Shown: positions 1-64,000 of the stretch, in pieces | Layout: each line of letters opens with the position of its first letter | Position numbering within the stretch: position 1 is the first letter of the stretch | NCBI GenBank assembly: GCA_944320495.1 | Contig: CALUHR010000008.1 | Coordinates: 42,249 to 106,248 of the forward strand | Length of the DNA stretch: 64,000 bases | Direction: 5' to 3' | Source of the DNA: Candidatus Methanomethylophilaceae archaeon | Lineage (GTDB): Archaea > Thermoplasmatota > Thermoplasmata > Methanomassiliicoccales > Methanomethylophilaceae | Made by a program: the position numbers and the translations under genes | The notes under the pieces: model-generated | What the model saw: the letters and a program-made list of their open reading frames with translations, nothing else | The model's database searches: none | What the model was told of the DNA's origin: nothing

Positions 1-1329
1 CACCGCGGATATGGAGAGTCCGACCGAGTCCAGCAGGTCGTTGCCCCCGGTCATGATCAGGACCGCACCGATGAGGATGGTCAGGACGAACATCACGAAC
101 ACCATGAGCGCCGAACGGATCACGCTGTCCTCGACCACGCGGCCGTCGACCTTCACGGAGTAGACGGAGTTGGTGTGGACCAGGGTGCTGAATCCTGCCC
201 TGATGTACTCGTAGATGATCCTCAGCCTCCCGATCTTGATTCCTCCGCTGGTGGAGCTGGTGGACGCTCCGATTACGACGACGATCATCAGGAAGATGGT
301 GCACTGGGCCGGCCAGAGGGTGTAGTCCTCGACGTAGAATCCCGTGGACGTCCCGAGGGACACCGTGGTGAACAGGACGTCCTTGAAGACCTCGTAGAGG
401 CTCCTGGCGTCGGTAGGCTTGCCGGAGACGATCATGTCCTGGAGCATCAGCAGGAAGATGACCACCGTGATGACCCCGAACCACACGATCATGGCACGGT
501 ACTCGGAGTTGCCACGGTAGACGCCGCGCTCCCTCCTGGCTATGGCGCGGTAGTGGAGGTAGAAGTTCGTTCCTCCGAGGAACATGAAGGCGATGGTGAC
601 CCATTGGACGGCGTCCGAGTAGATCATCAGGCTGCTGTTGAACATGAACAGGCCACCGGTCGAGATGGTGGAGAACATGAGGCACATGGCCTCGATGGTA
701 GGCACCTGCAGGATCACGAGGAAGATGAAGTTCAGGGCGCTCAGCAGCATGTAGATCATGATGAACGAGCGGGCGACGTCCCTCATCTTATGGGAGTAGT
801 CCGAGGACTCGTACCCGGCCAGCTCGTTGTAGAACAGTCCGCGGCCGTGGCCCACCTTCGGCAAGAAGTAAAGGAAGATCAGGACGACGGCGATACCTCC
901 GATCCACTGGGTCATGGACCTCCAGATCAGGAGACTGGTGCTCTGCTCGCTCAGGTCGCCGATGACGGTGAGCCCGGTGGTGGTGATGCCGCTGACCGAC
1001 TCGAAGATCGCGTCAATGGGGTCTATCCCCGACATGATGTAAGGGATGGTGCCGATGGCGAACATCACCAGCCAGGAGAGCCCAACCAGCAGCAGTCCGT
1101 TCACGAAGCGGAACGTGCGGTACTGGGTGAACATGAGGTACTGGAAGGATCCGAGGGCCAGAAGAAACGGGATCGGGGCAAGGAAGGGCATAGCGTCCTC
1201 GCCGAAGTACAGGGCGAAGGCGGCCGGCACCAGCAGCACCAGGCCGAAGATTACCTCCACCAGGCCGAGGACGTTGACCGTCGTCCCCTCCCAACGGATG
1301 CAGCGCTTGCGAAAATCCTTCCACTTCAA
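1..1329 (-). CDS. trkH: Trk potassium uptake membrane subunit (3' end beyond window start)
   Basis: Manual translation from TTG at 1329, just after the trkA stop, gives a hydrophobic protein with the FESVSGITTTGLTV pore motif; absent from the ORF track because it runs off the window. Confidence 0.92.
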   Translation of the reverse strand, partial: MKWKDFRKRCIRWEGTTVNVLGLVEVIFGLVLLVPAAFALYFGEDAMPFLAPIPFLLALGSFQYLMFTQYRTFRFVNGLLLVGLSWLVMFAIGTIPYIMSGIDPIDAIFESVSGITTTGLTVIGDLSEQSTSLLIWRSMTQWIGGIAVVLIFLYFLPKVGHGRGLFYNELAGYESSDYSHKMRDVARSFIMIYMLLSALNFIFLVILQVPTIEAMCLMFSTISTGGLFMFNSSLMIYSDAVQWVTIAFMFLGGTNFYLHYRAIARRERGVYRGNSEYRAMIVWFGVITVVIFLLMLQDMIVSGKPTDARSLYEVFKDVLFTTVSLGTSTGFYVEDYTLWPAQCTIFLMIVVVIGASTSSTSGGIKIGRLRIIYEYIRAGFSTLVHTNSVYSVKVDGRVVEDSVIRSALMVFVMFVLTILIGAVLIMTGGNDLLDSVGLSISAV

Positions 1330-1333
1330 CCGA

Positions 1334-2686
1334 TCACATCTCCGGCAGGACTCCCTTGCCGAAGATCCTCACGACCTCCGACTCCATCTTCGCGTTCGAG
1401 AATAGAATGACCGAGTCACCGTCCTCCATCCTGGTGTCCAGCACCGGGTACAGGATCTCGCCTTGGCGCTCGATGGCCACGAGACGGAGCCCCTCGGGCA
1501 TGTTCAGGTCCCCGACGAAGCGGTTCAGCAGCTTGGAGCCCGAGTCGACGACATGGGTGAAGAACATCCAGTCGCTGCTCTGCATCCTGGCTATGGCCAG
1601 CTCGTCGGAGACGAGGCATTTGATGATCTCGTTGGACACGACCTGGTTGAAGCCGATGATGGTCTGCAGGCCGGTGTAGCGGAAGATGTCCTCGTACTCG
1701 CGCATGAAATACCGAGAGATGACCTTGCGCGCGTTGTGCCTGCCGGCGGACATGCACATGAGGAGGTTCGTCTCGTCCCTCGACGAGGTCGAGACGGTGG
1801 CATCCACGCGGAACACGTTCTCGTCCGCCTGGATGTTCGGGTCGGTGTAGTCGGCGTTGATGATGGCGACGCCGCTGAGCGCCCTGGAGAGGGCGATGCA
1901 GCGGGCCGGGTCGCGCTCGATGATCTTGATGTATCTCTTTACGGGATCGTCGGAGAGCATCTTGGCGAGGTTTAATCCGACGATGGAGCCTCCGAGGATG
2001 CAGACCTCCCTGGTGACGTCCTCGACACCGACCATCTCGTTGAACTGGGAGATTGCCTCGTCGCTCCCGAACACGCACAGGCGGTCGCCGGGATGGACCT
2101 CCATCGTCTCCGGGGATGTGAACACATCGTCGTCGCGATAGATGGCGAAAACGGTGCATCCTGGCGGTATGGGGAGGTGCATGACGACACGTCCCACGAT
2201 GGGCTTCTGTCCCTGGACGGAGAACACGGCGATGCTCACGCCCATGCTCCTGATGCTCTCGTACTCGACGACGTTCTCGAGGACGCTGAGCCTGTACATC
2301 TTCTCCGCGGTCGTCAGGTCGGGGGATATGATGTAGTCGATGCCCTCCACGCCGTCGGACGCGGTGTCGACCATGAAGTCGGGGTTGTGGATGGTGGCCA
2401 CGGTCTTGATGTCGGGCTTGATCCTCTTGGCCATCATGCAGACGAATAGGTTCTCCGAGTCTGAGCTCAGCGTCGAGACTATGACCTCGGCGCCATGGCT
2501 CTCTATGGCGTATCTGAGGATGCGCGGATTCGTACCGTCCTCCCTCAGGACGGCGACGTTGAGGCGGCCCTTCAGGGTCTCCGTCACGGATTCGTCCTTC
2601 TCGATGACGAGGACGTCGTGAACGTCGGAGACCGTCTCGGCGGAGACGAATCCGACGTTCCCCGCCCCGACTATGATGACCTTCAT
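1334..2686 (-). CDS. trkA: Trk potassium transporter NAD-binding subunit
   Basis: MKVIIVGAGNVG Rossmann start, duplicated RCK_N/RCK_C layout, adjacent to trkH. Confidence 0.95.
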   Translation of the reverse strand: MKVIIVGAGNVGFVSAETVSDVHDVLVIEKDESVTETLKGRLNVAVLREDGTNPRILRYAIESHGAEVIVSTLSSDSENLFVCMMAKRIKPDIKTVATIHNPDFMVDTASDGVEGIDYIISPDLTTAEKMYRLSVLENVVEYESIRSMGVSIAVFSVQGQKPIVGRVVMHLPIPPGCTVFAIYRDDDVFTSPETMEVHPGDRLCVFGSDEAISQFNEMVGVEDVTREVCILGGSIVGLNLAKMLSDDPVKRYIKIIERDPARCIALSRALSGVAIINADYTDPNIQADENVFRVDATVSTSSRDETNLLMCMSAGRHNARKVISRYFMREYEDIFRYTGLQTIIGFNQVVSNEIIKCLVSDELAIARMQSSDWMFFTHVVDSGSKLLNRFVGDLNMPEGLRLVAIERQGEILYPVLDTRMEDGDSVILFSNAKMESEVVRIFGKGVLPEM

Positions 2687-2826
2687 CCGCTGGGACTACG
2701 CCTACGGGAACTATAACACTTTTCGGTCGGTCGGGAGGGGTCATCCAGCCCCCTCTCCCTTCCATATATAGGATATGGAGTTTCCGACCGAATCATATTA
2801 ACATTGAGATTCGCATCCGTCGCCTC

Positions 2827-4083
2827 ATGTGGCAGCAAGTCAACGAGGACTTCTGGAAGGAGAACCGCGAATCCAAGGTCGGACAGGTCGAGGACACCGT
2901 CCGCGAGATCGTCGAAAACGTCAGGCAGAACGGCGACAAGGCCCTCAGGGAGCTGGCGAAGAAGTTCGACAAGGTCGACCTGGGTGAGATCGCGGTGACC
3001 CGCGAAGAGATCGAGGCCGCCTACGAGCAGGTGAAGCCCGAACTCGTGGAGGAGCTCGAGAACGCTGCATTCAACATCGAGAGGTTCCACAGGATGCAGA
3101 TGCCCGCAGGCCTCTGGCTCACCGAGGTCGAGCCCGGCATCACCCTCGGGGTCAAGTCCACCCCCCTCGAGAGGGTCGGATGCTACATCCCCGGAGGGCG
3201 CGCGTCCTATCCCAGCACCGTGCTCATGACCGCCATCCCCGCCAAGGTCGCGGGCGTCGACGAGGTCATCATGTGCACCCCCGCACCGATCAACCCCCTC
3301 ACCCTCGTGGCCGCCGACATCGCCGGCGTCGACGAGATCTACAAGTCCGGAGGCGCCCAGGCCATCGCCGCCATGGCCCTCGGTACCGAGAGCATCGAGC
3401 CCGTTCAGAAGATCGTCGGGCCCGGCAACGTGTTCGTCACCGGCGCCAAGATGATGCTCCGCAACACCGTCGACATCGACTTCCCCGCCGGCCCCTCCGA
3501 GATCGGCGTCCTCGCAGACGAGACCGCCGTGCCCGAGTACGTGGCCTCCGACCTCATCGCCCAGGCGGAGCACGACCCGTCCTCCGCCAGCCTGCTGGTC
3601 ACCAGCGACCCCGACCTCCCCGACAGGATCTGGGAGATCATGGAGGGCATGATCGAGAAGGCCCCCAGGAGGGAGATCATCGAGAAGGCCATGAACAACT
3701 CCGGCTACATCATCGCCGAGGACATGGACCTCGCCATCGAGATCATGAACGGCATCGCCCCCGAGCACCTGTCCATCCAGGTCCGCGACCCGCTGGACGT
3801 CCTCGGCAAGGTCAGGAACGGCGGTTCCATCTTCGTCGGACCCTACACCCCGGTCGCCGCCGGCGACTACGCATCCGGGACCAACCACGTCCTGCCCACG
3901 TCCGGCCACGCCGCAACCTGCTCCGGCCTGAACGTCCACCACTTCATGAAGACCTCCACCGTCCAGATGCTCTCCAAGGAGGGGCTGGCCGTTCTCGCGC
4001 CGACCATCGAGACCCTGGCCACCGCTGAGGGCCTGCACGCCCACTGCGAATCGGTCAAGATCAGGAAGCCGGAGGAGGAGTGA
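2827..4083 (+). CDS. hisD: Histidinol dehydrogenase
   Basis: YIPGGRASYPST, KIVGPGNVFV, DFPAGPSE, EHDP, GDYASGTNHVLPT motifs. Confidence 0.97.
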   Translation: MWQQVNEDFWKENRESKVGQVEDTVREIVENVRQNGDKALRELAKKFDKVDLGEIAVTREEIEAAYEQVKPELVEELENAAFNIERFHRMQMPAGLWLTEVEPGITLGVKSTPLERVGCYIPGGRASYPSTVLMTAIPAKVAGVDEVIMCTPAPINPLTLVAADIAGVDEIYKSGGAQAIAAMALGTESIEPVQKIVGPGNVFVTGAKMMLRNTVDIDFPAGPSEIGVLADETAVPEYVASDLIAQAEHDPSSASLLVTSDPDLPDRIWEIMEGMIEKAPRREIIEKAMNNSGYIIAEDMDLAIEIMNGIAPEHLSIQVRDPLDVLGKVRNGGSIFVGPYTPVAAGDYASGTNHVLPTSGHAATCSGLNVHHFMKTSTVQMLSKEGLAVLAPTIETLATAEGLHAHCESVKIRKPEEE

Positions 4084-4087
4084 TCCC

Positions 4088-6190
4088 ATGGCGGGCCGCA
4101 CCACGAAGAGGGCCCCCGCGGACGAGACCCCTGCGGCCCCCGATCTCTACGACTCCAAGTACTACATCAACAGGGAGCTGTCGTGGCTCGAGTTCAACAG
4201 GAGGTGCCTCGAGGAGGCCAAGGACGCCTCCAACCCCCTGCTGGAGAGGGTGAAGTTCCTGGCGATATGCTACGGGAACCTGGACGAGTTCTACATGATC
4301 CGCGTCCCCGGGATCATCGCCAAGACCCCCATACCCGGACCGGACTACCTAACGATCAACTACAACACCCTGATGCAGCAGGTCTCCGAGACCGTGCAGA
4401 AGCTCGTCTTCGAGTACTCCGACTGCTGGAACGGGATCAAGACGGAGCTCGCCGAGGCGGGCATCGTCATCAGCAAGGTGGAGCAGCTCTCGCCCGACCA
4501 GCAGGCCTGGGTGGCCGGGTTCTACAAGCAGAGGGTCCACCCCCTGCTGACCCCGCTGGCACTGGACGTGAGCCACCCGTTCCCGTTCATCTCCAACAAC
4601 TCGCTGAACATCGCGGTGAGGATGTACGACAAGAACCACGAACAGCTGTTCGCCCGTGTCAAGGTCCCCGTCGGCGTCCTCCCCAGGTTCGTGCGGGTCC
4701 CCTCCACAAAGGGCGAGCAGTACGTCCTCCTGGAGGACATCCTGGAGAACCACATCTCCTCGCTGTTCCCCGGCCTCGACGTGGTGGGTGCGTACATGTT
4801 CCGCGTCACACGCAACGCGGATGTGAAGGTCACGATCGACGAGGCCTGCGACTTCATGACCGCGGTCGAGGAGTCCCTCGAGGACAGGGACATCGGGTTC
4901 CCCGTCAGGATGGCCGTCGAGCGCACCATGCCGCCGGAGATGGTCAAACTGTTCGCCAGGAACCTGAAGCTCAGCGACCTCCAGGTCCACAGGACCGACG
5001 CCATCAGCCTCGGGGACCTGTGGGAGCTCGTGGGCCTGGACTATCCGAAGATGAAGGACAAGCCCTTCGAGCCCTACACCCCGCCGGAGCTGGCCGAGGG
5101 GATGGACATATTCGAGTCCATCAAGGACAGGGACTGGATCCTGTTCCACCCCTACGAATCGTTCCAGACCATCGTCCGCTTCATCACCACATCCGCCGAG
5201 GACCTAAACGTCCAGAGCATCAAGATCTGCCTGTACAGGATCGGCAAGGACCCGTCCCTGGTGAAGGCGCTGATGCGCGCCAAGGAGAACGGCAAGACGG
5301 TCTCGGTCCTGATGGAGCTCCGCGCCAAGTTCGACGAGAGCAACAACATCCTGTGGGCCAGGGAGATGGAGAAGATCGGCGTGCACGTGGTCTACGGTCC
5401 GGTGAACCTGAAGGTCCACTCCAAGCTCCTCCAGGTCGTCCGCCTCGAGGGGGAGAAGCTCGTCCGCTACACGCACATGAGCTCGGGCAACTACAACTCG
5501 TCCACCGCCAAGCAGTACGGGGACATCTCGTTCCTGACCGCCAACCCGGAGATCGGGGAGGACGTGGGGGAGCTGTTCAACGCCCTGACCGGATACTTCG
5601 GACCCAGGATGTACACGCATCTGCTGGTGGCTCCGCTGACACTTAAGAGCTCCCTGATCGAGAAGATCGAGCGCGAGATAGAGGTGTGCAGGACCACCGG
5701 AAGCGGGTACATCGCCATGAAGGCGAACGGGCTGATCGACTCGGACATCATCGCCGCGCTCTACAAGGCGTCCAACGCCGGCGTCCGCATCGACCTCAAC
5801 ATCCGCGGACTCTGCTGCCTACGCCCGGGGATCCCCGGTGTCTCGGAGAACATCAGGGTCACCAGCATCGTGGACAGGTTCCTCGAGCACTCGAGGATCT
5901 ACTACTTCGAGAACGGCGGCCATCCGGAGATGTACATGGGATCATCGGACATGATGCCCAGGAACCTACTGGCCAGGGTGGAGGTGCTGTTCCCCGTGCT
6001 GGACCAGGACATGCTCGCCCACATAAGGGACGACATCCTGAGGATCCATCTCAGCGACAACGTGAAGGCACGCGAGCTTCTGCCCGACGGCACCTACAGG
6101 CTCGTCCAGAGGCCGGAGGGCGAGAAGAGGATGAGATCCCAGAAGTGGTTCCTCGACCACAGGGGATGCTGGCATGGAACAGAGGACTGA
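4088..6190 (+). CDS. ppk1: Polyphosphate kinase 1
   Basis: YINRELSWLEFN, HPFPFI, LFHPYESF, ELRAKFDE, KVHSKL, GNYN, RFLEHSRI motifs. Confidence 0.97.
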   Translation: MAGRTTKRAPADETPAAPDLYDSKYYINRELSWLEFNRRCLEEAKDASNPLLERVKFLAICYGNLDEFYMIRVPGIIAKTPIPGPDYLTINYNTLMQQVSETVQKLVFEYSDCWNGIKTELAEAGIVISKVEQLSPDQQAWVAGFYKQRVHPLLTPLALDVSHPFPFISNNSLNIAVRMYDKNHEQLFARVKVPVGVLPRFVRVPSTKGEQYVLLEDILENHISSLFPGLDVVGAYMFRVTRNADVKVTIDEACDFMTAVEESLEDRDIGFPVRMAVERTMPPEMVKLFARNLKLSDLQVHRTDAISLGDLWELVGLDYPKMKDKPFEPYTPPELAEGMDIFESIKDRDWILFHPYESFQTIVRFITTSAEDLNVQSIKICLYRIGKDPSLVKALMRAKENGKTVSVLMELRAKFDESNNILWAREMEKIGVHVVYGPVNLKVHSKLLQVVRLEGEKLVRYTHMSSGNYNSSTAKQYGDISFLTANPEIGEDVGELFNALTGYFGPRMYTHLLVAPLTLKSSLIEKIEREIEVCRTTGSGYIAMKANGLIDSDIIAALYKASNAGVRIDLNIRGLCCLRPGIPGVSENIRVTSIVDRFLEHSRIYYFENGGHPEMYMGSSDMMPRNLLARVEVLFPVLDQDMLAHIRDDILRIHLSDNVKARELLPDGTYRLVQRPEGEKRMRSQKWFLDHRGCWHGTED

Positions 6191-7748
6191 CACCGAGACC
6201 GTAGGCTTCATCGACGTCGGCACCAACTCCATCCATCTGCTGGTGGTCAGGTTCTATCCTGACACCTCCGGGACGCCCATATTCCAGGACAAGGAGTCCG
6301 TGAGGCTGGGCAAGAGCCTGTACAGCACCGGGCGCATCACCCCCGAGGCGGTGGAGAAGAGCGCCCTGGTCGTATCGAGGTTCGCCCGGATATCCAGAGG
6401 CCTCGGCGCAGACCGCGTGATCGCGTTCGCGACCTGCGCGGCCAGGGAGGCCGCCAACCGCCAGGAGCTCATCGACGCCGTCTCCAAGGATGTGGAGCTG
6501 AAGGTAATCCCCGGCACCGAGGAGGCCAGGCTGATCGCCCTGGGCGTATTCGGGGACCAGGGGCCGGCTGAGCGCACAGTCGAGATCGACATCGGCGGGG
6601 GCAGCACCGAGGTCATCGTCCGCGAGAAGGGCGAGGACATCTTCCTCGACAGCCTCAGCATGGGCGCGGTCCGCTACAACTACTCCCTCAACATCGACTG
6701 CTCCGGACCCGTGAGCCAGGAGCAGTACTCCATGATACTCCGCACCGTCGACATATCGTCGTACCACGCGGTGAACAAGGTCCGCGCCCTCGGCTTCCGC
6801 AGAGCGGTGGGATCCTCCGGGACGCTCATGTCCATAGCCGACATGTGCGCCGCCCGCAGGGGAGACGGGGACGCCTCGTACTTCACCCGCAAGGAGCTCC
6901 GCTCACTGATGCAGGACCTCTGTCCCATGACCGCCGAGGAGCGCCTCAGGGTCCCGGGCATGGGGAAGACGAGATCGGACATCATCATCCCCGGAGGGGC
7001 GATAGCAGAGGAGCTGATGTCCCTTTTCGGCATATCCAGGATGGACATAAGCCCGGACGGGCTCAAGCAGGGGATGATGCTGGACCATCAGCTCTCCCAC
7101 GGGTACACCGTATTCGGTGCCAGGCAGTCCTCCGTGCGCGCCCTGGCCCACAGGTGCCAGTACGACCGCCGCCATGCCGAGACCGTCGAGCGCAACGCCA
7201 TGTCCCTCTTCGACCAGTCGAGGGAGCTGGGAATGCACGACCTCGGCCCGCAGTGGAGGAGCCTGCTCTCCTGCGCGTGCATACTGCACGACATAGGCGA
7301 GCTAATCAGCTACTCCAACCACAACGTGCTGTCCCAGGTCATCATCGAGAAGGCCGACCTCCAGGGGTTCACCTGCGAGGAGATCGCGGCCATGGGTCTC
7401 ATGGTCAGGTTCCACCACAAGAAGTTCCCCGGCCCGAAGGACTCCCGCCTGGCGGGCATGTCCAGGGAGGACGCCACAGCCGTCAGGGTGTGCGCCATGC
7501 TGCTCAAGATGGCGGACGTCATGGACCGCCACAGGAACAACTCGGTCCGCAGCGCGCGCATGAGGATAGACGGGGGGCGTCTCATCCTATCGCTCTCCGC
7601 CGATGAGGACCCCAGCATGGAGATCTGGAGCCTCGAGCGCATCCGCCCCGACTTCCAGAAGCTCTTCGGTCTGGACCTCGTGCCCGTCTCCGTAGATCCG
7701 ATGACACCCGTCCCGTCTCGGAACGGGGCCGGAACATCCCCGGAATGA
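6174..7748 (+). CDS. ppx: Exopolyphosphatase Ppx/GppA with C-terminal HD domain
   Basis: IDVGTNSIHL, EEARL, DIGGGSTE, LHDIG motifs; overlaps ppk1 end. Confidence 0.93.
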   Translation: MEQRTDTETVGFIDVGTNSIHLLVVRFYPDTSGTPIFQDKESVRLGKSLYSTGRITPEAVEKSALVVSRFARISRGLGADRVIAFATCAAREAANRQELIDAVSKDVELKVIPGTEEARLIALGVFGDQGPAERTVEIDIGGGSTEVIVREKGEDIFLDSLSMGAVRYNYSLNIDCSGPVSQEQYSMILRTVDISSYHAVNKVRALGFRRAVGSSGTLMSIADMCAARRGDGDASYFTRKELRSLMQDLCPMTAEERLRVPGMGKTRSDIIIPGGAIAEELMSLFGISRMDISPDGLKQGMMLDHQLSHGYTVFGARQSSVRALAHRCQYDRRHAETVERNAMSLFDQSRELGMHDLGPQWRSLLSCACILHDIGELISYSNHNVLSQVIIEKADLQGFTCEEIAAMGLMVRFHHKKFPGPKDSRLAGMSREDATAVRVCAMLLKMADVMDRHRNNSVRSARMRIDGGRLILSLSADEDPSMEIWSLERIRPDFQKLFGLDLVPVSVDPMTPVPSRNGAGTSPE

Positions 7749-7903
7749 GCCTCGGACCCGCTCCGGACGGGCGAAAAAGGACAGATTCAAATAATCCAGC
7801 AGGGATAGGGAATCAGAGTGGAAGCCGGTCCCCTTGCATGGAAGAGATTCCAAACCGGCCTCTACTTACCTTCACATCCCGCCTTCATCAGCGGACGTGA
7901 TGG

Positions 7904-9193
7904 ATGGGGGATCTCATGGTGACGGGCACGGCATTCTTCGAAGCGGCCGCCGCCTACAACGATGCACCGGTGAAGAGCGGATTGTGCTCCATATGCAAGG
8001 GCGCCCACAGGCTGTGCGGCAAGGACCGCTGCCCCCTGATGATCAAGTTCTACTCGCAGCAGAAGACCCGGCCGCTCATAGACGCCAAGGACCTGGCCGG
8101 CTCAAGCCCACCGTCCGTCTTCGTGGGACGCTACGGATACCCGAAGGTGGACATCGGACCCCTGGTCCCGCCGGAGTTCGGTGACACCTCCGTAATGGGG
8201 AGACCTGAGATGTGGGTCGGGAAGTCGATAGACGAGATCGTCGACATGCGCTTCCGCCTGGTGAGGGGGAAGTACCGCATCGACGCCACCGACTTCGCGA
8301 AGTACGGGCGCATGGTGGACGCGGTCCAGGAGGTGGCGCTGACCGAGCGCCCCATAGACATAGAGACCACCTTCTCCCAGAAGCCCCGCGGCAGGGTCGT
8401 CCTGGACGATGACATCGAGCCCTTCGGTCCTTCGGCCAGGATGGAGGCCATGTCCATAGGCAACGGGAGGTTCGAGAGGAACCTGGAGAGGTCGTTCTAC
8501 GACACCGACATGCGCGCCGTGGACGCCGTGGTGTCGGCGTACAGGGGAGGGACCCTGATCTCCGAGATCCAGAAGGCCTTCTCTGTTGGAACGATGGGGA
8601 CCGGCAAGCGCAGGCGCTTCGTCCCCACCAGATGGAGCATCACCGCCGTCGACGACATCATAGGCAAGGACCTGCTGAAGACCACCAGGTGGAACCCGAC
8701 CATCGACGACTTCAGGCTCTACCTCTGGGAGGAGCTGGACAACAGGTGGGCCATCCTCCTGATGCCCTGCACCTGGAGGTTCGAGCTCATAGAGGCGTGG
8801 TATCCCAACACCACCTGGAACCCCACCGGGAAGACCATAGACGTCATCCACGACAGCGAGTTCTTCGACGGCAGGACGGAGTACGCCCACATCGGAGGAT
8901 GCTACTACGCGTCAAGGATGGCGGTCAACGAGCTGCTCATTAAAGAGGGGAGGACCGCAGGTGCCGTCATCATGAGGGAGGCCCATCCCGGATACGTTAT
9001 GCCCGTCGGGGTCTGGAACGTCAGGGAGAACGTCCGCGCCGCTCTGAAGACGGAGCCCCTCCATTTCGAGACCTACGACCAGGCGATGACCCGTGTGGAG
9101 CAGATGATGGACATCAAGCGCGACGGATGGATCGCCAACTCCGACGTGATGAGGGACTGGCTCGTCCAGAGGAGGATTGAGGACTATTACCGA
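7904..9193 (+). CDS. nreA: Nre family archaeal DNA repair protein with C-terminal PIP box
   Basis: N-terminal CxxC..C..C, GSSPPSVFVG, PTRWSITAVDD, GGCYYA; ends QRRIEDYY then CGA 9191-9193. Standard code runs on to 10225. Start may be ATG 7916. Confidence 0.88.
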
Positions 9194-9974
9194 CACGACC
9201 CTCGGCGACTTCTCCGGAGAGAGGCTGGAATGGGACGGTCCTTTCCGGATAGTGGAGTGCGGCAGGGCGCTGTCCCCATCCGGGCTGGACGAGATGGACT
9301 ACGCCCTGAACCCCTACGGGGGATGCGAGCACGGCTGCATCTACTGCTACGCCCCGGGACACACCCATTCGGATCTCGCGGGATGGAGGGTCGTCCGCGT
9401 CAAGAGGAACGTGATCGACAGGCTGTCCAGGGAGCTGCCCTTCGCGGACGGTATAATCGGCATAGGCACGGTCACCGATCCGTACCAGGCCGCAGAGGGC
9501 AGGTTCCGCCTGACCAGGGGATGCCTGGAGGTCCTGGCCTCGAGGGGCCGGAGGATCCACATCCACACCAAATCGGACCTCGTCCTCCGCGACATCGACA
9601 TCCTGTCGGGGATGGACTGCGTCGTCGGGATCACGTTCACCGGCGTCGATCCGAGGGTCTCGAAGATGACCGAGCCAGGCGCCCCGCTGCCCGAGGCGAG
9701 GCTCCGGGCGATCACCGGCCTCTTGGACGGCGGGGTGCGGACGTACGCCCTGGTCGCCCCCACCATGTCGACCGCCGAGGGGCACGAGGCGGAGATCATC
9801 GATGCCCTCCGTTCCACGGGGGTCCGCCGCGTATACGTGGAACCCCTCAACCTCAGGCTTGTGGACACCACGCGTCTCGACAGGATGGGCATAACCCCGT
9901 CCCCCAAGGCTGTCGCGGAGATGGCCAGACTCTGCCGCGAGGCTGGCATCCTGGGCATGGGCGTGGTTCGTCGA
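9177..9974 (+). CDS. Radical SAM protein, SplB/COG1533-like
   Basis: NPYGGCEHGCIYCYA (CxxxCxxC), TVTDPYQ, IHTKS; CGA 9972-9974, TGA two codons later (9980); TTG start uncertain. Confidence 0.85.
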
Positions 9975-10373
9975 TATTGAGAACCATTATGAATCGCGAT
10001 CGTTTCAATCAGACATCTGGGAATTGCGCCATTGCCTTCAGATTGCGAGGGTCGGAAGGGTTCCTCGATGGACTGGAGAACGGCGATGGAGTTCGTGGGC
10101 GCCACTTACGAACTGATCATCCTGTGCTTCGCCTATGGTTCCCCGAACCACTCCGCCCAGTGTGCCAGAGGGGATTGGGCTGTTGCACGGCCAGATCTCC
10201 ATGGTCTCCATGTACTACATGTTGAGGACGATCAAACCCTGCTGTTCTTCAAGATCTCTGACCATCTCGGCAGGAATCCGGCCACCGTAAAGATCCCCCG
10301 GTCTCGATATACGGGTGTTTCGCCCCAAGAGGTGTAAGAAGGGAACGACCGACAGATCGCCGCCGGCCAGTTT

Positions 10374-10741
10374 TCAGTGTATGCGATCAATCCTCGAGAC
10401 GATCTTCCACTCGCCGTTTTTACAGGCATTTCCGTGAAGGGCGGAGCATTCATCTCTACATTGTAATGCGCGCGAACGCGGCCGAGCCCTCGATTTCAAG
10501 GACATCAATGCACGTCATCGCATCGGGAACCGCCCAGGTCTTGTCCACCGAGTCGAAGAGAGATTGCATGAATCCCCGGCAAGCTCCCCGTTCACGTAGC
10601 CTCAAAACCGCCTCCTGGTCAAACGTTTTCCCGAGGAGGGTGGTGTCACAGCCCCTTCATCCGTCGGAGTAAAATCTGCATTGCCTTCACGACTTCCTCG
10701 AAGTCCGATATCTTGTCCGAATCCATCACCTTCGTATCCAT
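10374..10741 (-). pseudogene. Frameshifted NTF2-like/lumazine-binding family gene
   Basis: Fragments in shifting frames (MDSDKISDFEEVVKAM; TFDQEAV; GYVNGELAG; SLFDSVDK..IDVLEIEGSAAFARI; KNGEWKIVSRI) align by eye with the intact paralog at 12069-12443. Confidence 0.7.
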
Positions 10742-10767
10742 GCTGACTAATAGGATTCAGGTGACAC

Positions 10768-10789
10768 GCGGGGTGCAGGGCACACCCGC
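10768..10789 (-). terminator. Imperfect GC hairpin just downstream of the flavodoxin CGA
   Basis: gcggggtg...cacacccgc stem beginning 2 nt after the CGA at 10791-10793. Confidence 0.35.
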
Positions 10790-10790
10790 A

Positions 10791-11423
10791 TCGTTCGCTT
10801 GGCGGCATGATGAAGTGCGTCCAGAGGTGGGGCTCATAGACGGGCTTCTCGGTTCCCGCCATCCTTCCGGCGTTGATGCACTTCAGGAGCCACGCCATGT
10901 TCTGGGCGAGCGTGCGCATGGTCTGCAGCCCCTCCTCGTCCCTGCGGACGTCTTCGGGGGTGAAGCCATGGACCTGGTTCCAGTATTGTGATGGGACCAG
11001 CGGCATGTTGCAGATCGTGAAGTACTTGTTCAGGCGGTCGAAGGCCGCGGAAGCCCCGCCCCTGCGGCAGGACACGACAGATGCTCCGAGCTTGCCGGCC
11101 ATCCTCGCCGCATTGGAATAGAAGAACCTGTCCGCGAATGCGCAGACCTGACCAGACGGGCCAGCGTAGTACACAGGCGAGCCCAGAACGATTGCGTCGA
11201 ACTCGTCCAGCCTCTCCGCCAGGACGTTGACGTCGTCCTTGATCGAGCACCTGCCCTTCTTGGCGCAGTATCCGCAGTCCCTGCATCCAGCGGTGTCGTT
11301 CTTGATGTGATAAATCTCCGACTCGACGCCCTCCTTGGTGAGTGTTTCCGCAATCTCCTTCAGGGCGGTGTAGGTGCAGCCGTGCTCCTTGGGGCTGCCG
11401 TTGATAAGTAGAACCTTTGCCAT
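10791..11423 (-). CDS. Flavodoxin family / iron-sulfur flavoprotein (NADPH-dependent FMN reductase fold)
   Basis: LINGSP, GCRDCGYCAKKGRC, GSPVYY, RRGG; family-typical end THFI then MPPSE-CGA. Standard code runs to 10602, into the pseudogene. Confidence 0.88.
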
Positions 11424-11519
11424 AGTATCGCTCCGATTGGGCCGAATGGCCATACTGCGTCCCCAAATCGAGGACTGATAAGAACCCGCCATCCGAAGAC
11501 AGCGAGGTCTGGTTTGTTA

Positions 11520-12065
11520 TCAAATGGATGCTCCCAGCTTCCTGGCCTCGTCCAGGTCACCGTGACCCTTGATGTCCCCTACGGCCATGACGCCGCCGCA
11601 AAGTACCTTCCCCAGGCTCTTCCAGCCCAGGTGGCGTATGAGGTTGTCATAGTAGTTCACGACCTCGTCGAAGCCGTCGCCCTCGGCCGCCATGAGAAGG
11701 ACGCATTCCTTCACCGGGTTCCTGTAGTCCGGGTTGCACTCCGCCACCGCGAACAGACGGTCGAACGCCGTCCTGAGCTGACCGCTGAGGTTCCAGTAGT
11801 ACAACGGGGATGCCAGGACGACGACGTCCGTGGCCTTGTAGGCCGGATAGATGTCGTCCATCCCGTCCCTCTGGATGCACGGGTGGTCCGGGTCCTTCCC
11901 GCCGCAGAAGCATCCGCGACAGCCGTGGATGTCCATCCCCTGGAGGAAGAACGTCTCGACGGTGTTGCCTGCGCCCTCCGCGCCTTCGGTGAACGCCGTG
12001 ATGAGCTCGGATGTGTTGCCGTTCCTCCTGGGGCTCCCGTTGAGAACAACGATCTTCTTTGCCAT
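11520..12065 (-). CDS. Flavodoxin family / iron-sulfur flavoprotein
   Basis: VLNGSPRRNGNT, GCRGCFCG..C, ASPLYYW. Confidence 0.9.
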   Translation of the reverse strand: MAKKIVVLNGSPRRNGNTSELITAFTEGAEGAGNTVETFFLQGMDIHGCRGCFCGGKDPDHPCIQRDGMDDIYPAYKATDVVVLASPLYYWNLSGQLRTAFDRLFAVAECNPDYRNPVKECVLLMAAEGDGFDEVVNYYDNLIRHLGWKSLGKVLCGGVMAVGDIKGHGDLDEARKLGASI

Positions 12066-12068
12066 GTG

Positions 12069-12443
12069 TCACCCCTTCTTGATCGTGTCCGAGTTCTGGT
12101 TGTAGACCTTGGCTACGCACTTCCACTCGCCGTCTATCTTGATCATCATCAGGAAATCGCTGAAGTCGATGCGTCCTCCCCAGTTGTCCTCCAGGACGCG
12201 GACGATTGCCACGGTCTCCTCGATACAGAGGACGTCTATCCTGGCCTTGTACCCGGGGTCCGCGCCGACGGTGTCGATGTTGTCATACAGGTTCTGGATG
12301 GGGCCGTGCTCGAGTCTCCCGTCTAGGAACCCGAACATGACGGCCTCGGGGTAGAAGAGCTCCTTGGCGGGCGTGCTATTGCCCGAGCCGACGCTCTCGA
12401 CGAACTTCTCTGCCGCTCTCTCCACCGCATAGTACTCGCTCAT
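12069..12443 (-). CDS. NTF2-like (putative lumazine-binding family) protein
   Basis: About 124 aa; RIDVLCIEETVAIVRV, FSDFLMMIKIDGEWKCVAKVY. Confidence 0.8.
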   Translation of the reverse strand: MSEYYAVERAAEKFVESVGSGNSTPAKELFYPEAVMFGFLDGRLEHGPIQNLYDNIDTVGADPGYKARIDVLCIEETVAIVRVLEDNWGGRIDFSDFLMMIKIDGEWKCVAKVYNQNSDTIKKG

Positions 12444-12534
12444 GTCAGATCTCATTGCCGATCCCCTCAGCGACATGGTCGCTTTAGACAGACCATCTCT
12501 GGAAAGGATATAAGTCGCGCACTTTCGCGCACAT

Positions 12535-12565
12535 CAGTCACTCACCTGCGCTCCAGTCACTTACC
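12535..12565. promoter_or_regulatory. Tandem CAGTCACT(C/T)ACC direct repeat, candidate HxlR operator
   Basis: Copies at 12535-12546 and 12554-12565 in the divergent intergenic region. Confidence 0.4.
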
Positions 12566-12645
12566 CGGGGTGAAGCTTGGGCCATGCTTCATAAATTGAA
12601 GTGTGAGGGTTTTTTGAATCACGGTCGCATTATGTCGGACGGCGA

Positions 12646-12996
12646 GTGCCAATGGTCCAGTGCAGCATTCTCGAGGCCGACATAGATACGACGGGGTTCA
12701 GCTACACCCTGTCCCTGATCAATGGGAAGTACAAGATGTTCATCCTGTACGCCCTGATGGAGTTCGGCACCGTCCGCTTCAACGAGATGAAGGGGTACAT
12801 CAGGGGAATCTCCTTCAAGACGCTCAGCTCGAACCTCAAGGAGCTGGAGCAGGACGGCCTGGTGCACAGGGAGGAGTACCCGCAGGTGCCCCCGAAGGTC
12901 GAGTATTCCCTCACCGAGACCGGCAAGTCGCTCATCCCGATCCTCGACTCCATGTGTGAGTGGGGGGACGTCCATCGCGGAGACCGTCCGAGATGA
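12646..12996 (+). CDS. HxlR family winged-helix transcriptional regulator
   Basis: [42 protein letters not shown]. Confidence 0.93.
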
Positions 12997-13082
12997 TGAC
13001 CGTCTGTAATGAGCATCATATTATCTAACACATTGTTCCTTATCCGCCCCATGGCCGAACTAGCGGCCCCGAGGGGAATCCA

Positions 13083-13592
13083 TTGTCGAAGGAACTTATC
13101 GCATTCTACTCAAGGGCCGACGAGAACTACTTCGCCGGTTCCTACAGATACGTGGACGTCGGGAACACCGAGATTGTCGCCGGAATGCTCCAGGAGCTCA
13201 CCGGGGCCGACATTTTCAAGATTGAGCAGGCGAAGCCCTACTCCAAGGACTACAACACCTGCATCGAGGAGGCCAAGGAGCACCAGAGGAGGGACGCGCA
13301 CCCCGAGCTGAAGTCCTGCCCGAAGAGCATCGACGGGTACGACACGATCTACCTAGGCTACCCGAACTACTGGGGGACGATGCCCATGGCCGTCTTCACC
13401 TTCCTCGAGAGGTACGACTTCACAGGCAAGACCATCCGACCCTTCTGCACTAACGAGGGCAGCGGTCTCGGCAGTAGCGTCTCCGACATCAGTAGCCTCT
13501 GCCCCGGGGCCAACATCGAGAAAGGCCTGGCCATCACAGGCGGACAGGCCAGGGGTTCCCGCCCCTCCCTCGAGCGCTGGCTCAAAGGATGA
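13083..13592 (+). CDS. Flavodoxin (Flavodoxin_4-like); contains an internal CGA at 13437-13439
   Basis: GNTEIVA, YLGYPNYWGTMPMAV, PFCTNEGSGLG; TTG start. Would be truncated if CGA terminates. Confidence 0.8.
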   Translation: MSKELIAFYSRADENYFAGSYRYVDVGNTEIVAGMLQELTGADIFKIEQAKPYSKDYNTCIEEAKEHQRRDAHPELKSCPKSIDGYDTIYLGYPNYWGTMPMAVFTFLERYDFTGKTIRPFCTNEGSGLGSSVSDISSLCPGANIEKGLAITGGQARGSRPSLERWLKG

Positions 13593-13739
13593 CCCCCGAC
13601 GGTGGGGGCCGCTCCCATCCCGGCCCCCACCGACCCCGCGGACAAGTCCCAGACACGCTGCGTTCAGACGCGTAGTATAATAACAACACTTTTATAGAAG
13701 AACTAAATTGTCGTAATCAAACATACAGGTGATAATACC

Positions 13740-15356
13740 ATGTACGGTTCTGGAAACCAGCCCGTCATCGTGCTCAAAGAGGGCACGGAGAGGAGCAAAG
13801 ACAAAGAGGCTCAGTTCAACAACATCAGCGCCGCCAAGGCCGTTGCCGACGCTGTCAGGTCCACCCTGGGACCCAAGGGAATGGACAAGATGCTGGTCAA
13901 CACCATCGGCGATGTCGTCATCACCAACGACGGTGTGACCATCCTGAAGGAGATCGACGTCCAGCACCCCGCCGCCAAGATGGTCGTCGAGGTCGCCAAG
14001 ACCCAGGACGCCGAGTGCGGAGACGGGACCACCACCAGCGTCGTCCTCGCCGGGGAGCTCCTCAAGCAGTCCGAGACCCTCATCGACGCCAACGTCCACC
14101 CCACCGTCATCACCAATGGTTTCAAGATGGCCGCCGACAAGGCCGTCGAGATCCTCAACGAGATCGCCATCGACGCGAAATCCGACGAGGTCCTGAAGAA
14201 CGTCGCCTCCACCGCCCTGGTCGGCAAGTCCGTCGGCGATGAGGAGGAGGCCCTGGCCGAGATCGTCGTCAAGGCCTGCAAGTCCGTCGAGGAGGACGGA
14301 AAGGTCGACACCAAGAACATCCGCATCCAGAAGAAGGTCGGCGGAGTCATCGGCGACACCTACCTCGTGCAGGGAGTCGTCATCGACAAGGAGAAGGTCC
14401 ACTCCAGGATGCCCTCCCACGTCGAGGACGCCAAGATCGCCCTGTTCTCCTGCCCCCTTGAGGTCAAGAAGACCGAGTTCGACGCCCAGATCCAGATCAC
14501 CGACCCCACCATGATGTCCTCCTTCCTCGACGAGGAGGAGAAGTCCATGAAGGCCATGGTCGAGAAGATCAAGGAGGTCGGAGCGAACGTCGTCTTCTGC
14601 CAGAAGGGAGTCGACGAGCTCGTCCAGCACTACCTCTCCAAGGCCGGCATCCTCGCCTACAGGAGGCTCAAGGAGTCCGACCTCGAGGCCATCGCCAAGG
14701 CCACCGGCGCCAACATCGTCGGCAACGTCATGGAGATGACCAAGGAGGACCTCGGAACCGCCGGAGCGGTCGACGAGAAGCAGGTCGGAGAGGACGGCAT
14801 GGCCTTCATCACCGGCTGCAAGAACCCCAAGGCGATCACCATCTTCGTCCGCGGCGGAACCGAGCACGTCCTGGAGGAGGTCGAGAGGGCCCTCAACGAC
14901 TCCATCCGCGTCGTCGGTGTCGCCATCGAGGACGGAAAGGTCGTCGCCGGTGCCGGAGCCCCCGAGATCGAGCTCGAGCTCAGGCTGGACGACTACGCCG
15001 CATCCGTCGGAGGACGCGAGCAGCTCGCCATCGAGAAGTTCGCCAAGGCCATGGAGATCATCCCCTGGACCCTCGCCGAGAACGCAGGTATCGACCCTAT
15101 CGACAGCATCATCAAGCTGAAGAACGCCCACGAGAAGAAGGAGAACGGCGCCGTCTACGCCGGTCTCGACCTCGACAGCGGCGACGCCGTCGACATGAAG
15201 GCCAGGAACGTCCTCGAGCCCCTCAGGGTCAAGGTCCAGGCCATCAACTCCGCCCAGGAGGTCGCCAACATGATCCTCAGGATCGACGACGTCATCGCGT
15301 CCCGCAGGGCCCCTCCGGCGCCTCCGCAGGGAGCCGGCGGAATGCCCGGAATGTGA
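13740..15356 (+). CDS. ths: Thermosome subunit (group II chaperonin)
   Basis: [29 protein letters not shown] tail. Confidence 0.97.
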
Positions 15357-15378
15357 TTCCGTAAAAACGCCCACATCC

Positions 15379-15406
15379 GGGGGCGGGGGTCTTGCCCCCT
15401 CGCCCC
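15379..15406 (+). terminator. GC hairpin terminator after thermosome gene
   Basis: ggggcggggg-tcttg-ccccctcgcccc followed by a pyrimidine tract. Confidence 0.6.
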
Positions 15407-15448
15407 AAACCTTCCTTCATTTTATACAGAGAATGAGATGCGTTCCCC

Positions 15449-15766
15449 ATGAGAGGCGCCATCAATGCCGATCCGGACCAGGCCGTCAGGGGCTACCGCT
15501 CCCTCAGGCTCCTTTCCGTCGTCCTGGTCGTGTGCGCTATCTTGGGACACGTCCTGGGCCACGGATGGCTCACACTCGTCTGCGCCATATTCGCGGCCGT
15601 TCTGCTCGCCTTCGAGGCCCACATCTCCCTGAAGGTCTACAAGAACCCCCCGCACCTCGATGATGACAGCCCCACGGCGACCATCCGCTACGCGTCCCCG
15701 GAACACAGCAGGCTCGTCAACGATCTCATCTACTTCGAGACCGTCGAGGAGAGGGACCGCGAATGA
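15449..15766 (+). CDS. Small two-TM hypothetical membrane protein
   Basis: 105 aa, two hydrophobic segments, host-like codon usage. Confidence 0.6.
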   Translation: MRGAINADPDQAVRGYRSLRLLSVVLVVCAILGHVLGHGWLTLVCAIFAAVLLAFEAHISLKVYKNPPHLDDDSPTATIRYASPEHSRLVNDLIYFETVEERDRE

Positions 15767-15881
15767 GGAGGCCCTGCCCTTCCGTACGCAACGGTTTTCA
15801 CAACGGTCCACGATTATTGAGACGATAGGATTCCCGCGGCACGGGCATTGTCGAGGGGATCCGGACCGAGGGGGTTAGGAC

Positions 15882-16985
15882 ATGGCCGACATGGAGTACA
15901 GGAGACTGCCTCACGGCGGGGAGGAGATCAGCGTAATCGGATTCGGGACGGGGTTCAACGAGTTCCCAGGCCACGAGGCGATGGTGCGGACCATACGCTT
16001 CGCGCTCGACTCCGGCATCAACCTGCTCGATCTCACGCCATGGGATGCCAGGGTGCTGGGGGCCTTCGGCGAGGCCCTGAGGGGGAGGCGCGAGGACGCA
16101 TACCTCCAGATCCACTTCGGGTCCGACTACCCCTCCGGAACCTACGAGAGGATCCACGGGCTTGACAGGGTCAGGAAGGCCGTGGAGCGGCAGATGGCCC
16201 AGGTTGGCACCGACTACATCGACTTCGGATTCATACACTGCCTCGACGATCCGCAGGTCTTTGAGGACGAGTTCTCCAACGGCACCATCGACTATCTCCT
16301 GAAGCTCAGGGATGAGGGTATCGTGCGCCATGTGGCGCTGTCCACCCACACCCCCTCCATCGCCAACAGGGTCCTCGACGAGGGATTCCTGGACCTCCTG
16401 ATGTTCAGCATCAACCCCGCCTATGACTACCAGCATGGGCAGTACGCCTTCGGCGGGACCGACGAGAGGGCGGAGCTCTACACCCGCTGCATGACCGATG
16501 GCGTTGGGATATCGGTCATGAAGCCGTTCAGCAAGGGGCAGCTGCTGGATCCATCCCTGTCGCCTTTCGGGAAGGGTCTCACCGTCAACCAGTGCCTGCA
16601 GTACGCCCTAGACAAGCCCGGCGTGGTGTCGGTTCTGCCCGGCATCAAGGGGATGGACGACCTCCGCGGTGTGCTGTCGTTCCTGGACTCCACACCGGAG
16701 GAGAGGGACTACTCCGTGGTGAGGACGTTCTCCCCGCCGGACGTGTCCGGGAGATGCGTCTACTGCAACCACTGCCAGCCCTGTCCTCGGGGCATCAACG
16801 TCGGACTGGTCAACAAGTACTACGACCTCGTCCTCGCAGGCGACGCACTGGCCGCCGACCACTACATGAACCTCTCGCTCAAGGCGGGTGACTGCGTCGG
16901 ATGCGGCCACTGCAACGATGTCTGTCCGTTCCATGTGGACCAGGTCAGGAGGATGGCGGAGATCCGGGACCGCTTCGGGCAGTGA
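15882..16985 (+). CDS. Aldo/keto reductase with C-terminal 4Fe-4S domain
   Basis: ISVIGFG, TDYIDFGFIHC, VMKPF; CVYCNHCQPCP and CVGCGHCNDVCP. Confidence 0.92.
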   Translation: MADMEYRRLPHGGEEISVIGFGTGFNEFPGHEAMVRTIRFALDSGINLLDLTPWDARVLGAFGEALRGRREDAYLQIHFGSDYPSGTYERIHGLDRVRKAVERQMAQVGTDYIDFGFIHCLDDPQVFEDEFSNGTIDYLLKLRDEGIVRHVALSTHTPSIANRVLDEGFLDLLMFSINPAYDYQHGQYAFGGTDERAELYTRCMTDGVGISVMKPFSKGQLLDPSLSPFGKGLTVNQCLQYALDKPGVVSVLPGIKGMDDLRGVLSFLDSTPEERDYSVVRTFSPPDVSGRCVYCNHCQPCPRGINVGLVNKYYDLVLAGDALAADHYMNLSLKAGDCVGCGHCNDVCPFHVDQVRRMAEIRDRFGQ

Positions 16986-17061
16986 CCCCTGGGACCCGAA
17001 CACGGGCCCTCGACAATCCTTTATAACGGCGGAGCCGATGCGTCTGCGGGATGGATGCACA

Positions 17062-17835
17062 ATGCGCGCAGCGCTATACGCCAGGGTCTCGACGGACGAC
17101 CAGGCGGTCGAGGGTTTCTCGCTCGACGCCCAGGTCAAGCGCCTCGAGGCCTATTGCAGGGTCCGCGGCTGGGAGGTCGGCGGGATCTACAGGGACGAGG
17201 GGTTCTCCGGCAGGAACACCAAGCGTCCGGAGTACGAGAGGATGATGCGCGAGTCCGACTCGTGGGACGTCCTCCTCGTTCTGAAGATGGACCGTATCCA
17301 CAGGAACAGCGTCAACTTCGCCCGCATGATGGACGACCTGCGCGACATGGGCAAGGAGTTCAACTCGGTCCAGGAGAAGTTCGACACCACCACCGCCATG
17401 GGACGGTTCGTCATGGACATCATGCAGAGGATCGCCCAGCTGGAGAGCGAGCAGATCGGCGAGAGGACGTTCATGGGCATGGAGTTCAAGGCCCGCAACG
17501 GCACCGGAAACCTCGGCTCCGGCCACCCGTACGGATACGTGTACACCGAGCACGGCCTGGAGGTCGTGAAGGATGAGGCGCATACGGTGCGCGCGATCTA
17601 CAACATGTACGTAAGGGGCTCCACCATGGAGGACATCGCCGGATTCCTCAACAGCGCCGAGATCCCCGCCAAGAAGGGCGGCAAGTGGAACAGGCAGTCC
17701 GTCTGCAACATCCTCCACAACCCGCTCTACGTGGGATACTCGGAGTGGAACGGCATCCTGCGCAAGGGCGAGCAGCAGCCCATCGTCGAGATGGCGGTCT
17801 TCGAGAAGGTCAACGGGCCGTTGGAGATCCAGCGA
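17062..17835 (+). CDS. Serine recombinase (resolvase + recombinase domains), copy 1
   Basis: ALYARVST, DEGFSG, KMDRIHRN; CGA 17833-17835 overlaps the next ATG. Standard end 17856. Confidence 0.92.
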
Positions 17836-18692
17836 TGCGTGCGGCCATATACGTGAGGGTCTCCACCGAGGAGCAGGCCGCCGAGGGGTACTCCATCGAG
17901 GCCCAGAAGGAGCTACTCCAGGACTACTGCATCGTCGAGGGGTGGGAGGTCGCCGGCGTCTACGAGGACGACGGATTCTCCGGAAGGAACGACAAGCGTC
18001 CCGCCTACCGCAAGATGATGTCGGAGATGGACCTTTGGGATGTGGTCGTCGTCATCAAGATGGACCGTATCCACAGGAACAGCCGCAACTTCATGTCCAT
18101 GATGGACACGCTCACCAAGCATGGGAAGATGTTCGTGTCCTCGTCCGAAGCATTGGATACGACCAACGCCCTCGGGAGGTTCGTGGTCGACATGATACAG
18201 AGGCTCGCCCAGCTGGAGAGCGAGCAGATCGGCGAGAGGACGTACATGGGCATGCGCGAGAAGGCCGAGACCCTCGAGGCCGTCCAATCCGGTAAGAGGA
18301 CCATGGGCTTCACGCCGCCGTTCGGCTACCGTCTTGAGGACGGGGCACTCGTCGAGGACGAGGGGGAGCTCCCGATCGTCAGGCGCATGTTCGCCGAATA
18401 TGCCGAGGGCAGGCCCATGGATGCGATATGCTTCGGCCTCAACCGCGACGGGATACTCACCCGCAGGGGCAATCCCTGGAACAAGCGCAACCTCGCCAAC
18501 ATCCTCCACAACCCCGTCTACGCCGGGTACATGAGATGGGAGGACATCCTCATCCGCCACGATGCGGAGACGGTCCTCTCGCCGGAGCAGTTCAACGGCG
18601 TGCAGGAGCGCATCGCCTCCAGGATCAGGGACCCCTCCAAGAGGGGCGTGAATCTCCTTCCAACAGAGTCAGATTATGCGACGGGGATGCGA
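17835..18692 (+). CDS. Serine recombinase, copy 2
   Basis: AIYVRVST, DDGFSG, KMDRIHRN, TPPFGYR; CGA 18690-18692. Standard end TAG 18710. Confidence 0.92.
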
Positions 18693-18908
18693 ACCGGACG
18701 AGCCGGTTAGTTAACGGAGAACGTTCGGTGCAAATATCCCATATTATAAATAATGTATCCGAAAAAGTCCATTTGTTGACGTCTCAATCTCCATTGTCTG
18801 GCACATGCCTCTGGATGTCTATGCCTGTACGCATGCGCCACATATGGTATTAAATAGTGATTACGTCGAATCATTCCCCGGGTCCTAGACCCAATAGGAG
18901 GAAAACAA

Positions 18909-19433
18909 ATGACTGACGAATGCAAAACCATCGACCCGACGGCCTTCGGCCTGTTCTTCGTGGCCGTTGTGTCCCTTCCACTCGCCCTGGCCGGATTCTT
19001 CGGCTACATGGGCAACGAGTGGAACGCGACCATCATGGCTGGCGTCGGATCTCTGCTGATGGTAAACGGATTCTTCATTCTTCTCGCAGCGCTGTACGCC
19101 TACAAAGCCGGCAGCAACTTCGGATTCGTCGTATTCGGCCTCGTCTCCATGGGAGTGTTCTATGCCGGATACGGAGGGGGAGACCTCTGGATCAACGTCA
19201 CCTTCGGAATCATATTCCTGATCTGTCTGATCTGGTCCTACCGCGCAAAGACGCTGAAGACCCTGACGTTCATCCTGCTGACCACCGCCCTTGTGTTCAT
19301 CGCCAACGGCTGTGTTATCGAGACCGGTGCCGAGTGGTCCTGGCTGTTCCTCGGAATCGCCGCCATCCTCAACTTCATCCTCACTCTGTACCTGGCTTTC
19401 GCGCTCGCCGACGAGCACATCCGCTGTGTCTGA
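18909..19433 (+). CDS. Multi-pass membrane protein, possibly SatP/YaaH (GPR1/FUN34)-like
   Basis: GGAGG RBS; N-terminal DPTAFGLF resembles NPAPLGL; about 6 TM segments. Family call is tentative. Confidence 0.6.
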   Translation: MTDECKTIDPTAFGLFFVAVVSLPLALAGFFGYMGNEWNATIMAGVGSLLMVNGFFILLAALYAYKAGSNFGFVVFGLVSMGVFYAGYGGGDLWINVTFGIIFLICLIWSYRAKTLKTLTFILLTTALVFIANGCVIETGAEWSWLFLGIAAILNFILTLYLAFALADEHIRCV

Positions 19434-19507
19434 TCGGAGGACCTCAAACCCCTTACCGGCCTCTGGCCGGGACATCTTTATTTAAGCGTTCTCAATCACC
19501 GACCCTC

Positions 19508-19603
19508 ATGAAGAAGGAAATGAAGATCAAGATCGGTGCCTACTTCATGGTCATCATCATGGTCGTCGTCGTTGTAACGGCAGCCGCCTCCGCCCTGATC
19601 TGA
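19508..19603 (+). CDS. 31-aa single-TM small protein
   Basis: MKKEMKIKIGAYFMVIIMVVVVVTAAASALI; TGATG overlap with the SDR start. Confidence 0.5.
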   Translation: MKKEMKIKIGAYFMVIIMVVVVVTAAASALI

Positions 19604-20355
19604 TGATCGCCGTCGTCACCGGGGCATCGTCGGGCATCGGGGCCGAGTTCTGCAGGGCCCTGGACGGGGAGGGGCTGGATTCCATCTGGATCATCGCCAG
19701 GAGAGCCGACAGGCTGGAGGCCCTGGCATCCGAGCTCTCCACCCCCTGCGTCGTAATCCACGCGGATCTCACCGACAGGAAGCAGCTGTCCGAGCTCGTC
19801 GGACGCATAGGATCCTCCGGCGAGAGGGTCGACTACCTGGTGAACTGCGCCGGAGTCGGCAGGTTCGGAGAGACCTGGGAGCTCTCATCGGAGGAGACGC
19901 TGTCCATGATCGACCTGAACGTCTCCGCCCTCACGGAGATGTGCCGCGGATGCATCCCCCGCATGGAATCCGGATCCCGCATCATCAACGTCTGCTCCGC
20001 ATCCGCGTATCTTCCGCTGGAGCGCCTCAACGTGTATTCCGCCACCAAGGCGTACGTGCGCGCGTTCTGCAACGCCCTCGGAAGGGAGCTAAAGACCAGA
20101 GGCATCACGGTATTGGAGGTCTCCCCTGGATGGGTGGAGACAGATTTCATCCCGCTCTCCAGGTCCACAGGCGACGTTCCCGAGACTGTCTTCAAGCACA
20201 CCGTTAAGGCTCGCGACGTCGCCGTGAGGGCCATCGCCGACGCCAAGCACGGGAGGAAGCGCTCGATATGCGGCGCGTACAACAGGCTCCAGGTCTTCGT
20301 GTGCACCCACATGCCTCGCATGGCATCATACGTCTGGGGAAGGTCCCTGCTGTGA
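19603..20355 (+). CDS. Short-chain dehydrogenase/reductase (DltE-like)
   Basis: VTGASSGIG, NCAG, YSATK catalytic motif. Confidence 0.93.
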   Translation: MIAVVTGASSGIGAEFCRALDGEGLDSIWIIARRADRLEALASELSTPCVVIHADLTDRKQLSELVGRIGSSGERVDYLVNCAGVGRFGETWELSSEETLSMIDLNVSALTEMCRGCIPRMESGSRIINVCSASAYLPLERLNVYSATKAYVRAFCNALGRELKTRGITVLEVSPGWVETDFIPLSRSTGDVPETVFKHTVKARDVAVRAIADAKHGRKRSICGAYNRLQVFVCTHMPRMASYVWGRSLL

Positions 20356-20957
20356 CGACGGTCCTCCGCGAGTTCAGGGAGGGGGACTGCAAACCCATAT
20401 CCGCGATAATGTGCGACGTCTGGTCCATGGTGAGCTACGGCGCCGATGTCGCCATGCCCGGGTCGAGGATGTACTGCTGCCAATGCGTCCTCGGGTCGTC
20501 GTTCATCCGTGTGGCCGAGGTCGACGGGAGGATCGTCGGATGCGTCGGGGCCAGATACGGGAACGAGAGGGTCGATGCACCCTGGGCCGAGAGGATGCTG
20601 CGGCAAGAGAGGGATTCCTTGGCGAACTCCGAGGACGGGATGCGGATGATCGCCGAGTTCGAGTCCTACGATTCCATAGACAGGGACCTCGGCATCAGTA
20701 CCGAGATCGACACCGATGCGGAGCTCACCATACTCATCCTTTCCGAGGGTTGCAGGGGACTCGGACTGGGCAGGATGATGTTCAACGCCGCCTGCGATTA
20801 CCTTCGCTCCAAGGGCGCCGGGAGCATGATGCTGTACACCGACACCGACTGCAACACAGGGTTCTACGATGCCCTCGGCGCAGAGCGCGTGGCAACCTCA
20901 GGAATGATGTGCCTGGGGGAGCCGCTCGGAATGTTCCTTTACAGATATCCGCTGCGA
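20352..20957 (+). CDS. GNAT acetyltransferase
   Basis: GTG start overlapping the SDR stop; CRGLGLGR acetyl-CoA motif, YTDTDCNTGFY; ends MFLYRYPL-CGA. Standard end 21131 overlaps the convergent gene. Confidence 0.85.
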
Positions 20958-20964
20958 GGAGTCA

Positions 20965-22053
20965 TCGGAATCCGAACAGAGCCTTCGCATTGTCGACATG
21001 CTCCTCCGCATCGAGATGGAACGGACACCTCGAGGTGCACCTGCCACAGTGCAGACAGTCGGAAGCGTGCTTCGACAGAGCCCTGTAGTGCTCCCAGGCC
21101 ATCTCGTCGCCAACGGCGAACAAGTCGCTGAACTTGTTGACCTTCCCGATGTCGATGCCTGCGGGGCACGGGAGGCAGTGGTTACAGTAGACGCACTGGT
21201 CCTACATGTCCGCCGCCGTCAGGCCGCCGATGAACGAGTAGTCCCTCTCCTCCCTAGAAGCGTCTAGGTACGAGAGCATAGCCTCGAGCTGTCCGACTGA
21301 GCCTATTCCCGGGACCACGGACACTGCCCCGGGGCGGTCCAGCGCGTACTGAATGCACTGCGCCGGGGTCATCGCCCTCCCGAACGGGGAGGTCTCGGCA
21401 TCCATCAAGATGCCTCCCCCATAGGGCTTCATCACGACTATCCCGATCCCCCTGCGCTCGCAGTCGCGGTAGAGCTCCAGCCTCTCGGGGTCCATCACGA
21501 GGCCGTTGTCCCCGGCCACGAAGTCATAGGTGGGATTGAGGCTGAGCATGAAGTCGTCGACAACCGTTTCCTCGATGAAGCGCCTGCATATCTCTGGGGT
21601 GTGAGACGTGAACCCGATGTTGTCCACGCGCCCCTCGTCCTTCCATTCGACCAGCATGTCGTACAGCCCATCGGACATGATGCGCTCGTAGTCCTGGGCC
21701 TCGTCGACGCAGTGGAAGAGCAGCAGGTCGGCGTGATCGAGACCGTACTTCCTCAGCTCGGTCTCGAAGGACTCGCGGCACTCCTCGGGGTCCCTCGTGG
21801 CCGCGTACTGACCTCCTGGGTAGTGTACGCCGGTCTGCAGCTGGAACACCATCCCGTCTCCGTGCTCCCTGACGGCCTCCCTGATGGCGGGAGCGCAGGG
21901 GTCGTCATACATGGAGGTCTCCATGAAGTTGACGCCTGCGTCCATAGCCTTCGATACGATGGTGTGGACATCGTCACCCGCATCCCTGAGGAAGCCAGAT
22001 CCAAGACCCAGTGCGCTGATCCTTTTACCGCTACGAAGTCTCCTGTACTCCAT
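20965..22053 (-). CDS. Aldo/keto reductase with 4Fe-4S domain; in-frame TAG at 21202-21204 (putative Pyl)
   Basis: Paralog of 15882-16985; the frame continues past TAG as DQCVYCNHCLPCP...CLHCGRCTSRCP, ending GF-CGA-TGA. Confidence 0.88.
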
Positions 22054-22166
22054 GGGAACACCTACTAGTGACTGCATGTCAGCTATCTCCCGTATAATTA
22101 CTATGTGGTCACGCTCACGAGAAGACGACATCGATATAACCGCACATAGCGTCCACCTCATCAGAC

Positions 22167-23366
22167 ATGGGGCAGGACATGTGGTGGCTGATGCACGGCG
22201 ACATATCCGTCGCCTCGGTTCACATCGACAGATACGGTCATCTGACATCATTGGGAGAGATATTCGATGAAGATCATCTGCCAGTCGGTGTGAAGACCGG
22301 TGACAGGGAGCACACCCTCGAAGGACTCGATCGCTGGTGGTCGAAGCGCGCGATACCCATCTCAAGACCCGGCGTGTCAGCCATGTTGGAATCCATGGGG
22401 ATCGCATCCACGGAATCGCTTCAGATGATGTCCAAGGGACTGGGCCTCTCGGACTCCTATTGGATCCGTCCGGAAGGATCGGACCTGTCATGGTCGGACG
22501 TGAACTTCCACGATAACGATTTCTCCGAGGAGGTCGGCAACGCCCTGTTCAACCATGGCACGACCGACGTCCTGAACTTCGACTCCCCGGACTCCTCCTC
22601 GGACGGCAACCTCAGGAAGAGATGGGTGATCGAGGATGGGGTGAGGATCCTGATGAAAGGCGGGAGCGGCCAGATGCAGGAACCGTTCAATGAGGTCCTT
22701 GCATCAGAGATCATGCGTCGCCTGGACGTACGGCACGTCGACTACAATCTGAGATGGGTTGATGGCGAGCCGTTCTCCGTCTGTCCAGCGTTCACCGACA
22801 GCCGCACCGAGCTCGTGCCTGCCTGGTCCGTGCTCGCGACGTGCAAGAGAGAAGATGGGGAGACGCTTTACGACTTCACGAGACGCTGCTTCGAGTGCTG
22901 CGGACTGAAGGACCCCACCGCTTCCCTTGAGAGGATGATTGCCGTTGATTTCCTGATAGCGAATGAGGACAGGCACCTCGGGAACTTCGGTCTGCTCCGC
23001 GACCCCGAGACTCTGAAAACCAAGGGGTTCGCCCCGCTGTACGACAACGGGGCCTCGCTGGGGCATCGCGTGATCACGCTCTGGATAGAGGAGGGTTACG
23101 ACCTGATCTGCCGGCCGTTCAAGGTCACCCACGGAGAACAGATCCATCTGGTCAGGGACCTCGGATGGTTCGACCCCGACAGGCTGGAGGGCATGGACGA
23201 CTTCGCCAAGGATCTGTTCGATGGGTCAAAAGGGTTCGTGGACGAGCGCAGGAACAAGGCGATCATCGGATTCCTACAGAGAAGGATCGACAAGCTCGCC
23301 CAGTACGCCGAGAGTCCGGACTTCCGGGACGACCGGCACCTGGACCTGAGAGTGGTAAGCGGCTGA
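22167..23366 (+). CDS. HipA-like kinase (HipA_C domain), copy 1
   Basis: SSDGNLRKRW, LMKGG, EPFNEVLASEI, IANEDRHLGNFG, APLYDNG. Confidence 0.85.
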   Translation: MGQDMWWLMHGDISVASVHIDRYGHLTSLGEIFDEDHLPVGVKTGDREHTLEGLDRWWSKRAIPISRPGVSAMLESMGIASTESLQMMSKGLGLSDSYWIRPEGSDLSWSDVNFHDNDFSEEVGNALFNHGTTDVLNFDSPDSSSDGNLRKRWVIEDGVRILMKGGSGQMQEPFNEVLASEIMRRLDVRHVDYNLRWVDGEPFSVCPAFTDSRTELVPAWSVLATCKREDGETLYDFTRRCFECCGLKDPTASLERMIAVDFLIANEDRHLGNFGLLRDPETLKTKGFAPLYDNGASLGHRVITLWIEEGYDLICRPFKVTHGEQIHLVRDLGWFDPDRLEGMDDFAKDLFDGSKGFVDERRNKAIIGFLQRRIDKLAQYAESPDFRDDRHLDLRVVSG

Positions 23367-23818
23367 TGGTCGAGGCTATTCGGCGATCTCGTCCTGGACT
23401 CGTCTGTCTTCCTGTGACCCTGTCTCTTCGACTTCATATTACCCGCGGATGGCCTAGCTGACCAACTTCTCACGGAGAACCGTTTGTTCCCTTCCTCATC
23501 CGTAGCCGTGTGGGCCTCAACACAGGACATACGGTCACCGTGCCTGGGGCACTCTGTCTCGGGGCAGTCGCAGTTCAGTTGAGCTCCTGAGCCATGCGAG
23601 ATGGGATGGAGCATCAGGATAGACCTGTTTCCCGGACGGCGTATCTCGTCTTTCGTGTGCCGACACCTGCTGTACGGACTCCTGAACAGAGTTGATATTG
23701 TTATCATACAATGCTTAATGACAATTTTTGATTAATAAATTGGATTAAGATATCACATAAATTAATAATGTATGGTGATTGAGAAGATAGGATAAACCCT
23801 CGCGACATACGGTCATCC

Positions 23819-24988
23819 GTGTCGGAGGGACGTTTTCAGCTCATGCAAGGGGACCACCGGGTCGCAGAGGTGTGCATCTCCGACAACGGCATTATGACGG
23901 AGCTACGTGAGATGTTCGATCCGGAGAGGATGCCCTGGGGGACCATTGGCACCGACCCCGGCGATACCATCAGAAGGCTCGGAGAATGGTGGGGATATCG
24001 CTGCATCCCGAGGAAGAGGAACATCCAGGACGCACTGGGTCGCCTCGGATTCAGCTCGAGCGAGGCGCTCATGACCGCTGGCCTGGCGGTCAACATGACG
24101 GACCGCTACTGGATCCGCCCGAACGGGAGCGGCCTGTCGTGGGACGATGTCAGCCCCCACACCAACGACTTCTCCGAGACGCTGGGCAGGACGCTGCTCG
24201 GTAAGGGGGACGGGTTCGAACCGTCTCCGGACTGCGCCACCGACGGGATGGTCCCGAAGATGTGGACATCGGAACGTCGCCTGCTCAAAGGCGGGACGAC
24301 CCGCTGCAGGCAGCAGCCGTACAACGAGGTCCTGGCCTCGGAGGTCATGAGACGCCTCGACGTGGAGCACGTCGATTACGATCTGAGGCGCATCGACGGG
24401 AAGGTTGTCAGCTCGTGCCCGTGCATCACCTCAGAAGGGGTGGAGATGATACAGGCCAGATGTCTGATGATGACCCGCCCGATGGACAGGTCTAAATCCA
24501 TCTACCACCACCTCATGGAGAGATGCGGGAGCATAGGCCTCGTGGACCCGAAGGACTTCGTAGACAGGATGCTCGTCGTCGATCACATCATGGCGAACAA
24601 CGACCGGCACTACAACAACTTCTCCATCCTCAGGGACCCGGAGTCGCTAGAGGTCCTCGGCTTCGCCCCCATATACGACACGGGCTCGTCCCTGGGCTAC
24701 GACCTCCGGGTCGGGGACATCTCTGGATCGGAGACGAGGGGCAGGACGTTCAAGGCACGTCTCGACGACCAGTTGCTGCTCCTCGGGGACACGGACTGGA
24801 TCGATCTGGACGCTCTCGAGGGGATCGACTCCTTCGCCCGTCGTCTGATGGGAGGCTCGGAAACGGTCTCGCCCGAGAGGGTGGAAGCGGTCGTAGAGCT
24901 CCTGCTGTCCCGTATCGAGTCGCTGAGGGACCGCATCGAGAATCCACGCGGATTCCGCGACGAGCCGTCCGAGGACATACCGGTCCGA
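23819..24988 (+). CDS. HipA-like kinase, copy 2
   Basis: DGMVPKMW, LLKGG, PYNEVLASEV, MANNDRHYNNF, APIYDTG; ends EDIPV-CGA. Standard end 25123 reads into AT-rich DNA. Confidence 0.85.
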
Positions 24989-26394
24989 TCGTCGTGTTGT
25001 CAGCAAATGTCGTCAATAATTCTCACTGCGAACTTGGAGAGCACCAGCTTACGTTCCTGCATGCGAATATCTTGTCTCAGATGTGTAGCTAATATAATTT
25101 ATCTGATAGCTATTCTTGATTAATTAATTTTAAACTATTCCCATTCATCTCTGAATACAGCGAAAACATTGTTTCAAAGGCGCAGAGACTCGATTCAACG
25201 ATGAGACGTATTCAACCGATCATGGGATTATCAGCATCCATCGGGCAACGGGATGATGTCTTTGTCATGCGGATGGTGGCCCTTGCATTAGGGCGGACAG
25301 TGGAGCCGTCAGTCCAGGTTCATCGATTGTTCAACCGTGTTGATGAAATCGACTCTACACTCATGTTCGATCCATGGCCGTCTCCAGTCGATTAGGAGGG
25401 GTGTGGAATCCAACTCGGGAATCATCAATCCTTCTGATGGAAAGAGACCCCATGCATTGCAAGATGTCCGACCTACAGTGATCAACCGGCAGATCATATC
25501 AGAGCAGATGGAACCAGACCGATGTATCCGGATCTAGATCGGATCGGACGACGTCAGAAAGGCAGAGGAGCCACTTCTACCTCACAGCAATGAGCTGATG
25601 CACTCGGACATCGACTCTGTTCCGCATGCACGTGGGATGTCTGCGGCGCTCATTCTTGCTGTCTACATGAAACCTGATATCGGAGCCTCTCGAAGACGAT
25701 ACCGAAGACTCGATGCATTGTATCGATACAAATCAAGTGTATTAAGATATCAACTTAATTAATTACAAATAGCAAACAAAATGCAGAAACCTGGTGCAAA
25801 ATTTAATTAATTGAGGTAGAAAAAGAGGAAGATATCGGGGTCGATCGGAGCGGCTTCGAAACCCCTCGAAATCGCACGAAAACCCCACCCTTTTCGGTGA
25901 TTTTCCGGGATCCCAAGTACACATTCGGGAGGCCGTCGTGGACACGAAGGTGCCCAAAAACCGATGATTTTTCCAAATCGGATCCATAAATGAAGATTTT
26001 CTGCCTATGTGCAGAAAATGACCCTGAAATGTGCGATTTGCACTAGATTTTTGAGAAATTCTTCATATTCGAGAATAAATGATGAAATAACGATATTTGC
26101 TTTATTTTATTAGTACCTGTGAATCCTATTGGGTTCCTTCCGGGTACAATGCAACGATACTCGAAAAATGACGTTTTCAAATGATAAATGGAGAATTCAT
26201 TAAAATCTGAGATTAATAAATGTAATAAATGCTCTAGCTTTATTTTATAAGCATTCTGTATGGATTCAAAGAACGAATGCAAAGATGTGAGATTAATCAA
26301 TGAAGTAAAGTTATCTACTTTACTAATATCGATAAAATAAGAAATGAGGGTTTTAGGGCGGAACTGCCGCGTAGAGACGATTCCGCCCATGGAA
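24989..26394. other. About 1.4 kb apparently non-coding, partly AT-rich region
   Basis: No credible ORF; TTAATTAA at 25120, 25755 and 25803. Confidence 0.6.
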
Positions 26395-27585
26395 TCAGAG
26401 TTCGTCGCGCAGGTACATCATCATCCCCTGCAGGGAGTTGAGCACCTGGGAGTATCCGTATTCGAGCTGAGCCTCCTCGGGCGTCAGGGAGCCGACGTAC
26501 TCGTCCTGATGCCGGGGATCCCTGGATTCGCTGAGGACGGTGATGATCCTGCGGAATCCGTCGAGGACGCTGTCGTGGTCCTGGAAATCGATGGAGAGGA
26601 TCGCATCGCACACCGAGATGTCGGTCTTGAGGAAATCGACGATGTCGTCGCACACCTCGAGCGGTATGTCCCCGTTGACCGCCGAGTCGAGGAACAGATC
26701 GATCTTGGAGTCCTTCATGTCGCGGACGCGCTGTATGATGTCGACCTTCTCCCTGCTGAGGAAGGCGCCCTGCGCATTGCCCTGCGTTTCGACGGCGGCT
26801 TCGTCGGCGGGGGCCTCTTCGGGCTCGGGTTCGGAAGCGGGGATCTCGGATTCGGTCCCTTCGACCTCTGCGACAGGTGGTTCCTGCTCGACCGGTTCCG
26901 GTTCGGCAGAGGGAGCCTCCGGCTCGGTGACCTCCTCCTCGACAGGGGCCTGCGCCTCCTGGACGGGTTCGGCGCTGTATGCCGACTCTAGGACGGAGAG
27001 CTTCTGCTCGGCGAGCATGAGGTCGGTCTTCAGGGAGGCGATGGTCGCGCGTAGACTCCCGTTCTCTTCGGAGAGACGGTCGCGTTCCGCCTCGGCCTCG
27101 GACAGCTGGTCCCTGGCGGTCTGGGCGTCACCCCTGGCGAATTCGAGCTCGGACGACATCTCATCCACGCGGGCCCTGCAGGACTTGAGTTCATCCATCA
27201 CGGATGCGAGGGCATCGCTGTCATCGTGAGCGTTGAGCGATTCGGCGGCCTGCCTGATGATCTCGCGGACGCTGCCGAGCAGCTCGTCGTCGAATCCCTC
27301 CACGGTCGGTTCCGATTTGAGCGCATTGAACGCATCCTCGTCGGCCCTCTCCGACGAGGAGAGCCTCGACAGGTATTCCGGGGAATCAAGGGGATCCAGC
27401 TCGATGGCGGTTTCGCCCTCGGTGTCCAGGAGGGTATCGCAGGCATCGATGTCGTCCCCCAATGAGACGATGATATCGATGTACGTGTCGACGTTGGAGC
27501 TGTCGATCTTCGCCATCGAGGCGAAGACCATGATCTCGTTCAGCTTACGGTCCCTTACCCTGGTGATCAGGTTTGCATCCCACAT
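26395..27585 (-). CDS. Acidic coiled-coil hypothetical protein
   Basis: ATG 27585 (MWDANLITRV) lies downstream of a CGA cluster; central heptad region and Glu/Pro-rich linker. Confidence 0.7.
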   Translation of the reverse strand: MWDANLITRVRDRKLNEIMVFASMAKIDSSNVDTYIDIIVSLGDDIDACDTLLDTEGETAIELDPLDSPEYLSRLSSSERADEDAFNALKSEPTVEGFDDELLGSVREIIRQAAESLNAHDDSDALASVMDELKSCRARVDEMSSELEFARGDAQTARDQLSEAEAERDRLSEENGSLRATIASLKTDLMLAEQKLSVLESAYSAEPVQEAQAPVEEEVTEPEAPSAEPEPVEQEPPVAEVEGTESEIPASEPEPEEAPADEAAVETQGNAQGAFLSREKVDIIQRVRDMKDSKIDLFLDSAVNGDIPLEVCDDIVDFLKTDISVCDAILSIDFQDHDSVLDGFRRIITVLSESRDPRHQDEYVGSLTPEEAQLEYGYSQVLNSLQGMMMYLRDEL

Positions 27586-27645
27586 GAGGCACGAATCGTG
27601 TCGATGTGATATAGAGTTGCGGATGCGTATTCGCTTGAATCGGAT

Positions 27646-28419
27646 TCGAGGCGAGAGGCTGCGGTCGGAGGAGAGCGGATAATCTGAATTGAATGCGCAT
27701 CTGGCGTACATGGCGGCCACATATCTGGGCATCTCCCTGCGGAAGGCCGTGAGCGCATCGGATTCCTTCATGTCCAGGACGTCGCCGAACATGGAATCGA
27801 ATCCCTCCTCGGACACCGTGCCCAACGAGATGCAGACCTTCGAGATCTCGGAACTCTCGACGTTGCCGAGGGAAGCGATGCGAAGCAGCACGGAGCACTC
27901 TCTCCTGGTGACGGAGATGTAATCGGTAATCCCCTCCAGTATCTCCGGGTCCTGTCCAGAGCAGCGTTCGGACGCGCGGTCCATGAGGTCCATGACACGG
28001 CGGAACACCAGGGAGTCGCTGTCTGTGAGAGAGCATTCCGGCCTCCCATCGCGGAAGATGTCCAACGCCATCATGAGCAGCGGGGTCTGGCCGGTGAGCT
28101 CCTGTATCATCCAGACGAAATGACCCTCGTCCTCCATGTCCTCCCTGTCCAGCCTGTCGAGATAGGAGGAGAACATCTCCGTCGGCATGGGAGGGCATCC
28201 CTCGGTCAGGGTGTCCATCATCTCCTCGAACTCTGTCAGGTCGTTGACTCCGATCTTCGCGATGCACCGGGCGTAGTTGATCTGTCCCGCAAGGATCCTG
28301 ACCTTGATCGACCTCTCAGTCTCGCTCAGCGACTGGTCGAACGTTGCGGCGGCTATCTCGCAGCTCTTGCGGACGATGATCCTGCGCAGAATCTGTATGT
28401 CGAGATAGTCGAATAACAT
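27646..28419 (-). CDS. Hypothetical protein
   Basis: 258 codons ending SSDRSLSP-CGA; merged with the downstream gene under the standard code. Confidence 0.65.
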
Positions 28420-28567
28420 GTTCTCTCACTCCTTTGCATCAATTAAATCTTGTAAAGCTATCACATGAATTATTCTATATTTATCATCAAGCAATCTTCT
28501 AATGCAACCTCATCGCGAGATGCGTTAGGGCCCCCATCGGAATCCGCTATATCAAATGGCTGGGGAA

Positions 28568-30277
28568 TCGGTCGATCCGTGGAGGGAACAGGATCTTCAC
28601 GGTGTCCCCGTCGGTGGTTATGCCCTCCGATACCTCTACACGCAGCATCCTACCGTCGGGATGCTGGACTATGTCACCATCCGATAAGTCCTCGTCTGCC
28701 GCCAGGATGTGGTAGAGCAGGTCGTTCATGAACGTCAGGAGCGTATCGGGTCTGTCGCGGCATCCCACCGTCTCTACCTCGAGCTTGCCGAACAAGTGTA
28801 GCCCGCAGGTGTAGGACCTGACCTCACCATCGCGGTGGGACAGCCCCACCCAGACCCAGTCCCCAATCGGAAGGGCGCCGTCCCTGATGGACTCGGCTTC
28901 ACGGACGTAGTCGTCAGCGCTGATGACTGCACCGGGGATGTACACCCCGATGGTGCCGGGCTGCCTGCAAACGGCCGAGACGATCTTGGTGTGCAGGGTG
29001 GCGGCCGCGATGCAGTCGCTGCCGTGATTCACCAGGGCGACCATGATGTGGGCCCTGTGCTGCCCGACCCTGTCGCGGGCATCGGGCCAGCGGTAGTTGT
29101 TGAGGGCGTTCTCCTCCGCCTCCCCGTCGGGGACGGGTCCGGAGGTCTTGCTGATGATGACCAGGTCCCCGTCGCATTCGAACGTGAGGTTGGACCCGTC
29201 CGTGCTGAAACGGCAGCGTATGCCCCATTGGGACACGAGGTCGAACTGTATCCTGTCCGGATCCCACGCGTCCTCCTCCAGTAGGACCATGGCGATGAAC
29301 GGGCCACCCCTGTCGCGTGGGACATCGAGGGACATCCTCTCGTCGAACGATGCTATGACGGGCTCCTGTCCCCCGTACCCGGCGAAGCTCAGGAACGACC
29401 TGAGTCCGCGGTCTACGCTGACGGCATACAGCGGCCTCCCCTCCACCCTCCTGCCGAGAGCGGCGCGGGCGGCGTCCTCCATGTCGGGGATGGCGTCGAT
29501 GATGCGCCTGATGTCCTGCACCGGGATCTTGGACAGGTACGCCTCGTTCATCATGAGGGTCACGAACACCGACCCCCCGGGGAGGTCCATCACGTAGGTG
29601 CAGTATGGATGGTCGGCGATCCAACCGGCGGGGCGGAGGGCTTCCTTGACCTCGCGGAGCCCTTCCGGGTCGACCATAATGCCCTTGACGGCCTCGACGG
29701 CGGTCCGATCCGGGGAATCCTCCCCGGGCTGGCGGGACTCCATCTCCTCGATGGTCCTGCATGCCTCGATGTCACCCATCAGAGCGGTGAAGTCCGGATC
29801 CGCCGGAACGAGATCGAGGCCCCTCCTGGCGGCGGAGAGGGCCTTGGAGCGGTCCCCGTAGTGGCAGTAGAGCCTTCCGAGGGTCAGCCAGTTCCAGGGA
29901 TAGGAGGGTTCCTCGTCGGTACCGCGGAGGAGATACTCCATGGCGAGACGCGGCCTCCCGCAGTACATGAGGGCGTTGGCGTACCTGTAGAACCACACGC
30001 CACAGCCGCGGGCCAGGTCCTCCACGTCGGAGAGCCACTGGAGGGAGGTCCTGAAGTGCTCATAGTCTCCGATGTTGTTGCAGGCGTAGGCGATCATGAG
30101 CGCCACATCAAGGTCATGATGGGCCTGCCTCTCGGTGAACCTGCCCTCCGACACGCCGACTGCTATGATGCGGCCGATGCAGTCGAGCATGCCTTCGAAA
30201 TCTCCGGACGAATCGTCCTCGTAGGACTGTATCTCTCTGAAGTCCTCCGGACGGAGGACTCCTCCGAGATCGTTCAT
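28568..30277 (-). CDS. TPR-like plus DUF4261-like domain protein
   Basis: WFYRYANALMYCG..EEPSYPWNWL TPR-like block; C-terminal ALNNYRWPDA..HRAHIMV..YTCGLHLFG; ends FPPRID-CGA. Standard end TAG 28547. Confidence 0.7.
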
Positions 30278-30385
30278 GGTCTTCCATATCGACGGAAAGG
30301 TAAAAATCCGCTTCGGTTCGTCTACGTTTGAAGGGATGGAAGTCGTGAGCGATTATGTAATTGATGACCTTTGATGCATGGCCGT

Positions 30386-31297
30386 TCGGCCCCGCCTCAC
30401 GTCGATGTCCAGATCGTCCGAGCTCACATAGCCGGCCACGCCAATCTCCATCGCGCGGATGAGGTGCTTCTCGGCCTCCTCGGTCCTGCCCACCTTCATG
30501 AGGGCGCTGGCTAGGTCGTGGTGCAGGGTGACGAGCGCCTCCCTGTCGTAGGCCATGTGGTTCTCCATCATGCTCTCCATGATACCCACCGCCGCGGTGA
30601 GGTCCGCGACGCTGTCCTCGTGCCTTCCAAGGTCGGTCTCGCTGCCGGCCTTCATGACCAGGTCCATGATTAGCGCGTCCGGCTCCTCCAGGACCCCCCT
30701 GGACATTAGGTCCGAGCCGATCGCTATGGCTATCGAGTACTGCTCCACCGAGGCTTCCACGTTGCCGAGGCCGTCCAGGGCCTCCGCGGCGAGGGAGCGC
30801 AGCTCCATGCGCCTGTTGTCCGACCATGGGTCGAAACCGCCTAGGATGTCCAGCCCCTTGCGGATGAAGGGCTCCGAATCCTCCGGATGCTCGGAATCGA
30901 TGAGGTTCTCGGAGACTGAGATGCACATCCTGACGATGCTGCGCAGGTCGTAGTGCCTGGAATCGGGGCCCAGGTCCCCGAGACGCTCGGCCGCGATGTC
31001 GTACTCCTCCACAGGGTCGCCGTCCTGGTCGAAGATCAGGGAGCCCATCGTGACGTGTATCTTCACGAAGGTGCCCGCGTCGACGCGCACGCCATCGGAC
31101 TCGAGATCGGCGGCGAGGTCGGCCGCGCTCTCCAGATCGTCCAGAGCGGACGTGCGGTACTCGAGCATGGCCAGGACGTTTCCGCGGTTGACGTAAGCCT
31201 CCAGGAGGTCCCCGCGGTCTCCGCCGTCCTCCAGGGAGTTGACCCTGTCGTTGAGGTCCTGCAGCGTGTCTTCCAGGTGGGAATCCGTCCTCTCCAT
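30386..31297 (-). CDS. TPR-like helical repeat protein
   Basis: AYVNRGNVLAML, LHHDLASALMKVGRTEEAEKHL; ends DVRRG-CGA. Standard end 30353. Confidence 0.7.
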
Positions 31298-31391
31298 CGG
31301 CCCGCGATTGACTGCGACGGTTAAAACAGTTCGTCAGGGCCGTTCAGTGTGACTGCGCCAAGGTTAGATAGTATCCGTCCATTGCGCGGTC

Positions 31392-32732
31392 ATGAAGCAC
31401 GAAAGGATCCTCGCCGTCCATGACATCTCATGCGTCGGCAGATGCTCGCTGACCGTCGCCCTCCCCATAGTATCCTCCGTAGGGATAGAGTGTTCCGGGC
31501 TCCCCACGGCCGTGCTGTCGACCCATACCGGCGGATTCACCGGGTACACCTACAGGGACCTCACCGAGGACATGGTCCCCATAGACGAGCACTGGAGGAC
31601 CCTGGACATAAAGTTCGACGCGTTCTACACCGGGTTCCTCGGATCCTTCGAGCAGATAGATATCGTCTCCAGGCTGTTTGACGACCTCAGCCACGAGGGC
31701 ACCACCATCTACGTGGATCCCGTCATGGCCGACGGCGGGAAGCTCTACCCCGTCTTCGGACCCGACTTCCCCAAGGGAATGAGGAGGCTTTGCGAGAAGG
31801 CGGACGTCATCATGCCCAACCTGACCGAACTTTGTCTGATGCTCGACGAGGAGTGGATCCCCGGCCCGTACACCCACGAGTACGTGGACTCCATGATCGA
31901 GAAGGCCCGCGGGTTCGGCGTCAGCAAGGTCGTCCTCACCGGGATCAGCTTCGAGGAGGGGCAGGTCGGCGCCGTCTACAGGGACTTCGAGACCTGCGAG
32001 ACCGGATCCGTCATGCGTGCGGAGATCCCCGGATACTACCACGGGACCGGCGACGTCTTCGGATCCGCTCTGGTGGGGGCGTGCGAGTGCGGGCTCCCGC
32101 TCTCCAAGGCCGTGGAGGCAGCGGTGAACCTGACCGTGAGCAGCATCATCCGTACCTATGAGTCCGGGGAGGACGTGAGGTACGGCGTCAACTTCGAGAT
32201 AGGCCTCCGCGACTACATCGCCGAGGTGGATGCCGGCCGTCCGGTGAAGGTCCGTCCCGCAGTGTCCGACTGGGACCTGTCGATAGTCGAGGACATCGCC
32301 AGAGAGGTCTGGACCGAGGCCTACGAGGGCGTGGTGCCCCGCGCACAGACCGACTACATGGTCGAGAAGTTCCAGACGGTTCCCGCCCTCAGGGAGCAGA
32401 TCTCCCGCGGTTACACCTATCTGCTCGTCACCGTCGACGGGACTCCAGCGGGATACTGCGGATACGTCCCCGACGACAGGGGCCTGTTCCTCTCCAAGAT
32501 CTACATCAGGAAGGAGTTCAGGGGAACCGGCCTCTCCTCCCGCCTGTTCGACATCCTCCGCGTCACCGCCAGGACCATGGGCAAGGACCGCGTGCATCTG
32601 ACGGTGAACAGGGACAACGCCCGCGCCATCGCCGTCTACGAGCACGAGGGCTTCTCCGTCTCCGGCACCGCGGACACCGACATCGGCGAGGGCTTCGTGA
32701 TGAACGACTACCTGATGGAGATGAGGGTCTAA
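31392..32732 (+). CDS. pdxK: Pyridoxal/pyridoxamine kinase fused to a C-terminal GNAT domain
   Basis: HDISCVGRCSL, VDPVMADGGKLY, PNLTE, HGTGDVF; then LFLSKIYIRKEFRGTG, LTVNRDN, VYEHEGF. Confidence 0.85.
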   Translation: MKHERILAVHDISCVGRCSLTVALPIVSSVGIECSGLPTAVLSTHTGGFTGYTYRDLTEDMVPIDEHWRTLDIKFDAFYTGFLGSFEQIDIVSRLFDDLSHEGTTIYVDPVMADGGKLYPVFGPDFPKGMRRLCEKADVIMPNLTELCLMLDEEWIPGPYTHEYVDSMIEKARGFGVSKVVLTGISFEEGQVGAVYRDFETCETGSVMRAEIPGYYHGTGDVFGSALVGACECGLPLSKAVEAAVNLTVSSIIRTYESGEDVRYGVNFEIGLRDYIAEVDAGRPVKVRPAVSDWDLSIVEDIAREVWTEAYEGVVPRAQTDYMVEKFQTVPALREQISRGYTYLLVTVDGTPAGYCGYVPDDRGLFLSKIYIRKEFRGTGLSSRLFDILRVTARTMGKDRVHLTVNRDNARAIAVYEHEGFSVSGTADTDIGEGFVMNDYLMEMRV

Positions 32733-32737
32733 GTCCC

Positions 32738-34426
32738 ATGTTCATACCCACCACCAGGGAGGAGATGGACCGCCTGGGCTGGGACCGGGCGGACATCCTG
32801 CTGGTCTCGGGTGACACCTACACCGACAACTCCTACAACGGGACCGCCCTGGTGGGCCACTGGCTGATGGACCACGGGTACAGGGTCGGCATCATAGCAC
32901 AGCCGAGGGTCAACACGGGGGAGGACATCTCCCGCCTCGGCCGCCCCAGGTTGTTCTGGTCCGTCTCGGCCGGATGCGTAGACTCCATGGTGGCGAACTA
33001 CACGCCGACCAGGAAGTTCCGCAAGGAGGACGACTTCACCCCGGGAGGCGTCAACGACCGCCGTCCGGACAGGGCCTGCATCGCCTACACCAACCTGATC
33101 AAGAGGCACTGCAAGGGGGAGCCGGTGTTCCTGGCGGGCGTCGAGGCCAGTCTCAGACGCATCGCGCACTACGACTTCTGGTCCGACTCCGTCCGCCGCT
33201 CCGTGCTCTTCGACGCGAAGGCCGACGGGATCGTCTACGGGATGGGGGAGCTGACCAACCTCCAGATCGCCGAGAGGCTGGATTCCGGCGATGACTGGAG
33301 GGACCTCCGCGGCGTCTGCCACGCATCCTCATCGAAACCGGACGGATGCGTGGAGATGCCCTCGTACGAGGAGGTCTCCAGGAGGGACGATCGGAGGGCG
33401 TTCATGAGGGCGTTCTCCATCCTGAGGCACAACTCCGACCCCGTCACCGCGAGACAGCTCTGCCAGGCCCACGGGAACCGCTGGCTGGTGCAGAACCGCC
33501 CCCAGAGGTGCATGACCACGGAGGAGCTCGACGCGGCCTACGAGTCCTCCTTCGAGAACAGGGTCCACCCCTTCTACGCCGGAGGCGGACGCGTCGCCGC
33601 CCTGGACACCGTCAGGAACTCCGTCACCACGCATAGGGGATGCTACGGGGACTGCTCCTTCTGCGCCATAGCGGCGCACCAGGGGACGACGGTCGTCTCG
33701 AGATCGCACGACTCCATCATGAGGGAGGTCCGTCGCATGGCCGCCTCCGAGGGTTTCGACGGCGTCATACGCGATGTGGGAGGGGCCACGGCCAACATGT
33801 ACGGGATCGAATGCACCAAGAAGCTCTCGAACGGGAGGTGCGAGGATAGGAGATGCCTCGGAGGGAGACCGTGTCCGAGGCTGCCGATCGACCACTCGGA
33901 GCAGATCCGCCTGCTGGATGACGTATCGTCGGTGGACGGTGTGCGCAGAGTGTTCATCGCCTCCGGCATAAGGCACGACATGGTGCTCGCGGACAGGCGC
34001 AGGGGCGGGGACTACCTGGACAGGGTCGTCTCCGAGCACGTGTCCGGACAGATGAAGGTCGCCCCGGAGCACGTGTGCGACGATGTTCTCAGGCTGATGG
34101 GCAAGCCCGGCAGGGATGCCCTGCTGGGATTCAAGGGCATGTTCGACGAGTGCTGCAGGGAGCGCGGGAAGGAGGAGTTCCTCACCTACTACCTGATGGC
34201 CGCGCATCCCGGATGCACCCGGGACCACATGCGCGAACTCGCATCCTTCTGTACCAGGGAGCTCGGCACCCATCCCGAGCAGGTGCAGGTCTTCACCCCG
34301 ACCCCTTCCACGTATTCGACGGCAATGTGGTGGTGCGGCACCGACGAGAGGGGCCGTCCGGTGACCGTCGAACGCTCCATCCAGGGCAGGCAGAGGCAGA
34401 AGGAGATGGTCTGCGGGAGGCGCCGA
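32738..34426 (+). CDS. YgiQ/UPF0313 family radical SAM protein
   Basis: DILLVSGDTY, SAGCVDSMV, THRGCYGDCSFC, APEH, QVFTPTP; ends VCGRR-CGA overlapping the next ATG. Standard end 34588. Confidence 0.92.
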
Positions 34427-35097
34427 TGGACGCCTGTCTCTCCCGCTTGGTCTCCGAACGCTGCGGATGCGAGGTGGACGCTTCGTTCATCAGAAGGAAG
34501 GAGTTCCGCTTCGCATGGGGCACGCGCGACGGACGTCCCGTCATCCAGATATCGGACTATCTCCGGGACGCCCCGGACCAGGTCCTGACGGACTTCGGGG
34601 AGATGCTGGTCCGTCGCTCCAGGAAGCAGAGGACCGCCGTTCCGGCGTCGTTCTGCGAATACGTGGCCACCGACGACTTCGTCATATCCCGGAGGCCCAC
34701 CTACATCGATCGCAGCAGGAACCTGCTCCGCACCGACATCGGGGACCACGCCTTCATACCGGACTCGATCCAGAGGCTCCTGGACGCGGGGCTGCTGACA
34801 CCCGAGGACATTCGCAACTCCTGGTTCTCCTGGACCCGCAGGGACAACCTGCGCAGGCTGGGGTTCTGCTCCACGCTGTTCCGTGTCGTGGGGATATCCT
34901 CTGCCCTGGACTCGCCGGAAGTCCCGGATTCCATCAGGGACTATGTGGTCTACCATGAGTGCCTGCATCTCAGGCAGGGATACCGCCCCGGCGGGCGCAT
35001 CCATGATGCGGAGTTTCGTCGTTGGGAGCGCTCCTACCCCGGATGGAAGGAATGCGAGAACGCCCTTCGCACCCTCCACCGCCGGACAGGTTCTTGA
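34426..35097 (+). CDS. Zinc metalloprotease, M48/SprT-like (HExxH)
   Basis: DYVVYHECLHL..HDAEFRRWE. Confidence 0.75.
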   Translation: MDACLSRLVSERCGCEVDASFIRRKEFRFAWGTRDGRPVIQISDYLRDAPDQVLTDFGEMLVRRSRKQRTAVPASFCEYVATDDFVISRRPTYIDRSRNLLRTDIGDHAFIPDSIQRLLDAGLLTPEDIRNSWFSWTRRDNLRRLGFCSTLFRVVGISSALDSPEVPDSIRDYVVYHECLHLRQGYRPGGRIHDAEFRRWERSYPGWKECENALRTLHRRTGS

Positions 35098-35119
35098 ATG
35101 ACGAGCCGATTCGGCATCC

Positions 35120-35995
35120 ATGGAGCAGAGAGGCTTCGTGTTCCACGGAACCGACGGAGAGGCCGTGTACAGCATAGACCAGGTCAGGGAGCTCGCCTCC
35201 CGCGACGATCCGGACGGGGTGTACGCCCTCGCGATGGCATACCTCTTCGGATGGGACGTCGAGGCCGATGAGGACAGGGGATACGATCTTCTCGAGAAGG
35301 CAGTGGGGCTCGGACAGACCGACGCCATGGCCCTGATGGTCCGCCTGTACATGCAGAACGAGTACGACGGCATCGACAACGAGCGCGCCGCCGAACTTTC
35401 GATCACAGCGGCCAAGGACGGCATCCCCGAGGCGCAGCTCTATGCCGGCCTCGCCTACATGGACGGGGTCTCCGTACCCCAGGACTATGCGGAGGCGTCC
35501 CGCTACCTGTCCCTCGCGGCCAACCAGGGCGACCAGGAGGCCAGGACCGCGCTGGCGTACCTCTACGAGAACGGCCTGGGCGTGGGGAAGGACGAGGCCA
35601 AGGCATTCTCCATGTACAGGACGGCCGCCCGCGGAGGATGCGTGAACGCCATGTTCCACGCCGGCATCTGCCTCGAGTTCGGCATCGGCACCAAGGCGGA
35701 CCCCGACAAGGCCAAGGGATGGTATCTCGAGGGCTCCAAGGGAGGGGATGCCTTCGCCATGGAGAGGCTCGGCCACCTGACCCTCGATGAGGATCCCGGG
35801 GAGGCCTTCGAATGGTTCCTCAAGGCCGCCCTCGAGGGTGTGACCACCGCCATGGGGACCGTCGGGTTCTGCTATCTGAACGGGGTCGGGACGGAGGCCG
35901 ACAGGACGGAGGCCGTGAAATGGCTCCGCATGGCGGCCGACAACGGCATCGAGGAGGCCTCGGAGGCGCTCTCCGAGCTGGGGGGTCGCCACCGA
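35120..35995 (+). CDS. Sel1-like repeat protein
   Basis: Multiple A..G..AQ..LG..Y..G.G repeats; ends LGGRH-CGA. Standard end 36034. Confidence 0.88.
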
Positions 35996-36056
35996 TGGGG
36001 AGCGATCCCTCTGCCAAGAAAGTTAAAGCAGTGAGTGCATCGCCGTGGCGATTCCA

Positions 36057-36725
36057 ATGACCGCAGGCGATTCTCTCGAGACCATGGCGGCTGGGGGAGA
36101 CCCAGATTCGCAGTTCCAGCTCGGCGTCCAGTACCTCTACGGCACCGGCGACACCCCCAAGGACGCCTCCAAGGCCGCCGAATGGTTCAGGAAGGCCATG
36201 GAGAGCGGACATGTCCCCGCCATCAGGGAGTACGGGATTCTCGTCGCATCCAGCGAGGGCGTCGAGGCCGACCCGGAGGAGGGGGCACGCATCCTCGGAA
36301 GGGCGGCCGACGAGCTCGACCCCAGCGCGATGTACCATCTCGGCCTGATGTACGAGAAGGGCATCGGCGTGCCCGTGGACATGCAGAAGGCCGTCAGGCT
36401 CCTCGCTTACGCGGCCATGATGGGCTATCCCGGCGCCGACATCGACGCACAGCGCATCGATGACATCCTCACCGAGGAGCGCAACAGGCGCCTGAAGTCC
36501 AGGCCCGTCATCAAGCTCATGCTCTCCGACGTGGACGTGGAGGCGGCCTGCTGCCCGAGGATGCTTGACGACCTCCTGGCCCAGAGGACCGTTTTCACCG
36601 AGAGCGAGGAGGGCCCCGCCCTGCTCGGCGACGACGCCCAGGGATTCGAGGCCGTCTTCCACGCGTGCCCCTACTGCGGAGCTCCCATCCAGATCGTTCC
36701 GAGGGACAAGCAGTACTTCGGATGA
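36057..36725 (+). CDS. Sel1-like repeat protein with C-terminal CxxC element
   Basis: SQFQLGVQYLYG, AMYHLGLMYEKG, CPYCG. Confidence 0.85.
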   Translation: MTAGDSLETMAAGGDPDSQFQLGVQYLYGTGDTPKDASKAAEWFRKAMESGHVPAIREYGILVASSEGVEADPEEGARILGRAADELDPSAMYHLGLMYEKGIGVPVDMQKAVRLLAYAAMMGYPGADIDAQRIDDILTEERNRRLKSRPVIKLMLSDVDVEAACCPRMLDDLLAQRTVFTESEEGPALLGDDAQGFEAVFHACPYCGAPIQIVPRDKQYFG

Positions 36726-37679
36726 TCGCATCCGGGCGGCCAGGAACTCGGCCGCCTCGGGGCATCCTATCTCGGATGACAGCCTGATCAGCCCCATGCC
36801 CTTGCGCTCGTCGGCTTCGATGCCCTCCCCGTTGAGGTACATCAGCCCGAGCATGAATATGGCCAGTGGATCCCACGATTCCGCCGCACCCCTGAAGAGG
36901 CTTCTGGCGGAGCCGAGGTCCCTCTCCACCCCTAAGCCTGAATAGTACATCATCCCCAGCGTGAGCATGGACTCGCGATCGCCGCGTTCCGCCGAGCATG
37001 ACAGCATCCGGGCGGCCAGGACCTCGTCCTTCGCGACGCCGTCGCCGTACAGGTAGCGGAGGCCGATCTCCCTCAGCGAGTTGGGCTCCCCGTGCGATGC
37101 GGCGATGCCGTACCACTCCACCGCCTTTGCCGGATCCTTCCCCGTCCCCTCGCCGGTCTCGAACATGCGCGCGACGTTGAACATCGCATCGACGTTGCCA
37201 TGGTCGGCGGATTTCGAGAAGAGGGCGAACGCCTCAGACCTGTCCAGACGTGTGCCCCAGCCGTTGTAGTACAGGATCCCTAGGTTGCACTGCGCGCCCG
37301 GATGGCCCTGGTCGGCGGCAAGTAGATACCACTTGGCGGCCTCCATCTTGTTGACCGGTATGCCGAGACCCTTGTCGCAGATGTAGCCGAGTCCGTACTG
37401 CGCCTCGGAGTACCCCTGGTCCGCTGCTTTGCGGTACCAGTGGATGGCCTCCGTCGCATCGGCCGGCATCCCGATCCCGTTGAGCAGGAAGTAGCCGTAG
37501 GTGTACTGCGCCTCGGCATATCCGGAACGGGCGGCATCGGAGATGAGGGAGACCGCCCTCTTCGGGTCCCTCTCGACGCCGTCGCCTTCGTAACAGCGTC
37601 TGCCCAGAATGTACTGCGCCTCGGGATCGCCGCGTTCGGAACGGGCGGTCAGCTCCAGGATGGAATGGCCGTCGGACAT
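36726..37679 (-). CDS. Sel1-like repeat protein
   Basis: About 8 Sel1 repeats, ends EAAEFLAARM-CGA abutting the convergent gene's TGA. Standard code overlaps about 900 nt of the opposite genes. Confidence 0.9.
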
Positions 37680-37836
37680 ATGACCATAAACCGACTATCT
37701 CCAATTAATGATGTCTGTCGAACTGGGACGCATCCATCGTTCCAGGATGGGACAGTCACCCATCGTCGGCTGATCGCACGGATCCCACGCGTCTTTCGAT
37801 GCAGAATCTATATGTCCGTACTCCATTCCGAATCCC

Positions 37837-38394
37837 ATGGCAGACCCACAGACCGAGGAGTACACCCTGGAGGAGGCCGCTGCGATCATAGAGGCGGCCA
37901 TCGACAGGAAGAAATCTGAGATTGAGTGCCTGCGGAAGCGCGCGAACCGCCTCAAGAAGGAGGAGAAGGTCAACGCCAACCGCCAGCTCGTCGCCTATCT
38001 CGAGGCTGACGTGACCGCATACACCACCGTTCTCGCCGACATGCGCGACGACGACGCCCTCCTCGAGGGTCTCGACCTGGACGCCGAGCCCGTGGAGGTC
38101 CCGGACGACTACCAGGACTACATCGACGGACTCTCCGCGGACGACCTCGAGAACGAGATGGACGCGGAGTCCATCCGCGCCGACTACTGCGACGCCGTCG
38201 TCGAGGAGATGTGCACCTCCATCGGCGAGCAGGCCCTCAGCTCCAAGAAGATGGTGAAGGCCCTCCTGGAGGACCCGTACGCACTGGAGCAGATCGGCGA
38301 GGTCGTGTTCTACGACGACTACCTCTACGACCTCTTCAAGACCATCTCCGCCGAGAAGGCTGAGAAGAAGTCCAAGAAGAAAAAGAAGAAGTGA
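37837..38394 (+). CDS. Acidic hypothetical protein with poly-Lys tail
   Basis: 185 aa, strong host codon bias, ends KKSKKKKKK. Confidence 0.8.
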   Translation: MADPQTEEYTLEEAAAIIEAAIDRKKSEIECLRKRANRLKKEEKVNANRQLVAYLEADVTAYTTVLADMRDDDALLEGLDLDAEPVEVPDDYQDYIDGLSADDLENEMDAESIRADYCDAVVEEMCTSIGEQALSSKKMVKALLEDPYALEQIGEVVFYDDYLYDLFKTISAEKAEKKSKKKKKK

Positions 38395-39089
38395 TCCCGG
38401 TGCCCGCAAGCAAGTACGAGAGGGAGCTGAGATTCATCGATTCCGAGGTCGCCAGGCTCAACCGCGGACTCAAGGACCTAGCGGAACGCATGCCCGACAG
38501 CCCTTCAGAGGCGGCCAGAAAGGCCGACGAGGTTCTGGGCATCCAGGACAAGATCGCCACCCTGATCGCCAGGAAGCGCGAGATCGAGGACTCCTTCATC
38601 AGGGCCGGGATGGACGTCCCCGACATCGGACGCAGCATGAACGCCACCGTCCACAACGCCGGGGGATTCGAGATCCACGGGACCCAGGAGGCGGAGACCG
38701 TGGCCGGCCTTAAGCCGACCCAGATGTCCATCGAGGGCATCAACGAGGACATCCGCAGCATCAACGCGGAGCTCGCCTCCATCGAGGACCGCCGGGTCGC
38801 CGCCGAGATCGAGGGCGACTCCGACGAGGTCCAGAAGCTCGACATGATGGCATCGTCCCTCCGTTCCAGGAGGGACTCCCTGATCCAGTCCGCCAGAGAG
38901 ATCCGCTCCGCCCCCAAGGAGGAGGAGCCCTCGCAGGTGAGCGGCGAGGATCTCGAGAGGATCGCCAGACTCGAGTCCGAGACGGCCTCCCTGCGCTCGC
39001 AGGTCTCCGACGTGAGGAACGGCCTGCAGGACGTCAAGGAGCAGCTCAGGCAGATCATGCTGGCCCTGGGCATCGAACCGGACGAATGA
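38391..39089 (+). CDS. Coiled-coil hypothetical protein
   Basis: GTGA overlap with the upstream stop; heptad-rich. Confidence 0.75.
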   Translation: MIPVPASKYERELRFIDSEVARLNRGLKDLAERMPDSPSEAARKADEVLGIQDKIATLIARKREIEDSFIRAGMDVPDIGRSMNATVHNAGGFEIHGTQEAETVAGLKPTQMSIEGINEDIRSINAELASIEDRRVAAEIEGDSDEVQKLDMMASSLRSRRDSLIQSAREIRSAPKEEEPSQVSGEDLERIARLESETASLRSQVSDVRNGLQDVKEQLRQIMLALGIEPDE

Positions 39090-41162
39090 TCGTCCCTCCG
39101 CGGCCTCGATGAGGCCGCGGATCAACTCCCCTTCCCTTGCGGACCAGAAGCCGACGTCACATACCACGACGAGTCTGCGTCTGGCCCTTGAGACCGCCGT
39201 GTTGATCACCCTTCTGCCCATCGGCGTCTCCGAGCTCGTGAACCTCAGGGGGACGTCCCTGTTCACGGTCCCGCTGTCCGCCACGCTGAGCACCACCGTG
39301 TCCCATTCCCTCCCCTGGGACCCGTGGACGGTCATCACGCAGTCTGAATACCTGCGCCCCACCTTGGACCTCAGGAGCCTGCACTGCGCCGTGTAAGGCG
39401 AAAGGACGCACACATCCGAGGGGTCTGGCGACGAAGCCTTCAGCAGCCTGGCTATGGCATCCGCCTCCGCCCTGTTCTCGCGGGTGTCGCGCTCCCCGCA
39501 GACGACGTCGATGCACTCTATCGACATGTCCGTCTCCGAGGAACCGGTCATGCCGTTGCGGTAGACGTAGCGGTCCAGGACCCTGGCGAGGGATTCCCCG
39601 AACCTCCTCGAATCTGTCAGGTCCCTGCGCACTGTGACCGAGAAGGACGGCCCGGAGCCGGAGATGTACTCGGCACGCAGGTCGATCAGGCCTCTTGTGA
39701 GGACGGTCTCGCAATGGAGGGCGGACATGTTCCAGATGAACGCATCGGAAAGCCATCCGCCCGACTGAGCCCTGTCCATGAGCAGGGCCTCGTCGAGCTG
39801 GGTCACCGGCGGAAGCTGCATGTGGTCCCCGAACATGGCCACCGGCACGCCGTTGGTGAAGAGGGCGAGCGCCTGCACCAGGCCACAGTATCCGGCCTCG
39901 TCGAGGAATATCCTGTCCACGTCGAGCTCCATCCTCCCGTCCTCGGGGGAGCCCTTCGGACGGAATCTGGAGATGAACTGGTGGGGCGTCGCCGCGATTA
40001 TCGGAGCACTGGCTATCCTGTTCCCGGTCGACCTGGACCTCAGCACGGACATCTCATCGTAGAGCCTGGAGATCTCCGCCGATATCTCCTCCGCGCTCCA
40101 CTCGCCGTACTCGGAGATCTCCGCCGCCGGACGCTCGCGGTCGAAGAGGGCGGAATGGAGCTATCTCGCGGCCTCCGACAGCGGTACGCCCTCCGACATT
40201 ATCGCGGCGGTCGAAGGGCGCATGGAAGCCACCGTCATTATGTCCCCGATGATGCGCTCCCTCTCAGGATCACCGTCGGCATACCCCTCCGCATCGTCCA
40301 GGATCCCGGCGGACGTCAGGTGCTCGAGCTGGGCCCTTACGGAATCGCAGGCCCTCTCGTAGAGGACCTCCTCGAGATTCCCGATGGACCTGGCACATCC
40401 GTCTATCCTCATCTGGGCCTGGTTGTCCTCGCACATGTCCGGATGCTCCGCGAGGAACCCCTTCGTCGGGACGCCCAGCCTGACTATCCCCTTCGGGACC
40501 CCGTCCTCGCCGAACGCCCCCAGGATCCCCCTCAGCACCTGCTCGACCGAGTTGTTGGTGGGTGCGAACACCGCGACCCTCTCACCGGCCTCGAGACAGC
40601 CGCGGATGCAGGATGCCAGAACGAACTGGGTCTTGCCCGTGCCCGGGGCCCCCCAGACATACGACATCGACGACGAGGCGACCGCCAGGGCCGCCGATTC
40701 CTGCTGTCCGGTCGGGACGCCGGGATATTGCGGCTCGACCGTGTTCTGAGGCTCGCCGGGGGCTCTGACGTAGGCCCCGTACCTGCGGTAGAAGTCCCCC
40801 GCGGCCAGTACCAGGAACTTCATGTCCGCGAGGACCGAGATCCTGGCACCCTCCACGGACATGACGCGGAGGACCTCGGCATCAGGCCTGACCACGATGG
40901 TCCTCGAGATCTCGTCGTACCTCGTGAACCCGGCATCCTGCTCGCCCAGGACCCTCTCGCCTATCCTGAGCAGGAGGCCCGAGGTGTCGCTGAGGCGGGC
41001 CGCCAGATGCAGTATCGCGAAGCCCTGCCTCACATCGGCGGAGGTCACCAGGGTCTCGGACATCCCCATCGGTGGATCCGTCACCCACTGCATGTCCTCC
41101 ATGTAGCGGTAGACGGCATCGGCCGATCCGGAGAACACCGCTGATATCTCTTCCCCATCCAT
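39090..41162 (-). CDS. Superfamily 1 (DNA2/NAM7/Upf1-like) helicase with in-frame TAG at 40161-40163
   Basis: Walker A WGAPGTGKT before the TAG; FLDEAG, GDHMQLPPV, SPYTAQ, TVHGSQGREWD, NTAVSRARRRL after it in the same frame; ends EAAEG-CGA. Confidence 0.88.
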
Positions 41163-41234
41163 GACGCCGTCTGCCGCAATGGGGATTTAAGCGGAACGGC
41201 GCAGGCTACACTCTTCGATATAGGGAGCGTAGCA

Positions 41235-41669
41235 TCAGGAGTAGAAGCTGGCCCAGTTCTGCTCGATGTCCTTGTCATCGAACTTGGGGACTCCCTCGGA
41301 GAAATCGTCCCAGTCCACGGGCTCCCTGGAGAGCACGACGAAGGAGTTGTTCCCTGTGTCGAACTTGATGGCGTCGGAGGAGACCATGATCTTGACGTTG
41401 AACAGCATGCTGATGTTCAGGTCCTTGTAGTCCCCGTCGGGGTCCTCGACGGAACGGTCCCTGCGCAGGCTGTTGATGCGGATCTTGCGCTCCTTGAACA
41501 GGCCCTTCACGACCTTGGTGGCCCTGTCGAGGTAGTATCCGTCGCCCAGTTCCAGCGACCAGTACTCGACGCCCGCCGCATCCGGGCCGACCTCGGCCTC
41601 CGTCCATCCGGTGTAGTCGTCCTTGCTGGTGCCAGCGTAGATCCTGTATTGAATCTCCTTCGAGATCAT
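41235..41669 (-). CDS. Hypothetical protein
   Basis: 144 aa, host-like codon usage. Confidence 0.65.
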   Translation of the reverse strand: MISKEIQYRIYAGTSKDDYTGWTEAEVGPDAAGVEYWSLELGDGYYLDRATKVVKGLFKERKIRINSLRRDRSVEDPDGDYKDLNISMLFNVKIMVSSDAIKFDTGNNSFVVLSREPVDWDDFSEGVPKFDDKDIEQNWASFYS

Positions 41670-41803
41670 CCCGTACCCTGCCTCTCCATGGATGTCCGAT
41701 ATTTAGCTCTTAATCGGCCCCATCCCGGTTTTCGATGGCCGTTATCCCGCCCCGTGAGTAACCGGGGCAATCATCATTATAGCGTCCTCCCGATACGGGT
41801 CGC

Positions 41804-42685
41804 ATGTTCGCGGACGCCTGTGGCAAGGTCTCGGAGTTCTCCAGACCTGTGGTCATCTCGACTAGGCATCAGGACGGCACCATCAAGACCGAATGCGGCA
41901 CGTTCATCGTCCTCAACCGGGACGGCTGGATAATCACCGCCGGCCACATGTACGACTCCTATGTGAAGTACCAGGGGGACCGCAAGAAGGCCGAGGAGAT
42001 CGAGGAGCTCAACGCCGCCCGCAGCTCCAGGCCCGGTGCCCCGTCGCAGCCGGTGAAGCTCGATCCCGGCATGATAACGAACCACTCCTTCTGGTGGGGC
42101 TGGGACGGCGTCCGCATCACCAACGTCTACGTCAACAGGCAGCTGGACATGGCCGTGGGAAGGCTGGAGCCCTTCGACCCCGAATGGGTCCGTGAGTATC
42201 CGGTCCTCAGGGACCCGGACCATCTCCGCCCGGGCACCAGCGTGTGCAGGTCCGGATACCCGTTCGTCAACATCACCGCGTCCTGGGACGACGCGACCTC
42301 CTCGTTCAGGATACCCAAGATCCCGATCAGGGACCTGATATTCCCCAACGAGGGCATACACACGCGGACCGTCGACCGCGGCAGGACCAGGGACGGCGAC
42401 TTCCGCATGCTCTACGTGGAGACGTCGTCGCCCGGGCTCAAAGGCCAGTCGGGGGGCCCCATCTTCGACAGGGAGGGGAGGATCTACGCGATGCAGGTGC
42501 AGACCATGCACATGCCCCTCGGCTTCCATCCCACCGTCGAGTACGACGGCAAGACCGTCGTGGAGAACCAGTTCATGAACGTCGGCCTCGGGGTCCATGT
42601 GGCCACCATCAGGGACGTCCTCGACAGCCGCGGCGTGAGATACGACGCCGAGGAGGACGCCGGGGGATACAGGATCGTGGGCCGA
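41804..42685 (+). CDS. Trypsin-like serine protease
   Basis: ITAGH, DMAV and GQSGGP triad motifs; ends CGA-TGA overlapping the next ATG. Confidence 0.85.
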
Positions 42686-43191
42686 TGACCGAACCGCTCT
42701 TCACCGTGTCGACGGCGTACACGCTGTCCACCTACCGTGACTACAACCGCGCCGTGCAGGCCGCCAACGGAGTCTACCGGAGGATCTGGCTCTCCGCCGT
42801 CATCTACATCGCGGCCGGCGCCCTCCTCTGCCTGCTCCTGGAGACGTGGATGCCCGCGCCGCTGTTCGTCATACTCGCGGCGGTGAACATATGGCTGAAC
42901 TTCAGGAACCTGAGGAGGGCGGAGGACTTCCAGTACCAGCAGGAGCAGCTCATCGGCACGGTGCGCTACGACTTCTACGACGACAGGATCGATGTCACCA
43001 CCACCGACGGTACGACCCAGAACCCGTACTCCGGCGTTCAGCGCGTCTACGAGACCGACAGGTCGTACCTGATCATGTTCGCGCCCATGTCCGGGGCCAT
43101 CCTCCCCCGCGAGGACTGCAGCCCCGAGCTCATCGAGTTCCTCGCTACACGGTTTAAGTTTGAAAGACTACGTTCCCCCCGTTCGATTTAA
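42685..43191 (+). CDS. YcxB-like membrane protein
   Basis: Two TM helices then YDFYDDRI..VYETDRSYLIM..ILPRE. Confidence 0.7.
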   Translation: MTEPLFTVSTAYTLSTYRDYNRAVQAANGVYRRIWLSAVIYIAAGALLCLLLETWMPAPLFVILAAVNIWLNFRNLRRAEDFQYQQEQLIGTVRYDFYDDRIDVTTTDGTTQNPYSGVQRVYETDRSYLIMFAPMSGAILPREDCSPELIEFLATRFKFERLRSPRSI

Positions 43192-43215
43192 ATCTTAACA
43201 TCCTAATAGCTAATC

Positions 43216-43518
43216 ATGGACGACTCCGATATCGAGCGTCTCTCGTTGATCGGAAAGGCGCTCTCAGATCCCAGCAGGATCCGCATACTCCTCAACTTCA
43301 GGGGAAGGACCCTCTCGATCTCCACGATGACGGAAGAGCTGGAGACATACCAGTCCAATCTCTCGTACCACATGTCCATCCTGGTGAAGGCGGGTCTAGT
43401 CACCCGTGTCGACACAGGCAAGTGGCACTATTACGCCGTTGACCCCGAGACCCTCGAGCTGGCTCGCAGGTTCATCACCCAGTGCTCCAAGCGCCCCCGC
43501 TCCCGCAGGCAGGAGCGA
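43216..43518 (+). CDS. ArsR/SmtB family transcriptional regulator
   Basis: KALSDPSRIRIL, QSNLSYHMSILVKAGLV, GKWHYY; CGA gives a typical ~100-aa size. Standard end 43791 overlaps the helicase start. Confidence 0.9.
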
Positions 43519-43558
43519 GGGCCAACTGTTTTTCTATTGGCTCGGATTCCGCCCGGGC

Positions 43559-45625
43559 ATGATGGGAATGTTCTGCCCCAGATGTCATGCCCTCGTGTCC
43601 CCGACGGATGCGAGATGCCGCTCCTGCGGCGCACCCCTGGACAGCCTGGTGGAGAGCAACCAGTCGGTCCTGGACGGCGTCGCCGAGAGGCCGAGGAGGG
43701 CGGAACCCGAGGTCACCGAGGTGAAGGGCGCCCCGTACATGCCATACGAGCCGCGCGGATGCCAGATGGACATCATCACGGACATGGTTAAGGCCCTTGA
43801 CTCCGGGAGGCACTTCGTCATGGAGTCGGGCACCGGCACCGGCAAGACCATCGTGTCGCTGGCCGCATGCCTCGACCACGCCTCCCGCACGGGAAAGACC
43901 ATCGTCTACCTCACCAGGACCATCTCTCAGAGCGACCAGGTGATGAGGGAGCTCCGCGCCATCTCCAGGATCAGGCCCGTATCGGGCATCACGATCACCG
44001 GCAGGGGGAAGTCCTGCCCGCTCTTCAGGGGCCTGAAGGACTTCGACTCCATTCCGTCGAACGTCCTCTCGATGATGTGCAACGACGCCCGCGAGAAGAG
44101 CCGCCACGGGAAGGCGGGGGGATGCAGGTACTTCGACCGCGTGGAGATGTCCCTGCCGCAGATCGAGTCATACGTCAGGACGAGGTTCCCCACCTCCGAC
44201 GAGCTGGACGAGTACTGCATCAGGATGCAGGTCTGCCCCTACGAGGCCAAGAAGGCGCTCATGAAGGGTTCTGAGGTGGTGGCCGCACCTTACGTCCACA
44301 TCCTCGACCCGGACATCAGGGACAGCCTCATGACCAACCTAGACAGGCCCGGGGACCCGAGATCCCTGCTCATCATCGTGGACGAGGCCCACAACCTCGT
44401 CGACGCGGCGAGGGAGAGCGAGACGTTCAGGATCGACCGCGCCCTCGTAGACGCCGCCGTGGACGAATGCTCCACGTTCTCCCACCAGCCGGAGGTCGGG
44501 GACAGGATACTCCTCTCCGAGTTCCTCGGGACCCTGAAGAGGGCCATTCGCGCCGCCGCGATCGAGCTCATCCCCATGGGAAAGGACACCGTCGCCATCC
44601 GGGACGACCGCATCGAGAGGACCATCATGGACAAGTTCGGACTGTCCCCGTCCGAGCTCCAGGTGGCCATCGAGGACGCCATAGACCTCGGCGAGGCCAG
44701 GACCGACAAGCTCCTCGACAGCGGGGAGAACCGCGTCTCCGACATACAGGAGGTCGCGGTGGCCCTGAAGTCATGGTGCGGAGCGGACTCCAAGCGCTTC
44801 GTCCGCACCATCCACGCCGACCGCGAGGGGGAGTTCCTCCGCGCGTACTGCATCGATCCCAAAGAGATCTCGATGTTCCTCAACTCCACATCGGGGACCG
44901 TCCACATGTCTGGGACGCTGCATCCCATGGACCAGTACGCGAGGGTCATCGGACTCTCGAGCAACTGCACGTTCCGCAGGTACCCATCCCCTTTCCCGCC
45001 GGAGAACCGCCTGGTGGTCTACACGCCCCATCTCACCACCAGATGGCAGGACCTCAAGGCCAATCCGGACATGAGGGCGAGGCTGGAGAGGACCATAGCG
45101 GACCTGTGCAACTCCGTCGACAAGAACACGCTCGTGTTCTTCACATCCTATGCCAGCATGCAGTCCATGCGCGGATACCTGGAGGAGCACATCCACAAAC
45201 GCCTCTACTGGGAGCAGTCTAGGAACAACCGCGCCAACGCCTCCGCGCTGTCGTCCTTCAGGGCGAGACGCGACGGGGTGCTCTTCTGCGTCATGGGCGG
45301 CAAGTTCGCCGAGGGCATAGACTTCCCCGGCGAGGAGCTGTGCTTCGCCGTGATCGTCGGCATCCCCTATCCCCCGCCGTCACCCGACCTGGACGCCATG
45401 TCGGACATGTTCGAGTCGCGCTACGGACAGGGCAAGGGTTTCGCCTACACGTCGTCCATCCCCGCCCAGAGGAAGCTCAAGCAGGCCATCGGGCGCCTCA
45501 TCAGGACGGAGACCGACCGCGGGATGGCCGTCATCCTCGACAGCCGCGCGTCCAGGTTCGCCAAGGACCTCGATGCGAGACCGTCGGACGACCCGGTGGG
45601 CGAGGCCGCCAGGTTCTTCCGCCGA
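43559..45625 (+). CDS. XPD/Rad3/DinG-type DEAD/DEAH helicase with N-terminal zinc ribbon
   Basis: ESGTGTGKT, Fe-S cysteines, VDEAHN, SGTLHP, EGIDF, QAIGRLIR; ends ARFFR-CGA. Standard TAA 45637. Confidence 0.92.
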
Positions 45626-45758
45626 GAGCGTGTCTAATGATAGCAACGTAACAGAACCATTCGTTCGGTGAAACGGATGATGCATGTACGTATGACATGT
45701 CACAATCGATCATAGTGATTAAGCAACGCGTATATAGGGGTCCGCGATTCGTCGGCGC

Positions 45759-46715
45759 ATGGCATTGCTTGAGACCCTCGAGGACATCAAGGTCTGGATA
45801 GTCGCGGCCATAGTGCTCGCCCTTCTGATAGGGTTCGACAGCCCCGATGCGTCCACCATCATGATGGTGGCCCTCATCGCCCAGATGGCCGTCGCGCTCG
45901 ACGGGATCCAGTTCAGCAGGAGCGACTTCGGCACCTACAGGAAGCCGATCGTCGTCAACATCGTCTGCTGCTTCGGCATCTGCACGGGCTTCACACTCCT
46001 GACCGGTCTGCTGTTCATCGACGACACTGCCCTCTGGACGGGCTGGGTGATGCTCTCGGCCGTACCCTGCGCCATATCCGTGGTCCCGTCCGCCCTCTAT
46101 CTAAGGGCGGACCCCAAGCTCGCGGTGCTCTCCCTCACCGTGATCTATGTTGTGGCCCTGGCGGTCACCCCGCTCCTGACCCATGTGCTGATCGGCGACT
46201 CCGTCAGCCCGCTCGAGGTGCTCAGATACATCCTGATGTTCATCCTCATCCCGTTCATCCTCACGATCCCGCTGAAGCGGCTCCATCTGAAGAGGGTGCC
46301 CAAGACGCTCTTCATCAACCTGATGATGTTCGTCCTGGTGTTCGTGGGACTCGGATCCAGGCAGGAGTTCGTTTTCGGCGAACCGATGGTGGTCCTGGCA
46401 CTCGTGATCGCCTGCATGTTCAGGATCTTCCTCGTCTCGACCGTGATCGTCCTCGCGATGAGGAGAATGGGCTGCAACAGGGACAACGGTCTGAACTACG
46501 TCACTTTCTGCTACTGGAAGAACTCCGGGATGAGCGCATCCCTCACGATGGGGCTCTTCGCCGCCACCATGCCGGAGGCCGTGCTCCCCTGCGTGATATC
46601 CCTCATCGTCGAGGCCGTGTGGTTCGCCATCCTGACGAAGTACATCGACAGGATGTGGCCACCTAAGATGTCGACGGACGATATGCTCACTGCAGAGGCG
46701 AACCTGACGTCTTGA
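45759..46715 (+). CDS. Multi-pass transporter, bile acid:sodium symporter-like
   Basis: About 9-10 TM segments, AVPCAISVVP, WKNSGM. Confidence 0.65.
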   Translation: MALLETLEDIKVWIVAAIVLALLIGFDSPDASTIMMVALIAQMAVALDGIQFSRSDFGTYRKPIVVNIVCCFGICTGFTLLTGLLFIDDTALWTGWVMLSAVPCAISVVPSALYLRADPKLAVLSLTVIYVVALAVTPLLTHVLIGDSVSPLEVLRYILMFILIPFILTIPLKRLHLKRVPKTLFINLMMFVLVFVGLGSRQEFVFGEPMVVLALVIACMFRIFLVSTVIVLAMRRMGCNRDNGLNYVTFCYWKNSGMSASLTMGLFAATMPEAVLPCVISLIVEAVWFAILTKYIDRMWPPKMSTDDMLTAEANLTS

Positions 46716-46799
46716 TCGCATATGACCGTCACGAGTCTCGCTCAGAGATGAGAGATGAGAGGAGTAACCGCTCAAATATCCAGACCTCACTTTCCGAAC

Positions 46800-47147
46800 A
46801 TGGACTGCAAGACCATCGCCGTGGCCGTGGTTTCGATACTGATTGGAATCGGCATAGGTTATGTGGCATTCCATGAGAACGAGAACGTAGTCGAGTATTC
46901 CTACGGCACCGATAACAACTGGGGTGACATGGTGAGTTATGAGGTCTTCCATGATTCCGCCAAACCAGTGTGGGTAACGGCAGAGGTCGGTGGACAGAAA
47001 GTCATACTCAAAGATGGCGACAGGATTCTCGCCTCCCCAGGCGATAGCTTCTCGCTCACCTTCTCGAATCCGACAGATTACGGAATCGATGAGCTGAGGG
47101 ATCACATCACACTGTACTTTGACGGAATCGAAGGGAAGAGGTTATGA
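46800..47147 (+). CDS. Small secreted or membrane-anchored hypothetical protein
   Basis: N-terminal hydrophobic helix; lower GC3 than neighbours. Confidence 0.5.
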   Translation: MDCKTIAVAVVSILIGIGIGYVAFHENENVVEYSYGTDNNWGDMVSYEVFHDSAKPVWVTAEVGGQKVILKDGDRILASPGDSFSLTFSNPTDYGIDELRDHITLYFDGIEGKRL

Positions 47148-47709
47148 TTTCATTCCCGCAATTGCTTCCGCCATATACACAGTACCTTGCCGACATGGTT
47201 CTCTCCATAGACCCCATCTGGAATTGTACGGTATCCTGAGGCCACACACCAATGTCGAACCTGTCTTCAAGATCGGGGACAACGTGATCGTCGACAAGCC
47301 CCCAGAGGGCTCCGAGGAGAGGTGGTTCGATGATACGCCGACATACCAACCATTCATCGGGTACATCACGACGTGCTCTTCCTGTCCCATCGTGATACGA
47401 TCGCCGACTGGCGACCGCGATTCCCATCATAGGCAGATCGGAAATCGTATGGTTCTGGTCAAAAACGTGGATTTGCTCGTATCCAAGAGTGACTCTTCCC
47501 CATACCAGAGAAATCTCTGAAGAGACAATCGCCTCGGAACTCAGGAGCATGCGGGAGAGGGAGAGAAGCTGGGTTCGACACACAGCCCGTTACGTCAGAT
47601 GCGGAAGCGGAAAGAACATCGACCTTTGACATGAACAAAGATGCCTGTTCACACCGACACGCGACCTGAACCTTCCCCTTAAATACGGCATGAATCTACA
47701 CCGAATGAG

Positions 47710-47793
47710 GCGGAGGTAGCCGAGCGGCCCAAGGCGCTGGTCTTGAAAACCAGTGGAGGATTCTCCTCGGGGGTTCAAATCCCTCCCTCCGCG
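47710..47793 (+). tRNA. tRNA-Ser (anticodon UGA)
   Basis: Acceptor GCGGAGG/CCTCCGC, anticodon arm CTGGT-CTTGAAA-ACCAG, long variable arm, GGTTCAAATCC T-loop; no encoded CCA. Confidence 0.95.
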
Positions 47794-48024
47794 CTTTTTG
47801 ATCAATCTGAGCGTATCGGGTGACCTGTAGGTACACTCCGCATTGTCAAAGAAAATGTCAGGCCCAGAGATGTCTCCCGATCGATGAATCGCGGATCGCC
47901 TCACTCATCCCTCGGGTGAGTGGTCCGCATACCGATCGCCGCAGAAGCGATTGAGTGCACAGAGCCTGTTCCCGGGTAGTCTACGCTGAATCTGTTATCG
48001 TCGGACGGATACGTCGGATTGCGG

Positions 48025-51000
48025 TCGAACCTCCGGCAGCCAGTCCCCGCCGAGCCTCACGTCCTCGACCCTGCCGTTGAGATTCCTGTAGGTGAGCGTC
48101 ACCCCCATGCCCCCGTCCACGGTCACCGTGGTCAGGACACCGGCGCGGTTGGACATCGGGTCCCTCTCGCGCATGAGGACGGCCAGGGAGGACCATCTTC
48201 CCGACATCGCCCTGTCGCGGATCCCCGCGAGCCGCGACGGGTCCATCTTCGATACCGCGGCGATGTTCGTCTCGAACACCATCGAGACCCTCCCTCCGCG
48301 GGTGTCGAGGTCGAAGCAACAGTACGGGCCGTCCTCCTCCCAGGTCCCGTCCACAGGCTCGAACATCCCGCGGAAACGCTCCGCACCCTCTGGGTCCGTC
48401 AGGATGCAGTCGATGGTCCTGAGCTTGCCGTCGCTCGCCGGGTCGTCACCGGCCTGGAGGACCGCGTCCGCTCCGGGGTCGATCCAATGGAACTCGAAGC
48501 GGTCGAGATCGTATCCCGCCTCGATCTCCGAGGCGAGGGTCTCGAACTCGTAGTCGCCGGGCACCAGCTCCAGCCCCCTGCGGACCGCGTCCATCGCCGC
48601 AACCCTGTCGCCGAAGTGGGCGCGCAGCTTGGCGACCTGCAGCCACACCCATGGATAGCACGGCTCCTCGACGGCCCCCCTCTCGGCGTATACCAGCGCC
48701 TCCTCGAGGCGACCGCAGTACATCAGGGCGCAGGAGTAGCGGTAGAACCATGTCCCGCAACCCGATGCCGCGGATTCCGACGAGGGCATCCACCGTGCAG
48801 CGCGCCAGTAGTGGACGTAGTCCCCGATGTTCAGGCAGGCGTAGGAGAACCAAAGCGCCACGTCCAGGTCCCTCTCGACTTGTCTCGAGCTGAACCTCCC
48901 CGACCTTATCCCGTCGTTGAGGGTTTCTACCAGGTCACCGAGCATCGCGTGATACCGCCCGTCGATCTCCCCCTCATAGGAGGAGAGGCGCTCGACGTCC
49001 TCCTGCGACAGGATGGGCTCCGCGGGATCCTCGGGAACGGTGCGGTCCATGACCCTGACCGAAGGGCAGTCCCTGCGGAAGCTGTGGAAGCTGGCCCATG
49101 CCAGGTCAGTCCCCTCGAAGAAGCGGGATGCGGCGGAGAGCGTGCGCTCCAGGTCCCAGGCCATGAGGTCGATGTATCCGTACCGGGTCCCGGTTGCTCC
49201 TCCGATGATGCGTACGGAGTCCTCGCCCGCCTCGGCGACGATGGCTTCGGATGCCGCGTCGCGGAAGCGGAGGATGTCCCCGGAGCGGTCTTCCCCGGCG
49301 AAGCCGTCGAGCGGGAATATCAGGAACCCCGCCACGGCGCCGTCGGCGTGGAGCATGTCCGCCGAGGCGTCCTCGCAGGAGATGTAGCTCCCCACGAGCT
49401 TGGCGCAGGAGGTGACGCCGACGACCACGTCGGCCCTCCAGTCCGCCTCTGGATCCTCCACGGGGTCGGACCTGTAGACCCTGCTGACGTTCAGGTACGA
49501 GTCGGCGTCGATCTCCATGTTGAAGCCCATGTCGATGAGACGGTCCCTGAGCTCCGACAGGCGGACGGTGTCCCCCTCCGGGGCCTTGCCGACCACGTCG
49601 ATGCCGTCCAGGACCGACATGGCGGGGACCTCGCCGATGACCCTCTCCATCAGGTTGGCTACCATCCATCCCACATCGTCGGGTTCGGTGGAATATAGGC
49701 TGTCCAGCTTCCCGCAGTGCATCGTGAGCCTGACGAAGTCGCCGCTCCTCTCGATGGATACGTCCACGTCCTCAGGCGCTATCCTCACGCCGTCATGCTC
49801 GATCTCCATGCCGATGCCGGGAGGCCGGCCGGCGGTCACTCCCCATCTCCTCAGCACGTCCTCGGGCGCGCGCCTGATGAACTCGGAGATCTCGAACAGC
49901 CTCACCCTGTCCGCCTCCGGGGTCAGGATGAGATGGAACCTCTCGCCGTCATGACCGATCTCGAAGGCGACATCCCCGAACGTGATATCCAGTATCCCAT
50001 CGACCAGACCGATCAGTTCGCCCTCGACGACGGCACGGTCGGGATGGGCCAGGAGCCTCTCGATCTCGTCCATCTCCTCGGCGAACCTCCTCCATGTGAG
50101 CTCAGCGCGCTCGCGGAAGCATCTGTGGAAGCGGGGGTGCGCCAAACCGTTCAGACAGGATCCCAGCATCTCCCCCGCATCCGGATCGGTCTCGGCTGCC
50201 TTGGCGAAGTACGGAATCGCCTCCGGCTCCCTGTCCATCATGTAGTACGAGTATCCCATGCGGTAGTTCCAGAGCGGATCGTCCGACTTGGCTTCCCGGA
50301 TGGATTCGAGGATGGCTATGGCCTTGCGGAAGGGCTCAGGATCGTCCGGTCCGCCGATGTTGTTGTACGCCCTGGCGAGGATCCCGTACAGGTCGGGGGT
50401 CCTCTCGGACTCGGGCAGAGCCTCGATCGCCTCTATGATCCTCTTGTGGAGGCCCTCGACGTGCCAGCTCTCCAGCTGCTCCATCAGCGGGGATTGGTCT
50501 GCACCGGGGGAGGCGTCGCCGCCCGATGCCGCATCCCATGCGGGATCGTCCATCACCTCCTCGACGGAGATGTCCATGCGGTAGAACGAGAGCATGTCGG
50601 AGAACGTCTCCCTGATGGAATCGACATCGGACCCCGTCATCCGGTAGCCCAGCTCGTCCTGGAGCTTCAGCACGCTTCCGGCCCTGGACCTCAGCTGGTC
50701 GATCATCTCCTGGCGGGACCAACCGCCCGTCGGTATCCAGAAGCTGAGGCCCCTGAAGATGTGCTGCGTACGCCTGAGGAAGTCCTCCGGGACCGATCCC
50801 CCGTCGGCCATCGCCCTGCAGAAGACGTATTCTTTCGGGAAAGGGCGCTCGTCTTGGAACGGCCAGAGGTCGGCCTCGGGCACCTCGGCGGACGCCTCTT
50901 TCTGGATGCCGTCCTCGGTGACGGGCTCATCGAGACGGACGATCCTCCTTATCAGGAACCTTCCGGGGATCTCACCGTCCGGGCCGGTCTTTATCGGATT

Positions 51001-51726
51001 GAAATGAGGCGAGCATGGCAGGTATCCGAGCACGGGGCCGTATCCCGTGAGGATGTTCCCGCCGAGGTCCCCGCCCCTGAACAGAGGGGTCTCTGAGCGT
51101 ACCAGTTCGACCTCGAACGGGTCGTATGCGATGGTCAGACCGAACTGGTTCGCCTCTTCGAACACGCAGGGGCCGTCGAATCCCTCCAGATGCCTGAGTC
51201 CGGAGCGGAAATCGAAGCGGTCGCCCCAGAGGAACAGAGTCTTGGAGCCTCCGCCGCAGAGATACTCCCATTCATCCGATGTCGGGAGATCGAATCCCTC
51301 CTCCAGGGAGCCGAGAGCATCCTCGGTCCTCCCCTCGAACGCATCGGGCATCATCTGCACGAGCATGGGCGGGACGACTGCTGTCCGAACGGAACCGATC
51401 ATCCTCCTCAGCACCTCGTCGGGATCCCCCTCGTACCCGTGCTCCCTCAGGACGCGTTCGATCTGGAAACGCGTCTCCCCGTCCAGATCCTTGAAGGAAC
51501 CTCCCCATTCGAGGGTCACGGTGTCCCCCGGCACGAATACGAAGTAACGGCCGTCCCTCTCGAACACTGCGGAATAGGTGTAGATGCCCCATCTCTCGAA
51601 CCTGCGGAAGCCGACGAGCGTCATGCCGTGGGATTCGCCTGCCGCACGGAGGATCCTCTGCCTCGAATCGATTGTGAGAAGGTCGTATTCGTTCCTGTAG
51701 AGCCGGCGGAGGTCCTCTTCGTCCAT
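48025..51726 (-). CDS. Large multidomain TPR-containing protein
   Basis: N-terminal LPTSDEWEY..LFLWGD block, TPRs (WNYRMGYSYY), C-terminal domain shared with 28568-30277; ends WLPEV-CGA. Standard end 47995. Confidence 0.75.
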
Positions 51727-51970
51727 GGGATCGACACGATATCCGTCTCTTATAATAAATACGTTTAGAGTTGTTACGTCCTTAACCGAATCCGCGACTG
51801 TGCGTTTGGAATTTCCGTCACCATCGCAGCCGATTCGGCCATTTCATTGACGATATCAACATCCGATCTCATTCGCGGATGACTTTTGGGATTCAAACTT
51901 CATCAAATTAAAGACTTAGAAGATTTTGCAGTTTGTAAGATTTATAATGGATGAAGACGATTGAGACCTC

Positions 51971-53038
51971 ATGTCCGACTTGGATTCCGCGCTCAAGATG
52001 CAGATCGACATGATCAGGGCACAGGCAGAGACCCAGAAGAACATGTACCGGCAGATGTACGGATCCGATCCGGCGATGGCCGAACAGTTCTGCGCCCAGA
52101 TCGATCAGAACACCGAGATGCAGATCAACATGATCATGCAGATGATGGGCGGGAACCAGGATCCCGGGGAGGCCCTGCTCGACCAGATGTCGCATGCGAG
52201 GGACGTCCTCGGACAGCTCGGCTACGGTGAGGGAGAGATATCCGCAGCCATGGGCGACGACGCAGGGGACACCCTCACCGAGAGGGTTCTGGGGGACCTC
52301 GACCCGTCTGAGTTCGGATACGGCGACATCGTGACGGCCATCGCATCCCTCGACGAGCTCGGGGAGATGACCCCCGCTCCGGCGGATGCCGACGGGATTC
52401 GCAGGTTCGAGATCCTCCTGACCGGCATAATCTCCACCCTCAACGACCATCTGCTGGACGGCCTGGACGTGGAGCCGAGGAACGCCGAGAGCACGGACCT
52501 GGTGAGATCCATCCTGTCGAACTACTGGGGAGTGGAGGGGAGGGAGAGTCTCATCGACACCCTGAGGTACCTGATCGTGTCCGGACACACCATGGACTAT
52601 GTGAGCGCACTGGAAGCCATATCGTCCGGCAAGGACGCCGCCGCGCTCCATACCGAGGACATGGACGAGGAGGACATCGCGGTCTCCGACGCCAGGTTCG
52701 CGTTCACGGAGGCGTACGCCGGCAAGGTGGATCCGGTAATGCTCCGCGGGTGGGATCTGGGCAGGGCCGCCAACGTCACCCGCTGGGGATACTTCATCGG
52801 CTTCATCACCGAGGAGGAGGCCTGGGGACTCCTGGACCAGATAGCGGACGGGTGCATGGAGGCCTTCGACTCCTGGAGGTCCTTCGCCCAGTCGTACATC
52901 TTCGGGAGCATGTACTGGAAGTGCCCGTACGGCCCGGACGCATGCTACGAGAACATCGCAGGCCTGATGTTCGCCGTGGAGCACCTGCTCACCGAGGGCG
53001 AATGGAAGGACTCCCCCTGGGCGAGCGGCAGGGCATGA
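51971..53038 (+). CDS. DUF1266-like domain protein
   Basis: YWGVEGRE, WDLGRAANVTRWGY, FDSWRSFAQSYIFG. Confidence 0.7.
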   Translation: MSDLDSALKMQIDMIRAQAETQKNMYRQMYGSDPAMAEQFCAQIDQNTEMQINMIMQMMGGNQDPGEALLDQMSHARDVLGQLGYGEGEISAAMGDDAGDTLTERVLGDLDPSEFGYGDIVTAIASLDELGEMTPAPADADGIRRFEILLTGIISTLNDHLLDGLDVEPRNAESTDLVRSILSNYWGVEGRESLIDTLRYLIVSGHTMDYVSALEAISSGKDAAALHTEDMDEEDIAVSDARFAFTEAYAGKVDPVMLRGWDLGRAANVTRWGYFIGFITEEEAWGLLDQIADGCMEAFDSWRSFAQSYIFGSMYWKCPYGPDACYENIAGLMFAVEHLLTEGEWKDSPWASGRA

Positions 53039-54486
53039 ACCTGGAGGAGCTCGAGGCGGCCTACGGGTACGGCGGGTCGCGCGAAGAGGTCATGAGGGTC
53101 GTCAGAAAGATAGACCCGTCAGAGACGGCGCCGCACGGAGTCACCGCCTTGCACATCGCCGCCCGCCAGGTCGACCCCGAGACGATGGAGGCCCTCCTGG
53201 ATAGGGGATTCCGTGCCGGCGCCACCGACGAGTACGGCAACACCCCGCTGCATATCCTCGCGGTGCAGAGATGGGACGGCCGCGTGTCGAAGATGGCCGA
53301 ATGCACTGACCTCCTGCTGACCCACCGCTGCCCTCCGTCGAGGAGGGACGATCGCGGGAGGTGCTTCTATCACATAGCAGCGCAGATGCACAACCTGCCG
53401 ATGATTTCCGTCATCGGCCAGAGAATGGTGCGCTGCGACGCCCTCCTCGAGGACTCGGGGATGAACGCCCTGCACGTGCTGTGCGATTCGGCATCGAGCT
53501 ACGACTACATCCGCGAGAGCAGACCCGAGGAGTTCGAGGAGAAGGACCGCATGTGCCGCCGCATGGCCGAATGGCTGGTCGGATGCGGCATCGATCCGGA
53601 GGCGGAGACCAGGATCGGCAGGAAGGCCATCGACTTCGCCGTCGGGAACAGGATCAAGCTGACCTCCTCTTTCCTCGCCGGGAACGACGATGCTGTCTCG
53701 GGAGGCATGGACCTCCACCAGGCCGTAACAGTGGACGATGCGGAAGCCATCTCGGCGATACTCTCGGCCGGAGCCGACCCCGATGCGCTCTGCGACAGAC
53801 CGGGCGACTATCTCGGGATGACCCCGCTGATGGTGGCCTGCCGGAGGATGGCCAGGGAATCGGCGGAATCGCTTATCCGTGGAGGAGCATCCGCGTCCTA
53901 TGCGGACGGCCGCGACGGCAGGACCGCCCTCTACCATCTCCTGAGGGCCCTCTCCTCGACGGTGGGGACGGGAAGCAACGCCAGGGACTCGGGCAGCTTC
54001 CTCTCCATGCTGAGGATGGTCGCGGAGGCCCAGGGCACGCCGGATCTCCCGGTGAGCGATGAGGAAGGTCCCGCGCTCTGCTTCCTGGCGGGGAACGACA
54101 GGCTGGGACACACCTCGGACGGGAGGTCCGTGAGGAGCATCGCCTTCGAGACCCTCGCTTCCATGGGCGCGGATGTCGATGCCAGGGACAGCCACGGCCG
54201 CACGCCTCTGATGCTCGCTTGCGGGATCCCGGGGCCGGAATCGGAGGGCATCGTGTCCACCCTGATGGAGCTCGGGGCGGATTGCGACGCCCGCGACGGG
54301 GACGGCACCACCGCCCTCATGAGGGCGGCATCCATCCCGGGGAACGCGGGCATCGACCTCATCAGGGCGATGCTGGACTTCTGCGTGCCCGACCCAGGAC
54401 TGAGGGATTCGAAGGGCAGGGACGCGCTGGAGATGGCATCGGACGCCGGCAACGCCGACGTCGTCCGCCTTCTCCTCTCCCTGCGA
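53035..54486 (+). CDS. Ankyrin repeat protein
   Basis: GVTALHIAA, GNTPLHIL, GMTPLMVA, GRTPLMLA; ends VRLLLSL-CGA, 21 nt before the convergent gene's end. Standard end 54636. Confidence 0.88.
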
Positions 54487-54507
54487 GGGGACGAAGCCCT
54501 CCCGCCT

Positions 54508-55500
54508 TCAGCCCTTGGCACCGGCCGTCAGGAGCATCTCGACGATCTCGGTGAAACCGGACTCCGAAGCGTAATGCATCGCGGTGCGTCCGTCGTTATC
54601 GGCGGCATCGGGGTCCGCCCCGCTCTCGAGCAGTAGCGAGACGAAGTCGTTGCGCCCGTTGCGGGCCGCGAGGATCAGCGGGGTGGATCCCGAGCCGTTC
54701 TTGGCATCCACATCCGCTCCGGCGCTTATGAGCGCCCTGCCGATGTACTGGTTGCCGGCTGATGCCGCAAGGTGCATCGGACGGTCGCCCGTGTTCAGGC
54801 TGGCCGATGCGTCAGCGCCCGCTCCGAGGAGAAGCTCCACGATGCTCAGGTTGCCGCGGTGGACTGCCAGGAAGAGGGCGCTCTCCCCGTCGTCGTTCAG
54901 GGCGTTGACATCCGCTCCCGACTCCAGCAGGACGCGGACGACCTCGCCCTGCGAGTTCCAGCATGCCTGGTGGAGGGGCGTGTTGCCCGACGAATCGGTG
55001 ACGGAGGGTGATCCGGAACCCGCGGCGAGCGTGGATACGAGCCCCTTCAGACCCTTGGACGTCGCGATATCCATGACGGTGTGCCCGTCGTTGTCCGCTA
55101 TGGACGGGTCCGCGCCGTTCTCCAGCAGGAGCTTGGCGGCGTCGACCTTGCCCTCGGAGGCCATCGCCATGAGCGGCGTCCTTCCCTGGCGGTCGGCGGC
55201 GTTGACGTCGGCGCCGGCATCCAGGAGCATGCGGATGACGTCCTTGTTCCCGCTCCTCGACACCATATGGAGCGGCGTGGTGCTGTCGTTGGAGCACGCG
55301 CATGCATCGGCACCGTTCTCGATCAGCATGGAGACCAGGTCGCGGGCGCCCTTCTGGCTGGCGTAGTGGATGGCTGTGAATCCGGAGGGGTCCCTCTTGT
55401 TCACGTCGATCCCGCCCTTGGCGAGCAGGGCCTGCGCCACACCCTTCTGTCCGTTCTTGCATGCGTTCAGGAACATGTTGTCCATCTGTGTCATCATCAT
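54508..55500 (-). CDS. Ankyrin repeat protein
   Basis: About 9 canonical repeats (GFTAIHYA, GRTPLM, GNTPLHQA); start is one of three tandem ATGs. Confidence 0.92.
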   Translation of the reverse strand: MMMTQMDNMFLNACKNGQKGVAQALLAKGGIDVNKRDPSGFTAIHYASQKGARDLVSMLIENGADACACSNDSTTPLHMVSRSGNKDVIRMLLDAGADVNAADRQGRTPLMAMASEGKVDAAKLLLENGADPSIADNDGHTVMDIATSKGLKGLVSTLAAGSGSPSVTDSSGNTPLHQACWNSQGEVVRVLLESGADVNALNDDGESALFLAVHRGNLSIVELLLGAGADASASLNTGDRPMHLAASAGNQYIGRALISAGADVDAKNGSGSTPLILAARNGRNDFVSLLLESGADPDAADNDGRTAMHYASESGFTEIVEMLLTAGAKG

Positions 55501-55955
55501 CCCTCCCTGTGGAACGTCATCAGACCGAATGCCTCCAGCGGTGCGGCGATGCGGCGGGCCTCGTCGGTCTCGCCGCAGTCCGTCAGGCAGAGGCAGTACA
55601 GCCATCTCGCCAGCAGACCGGCGTAAGTGGGATTGCATCCGGGCATGGCCGGATTCATGGGCACCGGAGACATCATACCGGAGATGAGCGCCTCCCCGAC
55701 GGGATCGAACGCCCTCTGCGGGACGCCCTCGGTCAGGCGGCGAAACGCCAGGCCGGAGAGCTCCATGGCCTCGTCACCGCGGCCTGCGGACCTCATGCAG
55801 AATGCCTTGTTGTAGATCGTGCAGGCGTCGTCGGTGGCATCCGCCCTCTGGAGGATCATCCACGCGCCGGGGAGGTCCCCTGCCGCCATCATCTGGTAGG
55901 CGGCGGAGCCGTCGATGGTTGCCTTCGTCTTCACATCGCTGTCGAGGAAACCCAT
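55497..55955 (-). CDS. Hypothetical helical (TPR-like) protein
   Basis: Own ATG at 55955 with GAGGTG RBS directly after the upstream CGA. Confidence 0.7.
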   Translation of the reverse strand: MGFLDSDVKTKATIDGSAAYQMMAAGDLPGAWMILQRADATDDACTIYNKAFCMRSAGRGDEAMELSGLAFRRLTEGVPQRAFDPVGEALISGMMSPVPMNPAMPGCNPTYAGLLARWLYCLCLTDCGETDEARRIAAPLEAFGLMTFHREG

Positions 55956-55964
55956 GCGAACACC

Positions 55965-57179
55965 TCGGACCATCAGCTCCATCACCGATTCCATGCCCGC
56001 GGAGGCCGCCATCTCGCCGGCGGTGACCCCCTTATCGTCGGGTATGTCGTATCTGGCGCCCTTCTTCACGAGCAGCCTGGCCGACTTCTCGTCCCTCCAG
56101 GAGATCGCGTGGTGAAGGGCCGTCCTGCCGTGCGAATCGCAGGCGTCCAGTGCGGCGCCTGCCACCACGAGGGGCTTGACCACGGCCCCGTGGCCGTTGG
56201 AGACGGCCGCCATCAGAGGCATGGTGCCGTCGTTCATCGCGATGTTCGGATCCGCCCCGAGGTTCAGCAGGGCCTCCGAGAGCCCGCCGTCCTGGTAGCG
56301 GTAGGATGTCAGCACGAGGATCAGAGGGGTCATGCCCCTGTCGTCGGCTACGTCGAGGCATCCGACCTTCGACAGTATGGCGATCTTGCGTGAAACTACA
56401 GCCTCCATGCCCGGCACGGATTGCCATTGGCGGCAGACGCTGACGGGGGGCTGCATGACCGCGTAGTGCGCCGCCGTGCGTCCGGAGTTGTCTGTCCGGG
56501 ATGTGTCCGCACCCCTGCCGATCAGCAGATCGGCGGACGCATCGTCCCCGATGAGACAGGCGGCGCAGAGGGGCGTTACTGAATCGAAATCCACCGCGTG
56601 TCCGTATCCCTGACGGGCCTCCGAACCGGGTGCGTCTGGATCGGCGCCCGTGTCCAGGAGCGCCTCGGCCAGATCCCTGTGTCCGAAGAGGACCGACAGG
56701 TGCAGGGGCGTGGCGCCGTATGCGTTGCAGACCATCCAATCTCCGGCATCGCCGGCGAGACGGGCCACGGCGGCCATCTCGGCCTCGCGGTCCCCCGCCC
56801 ACCCGGACCTCTCCATGGAGGCCAGAAGATGGAGGGCGTTGGAACCGGCGCGGTTGCACGATGTCAGGTCGGCGCCCGCCTCGGACAGACCCTTATAGAC
56901 CTCAGGACGGCAGATGCAGTGGGAGGCGCACATCGTCGGCAGCGTCTCCCCGTCGGGGAACCTGACACGGAGATCGAAGCCCCTGCCGGCGAGCATGCCG
57001 ATGAAATCGGTCGCCCGATCGGATTTGAGGGCCCTCTCGATCAGGCCCTCGGCGGCGTTCGCCTCGTCATCGTCATCCATGTCGAATCCTGATATCATCT
57101 CGGCAGCATCCGAAGCGGCCTGCTCCGCCCTGCCCTGGAAGAAATCCAGTTCGATCCTCCTTATCGCATCCCCATCCAT
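55965..57179 (-). CDS. Ankyrin repeat protein
   Basis: GATPLHLS, GRTAAHYA, GMTPL, GRTALHHA; ends VMELMV-CGA. Confidence 0.87.
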
Positions 57180-57198
57180 TATCGGCACCCCTTCGGAA

Positions 57199-57807
57199 TC
57201 GTCTCTGCACAGCATCCACCCTCAGGCCCGAGACCAGTTCGACGAGACGGTCCACCTGGATGTCGATGGCCTCATCCACGGCCTCCCCGTAGAGGAACGG
57301 CAGCGAATGCTTGCCCGTCCGTCCTATCCAGACGATCGACATCAGCATGTTATAGAACACACGGGGATCGAGACGGCTGACCGGGACGCCGAGCAGATTG
57401 AGGACCTCGGCGAAGAGCACGATGCGGTCGTTCTTGAATCCGGCGAACTCCTCGTCGCTCAGCAGCGTCCTGATGTACGTCTGGTCGTCGAAAGTGGCGA
57501 TGAACCATCTGCCGGACAGCAGATCGTCCAGGGTGGTCCTCAGACCGTTGTCCGCGCCGTAGTTCCAGACGTTGGTTCTGAAGCATCCGAGCATGTCCTC
57601 CGACTGGAGGTGGAACATCTCGATTATCAGGGCGGCTTTCGACGGGAAGAACGAGTAGAAGAACGTCTTCGAGATCCCTTCGGGAAGATAGATGTCCTCA
57701 AGGCTGGTCTCCCTGAGACCCTTCTCGGCGAAGACCTCTGCGGAACGCCTCAGCATATTCATGCGGATGGCGTCGCGTTCCTCCGCAGTGTACGCCTTCC
57801 TGGACAT
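57199..57807 (-). CDS. TetR/AcrR family transcriptional regulator
   Basis: FAEKGLRETSLEDI..GISKTFFYSFFPSK; CGA end gives about 202 aa. Confidence 0.88.
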
Positions 57808-57898
57808 CGCGTTTGATATCGACGCCTGCGGTTAAAGACCTTCGCATCGTATGCGTATTTATCGTCGGATACGGGGGCCGAAGCCCCGCATCCATGGT

Positions 57899-58948
57899 TC
57901 AGTACGGGTTGGCCTCGGAAACCTCGACCATGGCCCTGATGTTCTCTATCGGCGTCCCATATGGGACCGCGCAACCCGGACCGATGATGAATCCTCCGCC
58001 CTCACCGGCCTCGTCGAAGCATCTCTGGGACTCGCGCCTCACATCGTCGGCGGTCCCGCTCATGATCACCGATACGGGATCTATGTTACCCACGATGGCG
58101 CTCCTCCCCCTGAGGGCCTCCTTCGCGGCCCTCATGTCGACGGCATGGTCGAGACTGAATGCGGCGGCGCCGACCTTGGCGAAGTCCGCCAGCATCGGGC
58201 CGGTATCACCGCAGATGTGGACCATCGTCGGAGCCCCGTAGCGGCTCCTCAGATGGGACACGATGGAGATCAGGTTCCCCATGTTGTACTCCCTGAACAT
58301 GTTGTCGTCGATCATGCTCGCAGATGATACCGGATCGGTGCACACCACATAGTCGGCATCGAAGGACTCGAGCTCCGCTGAGACGATGTCCCTGCATAGC
58401 GCTGCACCCTTGGCTATGACCCTCTTGGCCTCGTCCGGGGCCATGAGCATGTCCATCAGAAGGCTCTCCGCCCCTCTGAGGTACGAGGCGACGGTAAGCG
58501 GCCCCTCGCACCAGGCCGGAGCCATAGCTCCCTCGCATCCCCTGCCCACGGCGGCAAGAGCCTCGATCACGTACCTGTGGAACATCGGCGAGTCCTTCTC
58601 GTCGAACGGATCGTACAGCGGCTTGGCGTCCACATCCTCCGGACTGTTGTAGTAGGCGTTCTTCAGGGACCCGGGCTCGTTCTCCGGGAGCTTTATCTCG
58701 ACTCCGGGGAGGTCCATGAAGATGCCCTTGGTCTCCAGGGGACCGAAGAAAAGGTCCGCGCCCGTGTCGGCCACCCACCTCCTCATGATCTCCGTGATCA
58801 GGGCGGGGTCCTCCCTGCACTCCCTGACGGTGTGGCCGGTGTAGCTGAGCATCGCGCTGTTGCCGAAGTCGCAGACAGGGGCCCTGTCGGGGATCTCGCC
58901 CTTGAACACAGCAACACAACGCTCCTTGGAATCCATCCTGACGGTCAT
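57899..58948 (-). CDS. MtaA/CmuA-like methyltransferase (uroporphyrinogen decarboxylase fold)
   Basis: DRAPV, EGPLTVA, VHICG, GNIDP, GPGCAV (Zn ligands H-x-C ... C). Confidence 0.8.
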   Translation of the reverse strand: MTVRMDSKERCVAVFKGEIPDRAPVCDFGNSAMLSYTGHTVRECREDPALITEIMRRWVADTGADLFFGPLETKGIFMDLPGVEIKLPENEPGSLKNAYYNSPEDVDAKPLYDPFDEKDSPMFHRYVIEALAAVGRGCEGAMAPAWCEGPLTVASYLRGAESLLMDMLMAPDEAKRVIAKGAALCRDIVSAELESFDADYVVCTDPVSSASMIDDNMFREYNMGNLISIVSHLRSRYGAPTMVHICGDTGPMLADFAKVGAAAFSLDHAVDMRAAKEALRGRSAIVGNIDPVSVIMSGTADDVRRESQRCFDEAGEGGGFIIGPGCAVPYGTPIENIRAMVEVSEANPY

Positions 58949-59104
58949 GGTGATACCCGACACGATGATTCGTCGTCTGACGTATTTATAGTACGGATTG
59001 CGGACATCACAAGACTGCGACTTGAGTATGGACGATTGGTCCACGAAATCCTTCCGGATCGGAAGGCTTGGTATCCAGACGTCTGATTCGAGAAAGTTAT
59101 AAAT

Positions 59105-59145
59105 CCCGCCTCGGGGGCGGGTGCCGCCGGAAGACCCGGCGGCTT
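59105..59145. terminator. Double hairpin downstream of mscS
   Basis: cccgcc-tcgg-gggcggg and gccgccgg-aagac-ccggcggc. Confidence 0.5.
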
Positions 59146-59150
59146 GTTTG

Positions 59151-60755
59151 TCACTGCCCCTCGGGGGTGGTGTCGTCGTCCTTGCGCTTGCCGTCGCAGG
59201 GGGTCTGGACGATGATGTCCAGCTTGTTGAACGGGATCTCGATGCCGTTCTCCTCGAACAGCTGGAAGATCCTCTCCCTCATCTGCCCGGCGTAGGTTCC
59301 GTTGCTGTCGAAGTCGTCGACGTAGGCGGCCAGCCTGAGCTCGATGGACGAGGACAGGAAGTTGGTGAGCCTGGTGGAGGGCAGGGATCTGGAGCCGTCC
59401 TTGATCACATGGGGGTGCTCCATCGCGGCCTGAACCATCAGCTCCTGGGCCTTCTTCAGGTCGCTTCCGTAGGAGACGGTCATGTAGACGTAGGTCCTGG
59501 TGTCGGGGTTCTCGGCGGTCATGTTGACGATGGTTCCGCCGGAGACGATGTTGTTGGGGATCGTTACGACCTGGTCCTGGTCCCAGTTGTCGAACTCTGT
59601 GAACATGAGCTTGACCTTCCTGACGATGTAGACCTGCCCGCCGATGTTCACGAAGTCGCCCCTCTTGAACGGCCTGGTGGACAGGAGCACGATTCCGGAG
59701 AAGAACTGGTTGAGGATGTTCTGAGCGCCGAGCGTGATACCCAGGGTGATCACTCCAGCGCTGAGCAGTATGCCCGTCAGGTCCACGCCGAATATGGCGA
59801 GGATGCCTGCCACCGCGGCGATGCAGATCACGATCTTGCCGATCATCTTGAACAGCGGGATGAGGGACGAGTCGATGCCCGAGTCGGTGCCGCGCTCCAC
59901 TCCGCGGAGCACCGCGCTGATGATGAACACGTAGACGGTCCAGGCCATCATGGCGCCGATGATCAGATACAGGACGCCGGAGATGGTGCTGAACGCGTCC
60001 CTGATCTCCGGGCTCACGCCCAGGATGGTGAGGCACTGGTTGAGCGCCAGAACAGCGATGAGGGCGACGACGAGGCTGGTGAGGTTCTTGCGCACCTTCC
60101 TCCTCTCGCCCTCGGACCCCTTCCCCGTGAATATGCGGGCGAAGAGGGGGATGAACACGAGGCACACGGCGTAGGCGATGATGATCCAGACCACCAGGGT
60201 GACCAAGGCGGTGACCCACTCGGACCCGAGGACGCCGTCGAGAGTGTTCGGGAACATGCCGAGGAACTTGTTGTCGCCGTCGGCGGAGTAGAATGCGGAG
60301 GTCACCGAGATGTCGGCGGTGACCGTCAGGGTGAAGGGCTCGACACCGTCCTCGAGGTCGGTGAACGTGAGGTTCACCGTGGCGGTCTCGGTGGGGCTGT
60401 CGTCGTACCTGTCTATGGACACGGTGACGTCGACCATGGCAACCTGCCCGGAATCTGTGAGCCTGTCGGGCATGAGCATGTCCTTGTTCGACGTCGCGGT
60501 GACATCCACGCTGTCGGAGCTGCCTTCGGCGTCCACCGTCAGCGACAGGTAGCAGTCGGATGTGTTGTACACGTAGATGATGAACGAATCGCTGCCGCCG
60601 CTCCCGATCTCCATCGAGAGGTGATCGCCCGAGGCGGATCCCGGCAGCGTGATGACGATGTCCTCCGGCGTCGCGGACTCAGCGTCGGATGCCAGGGGCA
60701 CGACGAGGAACGCGGCTGCCAGGATGACGGCCAGGACTGCTGTCCTTTTGAACAT
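59151..60755 (-). CDS. mscS: Small-conductance mechanosensitive channel family protein with N-terminal exported domain
   Basis: GITLGAQNILNQFFSG, RPFKRGD, TIPNN; signal-like N-terminus. Confidence 0.88.
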   Translation of the reverse strand: MFKRTAVLAVILAAAFLVVPLASDAESATPEDIVITLPGSASGDHLSMEIGSGGSDSFIIYVYNTSDCYLSLTVDAEGSSDSVDVTATSNKDMLMPDRLTDSGQVAMVDVTVSIDRYDDSPTETATVNLTFTDLEDGVEPFTLTVTADISVTSAFYSADGDNKFLGMFPNTLDGVLGSEWVTALVTLVVWIIIAYAVCLVFIPLFARIFTGKGSEGERRKVRKNLTSLVVALIAVLALNQCLTILGVSPEIRDAFSTISGVLYLIIGAMMAWTVYVFIISAVLRGVERGTDSGIDSSLIPLFKMIGKIVICIAAVAGILAIFGVDLTGILLSAGVITLGITLGAQNILNQFFSGIVLLSTRPFKRGDFVNIGGQVYIVRKVKLMFTEFDNWDQDQVVTIPNNIVSGGTIVNMTAENPDTRTYVYMTVSYGSDLKKAQELMVQAAMEHPHVIKDGSRSLPSTRLTNFLSSSIELRLAAYVDDFDSNGTYAGQMRERIFQLFEENGIEIPFNKLDIIVQTPCDGKRKDDDTTPEGQ

Positions 60756-60929
60756 GCTCAGATGTAGCTCTCACGGTTAAAATGGGTTTCCCAGCATCCG
60801 AACGCGATTCCGGCGGTAAACGACCGAATCGTTCAATACACCGACGACAATCGGGCTTGCGGGATCTTCCGGATGATGAGGAACCGAGGCTGACCCGTGA
60901 TGAGCCCTATGAGTCCTGACGGGGTCCCA

Positions 60930-61466
60930 TCGCTGCTGCGAATAGTCCGACATACCGGTGTACCCCATGAAATCGGACAGCTTCATCCCGTTCTCCCATC
61001 TCATGATGTAGTACCCGCTGTCCGAGACCTCCAGCTTGGGCAGCCTGCGGTACAGCACGCTGTGCCTTCCCCTGTAGGCGTGGTCCGTGGGTATGGTGAA
61101 CAGACGCCACGGGTCTCCGCGCTGGGACTTCAGCCGGAAGGCGTAGATCGGGACGAGATGCGAGCGGCAGCAGTCAGCGAGCATGATGTCGGCCTGCTCC
61201 GTGAGATGCTGGTTCTTGCTGAAGTGGAGGACGCTGTCCCCGGAGCTCTTCACCTCGATGGGGAACGAGAAGTCCCATCTGAGAGCCACCAGGTCCACTC
61301 CAAGGGATCCGGCGGCGCGGATGACCATGAACGGGTCCGTGAGCATCGTCTGGTAGTTCGCCTTCTCCATGGCATCGCAGGTCTTCACCATCTTAGCTAT
61401 GGCCTTCTGGTCGCCCGTGAGGAGGGACTTCAGCTCGCGCTCGTAGACGTCGCCCGGTGGTGCCAT
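60930..61466 (-). CDS. Hjc-like PD-(D/E)xK Holliday junction resolvase
   Basis: YERELK, RAAGSLGVDLVA, IEVKS; ends DYSQQ-CGA. Standard end 60777. Confidence 0.75.
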
Positions 61467-61656
61467 GATGGTTGTCGATTCCCGATGCCATATTTAAAGA
61501 GAACAAGGGGGGTGCAGCGAAAACCCCCCTCCCTGGCGATCAAGAGATGATCTTGACAATCCTTTATCTCCCGATGTCAGATATCGTACCGAGGGATGCA
61601 TGGATGATCGGAACCACCGTCACATTCGCAAAGATGCACACTGGAGGGAGGCTCCG

Positions 61657-62280
61657 ATGCCGACCTGCCCCAAGTGCGGAGCCTACAACCCGGACAGTTA
61701 CGAGTTCTGCTCCAGATGCGGCGAGATGATGTCGCCCGTCGAGATGGGCGCACCCGTCTCCAGGAGATACGCCGCGGACCGTCCCGCTCTGCGCTACCTG
61801 CTCATAGTCCTGCAGATAGTCCCGTGCGTGCTGGGACTCTACCTGCTGTTCGGCACGAGGCTCGACATCACCGGCTTCTACGGATTCTTCTCCGATACGA
61901 TGTCCATAATGGAGATCCTCGACCAGGGCTGGTACCCCACCAGCATCTCCGCGTCCGGATTCACCATCATCTTCTGGATATCCGCCATACTCTTCATCGT
62001 GGGCCTCTCCGTCCCGGTGTTCCACATATTCGGATACGTCATGACCCTCGGAATGGCCATGGGCATGTCGGAGATGTACGTGTTCGGCTCCGACTCCATC
62101 ATCATAGTCGGGGCGGATGTCGGCGGCATGGAGATCCTGGCGGTCCTCGGCCTGCTCATGGGGATCGCGGCGCTGCTCCTGTGGTTCGCCGTCGTCGTGC
62201 GCGGACCCTGCGCCAGCATGCCCCTGAAGCTGAGGCTCGCATACGTGTGGACCGGCAGGGTCGGTGAGAGGGAGAGGCGA
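61657..62280 (+). CDS. Zinc-ribbon membrane protein
   Basis: GGAGG RBS, CPKCG..FCSRCG, four TM segments; ends GERER-CGA. Confidence 0.8.
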
Positions 62281-62976
62281 TCGCCTCGAGGACCTGTCCA
62301 CGACCCTGATGCTGTCCACATCGACCCCGCAGTCCCTGAAGATGGGATCCACGATGCGGGTGCTGTGGGCGATGTAGCTGGAGTGGTCGGCGCGCTTCAT
62401 GATGCAGAGACGACCGTCCTGGACGGATCCTGCTATGAGCTCGGTGTCCTCCCTGCGGATGCAGTCCCTGCTTCCGGCTATGACCGTCACAGGGCACGTG
62501 ATGCGCGCCAGGTCCTCCGGACGGATGTCCGGCTCGGTGAGCATCATGCGGACCAGAGGCTCGTCCCCGTGGAGCAGCCTCGTGAGGGTCATGCCCTTTA
62601 TCATCGAGGGGCGGGTGTTCGCCCCGCAGACGAAGAGCCTCGAGGGAACATCGGGGTGCTCCATCGCGAACAGTAGTGCCACGATGCCGCCGTCGCTGAA
62701 CCCGCATATGATGGGGTCCTCGATCCCGAGCTTGCGGATGAAGTCGTGGAGGTCGTCCGCCATGTCGGCGTAGTGGTACTCCCCGTCGAGCGGCGGGGAG
62801 CTCTGACCCTGGCCGCGGGAGTCCACCAGATACACCGTGAACGCCTGCTCCAGATAGTCGACGGCGCGGTCGAAGATCGTATGGTCCTCGCCGTTGCCGT
62901 GGAGCATAATCAGCGCCGGACCCTTCTTCCCGCGGACCTCGTAGTAGATGGACACGCCGTTGGTTGTTACCCTCAT
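62281..62976 (-). CDS. Alpha/beta hydrolase
   Basis: LHGNGED, DSRGQG, GFSDGG nucleophile elbow; ends DRSSR-CGA. Standard code overlaps the whole convergent gene. Confidence 0.9.
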
Positions 62977-63027
62977 CGCTGAGGGATACTTCCAACGGGT
63001 AGATAATTATTAGGAAGAACTAAAAAT

Positions 63028-63047
63028 GGGAGGGATCGTCCCCTCCC
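63028..63047 (-). terminator. Hairpin downstream of aspS
   Basis: gggaggg..ccctccc followed by a T-run on the minus strand. Confidence 0.55.
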
Positions 63048-63057
63048 GTGGGGTTTT

Positions 63058-64000
63058 TCAGGGAGCCAGCCTGGAGGTGTCCCTCGGGAAGAGGATGACC
63101 TCCCTGATGTTGGGCAGGTCCAGGGCCTTCTCCAGGAGCCTCTCGGTTCCGATGCCCCATCCGCCGTGCGGGGGCATGCCGTACCTGAAGGCCTCGAGGT
63201 AGAACTCGAAGTCCTCGGGGTTAAGGCCCTTCTTCTCCATCCTCCTCACGAGCACGTCGTACCTGTGCTCCCTCTGTCCGCCGGAGGAGACCTCCTGGCC
63301 ACGGTAGTCCAGGTCGAAGCTGTAGGAGTAGGGGGTGCCGTCCTTCTCCATGATGTAGAAGGGCTTGGCCTCCTCAGGGTACTCGGCGATGAAGTACAGG
63401 TCGATCCCCTTCTGTCCCATGATATCGCCGACGATCTTCTCCCCCTCGGTCCCGAGGTCGTCGCCCTCGTTGAGCTTGAGCCCGGCGTCGTTGACCATCT
63501 TCAGGCACTCGGAGTACGTGAGGATGGGGTAAGGCCTGGCTGGGACGTTGATCTCCTTGCCGAGGATCTCGAGCTGCTTGGCCCCCCTCTCCTTCAGACC
63601 CCTGAGGACGTGGTCGACGATCTCCTCGATCATCGCCATTACGTCGTTCTGGTTCTGGATCCAGGACATCTCCCCGTCGAAGGAGATGAACTCCGTCACG
63701 TGGCGGTTGGTGTTGGACTGCTCGGCCCTGAAGGCGGGACCGATCTCGTAAACCCTGTCGAGTCCGGTGGACATCAGGATCTGCTTGTACAGCTGGGGGG
63801 ACTGGGCGAGATAGGCGGGCCTGTCGAAGTACTGGACCCTGAACAGCTCGGCCCCTCCCTCGGCGCCGGCGGCCCCGATCTTGGGGGTGTACACGCGGGT
63901 GAACCCGTTCTCCCTGACGGCCTCCTCGATGAGGTCGACCATGATGGACTTGAGCTCGAAGATGGCCTTTATCTCGGGCTTGCGCACATCCATGAACCTG
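63058..64000 (-). CDS. aspS: Aspartyl-tRNA synthetase, archaeal type (5' part outside window)
   Basis: AYLAQSPQLYKQ, FRAE..RH, YGMPPHGGWGIG, LFPRD. Confidence 0.96.
   Translation of the reverse strand, partial: RFMDVRKPEIKAIFELKSIMVDLIEEAVRENGFTRVYTPKIGAAGAEGGAELFRVQYFDRPAYLAQSPQLYKQILMSTGLDRVYEIGPAFRAEQSNTNRHVTEFISFDGEMSWIQNQNDVMAMIEEIVDHVLRGLKERGAKQLEILGKEINVPARPYPILTYSECLKMVNDAGLKLNEGDDLGTEGEKIVGDIMGQKGIDLYFIAEYPEEAKPFYIMEKDGTPYSYSFDLDYRGQEVSSGGQREHRYDVLVRRMEKKGLNPEDFEFYLEAFRYGMPPHGGWGIGTERLLEKALDLPNIREVILFPRDTSRLAP

Follow-up and report, generated by a model that had tools for sequence, protein, structure and literature searches.

Which codons end genes at a locus where CGA, an arginine codon in the standard code, recurs at gene ends and TAG does not? 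The window, by which we mean the whole 64,000 nt stretch analysed (positions 42,249 to 106,248, forward strand, of contig CALUHR010000008.1 in assembly GCA_944320495.1), comes from a Candidatus Methanomethylophilaceae archaeon of the order Methanomassiliicoccales, a gut-type methanogen. Genes were re-called with TGA, TAA and CGA as stops and TAG as a sense codon, using a home-made, codon-bias based caller that is not a validated program. Under this revised code the 54 confident window genes, which lie close-packed or abutting, end in TGA (27), CGA (25) and TAA (2), and never in TAG, so that the end set of TGA, CGA and occasional TAA claimed in the initial annotation holds. Across the whole genome 1131 ends are TGA, 378 (24%) are CGA and 48 are TAA, and the number of confident genes rises from 1423 to 1563 once CGA is counted as a stop. 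Because CGA is nearly absent within genes and occupies about a quarter of gene ends, and TAG codes for an amino acid, UGA, UAA and CGA appear to form the working stop set, with UAG as sense; this set had been proposed earlier, and both the window and the genome end counts support it. The observations comprise positional, comparative and codon-usage statistics, a substitution in aRF1, tRNA changes and a CGA inside the aRF1 gene. Judged from sequence, a genus-level change of CGA from an arginine codon to a terminator beside UGA and UAA, with UAG read as pyrrolysine, appears to be the best reading, with a probability of roughly 0.78.

The following window genes end at CGA.

7904..9193, plus strand: Nre, ending at CGA 9191-9193, after which another 343 codons are open, to 10225, over the next genes
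9189..9974, plus strand: radical SAM gene, ending at CGA 9972-9974; a TGA lies two codons on
10791..11405, minus strand: FMN reductase, ending at CGA 10793-10791, with a 62-codon tail of negative score
17077..17835, plus strand: serine recombinase, ending at CGA 17833-17835
17841..18692, plus strand: second serine recombinase, ending at CGA 18690-18692, with TAG 18708-18710 in the non-coding tail
20322..20957, plus strand: GNAT acetyltransferase, ending at CGA 20955-20957; its tail contains five CGAs
20965..21996, minus strand: aldo/keto reductase with C-terminal 4Fe-4S domain, ending at CGA 20967-20965, with TGA at once after
23861..24988, plus strand: HipA_C-like gene, ending at CGA 24986-24988
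27646..28425, minus strand: gene ending at CGA 27648-27646, followed by a spacer with three more CGAs
28568..30289, minus strand: TPR/DUF4261 gene, ending at CGA 28570-28568, with TAG 28549-28547 in the tail
30386..31321, minus strand: TPR gene, ending at CGA 30388-30386
32738..34426, plus strand: YgiQ-type radical SAM gene, ending at CGA 34424-34426, with a 53-codon tail scoring -33
35117..35995, plus strand: Sel1-repeat gene, ending at CGA 35993-35995
39090..41186, minus strand: SF1 helicase, ending at CGA 39092-39090, beyond which a further 195 codons are open, antisense to its neighbours
41804..42685, plus strand: trypsin-like peptidase, ending at CGA 42683-42685, with TGA directly 3′
43637..45625, plus strand: XPD helicase, ending ...FFR-CGA, with TAA four codons on
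48025..51735, minus strand: TPR gene of 1236 codons, ending at CGA 48027-48025
53011..54486, plus strand: ankyrin-repeat gene, ending at CGA 54484-54486, with TAG 54634 in the tail
55965..57215, minus strand: ankyrin-repeat gene, ending at CGA 55967-55965; another gene lies downstream in the same frame
61657..62280, plus strand: gene ending at CGA 62278-62280, with TAG 62674 in the tail

Protein domains and neighbouring genes mark out several of these ends. The Pfam matches Nre_N and Nre_C reach residue 428 of 429 in Nre, where the first CGA is codon 430; the tail holds 17 further CGAs, and the gene is called under the revised code only. AAA_12 finishes 22 residues ahead of CGA 39092-39090 in the SF1 helicase, and this CGA abuts the TGA of a convergent gene (TGATCG). 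Six same-genus orthologues of the XPD helicase end ...FFR-TGA in the same alignment column as its CGA. Past the short spacer of the gene at 27646..28425, a second gene (27573-26395) follows in the same frame, and CGA 62278-62280 abuts CGA 62283-62281, the end of a convergent gene (62281-62964), the two forming the palindrome CGATCG.

Among standard-code ORFs genome-wide, in-frame CGA fell within the final fifth of the ORF in 429 of 510 cases (binomial p about 1e-173, with the null set at a generous 25%), and 92% of CGAs had no coding potential downstream, versus 18-32% for nine other rare codons that served as controls and are spread evenly along ORFs. The in-frame log-odds of CGA (-3.6) is the lowest among sense codons, the triplet being ~36 fold rarer in frame than out, and CGAs that are neither a gene end nor a junction amount to a handful in about 464,000 codons, a frequency lower by ~10 fold or more than that of TTA (0.18 per 1000), the next-rarest sense codon. 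Codon periodicity stops at the terminal CGA, which is preceded by an ordinary sense codon. The tails from CGA to the next TGA or TAA exceed 30 codons in 47 cases, 50 in 29 and 100 in 15, the long ones running antisense through adjacent genes as in Nre and the helicase; for the nine other rare codons compared, no tails of this type were found. The base 3′ of the terminal CGA is U in 54-57% and C is preferred before it; CGATCG is frequent, many terminal CGAs stand outside it, and no single sequence motif was found around terminal CGAs. The next in-frame TGA or TAA lies a median of 15 codons after CGA versus 41 after TGA, an enrichment also expected if CGA is read through and short extensions alone are tolerated. 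Across codon-bias quintiles the CGA share of ends drops from 26% to 5%, low-bias genes being favoured. CGA would on these statistics be a weaker, context-dependent stop, with nearby standard stops as a probable backup.

At the positions aligned to terminal CGAs of genome G000, relatives carry TGA (34), CGA (6), TAA (2) or an arginine codon (3; CGG twice and AGA once). CGA ends also recur in the independent same-genus genomes G013, G010, G009 and G004, and more weakly in G008 and G015, which argues against an assembly artefact. The pattern is absent from the Ca. M. intestinalis-like genome G024 and from genera g11, g12, g18 and g20; CGA is an evenly spread sense codon in g11, g12 and g18, and very few CGAs exist in g15, g17 and g23. 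Since g11 and g12 are TAG-free yet use CGA as sense, the coupled TAG/CGA swap suggested at the outset lacks support; in g18, TAG-terminated genes are still present.

The observation behind that suggestion, that no supported gene ends in TAG, was confirmed for all 54 confident window genes. Each of the four ORF ends cited for it behaves as described: TAG 18708-18710 follows CGA 18690-18692 and CGA 18699-18701, coding stopping at the first CGA; TAG 28549-28547 (minus strand) follows CGA 28570-28568; TAG 21204-21202 is internal to the aldo/keto reductase, whose Fer4/4Fe-4S domain (Pfam) is encoded past it; and TAG 40163-40161 lies inside the AAA_11 domain (Pfam) of the SF1 helicase. Two further TAG ORF ends, 54636 and 62676, each come after an earlier CGA (54484 and 62278), and the others (8131/8497/8719, 40062 and 43203) close low-scoring frames, the first three antisense to Nre and 40062 antisense to the SF1 helicase. 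TAG is not a common stop elsewhere in the genome either: under the standard code just 19 of the 1423 confident genes meet TAG as their first candidate stop. Coding potential continues past it in 14 of the 18 of these that could be scored, genes with coding beyond TAG including methylamine methyltransferase-like genes, the aldo/keto reductase-Fer4 gene and the helicase. Possible true TAG ends number at most 5 of 1423, three of them with TGA or CGA within 0-4 codons. A PylS C-terminal family match (260.8 bits, C9:67854-68522) is adjoined by a tRNA-Pyl(cta) gene (C9:68685-68755, ARAGORN), and the in-frame TAG of the aldo/keto reductase presumably encodes pyrrolysine.

Loss of tRNA-Arg(UCG), envisaged in the initial annotation, was not borne out: every genome examined has the tRNA, and its alteration is confined to this genus. 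Outside the genus its anticodon arm was canonical in 12 genomes, and the CGA-poor g15, g17 and g23 have a canonical tRNA; within the genus either the 31-39 pair is broken or U33 is replaced by C together with a 27-43 mismatch. Universal retention and compensatory changes in the stem indicate that the tRNA is functional in some way. Among 35 first-event CGAs with coding downstream, most are junctions between same-frame genes, and one junction, gmhA/gmhB, has no start codon after the CGA. Exceptions, with CGA at conserved residues, are aRF1, ribosomal protein L18e and a flavodoxin gene in the window:

13098..13592, plus strand: flavodoxin_4 gene, with CGA 13437-13439 within the domain

The Pfam match of this gene (residues 21-162) spans the CGA at codon 114, and the conserved PFCTNEGSG motif follows it, so that the gene is either read through or a young pseudogene. 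Since CGA occupies conserved residues and the gmhA/gmhB junction, it is decoded as sense at least sometimes and is not a pure stop.

The release factor itself differs from that of standard-code relatives. The whole genus carries NIKS-KTT-M in aRF1, the Met aligning by HMMER to human eRF1 Arg68, a position occupied by Arg in 101 and by Lys in 10 of 117 representative aRF1/eRF1 sequences. In free-energy simulations of human eRF1 by Lind, Oliveira and Aqvist (2017; PMC5681627), the same residue was predicted to secure the preference for U over C at the first stop position: in Arg68Ala the U/C discrimination was lost, the penalty for C falling from ~6 to 1-2 kcal/mol. That was a simulated Ala in the human factor, whereas Met or Leu occurs here naturally, and does so in genera with CGA as arginine. 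The predicted tolerance of C fits the recognition of YGA proposed earlier for a factor with shifted specificity, a proposal favoured by the Met at the Arg68 position and weakened by the distribution of the variant, which is family-wide and includes the CGA-sense genera g11, g12 and g18. We infer that aRF1 itself may release the peptide at CGA and that the Met variant might be the cause of termination there; because it also occurs in CGA-sense genera and in one that still shows TAG-terminated genes, the Met/Leu variant is at most permissive.

Of the 22 genomes of the genus, 21 have a sole CGA in the aRF1 gene, at one conserved arginine (codon 68). The context of this CGA is fixed, (G/T)CT CGA CTN, with variable synonymous sites adjacent, and outgroups use CGC, CGT, CGG, AGA or AGG at this position. 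Other CGA-poor genera likewise retain a single early CGA in the aRF1 gene, which is codon 15 in g17 and, for the most part, g15, whereas g16 and g23 have it as codon 1. The reading frame is unchanged through the CGA, with no programmed frameshift there, so the codon would be read through as arginine. Bacterial prfB, which encodes the release factor RF2, is autoregulated through a UGA that lies in frame near its 5′ end. The aRF1 gene likewise holds one early, conserved copy of the codon that its product is proposed to recognise, and it differs in that the frame continues without a frameshift and the position varies by genus (codons 1, 15 and 68). The aRF1 CGA may be an autoregulatory feedback device.

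Could CGA still be plain arginine, with GC-biased drift from TGA to CGA adding junk extensions and a poor tRNA keeping the codon rare? Retention of tRNA-Arg(UCG) with compensatory stem changes, the CGAs at conserved residues of aRF1, L18e and flavodoxin, standard stops twice as close past CGA as past TGA, and the clustering of CGA ends in low-codon-bias genes would all be accommodated. We nevertheless consider it unlikely, as sense CGAs are a handful in ~464,000 codons for a triplet ~36 fold commoner out of frame, tails run antisense through other genes (47 above 30 codons and 15 above 100) as for no other codon, the aRF1 gene gained new CGAs while the codon was purged elsewhere, and a hungry codon ending a quarter of genes would stall ribosomes if no release took place there. 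Such stalling is the core of a further and somewhat less probable explanation, in which CGA is effectively unassigned and stalled ribosomes are rescued by a non-stop/no-go pathway (Pelota/ABCE1-type or similar) and not through recognition by aRF1. Pelota is not known to carry a peptide-release motif, and such a pathway would still require a hydrolase; moreover, aRF1 as the factor is suggested both by the CGA in its gene and by its Met at the position of Arg68, and g15, g17 and g23 purged CGA despite a canonical tRNA. These points outweigh the defective anticodon arm in the genus, the Pelota-like gene, itself ending ...RYRL-CGA, and a yeast parallel: according to a reporter-assay study (PMC7379694), eRF1/eRF3 can misdecode CGA, acting at stalled CGA codons, CGA being there, as here, the sense codon nearest to UGA.

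Deamination of C to U in mRNA, editing terminal CGA to UGA and leaving the code itself unchanged, would account for the one-to-one CGA/TGA exchange in orthologues and for the context bias, but the conserved-arginine CGAs in aRF1 and L18e would need to escape it, terminal CGAs share no single motif, and editing would not explain the changes in aRF1 and the tRNA. As C-to-U mRNA editing is, to our knowledge, not known in archaea, we regard it as very improbable, more so than either explanation above. A systematic T-to-C sequencing or assembly error at stops, for instance at a methylated CGATCG motif, is effectively refuted: the T after 54-57% of terminal CGAs and the frequent CGATCG would suit it, but the effect is codon- and frame-specific, it recurs in many independent assemblies, single-contig genomes among them, and many terminal CGAs lack CGATCG, which arises because convergent genes share abutting CGA stops, as at 62278-62283.

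A sense-to-stop change of this kind has no established precedent outside organelles. Organellar sense-to-stop changes (NCBI tables 2, 22 and 23) involve AGA/AGG in vertebrate mitochondria, UCA in Scenedesmus and UUA in Thraustochytrium. There, as here, a sense codon retreats from coding positions and turns up at gene ends; the present case differs in that the change affects a chromosome of about 1600 genes, in an archaeon living free or in the gut, that the cognate tRNA is kept and that a few sense uses remain. For TAG, the genome resembles Genetic Code 34, in which all TAG is pyrrolysine in some archaea (Kivenson et al., bioRxiv 10.1101/2024.09.30.615893): the archaeal family is the same, pylS and tRNA-Pyl are present, and TAG is found within conserved domains and practically never ends a gene. 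Low usage of TAG stops was also reported for 'Ca. M. alvus' (Borrel et al. 2014, PMC4153887). The TAG half is therefore already known, and the CGA half is absent from both papers, neither of which mentions CGA. Melnykov (bioRxiv 10.64898/2026.04.02.715157) raised CGA as a possible stop, with CGG as Trp, in two hydrothermal-vent archaeal assemblies; CGA is likewise missing from recognisable domains there, but the lineage is another one, tRNA(UCG) reportedly does not occur in it, the proposal came with neither a positional nor a comparative test, and no change of CGG was seen here. In ciliates, as Swart et al. (2016, PMC4967479) describe, one codon can by context be terminator or sense, which resembles the present case; stops are frequent as sense there, whereas sense CGA is confined here to a handful of sites.

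A mechanism can be proposed in which the single aRF1, with Met replacing the Arg that stiffens the NIKS loop (eRF1 Arg68), would accept C besides U at the first stop position and compete at CGA with tRNA-Arg(UCG), whose anticodon arm is defective in the genus. Release would usually win, CGA would still be read as arginine at a handful of sites including the early one in the aRF1 gene, and that site would exert negative feedback on aRF1 synthesis. The order of events may have begun with loss of the Arg68-type residue from aRF1, after which CGA would have turned rare and been purged from genes except for one copy in the aRF1 gene, kept as a feedback sensor; the anticodon arm of tRNA-Arg(UCG) would then have degenerated, and TGA-to-CGA drift would have spread CGA to a quarter of gene ends. 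If the coupling idea were also true, the way for CGA would have been opened by the same aRF1 N-domain remodelling through which UAG became available to pyrrolysine. On balance we lean, by a modest degree, towards the view that a sense codon has become a stop in a cellular lineage, outside organelles, with the steps of this change perhaps still visible across one family.

The source genome (1.77 Mb in 14 contigs, 61–62% GC; the window is contig C8, 42249-106248) belongs to a genus, here g1, of the family Methanomethylophilaceae, order Methanomassiliicoccales; the genus of 'Ca. Methanomethylophilus alvus' (g17) is another of the same family. Genes were called by a self-training caller that gives each codon a log-odds score, comparing the coding frame with the five others, and then retains non-overlapping ORFs greedily. 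Every statement on coding potential depends on this home-made caller, and statements based on homology are kept apart. Under the standard code, the called genes ended in TGA, TAA and TAG in 1364, 121 and 98 cases, respectively. Taking the first of TGA, TAA, TAG or CGA in each confident gene gave TGA 1099, CGA 251, TAA 48 and TAG 19. Coding continued past the first TAG in 14 of 18 scorable genes, including methylamine methyltransferase-like ones, for a median of 131 codons with typical coding scores. Past the first CGA, no coding segment was found in 216 of the 251 genes, and the remaining 35 were mostly two successive genes sharing one frame. Among standard-code ORFs, 429 of the 510 in-frame CGAs sit in the last fifth of the ORF; the codons CGG, CAA, CCA, TGT, CCT, TCT, TCA, CGT and AGA are evenly spread along the ORFs. 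With TGA, TAA and CGA as stops and TAG as sense, 1563 confident genes were obtained, against 1423 under the standard code, and ended in TGA (1131), CGA (378) or TAA (48).

The same re-call of the window gave TGA 27, CGA 25, TAA 2 and TAG 0, which bears out the initial annotation that no supported gene there ends in TAG and that CGA is a common end; as it also described, the TAGs at 18710 and 28547 follow an earlier CGA and those at 21202 and 40161 are internal. CGA thus ends about 46% of the window genes versus 24% genome-wide, which may be explained by the window being an accessory region of low codon bias, as it looks to be. Many TPR, Sel1 and ankyrin repeat proteins are encoded at 28568-36000 and 48025-57215, and a HipA_C-like gene and a tandem pair of serine recombinases (17077-18692) are also present. 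A Rfam match to the C/D box sRNA sR41 at 60869-60921 (55.9 bits, gathering score 54) overlaps the sequence immediately 3′ of the CGA at which the gene 60930-61454 ends.

Homology was then considered at both codons. The Pfam C-terminal domain of Nre (window 7904-9193) extends to residue 428; codon 430 is CGA, and beyond it the frame stays open for 343 codons with 17 further CGAs. XPD ends in FFR-CGA here and in FFR-TGA at the same column in six same-genus orthologues. All alignable C-termini were compared with about 1.2 Mb sampled from seven relatives, and the codon opposite a terminal CGA of the source genome, that is, an in-frame CGA where the gene appears to end, was TGA 34 times, CGA 6 times and TAA twice; the other codons were scattered sense codons where the relative was longer, and almost never arginine. 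As for TAG, one lies inside the AAA_11 domain of a helicase in the window, and another between the reductase domain and the 4Fe-4S domain of an aldo/keto reductase gene. Sequence statistics and comparison thus strongly support the stop set proposed initially, UGA, UAA and CGA with UAG as sense.

The spread of the pattern was examined by sampling 100-400 kb per genome across the family and in a genome resembling Ca. M. intestinalis, which is of another family in the order. Within g1, terminal CGA accounts for 26% of gene ends in G010, 12% in G009, about 10% in G013 and 7% in G004, and this recurrence in independent genomes of the genus argues that it is not an artefact. CGA is an evenly spread sense codon (0.9-3.7 per 1000) in the Ca. 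M. intestinalis-like genome (G024) and the genera g11, g12, g18 and g20. Gene bodies are nearly free of CGA in g15, g16, g17, g23 and the lower-GC g1 members G008 and G015, and the few CGAs left there are mostly at gene ends. The share of CGAs with a terminal-like position was dropped as a measure for low-CGA genomes, because its value of 2-3% in G008, G015, g15 and g17 falls within the background of 0-5% seen where CGA is sense and is no evidence by itself, so that for such genomes weight is given solely to the scarcity of CGA within gene bodies; in g16 and g23, too, the terminal share does not exceed this background, and the case for CGA termination in g15, g16, g17, g23, G008 and G015 is suggestive only.

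Several properties distinguish terminal CGA from TGA stops. The base 3′ of terminal CGA is U in 57% and the base 5′ is C in 52%, with no comparable flanking bias at TGA stops; no single sequence motif beyond these preferences was found around terminal CGA. Part of the bias, including the excess of T after CGA, comes from convergent genes sharing abutting stops, such as CGATCG at window 62278-62283, a CGA stop on each strand, and TGATCG at 39087-39092, where one strand carries TGA and the other CGA. After terminal CGA, the frame meets its next TGA or TAA at a median of 15 codons, compared with 41 after TGA stops, and the share of genes ending in CGA is 26% in the quintile of lowest codon bias and drops to 5% in that of highest bias. 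The flanking bias, the close backup stops and the codon-bias gradient are the main support for a rival reading, in which CGA is still arginine and is read through, being tolerated only where the extension is short; two observations oppose this reading, the almost complete elimination of CGA from gene bodies and the 47 open frames beyond terminal CGA that exceed 30 codons. Taken with termination at CGA, the same properties suggest a weaker, somewhat leaky stop at mutation-selection balance, and CGA is more aptly viewed as a terminator that leaks and depends on context than as a clean reassignment.

Sense uses of CGA remain at a few sites. Ribosomal protein gene L18e carries one in 28 of the 29 Methanomassiliicoccales genomes searched, including those with ordinary CGA:

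L18e (loci L160-L188): source genome contig C13:191701-191913 (locus L161), CGA at codon 30

The flanks of this CGA are conserved (ATC TGG CGA GAC AT), which suggests a constraint at the nucleotide level, for instance an RNA element or a site for pausing or regulation. In the flavodoxin_4 gene (window 13098-13592), CGA at 13437-13439 falls within the domain, directly ahead of PFCTNEGSG, and would mark a site of read-through or else a gene inactivated only recently. On contig C13:193615-194694, a gmhA-like (SIS) and a gmhB-like (HAD phosphatase) gene occupy one frame with a single CGA at their junction, and no start codon precedes the conserved AVFIDRD motif; stopping at the CGA could yield GmhA alone, and reading through it a GmhA-GmhB fusion. 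At none of the four sense sites, these three and one in the aRF1 gene, is CGA followed by U.

The tRNA-Arg(UCG) that would serve such sites was found in every genome examined. Its anticodon arm is canonical in 12 genomes outside g1, with a 5-bp stem, sometimes including a G-U pair, and a CUUCGRA loop; one of these genomes, G037, has a C-A mismatch at 28-42. Two altered types occur within g1: in 14 members, e.g. the source genome, G013 and G004, the 31-39 pair is broken (A-A, C-A or U-C) and an extra 26-44 pair is present, and in G008 and G015 U33 is replaced by C together with a 27-43 mismatch. Loss of the gene in two complete g1 genomes was considered and ruled out, a diverged C33 copy being present among the 43 Rfam tRNA matches of G008. 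Compensatory changes in the stems indicate that the gene is maintained, and an impaired yet living tRNA is consistent with a codon whose reading is still required at a few sites.

The sole CGA of the aRF1 gene encodes the conserved Arg of SIAA-R-LKTYK in 21 of 22 g1 genomes. Its context, (G/T)CT CGA CTN, is fixed, neighbouring synonymous sites are variable, and the preceding GCT or TCT are otherwise rare codons; outgroups use CGC, CGT, CGG, AGA or AGG at this Arg. The exception, G005, has Lys at the site and CGA instead at codon 15, where a single CGA is also found in all four g17 genomes and most g15 genomes; in g16 and g23 it is at codon 1. The gain of CGA at new positions in this gene while it was purged elsewhere argues for selection keeping one early CGA. 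By analogy with prfB, it may be a feedback device, with abundant aRF1 terminating its own synthesis at the CGA and scarce aRF1 allowing the codon to be read through as Arg.

The release factor itself offers a candidate residue. The source genome has one canonical aRF1 (contig C2:85942-87135) and a Pelota-like paralogue. All g1 members share NIKS-KTT-M-KNV, and HMMER aligns the Met with human eRF1 Arg68 and the equivalent Arg of two solved archaeal aRF1s. A NIKS motif was locatable in 117 of 150 cluster representatives (50% identity), and this residue is Arg in 101, Lys in 10 and Met in 3 of them. Two Met representatives, P0017 and P0116, were rejected as independent lineages, since both are paralogues with GGW, not GGQ, and are uninformative on the canonical factor, P0017 lying on an integrase-bearing contig of 37% GC in which CGA is used normally; the third, a fragment of 80% identity, presumably comes from g1 or a close relative. 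Positions 56 and 59 (Q, A) were considered as genus-specific changes and discarded, since they vary across archaea and are not informative. Arg68 hydrogen-bonds to the NIKS loop backbone, and for Arg68Ala the predicted penalty for C at the first position is 1-2 kcal/mol, compared with about 6 kcal/mol (Lind et al., PMC5681627). The proposed aRF1 with relaxed U/C recognition gains from this prediction and from the Met at the Arg68 position, but most genera of the family have Met or Leu there, among them those that still read CGA as Arg (Arg/Lys is kept only in g19, g20, g21 and g27), so that the substitution is a possible precondition and not the whole cause. A release-factor explanation is plausible, now with a concrete candidate residue; the suggested coupling of UAG-stop loss with CGA gain stays a proposal.

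Other variation in this protein family was also observed. In the aRF1s of the source genome and the near-identical G018, R-S-T-E replaces the R-G-T-E of all other relatives, at the eRF1 Gly31 position in the GTS loop, by which stop positions 2 and 3 are read, and the aRF1 of the g1 genome G001 (L131) has NIRS for NIKS, i.e. Lys63 to Arg, at the residue contacting the first stop base. GGW in place of the catalytic GGQ, with Met at the Arg68 position, is found in the aRF1-like paralogues L194 (JGI 3300030616 contig Ga0272442_10005311) and L196; the contig of one of them (17 kb, 37% GC), which encodes an integrase and a recombinase besides many unknown genes, is possibly a mobile element or virus with a release-factor mimic.

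Code 34, the reading of all TAG as Pyl, has been published for Methanomethylophilaceae and others (Kivenson et al., bioRxiv 10.1101/2024.09.30.615893), and the infrequent use of TAG stops by M. alvus was already known in 2014 (PMC4153887); neither paper mentions CGA. A CGA stop was raised as a possibility, without test, in two unrelated vent archaea (2026 preprint, bioRxiv 10.64898/2026.04.02.715157). No paper on CGA termination in Methanomassiliicoccales was found in the literature searched, which does not disprove that one exists.

If confirmed, this would be the first sense-to-stop change established in the main genome of a free-living organism; among archaea, Code 34 would be the only code variant before it. 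Standard-code annotation would put false C-terminal tails on about a quarter of the proteins of the source genome and leave about 140 genes fused, shadowed or missed (1423 versus 1563 confident calls), with the same errors in public protein sets of g1. PylRS/tRNA-Pyl pairs of Methanomethylophilaceae are used in genetic code expansion. The genus would provide a natural test of first-base recognition at stop codons by eRF1/aRF1, for which Arg68 has so far been approached only by mutagenesis and simulation; the CGA inside the aRF1 gene hints that archaea may have an equivalent of RF2 autoregulation, and the family would offer a graded series of genera for studying how the meaning of a codon changes.

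Follow-up and report, generated by a model that had tools for sequence, protein, structure and literature searches.

Probable use of CGA as a gene terminator in a gut methanogen of the Methanomethylophilaceae

Does the arginine triplet CGA end genes in this archaeon? An earlier note on the window (the whole stretch of 64,000 nucleotides analysed here) listed 25 triplets at which genes appeared to stop at CGA, and all 25 proved to be CGA on the strand given. The host is a gut methanogen of the family Methanomethylophilaceae and a congener of Ca. Methanoprimaticola sp. MG2. To our knowledge, CGA has been established as a fourth stop codon in no free-living organism, and our literature search found no publication describing CGA-stop use of this kind. 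Judged from DNA only, CGA very probably acts as a terminator in this archaeon, alongside TGA and TAA, and its behaviour in the window, the whole genome and the genus strongly supports the claim.

Tiling of the window with TAA, TGA and CGA as stops, and with TAG read through, gave 56 genes comprising 18,724 codons, of which 27 ended in TGA, 25 in CGA and 4 in TAA. The genes tiled cleanly, with frequent CGATG overlaps of stop and start, and the non-CGA arginine codons occurred 76 to 691 times each inside them. The CGA ends, and one CGA inside a domain, are given below (G numbers denote other genomes of the genus, offsets of their stops are in codons, and scores are coding scores before and after the CGA).

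9191..9193, plus strand: end of nreA (429 aa); NreA profile match 41-406 of 417 stops before CGA; tail 343 codons, score 1.32 to -0.97; TGA at the same codon in G011.
9972..9974, plus strand: near the end of a 265-aa gene, ambiguous; CGA TAT TGA, a one-codon tail; TGA 6 codons downstream in G011.
17833..17835, plus strand: end of serine recombinase 1 (265 aa); CGATG, next ATG at 17835; offset 0 CGA in G009 and TGA in G011; TGA at +1 in G008.
18690..18692, plus strand: end of serine recombinase 2 (285 aa); TAA at offset 0 in G009; 5-codon tail.
20955..20957, plus strand: end of a GNAT acetyltransferase (229 aa); GNAT domain to residue 204-207; tail 57 codons, score 1.05 to -1.12; TGA at offset 0 in G009 and G013.
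24986..24988, plus strand: end of a HipA_C-like gene (389 aa); tail 44 codons, score 0.69 to -0.47; TGA at +1 in G013.
34424..34426, plus strand: end of the ygiQ radical-SAM gene (562 aa); CGATG overlap with the next start; TIGR03904 match 1-557 of 558; tail 53 codons; in near-identical context, CGA in G002, G009 and G010, TGA in G006, G013 and others.
35993..35995, plus strand: end of a 291-aa gene; tail 12 codons; TGA, TAA or CGA at -4 to +1 in 10 of 11 orthologs, none nearby in G015.
42683..42685, plus strand: end of a 293-aa gene; TGA directly after CGA; TGA or TAA at offset 0 in six orthologs.
43516..43518, plus strand: end of an ArsR-type HTH gene (100 aa); HTH_20 at residues 16-65; tail 90 codons, score 0.89 to -0.70; TGA at +6 in G013.
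45623..45625, plus strand: end of a gene of about 739 aa; TGA at offset 0 in G008, G013 and G015.
54484..54486, plus strand: end of an ankyrin-repeat gene (494 aa); repeats to residue 493; tail 49 codons; TGA at +1 in G004.
62278..62280, plus strand: end of a zinc-ribbon gene (226 aa); tail 131 codons, score 1.23 to -0.11.
10791..10793, minus strand: end of an FMN-reductase gene (233 aa); FMN_red to residue 172; tail 62 codons, score 0.94 to -0.72; CGA at offset 0 in G017.
20965..20967, minus strand: end of an aldo/keto-reductase-4Fe-4S gene (398 aa); CGA then TGA; Pfam Aldo_ket_red 63-258, TAG at codon 320, Fer4 domains 321-391.
27646..27648, minus strand: end of a 257-aa gene; next gene in the same frame; CGA at +1 in G013 and +3 in G009, TGA at +5 in G011.
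28568..28570, minus strand: end of a 569-aa gene; 6-codon tail; TGA at -1 in G004 and at -3 in G013 and G006.
30386..30388, minus strand: end of a 303-aa gene; score 1.30 to -1.35; TGA at +1 to +3 in four orthologs, CGA at +3 in G009.
36726..36728, minus strand: end of a Sel1/TPR-repeat gene (317 aa); tail 301 codons; TGA at +1 in G004, CGA at +2 in G013.
39090..39092, minus strand: end of an SF1 helicase (690 aa) with an in-frame TAG; AAA_12 and UvrD_C_2 to residue 669; tail 194 codons; TAA at +4 in G013.
48025..48027, minus strand: end of a 1233-aa gene; tail 9 codons, score 0.99 to -0.17.
55965..55967, minus strand: end of an ankyrin-repeat gene (416 aa); the following gene, 7 nt on, shares its frame; TGA at offset 0 in G004, in near-identical context.
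57199..57201, minus strand: end of a TetR-family gene (202 aa), overlapping the next gene's start at 57215; tail 41 codons, score 0.78 to -0.28.
60930..60932, minus strand: end of hjc (178 aa); tail 50 codons; TGA at offset 0 in G013 and at +1 in G008 and G015.
62281..62283, minus strand: end of an alpha/beta-hydrolase gene (231 aa); Pfam matches confined to residues 14-125; tail 238 codons, score 1.05 to -0.09.
13437..13439, plus strand: CGA inside a Flavodoxin_4 gene; PF12682 at residues 26-167 spans codon 119.

The CGAs of the convergent genes at 62278 and 62281 together form the palindrome CGATCG. The CGA at 13437, the one internal CGA named in the earlier note, is the single case in the window of CGA within a recognisable domain; homologs carry His or Val at this position, not Arg, and the site marks either a truncated gene or a point of read-through.

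In all of the genes tested by profile or Pfam matches, the family domains finished upstream of the CGA, and no family domain was found inside any of their tails. The claim that reading past CGA yields non-protein-like sequence held at 13 sites, where a tail of at least 40 codons coincided with a collapse of the coding score, and was left ambiguous at seven (9972, 17833, 18690, 42683, 45623, 20965 and 28568), where tails of 0 to 6 codons say little alone. At 27646 and 55965, the tail merges in frame with the next gene. Alignment of orthologs at the C-termini, also in keeping with the earlier claim, placed a stop (TGA, TAA or CGA) at -6 to +7 codons for 20 of the 25 sites, including 11 with a congener stop at offset 0. 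Because these congener orthologs stop at or near the same codon, most of the ambiguous sites are settled; at 42683, for example, the six offset-0 stops identify CGA, and not the TGA that follows it, as the homologous stop position. Among the congener DNA compared, no ortholog reaching the C-terminus was found for 48025, 57199, 62278, 62281 or 20965. The last of these had been taken for the end of a 52-aa reading frame, mistakenly, since this CGA closes the 398-aa aldo/keto-reductase-ferredoxin gene with its in-frame TAG.

Genome-wide, CGA ends about 377 of 1859 gene-like frames. The scarcity of internal CGA first noted by eye extends to the middles of open reading frames across the genome, with a frequency of 0.87 per 1000 codons there, compared with 3.3 to 3.5 for CGT, CGG and AGA. 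The coding log-odds fall from 0.95 before CGA to -0.20 after it, while control codons pass from about 0.9 to 0.8. This drop, together with the rarity of in-frame CGA, excludes chance as an explanation. Only 27 CGAs in the genome have coding signal on both flanks, and most of these lie between adjacent genes in the same frame.

The genus as a whole shows the same behaviour. Within 2 codons of the positions of CGA ends in the source genome, congeners have TGA in 43 cases, CGA in 15 and TAA in 1, and other genera have TGA in 33, TAA in 4 and CGA in 1, suggesting that homologous gene ends drift between TGA and CGA, each turning into the other. Homology-validated coding sequence contains 0.21 CGAs per 1000 codons in the genus, seldom aligned with Arg, and 0.74 in other genera, where half align with Arg. 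The share of CGA among stops in the genus climbs with G+C (1.3%, 8.3%, 10.7%). The pattern recurs in dozens of independently assembled genomes, from many projects and many assemblers, including the 420-fold coverage assembly of strain MG2, and an assembly artefact is thereby ruled out.

These observations bear directly on the most conservative explanation, that CGA is a very rare Arg codon followed by real, long C-terminal tails, or a sequencing or assembly error for TGA. A tRNA-Arg(UCG) gene does exist, and a conserved Arg of the release factor aRF1 is encoded by CGA, as the rare-codon version would have it. However, the tails carry no coding signal, run to as many as 343 codons across neighbouring genes, lack family domains, and begin where orthologs stop. 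Error would have to recur across different groups and programs, and base-calling has no means of selecting a reading frame. Already contradicted by the tails, the ortholog stops and the multi-group assemblies, this explanation is very improbable indeed.

Termination appears to be the main function of CGA, as claimed, but it is not pure, for two in-frame CGAs are conserved. The codon for Arg78 of aRF1 is CGA in 48 of 51 species, even though synonymous changes are seen in the codons around it; among the other three species, two have CGA elsewhere in the N-domain. Arg78 is universally conserved: the human and Aeropyrum factors and a third archaeal one all have it. In other genera, 8 of the 39 distinct aRF1 sequences likewise have CGA at this position, and shared ancestry accounts for part of the conservation of the codon. 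The second case joins gmhA to gmhB, with CGA at the junction in 29 of 30 species and AGA in the remaining one; gmhB has no start codon of its own. Alternatively, both could simply demonstrate that CGA has remained an Arg codon.

The decoding machinery departed from expectation in two respects. The predicted loss of tRNA-Arg(UCG) did not occur, as the gene is present in the source genome and in all genus genomes examined. Its anticodon arm is abnormal in every genus copy examined: the 31-39 pair is mismatched in 23 of 23 genus copies and properly paired in all 9 copies from outside the genus, and three further genus genomes have C33 in place of the mismatch. Like the codon statistics, the homologous stops and the conserved internal CGAs, these anomalies are direct observations. 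The suggestion of an altered aRF1 was borne out in part: neither the NIKS nor the YxCxxxF motif is altered, and there are genus-specific changes elsewhere, such as Asp/Glu to Asn adjoining the equivalent of human eRF1 Glu55. No aRF1 change could be tied to first-base recognition. The YxCxxxF motif natively has Arg at an 'x' (Y-R-C), a feature shared with Aeropyrum and therefore not specific to the genus.

We infer which factor reads CGA, and how its use may be regulated, as follows. The single release factor aRF1 would recognise CGA as it does UGA, outcompeting the retained tRNA-Arg(UCG), whose broken 31-39 pair or C33 would weaken it; this tRNA would still insert Arg at CGA in a handful of selected places. 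The in-frame CGA early in the aRF1 gene may then act as a self-sensor, in which high termination activity at CGA leads to less aRF1 being made, and the CGA between gmhA and gmhB may yield both GmhA alone and a GmhA-GmhB fusion. Retention of the tRNA gene counts against the proposal, as a clean reassignment would have no need for it; so does one genus species (G037), whose aRF1 codon is CGC, yet which has CGA at homologous stops. Taken as one statement, that CGA is no longer an ordinary Arg codon but a fourth terminator, read by aRF1 in competition with the tRNA, the proposal seems to us reasonably probable.

The same tRNA anomalies would be expected if CGA were effectively unassigned, with the crippled tRNA stalling ribosomes and release coming through rescue, by Pelota/ABCE1 or unspecific action of aRF1. 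CGA was also rare family-wide before any stop use, judging from its frequency in other genera. In yeast, eRF1 competes with tRNA-Arg for CGA and terminates there measurably, an activity that is stronger in UGA-biased mutants such as L123R, and this release was framed as rescue of stalled ribosomes (Wada and Ito, FEBS J 2018, PMC7379694). Such an arrangement would be costly for an organism that ended 20% of its genes this way (about 45% in the window). Moreover, sequence after CGA resembles that after TGA, both in same-frame coding score (-0.47 vs -0.55) and in median distance to the next standard stop (26 vs 28 codons). A backup stop lies within 5 codons after 23% of CGAs and 16.5% of TGAs, an excess so slight that leakiness is not demonstrated. 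The CGATG overlaps would also imply normal coupling of termination and reinitiation. We regard stalling and rescue as unlikely.

Termination at CGA by aRF1 must also be weighed against C-to-U RNA editing, which would turn CGA into UGA at gene ends and leave the code standard. In plant organelles, stop-creating editing occurs at some CGA codons. Editing would fit the sharing of homologous stop positions by CGA and TGA and the standard codon-recognition motifs of aRF1, and the bias in the following base (T after 54% of CGA stops vs 30% of TGA stops) could be an editing context. However, we know of no case of mRNA C-to-U editing in archaea, and editing would have to skip aRF1 and gmhA-gmhB yet strike hundreds of sites that lack a common motif. 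It would leave unexplained the genus-wide damage to the anticodon arm and the retention of an in-frame CGA in the release-factor gene, of all genes. Editing is a distinctly unlikely explanation.

Known systems offer partial parallels to termination at CGA. Sense-to-stop changes occur in organelles, as with AGA/AGG in vertebrate mitochondria (table 2), UCA in Scenedesmus mitochondria (table 22) and UUA in Thraustochytrium (table 23), and here, as there, a sense codon vanishes inside genes and shows up at their ends. In contrast to the organelles, the change affects a chromosome of about 1800 genes in a free-living (gut) archaeon, which retains an altered version of the cognate tRNA gene, and CGA still appears to stand for Arg at a few conserved sites. 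The bacterial RF2 gene, prfB, is autoregulated by an in-frame UGA that requires a +1 frameshift. Like prfB, the aRF1 gene carries, early, in frame and conserved across species, the codon at which its product would terminate; unlike in prfB, read-through by tRNA-Arg(UCG) would suffice, without a frameshift, and the regulation is putative.

An archaeal parallel is a pair of hydrothermal-vent assemblies of about 50% G+C, lacking tRNA(UCG) and reading CGG as Trp, in which CGA is missing from recognisable domains and a stop function was raised as speculation (Melnykov, bioRxiv 10.64898/2026.04.02.715157). In the present case, tRNA(UCG) is present, stop use is evident from homologous stop positions, and CGG occurs at ordinary frequency, judged by frequency alone. 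The yeast eRF1/eRF3 system (PMC7379694) uses a factor from the family to which aRF1 belongs, and its UGA-biased variants at the YxCxxxF 'x', Arg among them, release better at CGA; the aRF1 described here has Arg at that position. CGA release in yeast is a minor misreading of a poorly decoded codon, whereas here it is apparently the codon's main meaning. Genetic Code 34, in which all TAG codons specify pyrrolysine, was described from the same archaeal family in work that leaves CGA unmentioned (Kivenson et al., bioRxiv 10.1101/2024.09.30.615893). Our window contains two conserved domain architectures with an internal TAG, and a PylS gene is present in the genome. The change in CGA would represent an additional deviation, separate from the reassignment of TAG.

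All 25 CGA triplets that an earlier note on this stretch had listed as gene ends were confirmed as CGA on the strand assigned to them. Reading the window with table 11 produces long overlapping ORFs (for example, 7904-10225, 773 aa), and adding CGA as a stop yields compact genes with frequent CGATG stop-start overlaps, mirroring the familiar TGATG. With TAA, TGA and CGA as stops, TAG read through and genes kept non-overlapping, the window holds 56 genes and 18,724 codons, and these genes end in TGA (27), CGA (25) or TAA (4). Every other arginine codon occurs 76 to 691 times inside the 56 genes, and among all 18,724 codons a single CGA lies inside a domain, namely the one at 13437 that the note had picked out by eye:

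Window 13083-13592, plus strand: Flavodoxin_4 gene, whose domain spans a CGA at codon 119.

In homologs this position is His or Val, and the gene has probably been truncated recently, or else contains a read-through site.

Wherever a protein family was found, its model stops short of the CGA. The YgiQ model matches 1-557 of 558, with CGA as codon 563, the NreA model matches up to 406 of 417, with CGA as codon 430, and in the other cases the CGA follows the GNAT, FMN_red, ankyrin, Hjc, TetR or hydrolase domain of its gene. Site 20965 (sites are named by low window coordinate) is the end of a 398-aa aldo/keto-reductase-ferredoxin gene, and its assignment to a 52-aa ORF was rejected. The tail, or in-frame sequence between the CGA and the next standard stop, is at least 40 codons long and shows a collapse of the codon log-odds score at 13 of the 25 sites, and is 0 to 6 codons long at seven. 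At two sites, 27646 and 55965, the tail enters a same-frame next gene, and comparison with orthologs shows both to be genuine gene ends. A convergent gene pair at window 62278-62283 terminates on one palindrome, CGATCG, so that each strand gives the other's CGA stop. At about 17000-28500, an integrated mobile element is suggested by two serine-recombinase genes in tandem (17038-18692), by a HipA_C-like gene and by G+C that falls to 55% (24-28 kb). CGA makes up about 45% of the stops in this accessory-rich window, which is twice the genome average.

Syntenic DNA of 12 congeners was fetched, and the 25 CGA-ending genes were aligned to it. At 20 of the 25 sites, at least one congener ortholog has TGA, TAA or CGA within -6 to +7 codons, in agreement with the claim that these triplets lie at the expected C-termini; at the other five, no ortholog in the fetched DNA extended to the C-terminus. 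The ortholog stop falls at the identical codon at 11 sites, for example nreA, both recombinases, the GNAT gene, 42683, 45623, 55965 and hjc. For genes ending in CGA in the source genome, congeners have TGA 43 times, CGA 15 times and TAA once within two codons, and other genera have TGA 33 times, TAA four times and CGA once; genes ending in TGA in the source genome show CGA 13 times in congeners. In some pairs, such as the relatives G002 and G006, CGA versus TGA is the sole difference in an otherwise identical context. CGA is thus found at homologous stop positions and interchanges there with standard stops, as in a sense-to-stop change. Under the standard code genes would end only at TAA, TAG or TGA, yet the coding signal stops at CGA, and orthologs have TGA or TAA at the same place. 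C-to-U editing of CGA to UGA in transcripts, which the earlier note had offered as one route to termination at these sites, is a possible explanation.

The pattern extends across the source genome, G000 (1.77 Mb, 61.5% G+C; the window is G000:C8:42249-106248). In the middles of 1388 long standard-code ORFs, in-frame CGA occurs at 0.87 per 1000 codons, compared with 3.3-3.5 for CGT, CGG and AGA, in keeping with the internal scarcity reported from the window. The coding score falls from 0.95 to -0.20 past CGA (145 ORFs with tails of at least 20 codons), versus about 0.9 to 0.8 past control codons. CGA ends about 377 of 1859 gene-like frames, and the sequence that follows resembles that after TGA, with scores over 40 codons of -0.47 and -0.55 and median distances to the next standard stop of 26 and 28 codons, respectively. 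Only 27 CGAs in the genome are flanked by coding signal on both sides, and most of these part two same-frame genes. Frames ending at TAG (316) were inflated by antisense shadow ORFs, and therefore provide no stop-usage figure.

The genus, in the family Methanomethylophilaceae of the order Methanomassiliicoccales, is represented in the collection by 62 species genomes, including Ca. Methanoprimaticola sp. MG2 and UBA480. Terminal and internal CGAs in relatives were counted inside tblastn alignments; codon models fitted locus by locus to 20-kb pieces of the relatives were dropped as too noisy, with antisense shadow ORFs in the training sets. In coding sequence validated by these alignments, CGA has a frequency of 0.21 per 1000 codons within the genus, mostly at positions not aligned with Arg, compared with 0.74 per 1000 in other genera, where half of the cases are aligned with Arg. 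The genus thus departs from the standard-code expectation of CGA at conserved Arg columns with a frequency like that of other rare Arg codons. Because the assemblies stem from many projects and assemblers, an assembly artefact is excluded, and a methylation-linked base-calling error at CGAT was rejected because the effect is frame-specific and found across assemblies. The CGA share of stops climbs with G+C (1.3%, 8.3%, 10.7%), a trend that mutation pressure would produce if TGA and CGA could replace each other. In the window and across G000, T follows 54% of terminal CGAs and 30% of terminal TGAs (CGATG overlaps, 22%), whereas C or G follows the CGA at the two conserved read-through candidates in aRF1 and gmhA-gmhB, which hints that context sets termination efficiency at CGA.

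Loss of tRNA-Arg(UCG), which had been put forward as part of the mechanism and would be expected of a sense-to-stop change, was not borne out. The tRNA is present in G000 and its congeners:

G000:C13:413317-413390 (homologous loci in relatives, L147-L185): tRNA-Arg(UCG), with a 31-39 mismatch.

The closing pair of the anticodon stem, 31-39, is mismatched (A-A, C-A or U-C) in 23 of 23 genus copies, leaving a 4-bp stem, while all nine copies from other genera have a proper pair within a normal arm. An apparent loss from some complete genomes, based on a BLAST miss, was rejected once a covariance model had recovered a UCG tRNA from each of the five; the three genus genomes without a BLAST hit have a different UCG tRNA, with C33 instead of the near-universal U33. 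With the 31-39 mismatch or C33 throughout, every examined genome of the genus retains a CGA reader, but an abnormal one. Stall-and-rescue at CGA is a possible alternative to termination by the archaeal release factor, aRF1.

G000 has one aRF1, the N-domain of which aligns without gaps to human eRF1. The proposal of an altered aRF1 was upheld only in part: the NIKS and YxCxxxF motifs are intact on inspection, and a genus-specific Asp/Glu to Asn change lies elsewhere, adjoining the equivalent of human eRF1 Glu55. In yeast, termination by eRF1 at CGA is measurable even though tRNA-Arg competes for the codon, and the UGA-biased eRF1 variants L123F/R/Y, at the YxCxxxF motif position, do better at it (PMC7379694). 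The motif in aRF1 reads Y-R-C, and because its Arg is not specific to the genus, we consider it a permissive background only.

Two internal CGAs, both outside the window, are conserved in the genus:

G000:C2:85942-87201, minus strand: aRF1 gene, with in-frame CGA at Arg78 in the context GCT CGA CTC.
G000:C13:193618-194718, minus strand: gmhA-CGA-gmhB, one frame joined by CGA.

Arg78 is shared with the human and Aeropyrum factors and with a third archaeal one. Its codon, the only in-frame CGA of the aRF1 gene, is CGA in 48 of 51 genus species, in an invariant CT-CGA-CT context whose neighbouring codons vary synonymously, and of the three exceptions, two carry a CGA at another N-domain position. 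In other genera the position is mostly AGG, CGT, CGC, AGA or AAG, with CGA in 8 of 39 distinct aRF1 sequences (L119, L121, L123, L124, L131, L135, L136 and L137); this is far above CGA usage in the family, suggesting that the site in aRF1 may be older than the genus or not confined to it. The gmhA-gmhB junction codon is CGA in 29 of 30 species, the remaining one having AGA, and no start codon for gmhB is available at the locus. In a sub-clade, gmhA and gmhB are separate genes and gmhA ends at TAA. Two products could arise from the joined frame by programmed read-through, for which the locus is a candidate.

The purging of CGA from the rest of the genome, together with these two conserved sites, argues for a special decoding status of the codon. 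We give roughly even odds to a reading in which CGA acts, in a cellular genome, as a stop that is regulated and depends on context. The release factor aRF1 would terminate at CGA by default, and a deliberately weakened tRNA-Arg(UCG) would read it through as Arg at chosen sites. Through the conserved CGA in its gene, aRF1 would sense and set its termination activity, and gmhA-CGA-gmhB would make two products from one frame.

The stop set may differ from the standard one in a second respect, as indicated by the following features:

Window 40161-40163, minus strand: in-frame TAG, within AAA_11 (690-aa SF1 helicase).
Window 21202-21204, minus strand: in-frame TAG, between the AKR and 4Fe-4S (Fer4) domains of the 398-aa gene.
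G000:C9:67854-68522: PylS gene (260.8 bits, above the cut-off).

TAGs in genes with recognizable domains and an encoded PylS suggest that TAG is read as sense (Pyl). As in the proposed Genetic Code 34 (TAG = Pyl; bioRxiv 10.1101/2024.09.30.615893), G000 has the Pyl machinery and TAG within conserved domain architectures. If this also holds, the lineage would use TAA, TGA and CGA as its stops, a set found in no code table.

To our knowledge, sense-to-stop reassignment is accepted only for mitochondria. If CGA is a stop here, a free-living archaeon would demonstrate that a cellular genome with about 1800 genes can undergo such reassignment. The lineage would offer intermediates, with a tRNA retained but crippled and a few sites read through, and a natural system in which to study first-base recognition of stop codons by an eRF1-type factor. 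Standard gene callers must then mis-annotate at least a fifth of the genes in the genus as fused or extended proteins (nreA, for example, comes out at 773 aa, not 429 aa), which distorts protein databases and pangenomes as well as surveys of stop codons in the family, and the genus is widespread among human and animal gut methanogens. Our literature search found nothing published on CGA serving as a stop in Methanomassiliicoccales; the possibility has been raised, and not tested, for two unrelated vent archaea (bioRxiv 10.64898/2026.04.02.715157). The aRF1 site suggests a new kind of release-factor feedback, for which prfB offers a comparison: as prfB carries an in-frame UGA, the aRF1 gene carries a conserved in-frame terminator codon early in its own sequence, with CGA78 as the analogous candidate self-sensor.

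Follow-up and report, generated by a model that had tools for sequence, protein, structure and literature searches.

Gene junctions in the window

The window, a stretch of 64,000 nucleotides, belongs to the genome of a Methanomethylophilaceae archaeon, a gut methanogen of a Methanoprimaticola-type genus. Three codirectional gene pairs in it had been proposed to meet at CGATG, with an in-frame CGA of the upstream gene lending its A to the next ATG. At the first of these, serine recombinase 1 (17062..17835, + strand), in which Pfam recognises Resolvase and Recombinase domains, ends at CGA 17833–17835 and is followed by its paralogue serine recombinase 2 (17835..18692, + strand). The geometry is as described: CGATG occupies 17833–17837, the CGA is in the frame of the upstream gene and shares its A with the next ATG, and the complete junction (17823..17837, + strand) includes GGAG at 17823–17826 and an 8-nt spacer. 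Under translation table 11 recombinase 1 is 6 codons longer, reaching TGA 17854–17856, an extension overlooked in the initial annotation; its orthologues terminate with ...VNGPxxx-TGA at the same place. Recombinase 2 itself ends in CGA (18690–18692), with a TAG located 5 codons beyond. The pair is kept in 90 of 101 genomes of the family, and the junction between its members reads CGATG in one relative (G013) and TGATG, or TGA placed 1–5 nt before the start, in other relatives.

The second junction (34415..34428, + strand) joins a YgiQ-type radical SAM protein of 562 aa (Pfam; 32738..34426, + strand), which ends at CGA 34424–34426, to a YgjP-like metallopeptidase of 223 aa with an HExxH motif (Pfam; 34426..35097, + strand), which starts at the ATG of CGATG. 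GGGAGG at 34415–34420 and a 5-nt spacer precede this start, and the shared A of CGATG 34424–34428, with CGA in the upstream frame, is again found where it had been placed. The YgiQ ORF runs on for 54 codons under table 11, which had likewise been overlooked; this tail (34427..34588, + strand; 53 codons plus TGA at 34586–34588), which we read as untranslated, overlaps the metallopeptidase gene in a different frame and has no Pfam match. Aligned with a relative that has the same CGATG (G018), the tail region gives 44/52 identities when read in the YgiQ frame and 47/52 when read in that of the peptidase, compared with 157/162 for the upstream part of YgiQ, and in other relatives CGA stands exactly at the TGA position of sister species. 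Similarly, 11 of 18 YgiQ orthologues of the same genus stop 44–52 residues past the QVFTPTP motif, where CGA lies here, and relatives of the metallopeptidase begin at the homologous Met-Asp or Met-Gly. Public gene calls include the YgiQ tail and cut the metallopeptidase to 164 aa. An identical YgiQ ORF is encoded in two independent metagenome assemblies. The data for this junction were at first taken as a tolerated stop loss, a reading abandoned after the genome-wide tests.

At the third junction (42683..42688, + strand) a trypsin-like peptidase (Pfam; 41804..42685, + strand) ends with ...RIVG-CGA, and a YcxB-like membrane protein (Pfam; 42685..43191, + strand) opens with ATG 42685–42687. The in-frame CGATG at 42683–42687 and its shared A are confirmed, but the next base turns the motif into CGATGA, a tandem of CGA and TGA (42686–42688) that is an ordinary ATGA overlap too, and relatives of the peptidase end with ...RIVG-TGA or ...RIVE-TGA in an ATGA overlap; this junction would work with TGA alone. 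The TGATG at 19601–19605, which had been cited as the same geometry with a standard stop, is present and opens an SDR gene (19603–20355, + strand), but when CGA is a stop its upstream partner is merely a hydrophobic micro-ORF of 31 aa (19508..19605, + strand). A table-11 ORF of 227 aa (18920–19603) is fragmented when CGA is read as a stop and remains uncalled even under table 11. All three CGATG junctions of the window have TGA-based counterparts in relatives (TGATG, ATGA or TGA at a gap of 0–5 nt); a comparison of orthologous junctions in related genomes had been proposed earlier.

CGA at gene junctions and along genes genome-wide

The bare pentamer is common, with 400 CGATG in the window against 292 expected, and therefore only a frame-aware test is informative. 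With table-11 gene calls and 200 codon shuffles, 119 in-frame CGA-TG sites are counted genome-wide against 24.1±4.8 (maximum 40), so that the junctions stand far above the shuffled-codon level named beforehand as the outcome that would refute the idea; 49 of the 119 coincide with a called downstream ATG start. When NNA-TG sites at junctions are compared with those elsewhere, CGA has an odds ratio of 8.8 (Fisher test, p=5e-23), and among 75 longer overlaps with the same frame relation (ATG, GTG and TTG starts) CGA is found at 34, against a background of 3.3%. The excess is visible already under table-11 calls and is therefore independent of the assumption of four stops.

Two annotations, both from our own self-trained gene finder, were compared, one under table 11 and one in which CGA is added as a stop. 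The four-stop annotation holds 1758 genes, which end in TGA (1234), CGA (441), TAA (63) or TAG (20). The genome-wide junction count that had been called for yields 52 CGATG and 33 TGATG one-base overlaps, beside 249 four-base NTGA overlaps; CGA directly precedes TGA at 15 of 252 four-base (NTGA) overlaps of the genome. CGA accounts for 61% of one-base overlaps but 25% of all stops because it cannot form the four-base ATGA geometry. The downstream ATG has a Shine-Dalgarno core ahead of it at 88% of CGATG (n=52), 82% of TGATG and 67% of NTGA junctions, compared with 26–29% of random internal control sites, and at 48% of CGATG junctions it is specifically GGAGG; in the frequency of such cores they match the classic junctions, and the ribosome-binding site falls within the end of the upstream gene. 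The geometry is directly visible and, provided that CGA terminates, terminator and start codon, on the same strand, have one base in common, the last of the former and the first of the latter. On this genomic evidence, CGATG junctions have the anatomy and the frequency of coupling junctions.

Along genes, in-frame CGA is almost absent from gene bodies and accumulates toward ORF ends, with counts of 18, 1, 5, 8, 6, 10, 26, 68, 135 and 421 by ORF decile, where control codons are flat. The coding score per codon is +0.84 upstream and −0.83 downstream of the first in-frame CGA, where control codons remain positive, and codirectional overlaps of more than 35 nt number about 50 under table 11 and 3 in the four-stop annotation. 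The table-11 tails beyond CGA have a median of 24 codons. In eight table-11 "fusion" ORFs the CGA falls precisely at the boundary between unrelated Pfam families; in one of them, where Pelota is fused to homocitrate synthase, the eRF1_3 match ends at residue 346 and CGA is codon 347. The decile, coding-score and Pfam tests therefore reveal no ordinary use of CGA for arginine along genes, and conserved gene-internal positions lack CGA with the sole exception of codon 78 of the release-factor gene aRF1. In real gene calls CGA occurs at 1.3 per 1000 codons, nearly all at ORF ends. A value of 13 per 1000, counted over every ORF of 400 codons or more, had suggested an ordinary codon and was set aside, as the count is inflated by antisense shadow ORFs. 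Position +4 is U at 54% of CGA stops and 29% of TGA stops. A backup stop within 5 codons downstream is found for 22.7% of CGA ends against a comparison value of 16.2%, a weak enrichment partly due to CGATGA. The palindrome CGATCG follows 59 of the 441 CGA stops.

CGA in relatives, the release factor and tRNA-Arg(UCG)

CGA occupies positions at which orthologues have a standard stop (TGA, TAA or TAG). In G008, a complete genome of the same genus, the orthologues of 113 CGA-ended genes end in TGA (94), TAA (12), TAG (1) or CGA (6), and the codons aligned here with the TGA of G008 are TGA (164), CGA (30), TGG (4) and GGA (4). Nine CGATG junctions with conserved neighbours appear in G008 as TGATG (2), ATGA (3), TGA with a 4–5 nt gap (3) or CGATG (1). 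Events with CGA at an orthologous end number 33 in aRF1 loci against 4 elsewhere, all 4 of the latter in genomes where CGA has a sense meaning, and the closer loci (aRF1 identity of about 78% or more) mostly have 0–0.3 CGA per 1000 aligned codons, with one at 0.46. Three further species of the genus repeat the pattern, CGA ending 15%, 9% and 3.6% of their genes. CGA is very rare throughout the family, including genera that lack CGA gene ends; in G078, from another genus, the CGA-end pattern is not seen and CGA is evenly spread along genes.

The aRF1 gene is single and its NIKS and YxCxxxF motifs are intact. The one clear sense CGA of the genome is its conserved codon 78, which lies in the context NCT CGA CTN (GCT or TCT) in every genus-clade locus that has CGA there, and flanking synonymous sites vary. 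An essential aRF1 needs this CGA to be read as an amino acid; CGA is therefore no absolute stop and some read-through is expected. About 15 aRF1 residues are specific to the genus, among them N51, which adjoins a glutamate that we take to match E55 of eRF1, and none of these substitutions can be attributed to recognition of CGA or of the first base. The gene for tRNA-Arg(UCG) is retained with a normal overall shape. Wherever the gene was found in the genus (24 of 24 members), its anticodon stem has a mismatch at the 31·39 pair, and 12 tRNAs from 10 other genera have a canonical pair there. BLAST and pattern searches for this tRNA were negative in several complete genomes of the genus, including G008 and G015; an odd 'tcg' tRNA call with C33 in G008 was left aside. 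Another genus, g17, was considered as a parallel for the tRNA and rejected, since the stem is canonical in most of its members and mismatched at 27·43 in a few.

Interpretation of CGA and known systems

The layout of the junctions had been said to fit translational coupling only if CGA terminates. This condition finds support in the deciles, the coding score, the overlaps, the orthologues, the Pfam boundaries and the Shine-Dalgarno cores: as judged from these data, CGA is the functional end of about one gene in four. If CGA were instead plain arginine, each CGATG would be a TGATG decayed by stop loss, and upstream proteins would carry tails overlapping the next gene. TGA to CGA is indeed a single transition, silent for the downstream gene at these junctions, and tRNA-Arg(UCG) is present. 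However, this would place random tails on about a quarter of the proteome, along with fusions such as Pelota to homocitrate synthase, and it would leave unexplained why gene interiors have lost nearly all CGA. The other one-step stop losses, TGG and GGA with 4 cases each, stay at background against 30 for CGA, and we consider the arginine reading highly improbable. A sequencing or assembly artefact, with T read as C in a motif context, could draw on the CGATCG palindrome noted above (59/441), but it deserves almost no credence: the same pattern recurs in many independently assembled genomes, complete ones included, the YgiQ ORF is identical in two further assemblies, and the removal of CGA from gene bodies is beyond any artefact. 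Independent assemblies and the depletion within genes together rule out a motif artefact.

Two other explanations accept that genes end at CGA and differ in how. Editing of C to U in mRNA would let the ribosome meet an ordinary UGA; it would be invisible in DNA sequence and would account for the retained tRNA-Arg(UCG), and the +4 U preference could be the context of an editing site. We nonetheless judge it very unlikely, since we know of no archaeal system for C-to-U editing of mRNA, the CGA of aRF1 would need sparing, and the gene-internal depletion demands near context-free editing, yet +4 U is missing from 46% of CGA stops. Alternatively CGA may be effectively unassigned and decoded so slowly that stalled ribosomes are freed by rescue, for instance by Pelota, and not through recognition by aRF1. 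The family-wide rarity of CGA, which extends to genera without CGA gene ends, is in line with this, and the tRNA with its mismatch might decode CGA inefficiently. To end a quarter of genes without peptidyl-tRNA hydrolysis seems costly, however, and stalling gives no reason for the conserved CGA of aRF1 with its fixed context or for the stop-like +4 bias, which makes rescue a very doubtful explanation as well.

The preferred reading, to which we assign a probability of roughly 0.85, is that CGA serves as a fourth termination codon beside TGA and the rare TAA and TAG; if so, CGAUG would be the same one-base stop/start overlap as UGAUG. We infer both termination at CGA and coupling at CGATG from the genome sequences. 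The ribosome would complete the upstream protein at CGA, the Shine-Dalgarno sequence in the end of the upstream gene would hold or recruit the small subunit, and the downstream ATG that shares the A would then be used. CGATG junctions most likely derive from TGATG or a nearby TGA by T-to-C transitions, the mutated T being either external to the downstream ORF or synonymous within it. The single aRF1 would read CGA in competition with the retained, 31·39-mismatched tRNA-Arg(UCG), and the in-frame CGA at codon 78 may exert negative feedback on aRF1 levels in the manner of the UGA of bacterial prfB. The complete scheme, comprising a true fourth stop, competition between aRF1 and a weakened tRNA, self-tuning of aRF1 through its own CGA and UGAUG-like coupling at CGAUG, is in our estimation a little better than an even bet.

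If true, this would be the first sense-to-stop change in a free-living organism, in an eRF1-type release system shared with eukaryotes. It would offer a natural system for studying how a release factor can become less strict about the first base of a stop codon and would bear on the capture of a codon while its tRNA persists. Table-11 gene calls would then be wrong for up to a quarter of the genes in a widespread gut genus, with false upstream tails, shortened downstream proteins, fused neighbours and some genes missed. The CGATG junctions would be the sites of the worst annotation damage and also a simple marker of the code change, countable from sequence alone.

Literature searches found no published description of CGA as a stop in Methanomassiliicoccales. 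The closest archaeal case is that of two hydrothermal-vent MAGs in which CGG encodes Trp and CGA is possibly a stop (bioRxiv 10.64898/2026.04.02.715157). As here, CGA is missing from recognisable domains of an archaeon and the author floats the idea of a stop; those MAGs differ in that they are other organisms of about 50% GC, tRNA-UCG was not found and gene ends were not part of the analysis. Yeast eRF1/eRF3 competes with tRNA-Arg for CGA, and one CGA in terminal position gives detectable termination (Wada and Ito 2018, PMC7379694). In yeast such misdecoding is a minor event at a codon with inefficient decoding, whereas here CGA is apparently the normal end of a quarter of genes.

The junctions resemble the UGAUG and AUGA overlaps of prokaryotic operons in their codirectional genes, shared base and Shine-Dalgarno sequence in the upstream end (88%), and depart from them in ending the upstream gene with CGA, which all published cellular codes treat as sense. 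Bacterial prfB, which encodes RF2, is autoregulated through an in-frame UGA. The aRF1 gene is similar in that the gene of the codon-reading factor carries the codon in frame at a conserved site; it involves no frameshift, tRNA-Arg(UCG) would have to decode the CGA for a full-length aRF1 to be made, and regulation is suggested by the sequence. To our knowledge, a change from sense to stop is established only in organelles, and none of this kind in a free-living organism. The organelle examples are mitochondrial: AGA and AGG in vertebrates (table 2), UCA in Scenedesmus (table 22) and UUA in Thraustochytrium (table 23). As in those codes, a codon that once had a sense meaning now marks gene ends and has gone from gene interiors. 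In contrast to them, the present case concerns a free-living archaeon with about 1750 genes and an eRF1-type aRF1 in place of a bacterial-type factor, in which the cognate tRNA gene and one conserved sense CGA, that of the release-factor gene, have been kept.

CGATG junctions of the window

The source genome (1.77 Mb, 61.6% GC) carries an archaeal-type tRNA set, McrA and PylS (contig C9 of the source genome G000, 67854-68522). Its single gene for archaeal release factor 1 (aRF1) encodes a protein that an uncultured Methanomassiliicoccales MAG shares without any difference; identity to the aRF1 of Ca. Methanoprimaticola sp. MG2 (family Methanomethylophilaceae) is 91%. CGATG is present, as the initial annotation had claimed, at 17833-17837, 34424-34428 and 42683-42687, with CGA in the frame of the upstream ORF and its A opening an in-frame ATG. 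The first junction joins two serine recombinases that are paralogues, the second a YgiQ-type radical SAM protein and a YgjP-like metallopeptidase, and the third a trypsin-like peptidase and a YcxB-like protein. Under table 11, in which CGA encodes Arg, the upstream ORF runs 6 codons beyond CGA at the first junction and 54 at the second, where the Ser/Arg/Thr/Pro-rich tail of YgiQ gives no family match. At the third junction the geometry holds, but the sequence reads CGATGA; the TGA directly behind CGA, overlooked initially, makes the site equally an ordinary ATGA overlap. The TGATG named for comparison exists at 19601-19605, although its upstream partner is only a 31-aa micro-ORF when CGA is a stop. 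This very hydrophobic micro-ORF (19508-19603; MKKEMKIKIGAYFMVIIMVVVVVTAAASALI) terminates in the TGATG that starts an SDR gene, and could encode a small membrane peptide or leader.

At the first junction CGATG recurs in the same-genus genome G013, while other family members display TGATG or a TGA with 1-5 nt behind it. Relatives carry GGATGA or GAATGA at the third junction, and their peptidase C-terminus, RIVG, is the one found here if CGA terminates. The recombinase pair itself (17062-18692; Resolvase and Recombinase domains) occurs as adjacent, co-directional copies in 90 of the 101 Methanomethylophilaceae genomes searched (loci L166-L195), a retention on which its interpretation as a mobile-element remnant was rejected.

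Distribution of in-frame CGA under the standard code

The bare CGATG pentamer is common, with 400 copies in the window, and thus only frame-aware statistics are informative. When all long ORFs are counted CGA reaches 13 per 1000 codons, and a gene for its cognate tRNA-Arg(UCG) is present; the junctions were therefore at first taken as decayed TGATG sites. YgiQ orthologues from 18 species of the genus seemed compatible with such decay, 11 ending 44-52 residues past the QVFTPTP motif and 7 continuing for 64-227 residues beyond it. In three sister pairs, CGA in one species lies exactly at the TGA position of the other and is silent in the overlapping downstream gene. This reading was dropped after genome-wide tests on the calls of a self-trained hexamer gene finder (1653 genes, 88% coding density under table 11). 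CGA falls to 1.3 per 1000 codons in the called genes, and its 698 in-frame copies are distributed over successive ORF deciles as 18, 1, 5, 8, 6, 10, 26, 68, 135 and 421. The control codons CGG, CGT, AGA, CGC and AGG are flat, with a modest last-decile rise for the rare ones. The mean coding score per codon drops from +0.84 in the 25-codon stretch preceding the first in-frame CGA to -0.83 beyond that codon, while it stays at +0.5 to +1.1 for seven control codons.

Codirectional overlaps of more than 4 nt with the TGATG frame relation number 75, and in 34 of them CGA covers the first base of the start, against a background share of 3.3% of in-frame NNA-TG pairs overall; a further 15 cases, all CGATGA, are found among the 252 four-base (NTGA) overlaps. 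The proposition that CGATG is no commoner than in shuffled codons fails, as in-frame CGA-TG occurs 119 times versus 24.1±4.8 (maximum 40) after shuffling, with 49 of the 119 on called starts (Fisher OR 8.8, p=5e-23). Homology was compared over the first 800 kb of the complete same-genus genome G008 (53.6% GC), in which CGA stops make up only 3.6%. Codons aligned here to a G008 TGA are TGA (164), CGA (30), TGG (4) and GGA (4). CGA is thus the only frequent "stop loss" codon, an excess that neutral decay would not predict.

Re-annotation with CGA as a stop

Adding CGA as a stop yields 1758 genes, ended by TGA (1234), CGA (441, 25%), TAA (63) and TAG (20), and leaves 3 of about 50 codirectional overlaps above 35 nt. 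The one-base overlaps then comprise 52 CGATG and 33 TGATG, alongside 249 four-base NTGA overlaps. A Shine-Dalgarno core precedes the downstream ATG in 88% of CGATG, 82% of TGATG and 67% of NTGA junctions, compared with 26-29% of internal controls. Within the window CGA ends 29 of 59 complete genes. Four well-scoring genes (scores 226-495) are recovered there, at 7904-9193 (+), 36726-37679 (-), 39090-40052 (-) and 62281-62976 (-); table 11 loses them or yields weak fragments, and their ORFs overrun CGA by 194-343 codons, into neighbours. TAG closes just 20 genes in a genome that has PylS, and most table-11 TAA and TAG "stops" are fallback stops downstream of a CGA. Judged by its gene ends, the lineage would depend almost wholly on TGA and CGA for termination. 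The base at +4 is T at 54% of terminal CGAs versus 29% of TGA stops, and A is avoided; 59 of the 441 CGA stops form part of the palindrome CGATCG. Both features may reflect the context needed for termination, a motif of a restriction-modification system or the history of mutation.

Orthologues agree with these gene ends. The G008 counterparts of 113 CGA-ended genes end in TGA (94), TAA (12), TAG (1) or CGA (6), and C-termini coincide at similar rates, 63% for CGA-ended and 77% for TGA-ended genes. Where the neighbours of a CGATG junction are conserved (nine cases), G008 has TGATG (2), ATGA (3), TGA and a gap of 4-5 nt (3) or CGATG (1). Around aRF1 in 80 species, CGA lies 33 times where the orthologue has its stop; in only 4 instances, all in CGA-as-sense lineages, is the first CGA found at another position.

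By Pfam, each of eight table-11 ORFs interrupted by CGA in mid-ORF consists of two genes: PdxT and Sel1, NifH-like and nitrogenase-like, an unassigned N-terminal part and a T4SS coupling protein, GmhA-like and HAD, two FMN reductases, Pelota and HMGL-like, an ABC ATPase and an ABC membrane plus ATPase protein, and an ion channel and Asn synthase. In Pelota a single residue separates the end of the first Pfam match from CGA; elsewhere the distance is 4 to about 70 residues. The Pelota fusion lies at C1:21187-23502 (L238), the NifH-like at C5:79781-81901 (L234) and the GmhA-like at C13:193618-194700 (L236); the Pelota gene stops exactly at the CGA across which table 11 joins it to the HMGL-like synthase. 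The window ORFs 26395-28419 (-) and 55497-57215 (-) are likewise in-frame two-gene fusions across CGA, the former with four CGAs within 16 codons of a junk-like linker. Two independent assemblies (ENA ERZ28614358, ERZ24773495) encode the same YgiQ ORF as the window. Public calls give it 616 aa and shorten the metallopeptidase to 164 aa, devoid of a Pfam hit (L244, L245), which illustrates how annotation is damaged where CGATG joins two genes.

Decoding, spread and precedent

The sole clear sense CGA found is codon 78 of aRF1, a conserved Arg in IAARLK. Its context is NCT CGA CTN (GCT or TCT), with C at +4, at every genus-clade locus with CGA there, while adjacent synonymous sites vary. In each of the 24 genus members with an identified tRNA-Arg(UCG), its loop-closing 31·39 pair is a mismatch (A·A, C·A or U·C) while other stem pairs covary; the pair is canonical in 12 tRNAs of ten other genera. 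Anticodon stems of four base pairs alter decoding (PMC13092985), and yeast eRF1 detectably decodes CGA as stop in competition with tRNA-Arg (PMC7379694). Together with the +4 bias, these observations suggest that aRF1 may outcompete a weakened tRNA-Arg(UCG) at CGA, and that its own in-frame CGA could provide feedback on aRF1. C-to-U editing of the mRNA at CGA and stall-and-rescue are possible alternatives to this competition.

In the same genus CGA ends 31 of 202 genes in G013 (CGATG 3, TGATG 3), 15 of 166 in G004 and 27 of 759 in G008. It is evenly distributed along genes in G078, from another genus (1 per 1000 codons), and in G090, where it is rare. All three CGAs of G131 (genus g17; L281-L285) fall in the last decile, and in a clade further away three aRF1 loci (L101, L103, L106; aRF1 70-72% identical) have CGA at orthologous gene ends. 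These hint at a second lineage using CGA gene ends, with neither CGA at aRF1 codon 78 nor the 31·39 mismatch, which may be independent or an earlier stage of the same change.

A literature search found no paper on CGA as a stop in Methanomassiliicoccales. Contributed here are the junction analysis, the neutral-stop-loss test, the separation of fused ORFs by Pfam family and the 31·39 mismatch of the tRNA. According to a 2024 preprint, Archaea had no established alternative code until its own TAG-as-Pyl proposal, and the nearest precedent, a 2026 preprint (bioRxiv 10.64898/2026.04.02.715157), only floats a CGA stop for two unrelated vent archaea.

Follow-up and report, generated by a model that had tools for sequence, protein, structure and literature searches.

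Pyrrolysine (Pyl) is conserved and catalytic in the methyltransferases MtmB, MtbB and MttB, and Pyl proteins that are not methyltransferases have been described by Borrel et al. 2014 (PMC4153887) and, for ISO4-H5, by Li et al. 2016 (PMC5011839). Kivenson et al. 2024 treated such use of TAG, with proteomics, as "Genetic Code 34" (bioRxiv 10.1101/2024.09.30.615893). TAG makes up 1.6% of the stops in Ca. M. alvus, for which 16 non-methyltransferase Pyl proteins were predicted (PMC4153887), and in-frame amber codons occur in 46 genes of ISO4-H5 (PMC5011839). In M. alvi, proteomics detected Pyl at the TAG in 12 of the 15 predicted Pyl proteins that were expressed; TAG was never seen as another residue, and Pyl was present wherever a spanning peptide was detected (10.1101/2024.09.30.615893). 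No aldo/keto reductase (AKR) is named among the Pyl proteins in the passages compared from the 2014, 2016 and 2024 reports. The gene described here can be likened, by its description, to AGY50215 of Ca. Methanomassiliicoccus intestinalis, which comes from another family of the order; AGY50215 is also a putative Fe-S protein with a predicted Pyl, and it too has a homologue in a relative that is without the TAG (PMC4153887).

The gene described here is an AKR with a C-terminal Fe-S domain and one in-frame TAG. It shares its codon and decoding machinery with MtmB, MtbB and MttB, but its TAG is lineage-specific and lies in a hypervariable column, whereas the Pyl of the methyltransferases is conserved and catalytic. 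The tRNA-His guanylyltransferase (Thg1) of Methanosarcina acetivorans reportedly contains a Pyl that was interpreted as neutral evolution (a case cited by Kivenson et al. 2024), its read-through having been shown experimentally. Thg1 has a singleton Pyl at a non-conserved position in an enzyme unrelated to methylamine use, as is proposed for the present gene, although the protein and the order are different. The COG1453-type AKRs with a C-terminal ferredoxin-like domain have the same architecture, length and Cys motifs as the present gene but a sense codon at the column in question, as was found in all 120 homologues compared.

The window, the whole stretch of 64,000 nucleotides that was analyzed (contig C8, 42249-106248), belongs to a genome of 1.77 Mb in 14 contigs that is 90.6% complete and has a GC content of 61.5%. 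The features of the AKR gene and its paralog are as follows, in window positions.

20962 to 22053, minus strand: whole AKR/Fe-S gene, 363 codons plus TGA with the TAG read through.
21205 to 22053, minus strand: aldo/keto reductase (TIM-barrel) part, codons 1 to 283, from PF00248 and from an AF2 model with Foldseek.
21202 to 21204, minus strand: in-frame TAG, codon 284, the proposed pyrrolysine codon; Ser or Thr in homologues, TCC in the metagenome contig L045.
20965 to 21201, minus strand: Fe-S domain, 79 codons after the TAG with all eight Cys kept, from Pfam and dN/dS.
21163 to 21195, minus strand: first Cys motif, C287-x2-C290-x2-C293-x2-C296-P, starting three residues past the TAG.
21022 to 21057, minus strand: second Cys motif, C333-x2-C336-x2-C339-x3-C343-P; its Cys columns are invariant or nearly so in homologues.
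20962 to 20967, minus strand: gene end, CGA (codon 363, 20965-67) and then TGA (20962-64); the CGA aligns with a TGA in L045.
15882 to 16985, plus strand: unbroken paralog (367 aa), collinear with the TAG gene from end to end at 40% identity; its residue at the TAG column is Ser.

The minus-strand codons around the TAG are GCG GAC ATG TAG GAC CAG TGC (..A D M * D Q C V Y C N H C L P C P..), and this TAG is the single interruption of the gene, at codon 284 of 363 counted from the ATG at 22053. The start (MEYRRL) was aligned with the start of the homologues. Before the TAG, Pfam model Aldo_ket_red (PF00248) matched with 5.8e-22 and 78.5 bits against a cut-off of 24, and the barrel in the AF2 model (pLDDT 89.4) had AKR11C1 and other AKRs as its best Foldseek matches (E ~1e-14). 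The usual D-x4-Y spacing of the AKR tetrad (Asp-Tyr-Lys-His) was not obvious by eye, and a sequence search for a solved structure in which the AKR barrel and the Fe-S domain occur together found none. After the TAG, the 4Fe-4S dicluster models Fer4_8, Fer4_9, Fer4_10 and Fer4_17 matched at ~1e-6, with Fer4_8, Fer4_10 and Fer4_17 above their cut-offs. The gene thus has both the barrel and the two four-Cys motifs of the class of AKRs with a C-terminal 2x[4Fe-4S] domain. The codons and the Pfam matches on either side confirmed the placement of the TAG, in a reading made earlier from the sequence only, within an AKR just before its Fe-S domain. That reading had also described an uninterrupted frame through two ferredoxin motifs to CGA-TGA and an unbroken paralog at 15882, and both descriptions held. 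The frame stays open for 79 codons by way of CVYCNHCLPCP and CLHCGRCTSRCP (...DQCVYCNHCLPCP...CLHCGRCTSRCP...FGF) and ends with FGF, CGA and TGA. By itself, a 79-codon open frame says little at 61% GC; open frames of at least 60 codons follow about a third of the ordinary stops in this genome. Upstream of the gene there are an AGGTG, 6 nt 5' of the ATG at 22053, and, ~40 nt upstream, a TAATTATA box (about 22093-22100), so that by eye the expression signals look intact.

The sequence-only reading had proposed a search of the genome for pylTSBCD. The search was successful for pylT, pylS, pylC and pylD, which form one cluster on contig C9 (65898-68756; about 5851-8756 of locus L025, minus strand), but not for pylB. 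PylS scored 260.8 bits against an NCBIfam cut-off of 178, and PylC (302 bits) and PylD (181.7 bits) were both above their NCBIfam cut-offs. The pylT gene was recognized by eye upstream of pylS, neither ARAGORN nor Rfam giving a match, as a 71-nt cloverleaf tRNA directly 5' of pylS; its anticodon is CUA, its D loop has 4 nt and its anticodon stem is bulged. Such a peculiar structure was described for the tRNA-Pyl of Methanomassiliicoccales by Borrel et al. (PMC3941956). In the tRNA of this genome, the D and anticodon arms have the same sequence as those given for M. alvus PylT in bioRxiv 10.1101/2025.08.31.673356, and the T arm has the same sequence as in Methanomethylophilus sp. 1R26. The best match to pylB in the 90.6%-complete assembly had 66 bits against a cut-off of 348, and Pyl synthesis is therefore incompletely documented for the genome. 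An assembly gap is the likeliest explanation of the missing gene: pylB is present in 22 of 23 good genomes of the genus, apart from the pyl cluster and often at contig ends, and in Ca. M. alvus it lies ~0.7 Mb away from pylTSCD (Borrel et al., PMC3941956). Judged from its gene content, the genome is very probably able to decode TAG as pyrrolysine.

Codon use at gene ends was assessed with a self-trained codon-usage model, a crude one, that gave 974 confident ORFs; a longest-ORF model had been dropped because antisense shadow ORFs beat real genes at 61% GC. The confident ORFs stop at TGA (862), TAA (76) or TAG (36). About 10 of the 36 TAG stops are internal, with coding-like sequence on either side, so that TAG ends at most 2.7% of ORFs. 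In 23 of the remaining 26 ORFs an in-frame CGA comes earlier and the sequence behind it looks non-coding, which leaves 3-4 possible true TAG gene ends. Genome-wide, the trinucleotide TAG occurs twice as often as TAA, yet more ORFs end at TAA.

In-frame TAGs were found in two MtmB and two MtbB genes, in a TatD gene in which a single Pfam stretch crosses the TAG, and in the genes of two giant surface proteins and one unknown protein, which are coding-like on both sides. The window has a second in-frame TAG (40161-40163), in the gene of an SF1-type helicase that extends from ~41162 down to 39090 on the minus strand (L016). In the helicase, AAA_11 crosses the TAG and AAA_12 follows it, and if the TAG is read as sense the frame continues to a CGA ~356 codons on. 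The TatD protein, the helicase and the giant surface proteins all have Pfam matches across the TAG or flanking it on both sides. Two ORFs elsewhere in the genome that carries C9 (C13:128268-129665, L013, and C6:79766-81499, L018) are also coding-like around a TAG, with 273+191 and 133+443 codons respectively, and are without a Pfam match. The sole MTTB-family gene (C6:92499-93950, L072) is near a contig end and has no internal TAG. The assembly yielded no mttB of the Pyl type; mtmB and mtbB each occur in it twice with a TAG.

These properties can be set beside those reported for M. alvus/alvi and their relatives, which have the same tRNA-Pyl type, a pylTSCD cluster arranged in the same way and separate from pylB, TAG only very rarely at gene ends and, in their Pyl proteins, a Pyl position that is not conserved in relatives. 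In M. alvi, Pyl was confirmed proteomically in most of the expressed candidates, whereas the present gene is known from sequence and its assembly is without pylB. Within the scheme of Kivenson et al. the gene resembles "Category 1", in which one internal TAG falls in an ordinary enzyme with homology on both sides. Homology extends over 99% of the length of the gene at 52% identity to an AKR of Methanosarcina siciliae (P0012), which is of the COG1453 type, and reaches 86-67% in metagenomic proteins. The read-through extension, for which the category asks more than 15 residues, is 79 codons; a pylT and pylS pair is present; and TAG is rare as an end and frequent internally, to the extent that a crude gene model can tell. 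As for the synthesis genes, pylC and pylD are above cut-offs, and pylB was not found in an assembly that is 90.6% complete.

The residue that orthologues have at the TAG column, which the sequence-only reading had left to be looked up, is Ser or Thr. The seven closest homologues, all of them metagenomic, read ..ADM[S/T]DQCVYC.. there and are 86% (P0001), 84% (P0004), 76% (P0002) and 67-70% (P0005 to P0008) identical to the TAG gene; P0003 is the window's own gene as shortened by a gene caller. A scan of metagenomes yielded L045 as the one usable orthologue, besides L046, an N-terminal fragment. The L045 contig shares synteny with the window across SDR, GNAT, AKR and two HipA-like genes and is the only syntenic relative of which the DNA was compared; its AKR is 76% identical and has the codon TCC at the column. 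The Ser or Thr of the seven homologues, together with this TCC, indicates that the TAG was derived from Ser in the lineage of the window. P0006 looks chimeric, with a barrel 76% identical to that of the TAG gene and an Fe-S domain nearly identical to that of the paralog at 15882-16985, a mosaic that suggests recombination between both paralog lineages in a related organism.

In the set of 120 homologues, 17 residue types (Q, E, A, R, D, S, Y, V, N, K, T, W and others) occur at the column, which is the most variable of its neighbourhood, and the Cys ligands that follow are present in 119-120 of the 120. TAG is a singleton, with a sense codon at the column in every homologue. In the AF2 model, residue 284 is in a coil after a short helix (pLDDT ~77), three residues before the first Cys ligand. 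Given the variable column and the coil position, a bulky lysine derivative would plausibly be tolerated at this site.

Constraint on the gene was measured against L045 (Nei-Gojobori). The dN/dS ratio was 0.109 downstream of the TAG and 0.107 upstream of it, at a dS of ~1.3-1.5 that is near saturation and therefore leaves the pairwise ratio blind to a very recent nonsense mutation. GC3 was 0.81 downstream and 0.83 upstream; the downstream part contains no frameshift and has kept its eight Cys and both Pro. Three-way comparisons with the intact P0001 gave private downstream changes, window versus P0001, of 2/10, 4/4, 2/4 and 1/4 depending on the outgroup, and the window branch thus had no excess of downstream changes relative to P0001. 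The sequence-only reading had named the lack of pyl genes and a downstream dN/dS of about 1 as signs of a nonsense pseudogene. Neither sign was seen, and a nonsense pseudogene by decay was not supported, as neither relaxed constraint nor lesions were seen downstream, with low power for a very recent event.

An orthologue of the TAG gene above 41% identity was found in none of 61 other species of the genus, and 100 genomes of the family contained only orthologues of the paralog; the flanks of these in genus and family were not syntenic with the window. A scan of genome contigs gave relatives of at most 43% identity, all of them bacterial. The TAG gene has a GNAT gene on one side and the HipA-like genes on the other, and two tandem serine recombinases lie a few kb away. 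The region is variable and the gene accessory, so that losing it would cost little. The two recombinase genes (Resolvase and Recombinase domains; 16888-17856 and 17685-18710, plus strand) directly follow the AKR paralog, and the ORF of the second runs to a TAG; their presence suggests that the TAG-bearing gene is part of an integrated or mobile region. The tandem HipA_C-like kinase genes (22167-23366 and 23819-25123, plus strand) were just under the Pfam cut-off and have kept their synteny with L045.

A separate observation concerns CGA at gene ends. In the confident ORFs, CGA numbers 5-22 per decile in mid-gene and 230 in the last decile; the tails after such CGAs score as non-coding in 88% of cases and the segments before them in 6%. 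Rare inside genes and enriched at their ends, CGA behaves like a terminator genome-wide. In the GNAT gene (about 20352-20957, plus strand), conservation with L045 stops exactly at the CGA at 20955-57 in both, so that there is no 170-nt convergent overlap with the AKR gene. The final CGA of the AKR gene aligns with the L045 TGA, and CGA as an end would alter the AKR by at most its last residue.

The TAG itself could in principle be an artefact of sequencing or assembly that replaced a sense codon such as TCG, in that the genome is a metagenome-assembled draft and the depth is low, ~2-7x per contig. The stretch is carried by chicken-gut and bird metagenomes, with no RNA run among the listed carriers. 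Three Logan contigs span the TAG, X1 (20800-21459) and X2 (21033-21239) from chicken gut in 2022 and X5 (21180-21344) from a bird metagenome of 2019 in a separate study, and all three match the window with zero differing letters. No alternative letter at 21202-21204 was listed in these three runs from two studies at that depth. The agreement of three independent assemblies makes an artefact very unlikely despite the low depth, and this explanation is effectively refuted.

The results are best explained, with a probability of roughly 0.8, by a neutral change from Ser to pyrrolysine that is read through to a full-length AKR/Fe-S protein. The gene would encode a live AKR fused to a C-terminal two-cluster [4Fe-4S] domain, in which a Ser codon of the variable linker before the first cluster motif would have become TAG. 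In this Methanomethylophilus-type gut methanogen, UAG would be decoded by Pyl-tRNA(CUA) charged by PylS, and the ribosome would insert pyrrolysine at residue 284 and go on to the normal end, giving the full-length protein. We infer that pyrrolysine is actually inserted at residue 284, with whatever efficiency, and that the change is most likely selectively neutral, a singleton Pyl of which no catalytic use would be made. The proposal of the sequence-only reading that Pyl is inserted in a protein other than a methyltransferase is supported at the level of sequence by pylT, pylS, pylC and pylD, by the Ser or Thr of the orthologues and by the downstream constraint. Since Pyl in non-methyltransferase proteins of this lineage has already been published, the proposal is sound, but it is not new.

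An unlikely alternative is a recent nonsense mutation, or inefficient suppression, by which translation would stop at residue 283 and yield a barrel without its Fe-S domain, the 79 codons being an undecayed relic. An accessory gene in a variable region, a TAG derived from Ser and an assembly without pylB all agree with such an event, which the saturated dS would hide from pairwise dN/dS, and open frames of this kind are common after ordinary stops in so GC-rich a genome. However, the suppressor tRNA, PylS, PylC and PylD are present, TAG is almost never a gene end, and at least 8 other genes are whole only through read-through. The same allele was sampled in 2019 and again in 2022, and the window branch showed no excess of downstream change; further, in M. 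alvi, Pyl was confirmed wherever a spanning peptide was detected (10.1101/2024.09.30.615893). It is improbable that the TAG serves a dual output, a short AKR and a full AKR/Fe-S protein in a ratio tied to pyrrolysine supply, or that Pyl284 has a selected role. The TAG coincides with the boundary between the two domains, three residues ahead of the first Cys ligand, and competition between release factor and tRNA-Pyl is compatible with the data. Yet its column is the most variable in the neighbourhood, the TAG occurs in 0 of 120 homologues, and published singleton Pyl residues have been read as neutral. A barrel-only form is without precedent, as the Fe-S Cys are present in 119-120 of the 120 homologues. 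No PYLIS-like structure was supported downstream of the TAG (z = -0.74), and according to the literature none is required. We also consider it very improbable that the TAG is non-neutral in a more specific way, with Pyl284 tuning a cluster or binding substrate via an imine, or with competition between termination and Pyl tying the full-length reductase to the supply of pyrrolysine, and hence of methylamine.

Standard gene callers shorten the gene to an AKR of 283 or 291 residues without its Fe-S domain, and P0003 is exactly such a form; on the Ser-to-pyrrolysine reading, annotation should take the TAG as a pyrrolysine codon. The AKR/ferredoxin fusion would join the list of singleton Pyl proteins as a further example of a published oddity that brings no new mechanism and no new question. 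It would also illustrate cleanly how a Ser in a hypervariable linker can give way to Pyl, in keeping with the published view that internal TAGs accumulate by neutral drift after UAG has lost its stop function.

Follow-up and report, generated by a model that had tools for sequence, protein, structure and literature searches.

Sense codons that have become stop codons are known from organelles (NCBI tables 2, 22 and 23): AGA and AGG in vertebrate mitochondria, UCA in Scenedesmus mitochondria and UUA in Thraustochytrium mitochondria. The use of CGA in the archaeon described here resembles these organelle codes in that an amino-acid codon has gone from the interiors of genes and marks their ends. 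It differs from them in its setting, a free-living archaeal genome (1.8 Mb, 61% GC) with about a quarter of the genes concerned. A further difference is that the cognate tRNA gene is kept and that CGA still stands for arginine at a few conserved sites.

Two archaeal MAGs from hydrothermal vents have no CGA in their recognisable protein domains, and the author speculates that the codon could be a stop (bioRxiv 10.64898/2026.04.02.715157). Those MAGs have about 50% GC, are without tRNA-UCG and have CGG reassigned to tryptophan; as the author states, the method used there cannot infer stops (bioRxiv 10.64898/2026.04.02.715157). In contrast, the evidence presented here comes directly from gene ends and orthologs, and from a different lineage, gut methanogens. 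Termination by yeast eRF1 is detectable at CGA, where the factor competes with tRNA-Arg, and it is stronger with the UGA-biased variants L123F/R/Y than with the wild type (PMC7379694). Termination at CGA in yeast is low-level misreading or rescue, whereas here it would be the normal end of hundreds of genes. Our literature search found no report of CGA as a stop codon for Methanomassiliicoccales or any cellular genome, apart from the vent-MAG speculation, and no established sense-to-stop code change for any cellular, non-organelle genome.

Two further systems are relevant to the decoding components. Bacterial RF2 (prfB) is autoregulated via an in-frame UGA. By analogy, the release-factor gene of the present archaeon carries an early in-frame codon at which the factor itself would terminate, a candidate for negative feedback. 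Unlike in prfB there is no frameshift; bypass would consist in the cognate tRNA reading the codon as arginine, and the aRF1 gene has its CGA at different codons across the family. In trypanosomatids, ciliates and bacteria, tRNAs whose anticodon stem is shortened to 4 bp are reported to alter how stop codons are decoded (PMC13092985). The likeness lies in a broken 31-39 anticodon-stem pair in a tRNA tied to a code change; the tRNAs described there gain stop reading, whereas the tRNA altered here is cognate to a codon that termination is taking over.

The ankyrin/TPR-like junction

The window analysed is a stretch of 64,000 nucleotides (GCA_944320495.1, CALUHR010000008.1:42249-106248) and forms part of contig 8 of a 1.77-Mb, 61% GC assembly of an archaeon of the family Methanomethylophilaceae. 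With the standard code, an ORF of 572 aa at 55497-57215 (minus strand) spans a CGA codon (55965-55967), a GAGGTG motif and the ATG at 55955 in one frame. A preliminary description of the window had proposed that this ORF is a false ankyrin fusion, split by the CGA and followed by a ribosome binding site and a new start. The minus-strand reading it gave, ATG GTC CGA GGT GTT CGC ATG GGT, is present exactly in the sequence, and we confirmed the layout on that strand: the Shine-Dalgarno-like GAGGTG (55961-55966) overlaps the CGA and is separated by a 5-nt spacer from the ATG (55953-55955). The description also let the last ankyrin repeat end at the CGA. The CGA does lie close to the end of the ankyrin part, but the repeat itself stops earlier: Pfam matches to the ankyrin repeat extend no further than residue 393 of 572, and the CGA is codon 417, about 24 residues further on. 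A short conserved tail, ...GMESVMELMV, connects the two.

The four-stop gene call resolves the region into a row of genes on the minus strand. The ankyrin-repeat protein gene (55965-57179) encodes 404 aa followed by the CGA as putative terminator, and its membership in the ankyrin family is clear from Pfam Ank_2 (E 1.3e-34, 119 bits versus a cut-off of 27.3). The TPR-like protein gene (55497-55955) encodes 152 aa and runs from the ATG at 55953-55955 to a TGA at 55497-55499, which overlaps the ATG of the next ankyrin gene (ATGA). That downstream gene (54508-55500, 330 aa, Pfam Ank E 9.8e-71) ends at a TGA and belongs to the same operon-like row. Within the last 152 residues of the ORF, Pfam TPR_19 scores 22.9 bits, below the cut-off of 25. 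An AlphaFold2 model of the 152-aa protein predicts an all-helical repeat that folds confidently on its own (pLDDT 88.6). The top Foldseek matches of this protein are all TPR proteins, yet they are weak (E at least 0.055).

Upstream of the ankyrin gene lies a gene for a TetR-family regulator of 202 aa (57199-57807, minus strand), which in the four-stop call ends at CGA 57199-57201. It carries the N-terminal helix-turn-helix of this family (Pfam TetR_N, 32.1 bits versus a cut-off of 24). The junction between the two genes had been described as similar to the one at 55965, and it indeed has the same layout, with the CGA, a Shine-Dalgarno-like GGGGTG (57186-57191, minus strand) and, 6 nt downstream of it, the ankyrin ATG (57177-57179). 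The TetR frame contains a second CGA at 57193-57195, so that the minus strand reads CGA TTC CGA in tandem at 57193-57201. With the standard code the TetR frame would reach 57073, an overlap of about 106 nt with the ankyrin gene. The TetR orthologs shown mostly have a TGA 0-8 codons past a conserved LRVD motif; in two of them a CGA comes first. The second TetR CGA aligns with the TGA of two related genomes (G064 and G066) in the context 'ttc TGA gaR ggg'. The homolog P0026, an NCBI-derived protein, begins at the equivalent MDGDAIRR of the ankyrin gene.

Related genomes are informative about the codon at 55965. In two other species of the genus a TGA is found exactly at the position of the CGA, the junctions reading ...CTG ATG ATC TGA GGT CGT ATC ATG (G042) and ...CTG CTC TGA GGT GAT TCC ATG (G062). 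The ankyrin-gene orthologs end with ...ELM[IVM] and then TGA at the same position. Other relatives have TGA, TAA or TAG followed by a 10-nt spacer, and the ankyrin and TPR-like genes are therefore in different frames there. In G064 and in one copy from G075 the junction has CGA, then TGA two or three codons on; G066 has AGG followed by GGT GAT TGA, so an arginine and a short tail are tolerated in that genome. A motif of the type (T/C)GAGGTG, or a close variant, is kept 5-6 nt before the start in 11 related loci. The 16S 3' end was not found in this assembly, and the motif is assigned as Shine-Dalgarno by its conservation only.

The preliminary description had asked whether homologs of 55497-55955 occur as separate genes, and they do. 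All ten matches, from nine other species of the genus, are standalone open frames of 154-190 aa. The same holds for about 20 metagenome clusters (130-159 aa), which all start at the same methionine (MGF[LI]D). In a collection of 5.8 billion proteins the only longer forms are P0026 (560 aa, 97% identical, NCBI-sourced) and P0027 (561 aa, 56% identical). In each of them R stands precisely at the ankyrin/TPR-like junction; their junction codon is deduced from this residue, and they are therefore probably standard-code read-throughs of the same kind of codon. A programmed read-through or a natural fusion should show itself by homologs that are always fused and by the lack of an independent start. 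Here the homologs are standalone, and the Shine-Dalgarno motif and the ATG are conserved.

After CGA 55965 there is no in-frame stop for the next 152 codons, and any read-through would therefore yield the full fusion protein. The base following this CGA (+4) is G; T is found at this position in 55% of CGA ends genome-wide. The RNA fold at the junction has a z-score of -2.5, which is too weak to claim a read-through element.

The window is rich in ankyrin-repeat genes of weak codon bias; besides the two on the minus strand (54508-55500 and 55965-57179) there is a further one at 53035-54486 (plus strand). A URO-D family gene is located at 57899-59044 (minus strand, Pfam E 2e-54). We take it to be a methyltransferase of the MtaA/MtbA type, which would fit a methyl-reducing methanogen.

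CGA at gene ends in this genome and its relatives

CGA is a common trinucleotide in this genome (27.6 per 1000 genome-wide), compared with 0.1-0.34 per 1000 codons in gene cores. Within 1590 coding segments only 35 in-frame CGAs were found, mostly at gene ends. Given this rarity in frame (about 0.1 versus 27.6 per 1000), the pattern at the junction is not due to chance. The gene-core counts were obtained with a seeded max-segment caller; self-trained codon models were dropped, because long antisense ORFs contaminate them in high-GC genomes.

The position of CGA within open frames was analysed for 1101 long ORFs of high GC3. From the first to the last length decile the counts are 523, 285, 105, 50, 19, 28, 46, 69, 122 and 331. 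The ratio of 3'-end to mid-ORF counts is 9.3 for CGA and 3.05 for the next codon. In-frame GC3 is 0.81-0.90 over the 30 codons before CGA and 0.55-0.73 after it (a fall from about 0.85 to about 0.62, located precisely at the codon). This fall is absent at the control codons CGT, CGG, AGA and seven others. A comparison that treated control codons as pseudo-stops was uninformative, since the false tails after CGA contain all codons. A systematic +1 frameshift at CGA was considered and rejected, as no single alternative frame gains GC3 periodicity after the codon.

A crude gene call with four stops gave 1520 genes, with 1093 ending at TGA, 367 at CGA, 45 at TAA and 15 at TAG. About 23% of the genes end at CGA. 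In the window 25 of the 55 called genes end at CGA, compared with 26 at TGA, a larger share than the 23% genome-wide. The next canonical in-frame stop follows a terminal CGA after a median of 21 codons, with 31% of the distances at 50 codons or more; the corresponding values after TGA are a median of 24 codons and 31%. If CGA were read as arginine, hundreds of proteins would therefore have long non-coding tails. At 40 of 212 CGA ends the codon overlaps the next start as CGATG, the counterpart of TGATG or ATGA at TGA ends.

Orthologs have canonical stops at gene ends that are occupied here by CGA, and the coding signal breaks off at this codon. Gene ends were compared with a 400-kb part of the complete genome of a congener (G008) by inspection of the aligned codons; tblastn end offsets did not discriminate, because in-frame downstream genes lengthen the alignments. 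In this comparison 10 CGA ends align exactly with TGA, 22 have TGA or TAA as the next stop, and none is aligned to an arginine codon. The Pelota gene ends with ...LRYRL CGA in this genome and its sister, and in most relatives a canonical stop lies 0-2 codons from this point; two further relatives have CGA precisely at the TGA position of their neighbours. Around aRF1, in 80 named loci of the Methanomethylophilaceae, orthologous gene ends switch repeatedly between TGA and CGA. One gene there, which we take to be DtdA, ends with CGA in 9 cases and with TGA in 22 cases within the genus. The aRF1 locus of Candidatus Methanoprimaticola sp. MG2, a high-coverage relative among the related loci, is 91% identical to the one studied here. 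An artefact of assembly or base calling is excluded, since TGA and CGA interchange in many independent MAGs from different projects and hosts.

In four other genomes of the genus the gene-core frequency of CGA is 0-0.09 per 1000 codons, and 1-9% of the genes end at CGA, compared with 23% here. Because the cores of these congeners are without CGA but only a small share of their genes end with it, avoidance of CGA seems to be genus-wide and its heavy use as a terminator particular to this lineage.

Two genomes of the genus, G008 and G015, differ in another arginine codon. Although CGG is a common trinucleotide there, it accounts for only 0.2-0.4 per 1000 gene-core codons; CGG may be a second arginine codon on its way out in this subclade.

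Release factor, tRNA-Arg(UCG) and remaining sense CGAs

The genome holds one aRF1 and one Pelota. The aRF1 gene (G000:C2:85936-87165, minus strand) has just one CGA in frame, at the codon of a conserved arginine, Arg78 (...SIAA-R-LKTY...). Codon 78 is CGA, and the only CGA of the gene, in 22 of 23 genomes of the genus, and the neighbouring codons vary synonymously. In other families of the order this codon is CGC, CGG, CGT or AGA, and 2-4 CGAs are found elsewhere in the gene. In all 80 loci of the family the aRF1 gene has one CGA or more, almost always in the part that encodes the N-terminal domain: at codon 78 in 45 loci, at codon 25 in 25 loci, and also at codons 27, 123, 11 and 50. The ArgRS gene (C2:84153-85880) is located immediately downstream; in 76 of 79 family loci none of its 30-50 arginine codons is CGA. 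The conserved CGA in aRF1 looks like the result of selection for this codon in the release-factor message, i.e. of feedback.

Two positions in aRF1 set the family or this lineage apart. Three residues past the NIKS motif (residue 65, corresponding to R68 of human eRF1) the family has Met, with Leu in 2 of 80 sequences. The same position is occupied by Arg in solved archaeal and human factors and in six of the seven sequences that represent other families of the order, with Gln in the remaining one. The glycine of the GTS loop (residue 28) is replaced by Ser, giving RST instead of RGT, only in this genome and its sister. Residues 28 and 65 are candidate determinants of CGA recognition. At the position homologous to yeast L123, in the Y-R-C motif, the aRF1 studied here has Arg, and so do the outgroups.

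The gene for tRNA-Arg(UCG) (G000:C13:413317-413390) is retained and looks intact. The alignment model of this tRNA was built on an explicit structure, as an RNAalifold consensus gave no cloverleaf. In 19 genomes of the genus the 31-39 pair is non-Watson-Crick (A.A, C.A or U.C), whereas the other stem pairs covary. Instead of the 31-39 mismatch, the subclade of G007, G008 and G015 shows the anticodon loop CCUCGAC, where C33 replaces U33, and a 27-43 mismatch. Other families of the order have a canonical stem with C31-G39.

CGA is absent from ordinary sense positions in conserved genes with the exception of aRF1 codon 78 and codon 30 of ribosomal protein L18e. At least these two genes need CGA to be read as arginine, and CGA is therefore not a pure stop codon. 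The L18e gene (G000:C13:191557-191913, minus strand) has TGG CGA GAY at codons 29-31 in 56 of 56 genomes across the order, at GC contents of 42-65%, and the CGA is kept also in families in which it is an ordinary codon. To judge from this conservation, codon 30 of L18e is probably an old constraint at the nucleotide level that forces CGA to stay readable as arginine, and it may be the reason why tRNA-Arg(UCG) could not be lost.

As a terminator CGA differs from TGA in its surroundings. A stop-like codon follows within four codons after 32.7% of CGA ends compared with 19.0% of TGA ends (p = 1.6e-7). Among the 150 genes of strongest codon bias CGA is the end of only 4%, compared with 37% of the weakest group. 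Together, the enrichment of backup stops and the avoidance by strongly biased genes point to a leaky CGA. Since the codon looks leaky, a minor fused ankyrin-TPR product is possible.

Proposed termination at CGA and alternative readings

Based on these comparisons we conclude that the ORF at 55497-57215 is very probably not one gene but two, because this methanogen and its relatives appear to use CGA as a fourth, somewhat leaky stop codon. The proposal that the ankyrin fusion is false and split by CGA is supported by the TGA of orthologs at this site, by the standalone homologs and by the genome-wide statistics of CGA. We propose the following sequence of events. Translation of the ankyrin gene from ATG 57179 would end at CGA 55965-55967. 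Reinitiation would take place at ATG 55955 by means of the GAGGTG that overlaps the CGA; the coupled layout in relatives is TGAGGTG. The product of the second gene would be a separate TPR-like protein of 152 aa. The upstream TetR gene would likewise end at CGA 57199-57201. The single aRF1 presumably reads YGA (UGA and CGA) and would compete at CGA with the retained tRNA-Arg(UCG) and its abnormal anticodon arm. This competition would make CGA a weaker stop than UGA, and the early, conserved CGA in its own message would make the synthesis of aRF1 self-limiting.

The ORF could, on the other hand, be a true fusion, in which the loss of a stop by a TGA-to-CGA change joined the two genes and CGA is read as arginine in one main product of 560 aa. 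The open frame across the junction is in line with this reading, and so are the presence of the tRNA-Arg(UCG) gene and the arginines encoded by CGA in aRF1 and L18e. The same holds for the +4 base, which is G and not the preferred T, for the in-frame arrangement with R at the junction that is common to two or three lineages, and for the AGG of G066. However, this genome makes practically no use of CGA as an ordinary sense codon, and a Shine-Dalgarno motif and an ATG are conserved in the 9-nt linker. In relatives the genes are in different frames or parted by canonical stops, and about 20 clusters of standalone homologs stand against two fused forms. We consider a true fusion highly improbable.

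Two other readings would leave two genes at the locus and concern the way in which CGA ends the first of them. CGA might be an unassigned, 'hungry' codon that is not read by aRF1; ribosomes would stall there because tRNA-Arg(UCG) is scarce or poor, and would be released by rescue (Pelota/ABCE1) or drop-off. The anticodon arm of this tRNA is abnormal genus-wide, genes of strong codon bias avoid CGA ends, and stalling at CGA is known in yeast (PMC7379694). Stalling and rescue for about 23% of the genes would be costly, however. The CGATG stop/start overlaps mimic normal termination and reinitiation, and the conserved but position-shifting CGA in the aRF1 gene is best explained by aRF1 acting on this codon. 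A hungry codon is therefore very unlikely, if slightly less so than a true fusion. Least probable is C-to-U editing, by which CGA would become UGA in the mRNA under a standard code. Editing of CGA to UGA creates stop codons in plant organelles, and it would account for the free interchange of CGA and TGA at orthologous gene ends. It would, however, have to be aware of the reading frame, as CGA is very common out of frame (27.6 per 1000), and the sense CGAs of aRF1 and L18e would need to escape it. We are not aware of any comparable mRNA editing system in archaea.

A more elaborate form of termination by aRF1 is conceivable and is put forward tentatively. CGA would then have a dual meaning, being a stop for aRF1 at most sites and arginine at a few by means of a specialised tRNA-Arg(UCG) with a 4-bp anticodon stem. 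The CGA feedback in the aRF1 gene would set the balance between the two, and a minor ankyrin-TPR fusion would be made deliberately at junctions such as the one at 55965.

If CGA is indeed a stop codon, annotation with the standard code misreads up to a quarter of the genes in the genus, and probably in more of the Methanomethylophilaceae. The errors would consist of false fusions, with P0026 as an NCBI-sourced example, false C-terminal extensions and false overlaps. The genome would also represent an intermediate state in the evolution of the code, with one codon shared between a release factor and a cognate tRNA.

Two further loci of this genome have an in-frame CGA of note. At G000:C13:194145 (minus strand; L286) CGA joins a GmhA-like SIS domain in frame to a GmhB-like HAD phosphatase. 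There is no start codon between this CGA and the catalytic FIDRDD motif, and the SIS/HAD joint may be a true read-through fusion. A similar case is located at C5:178733 (plus strand), where a transmembrane tail lies past the CGA.
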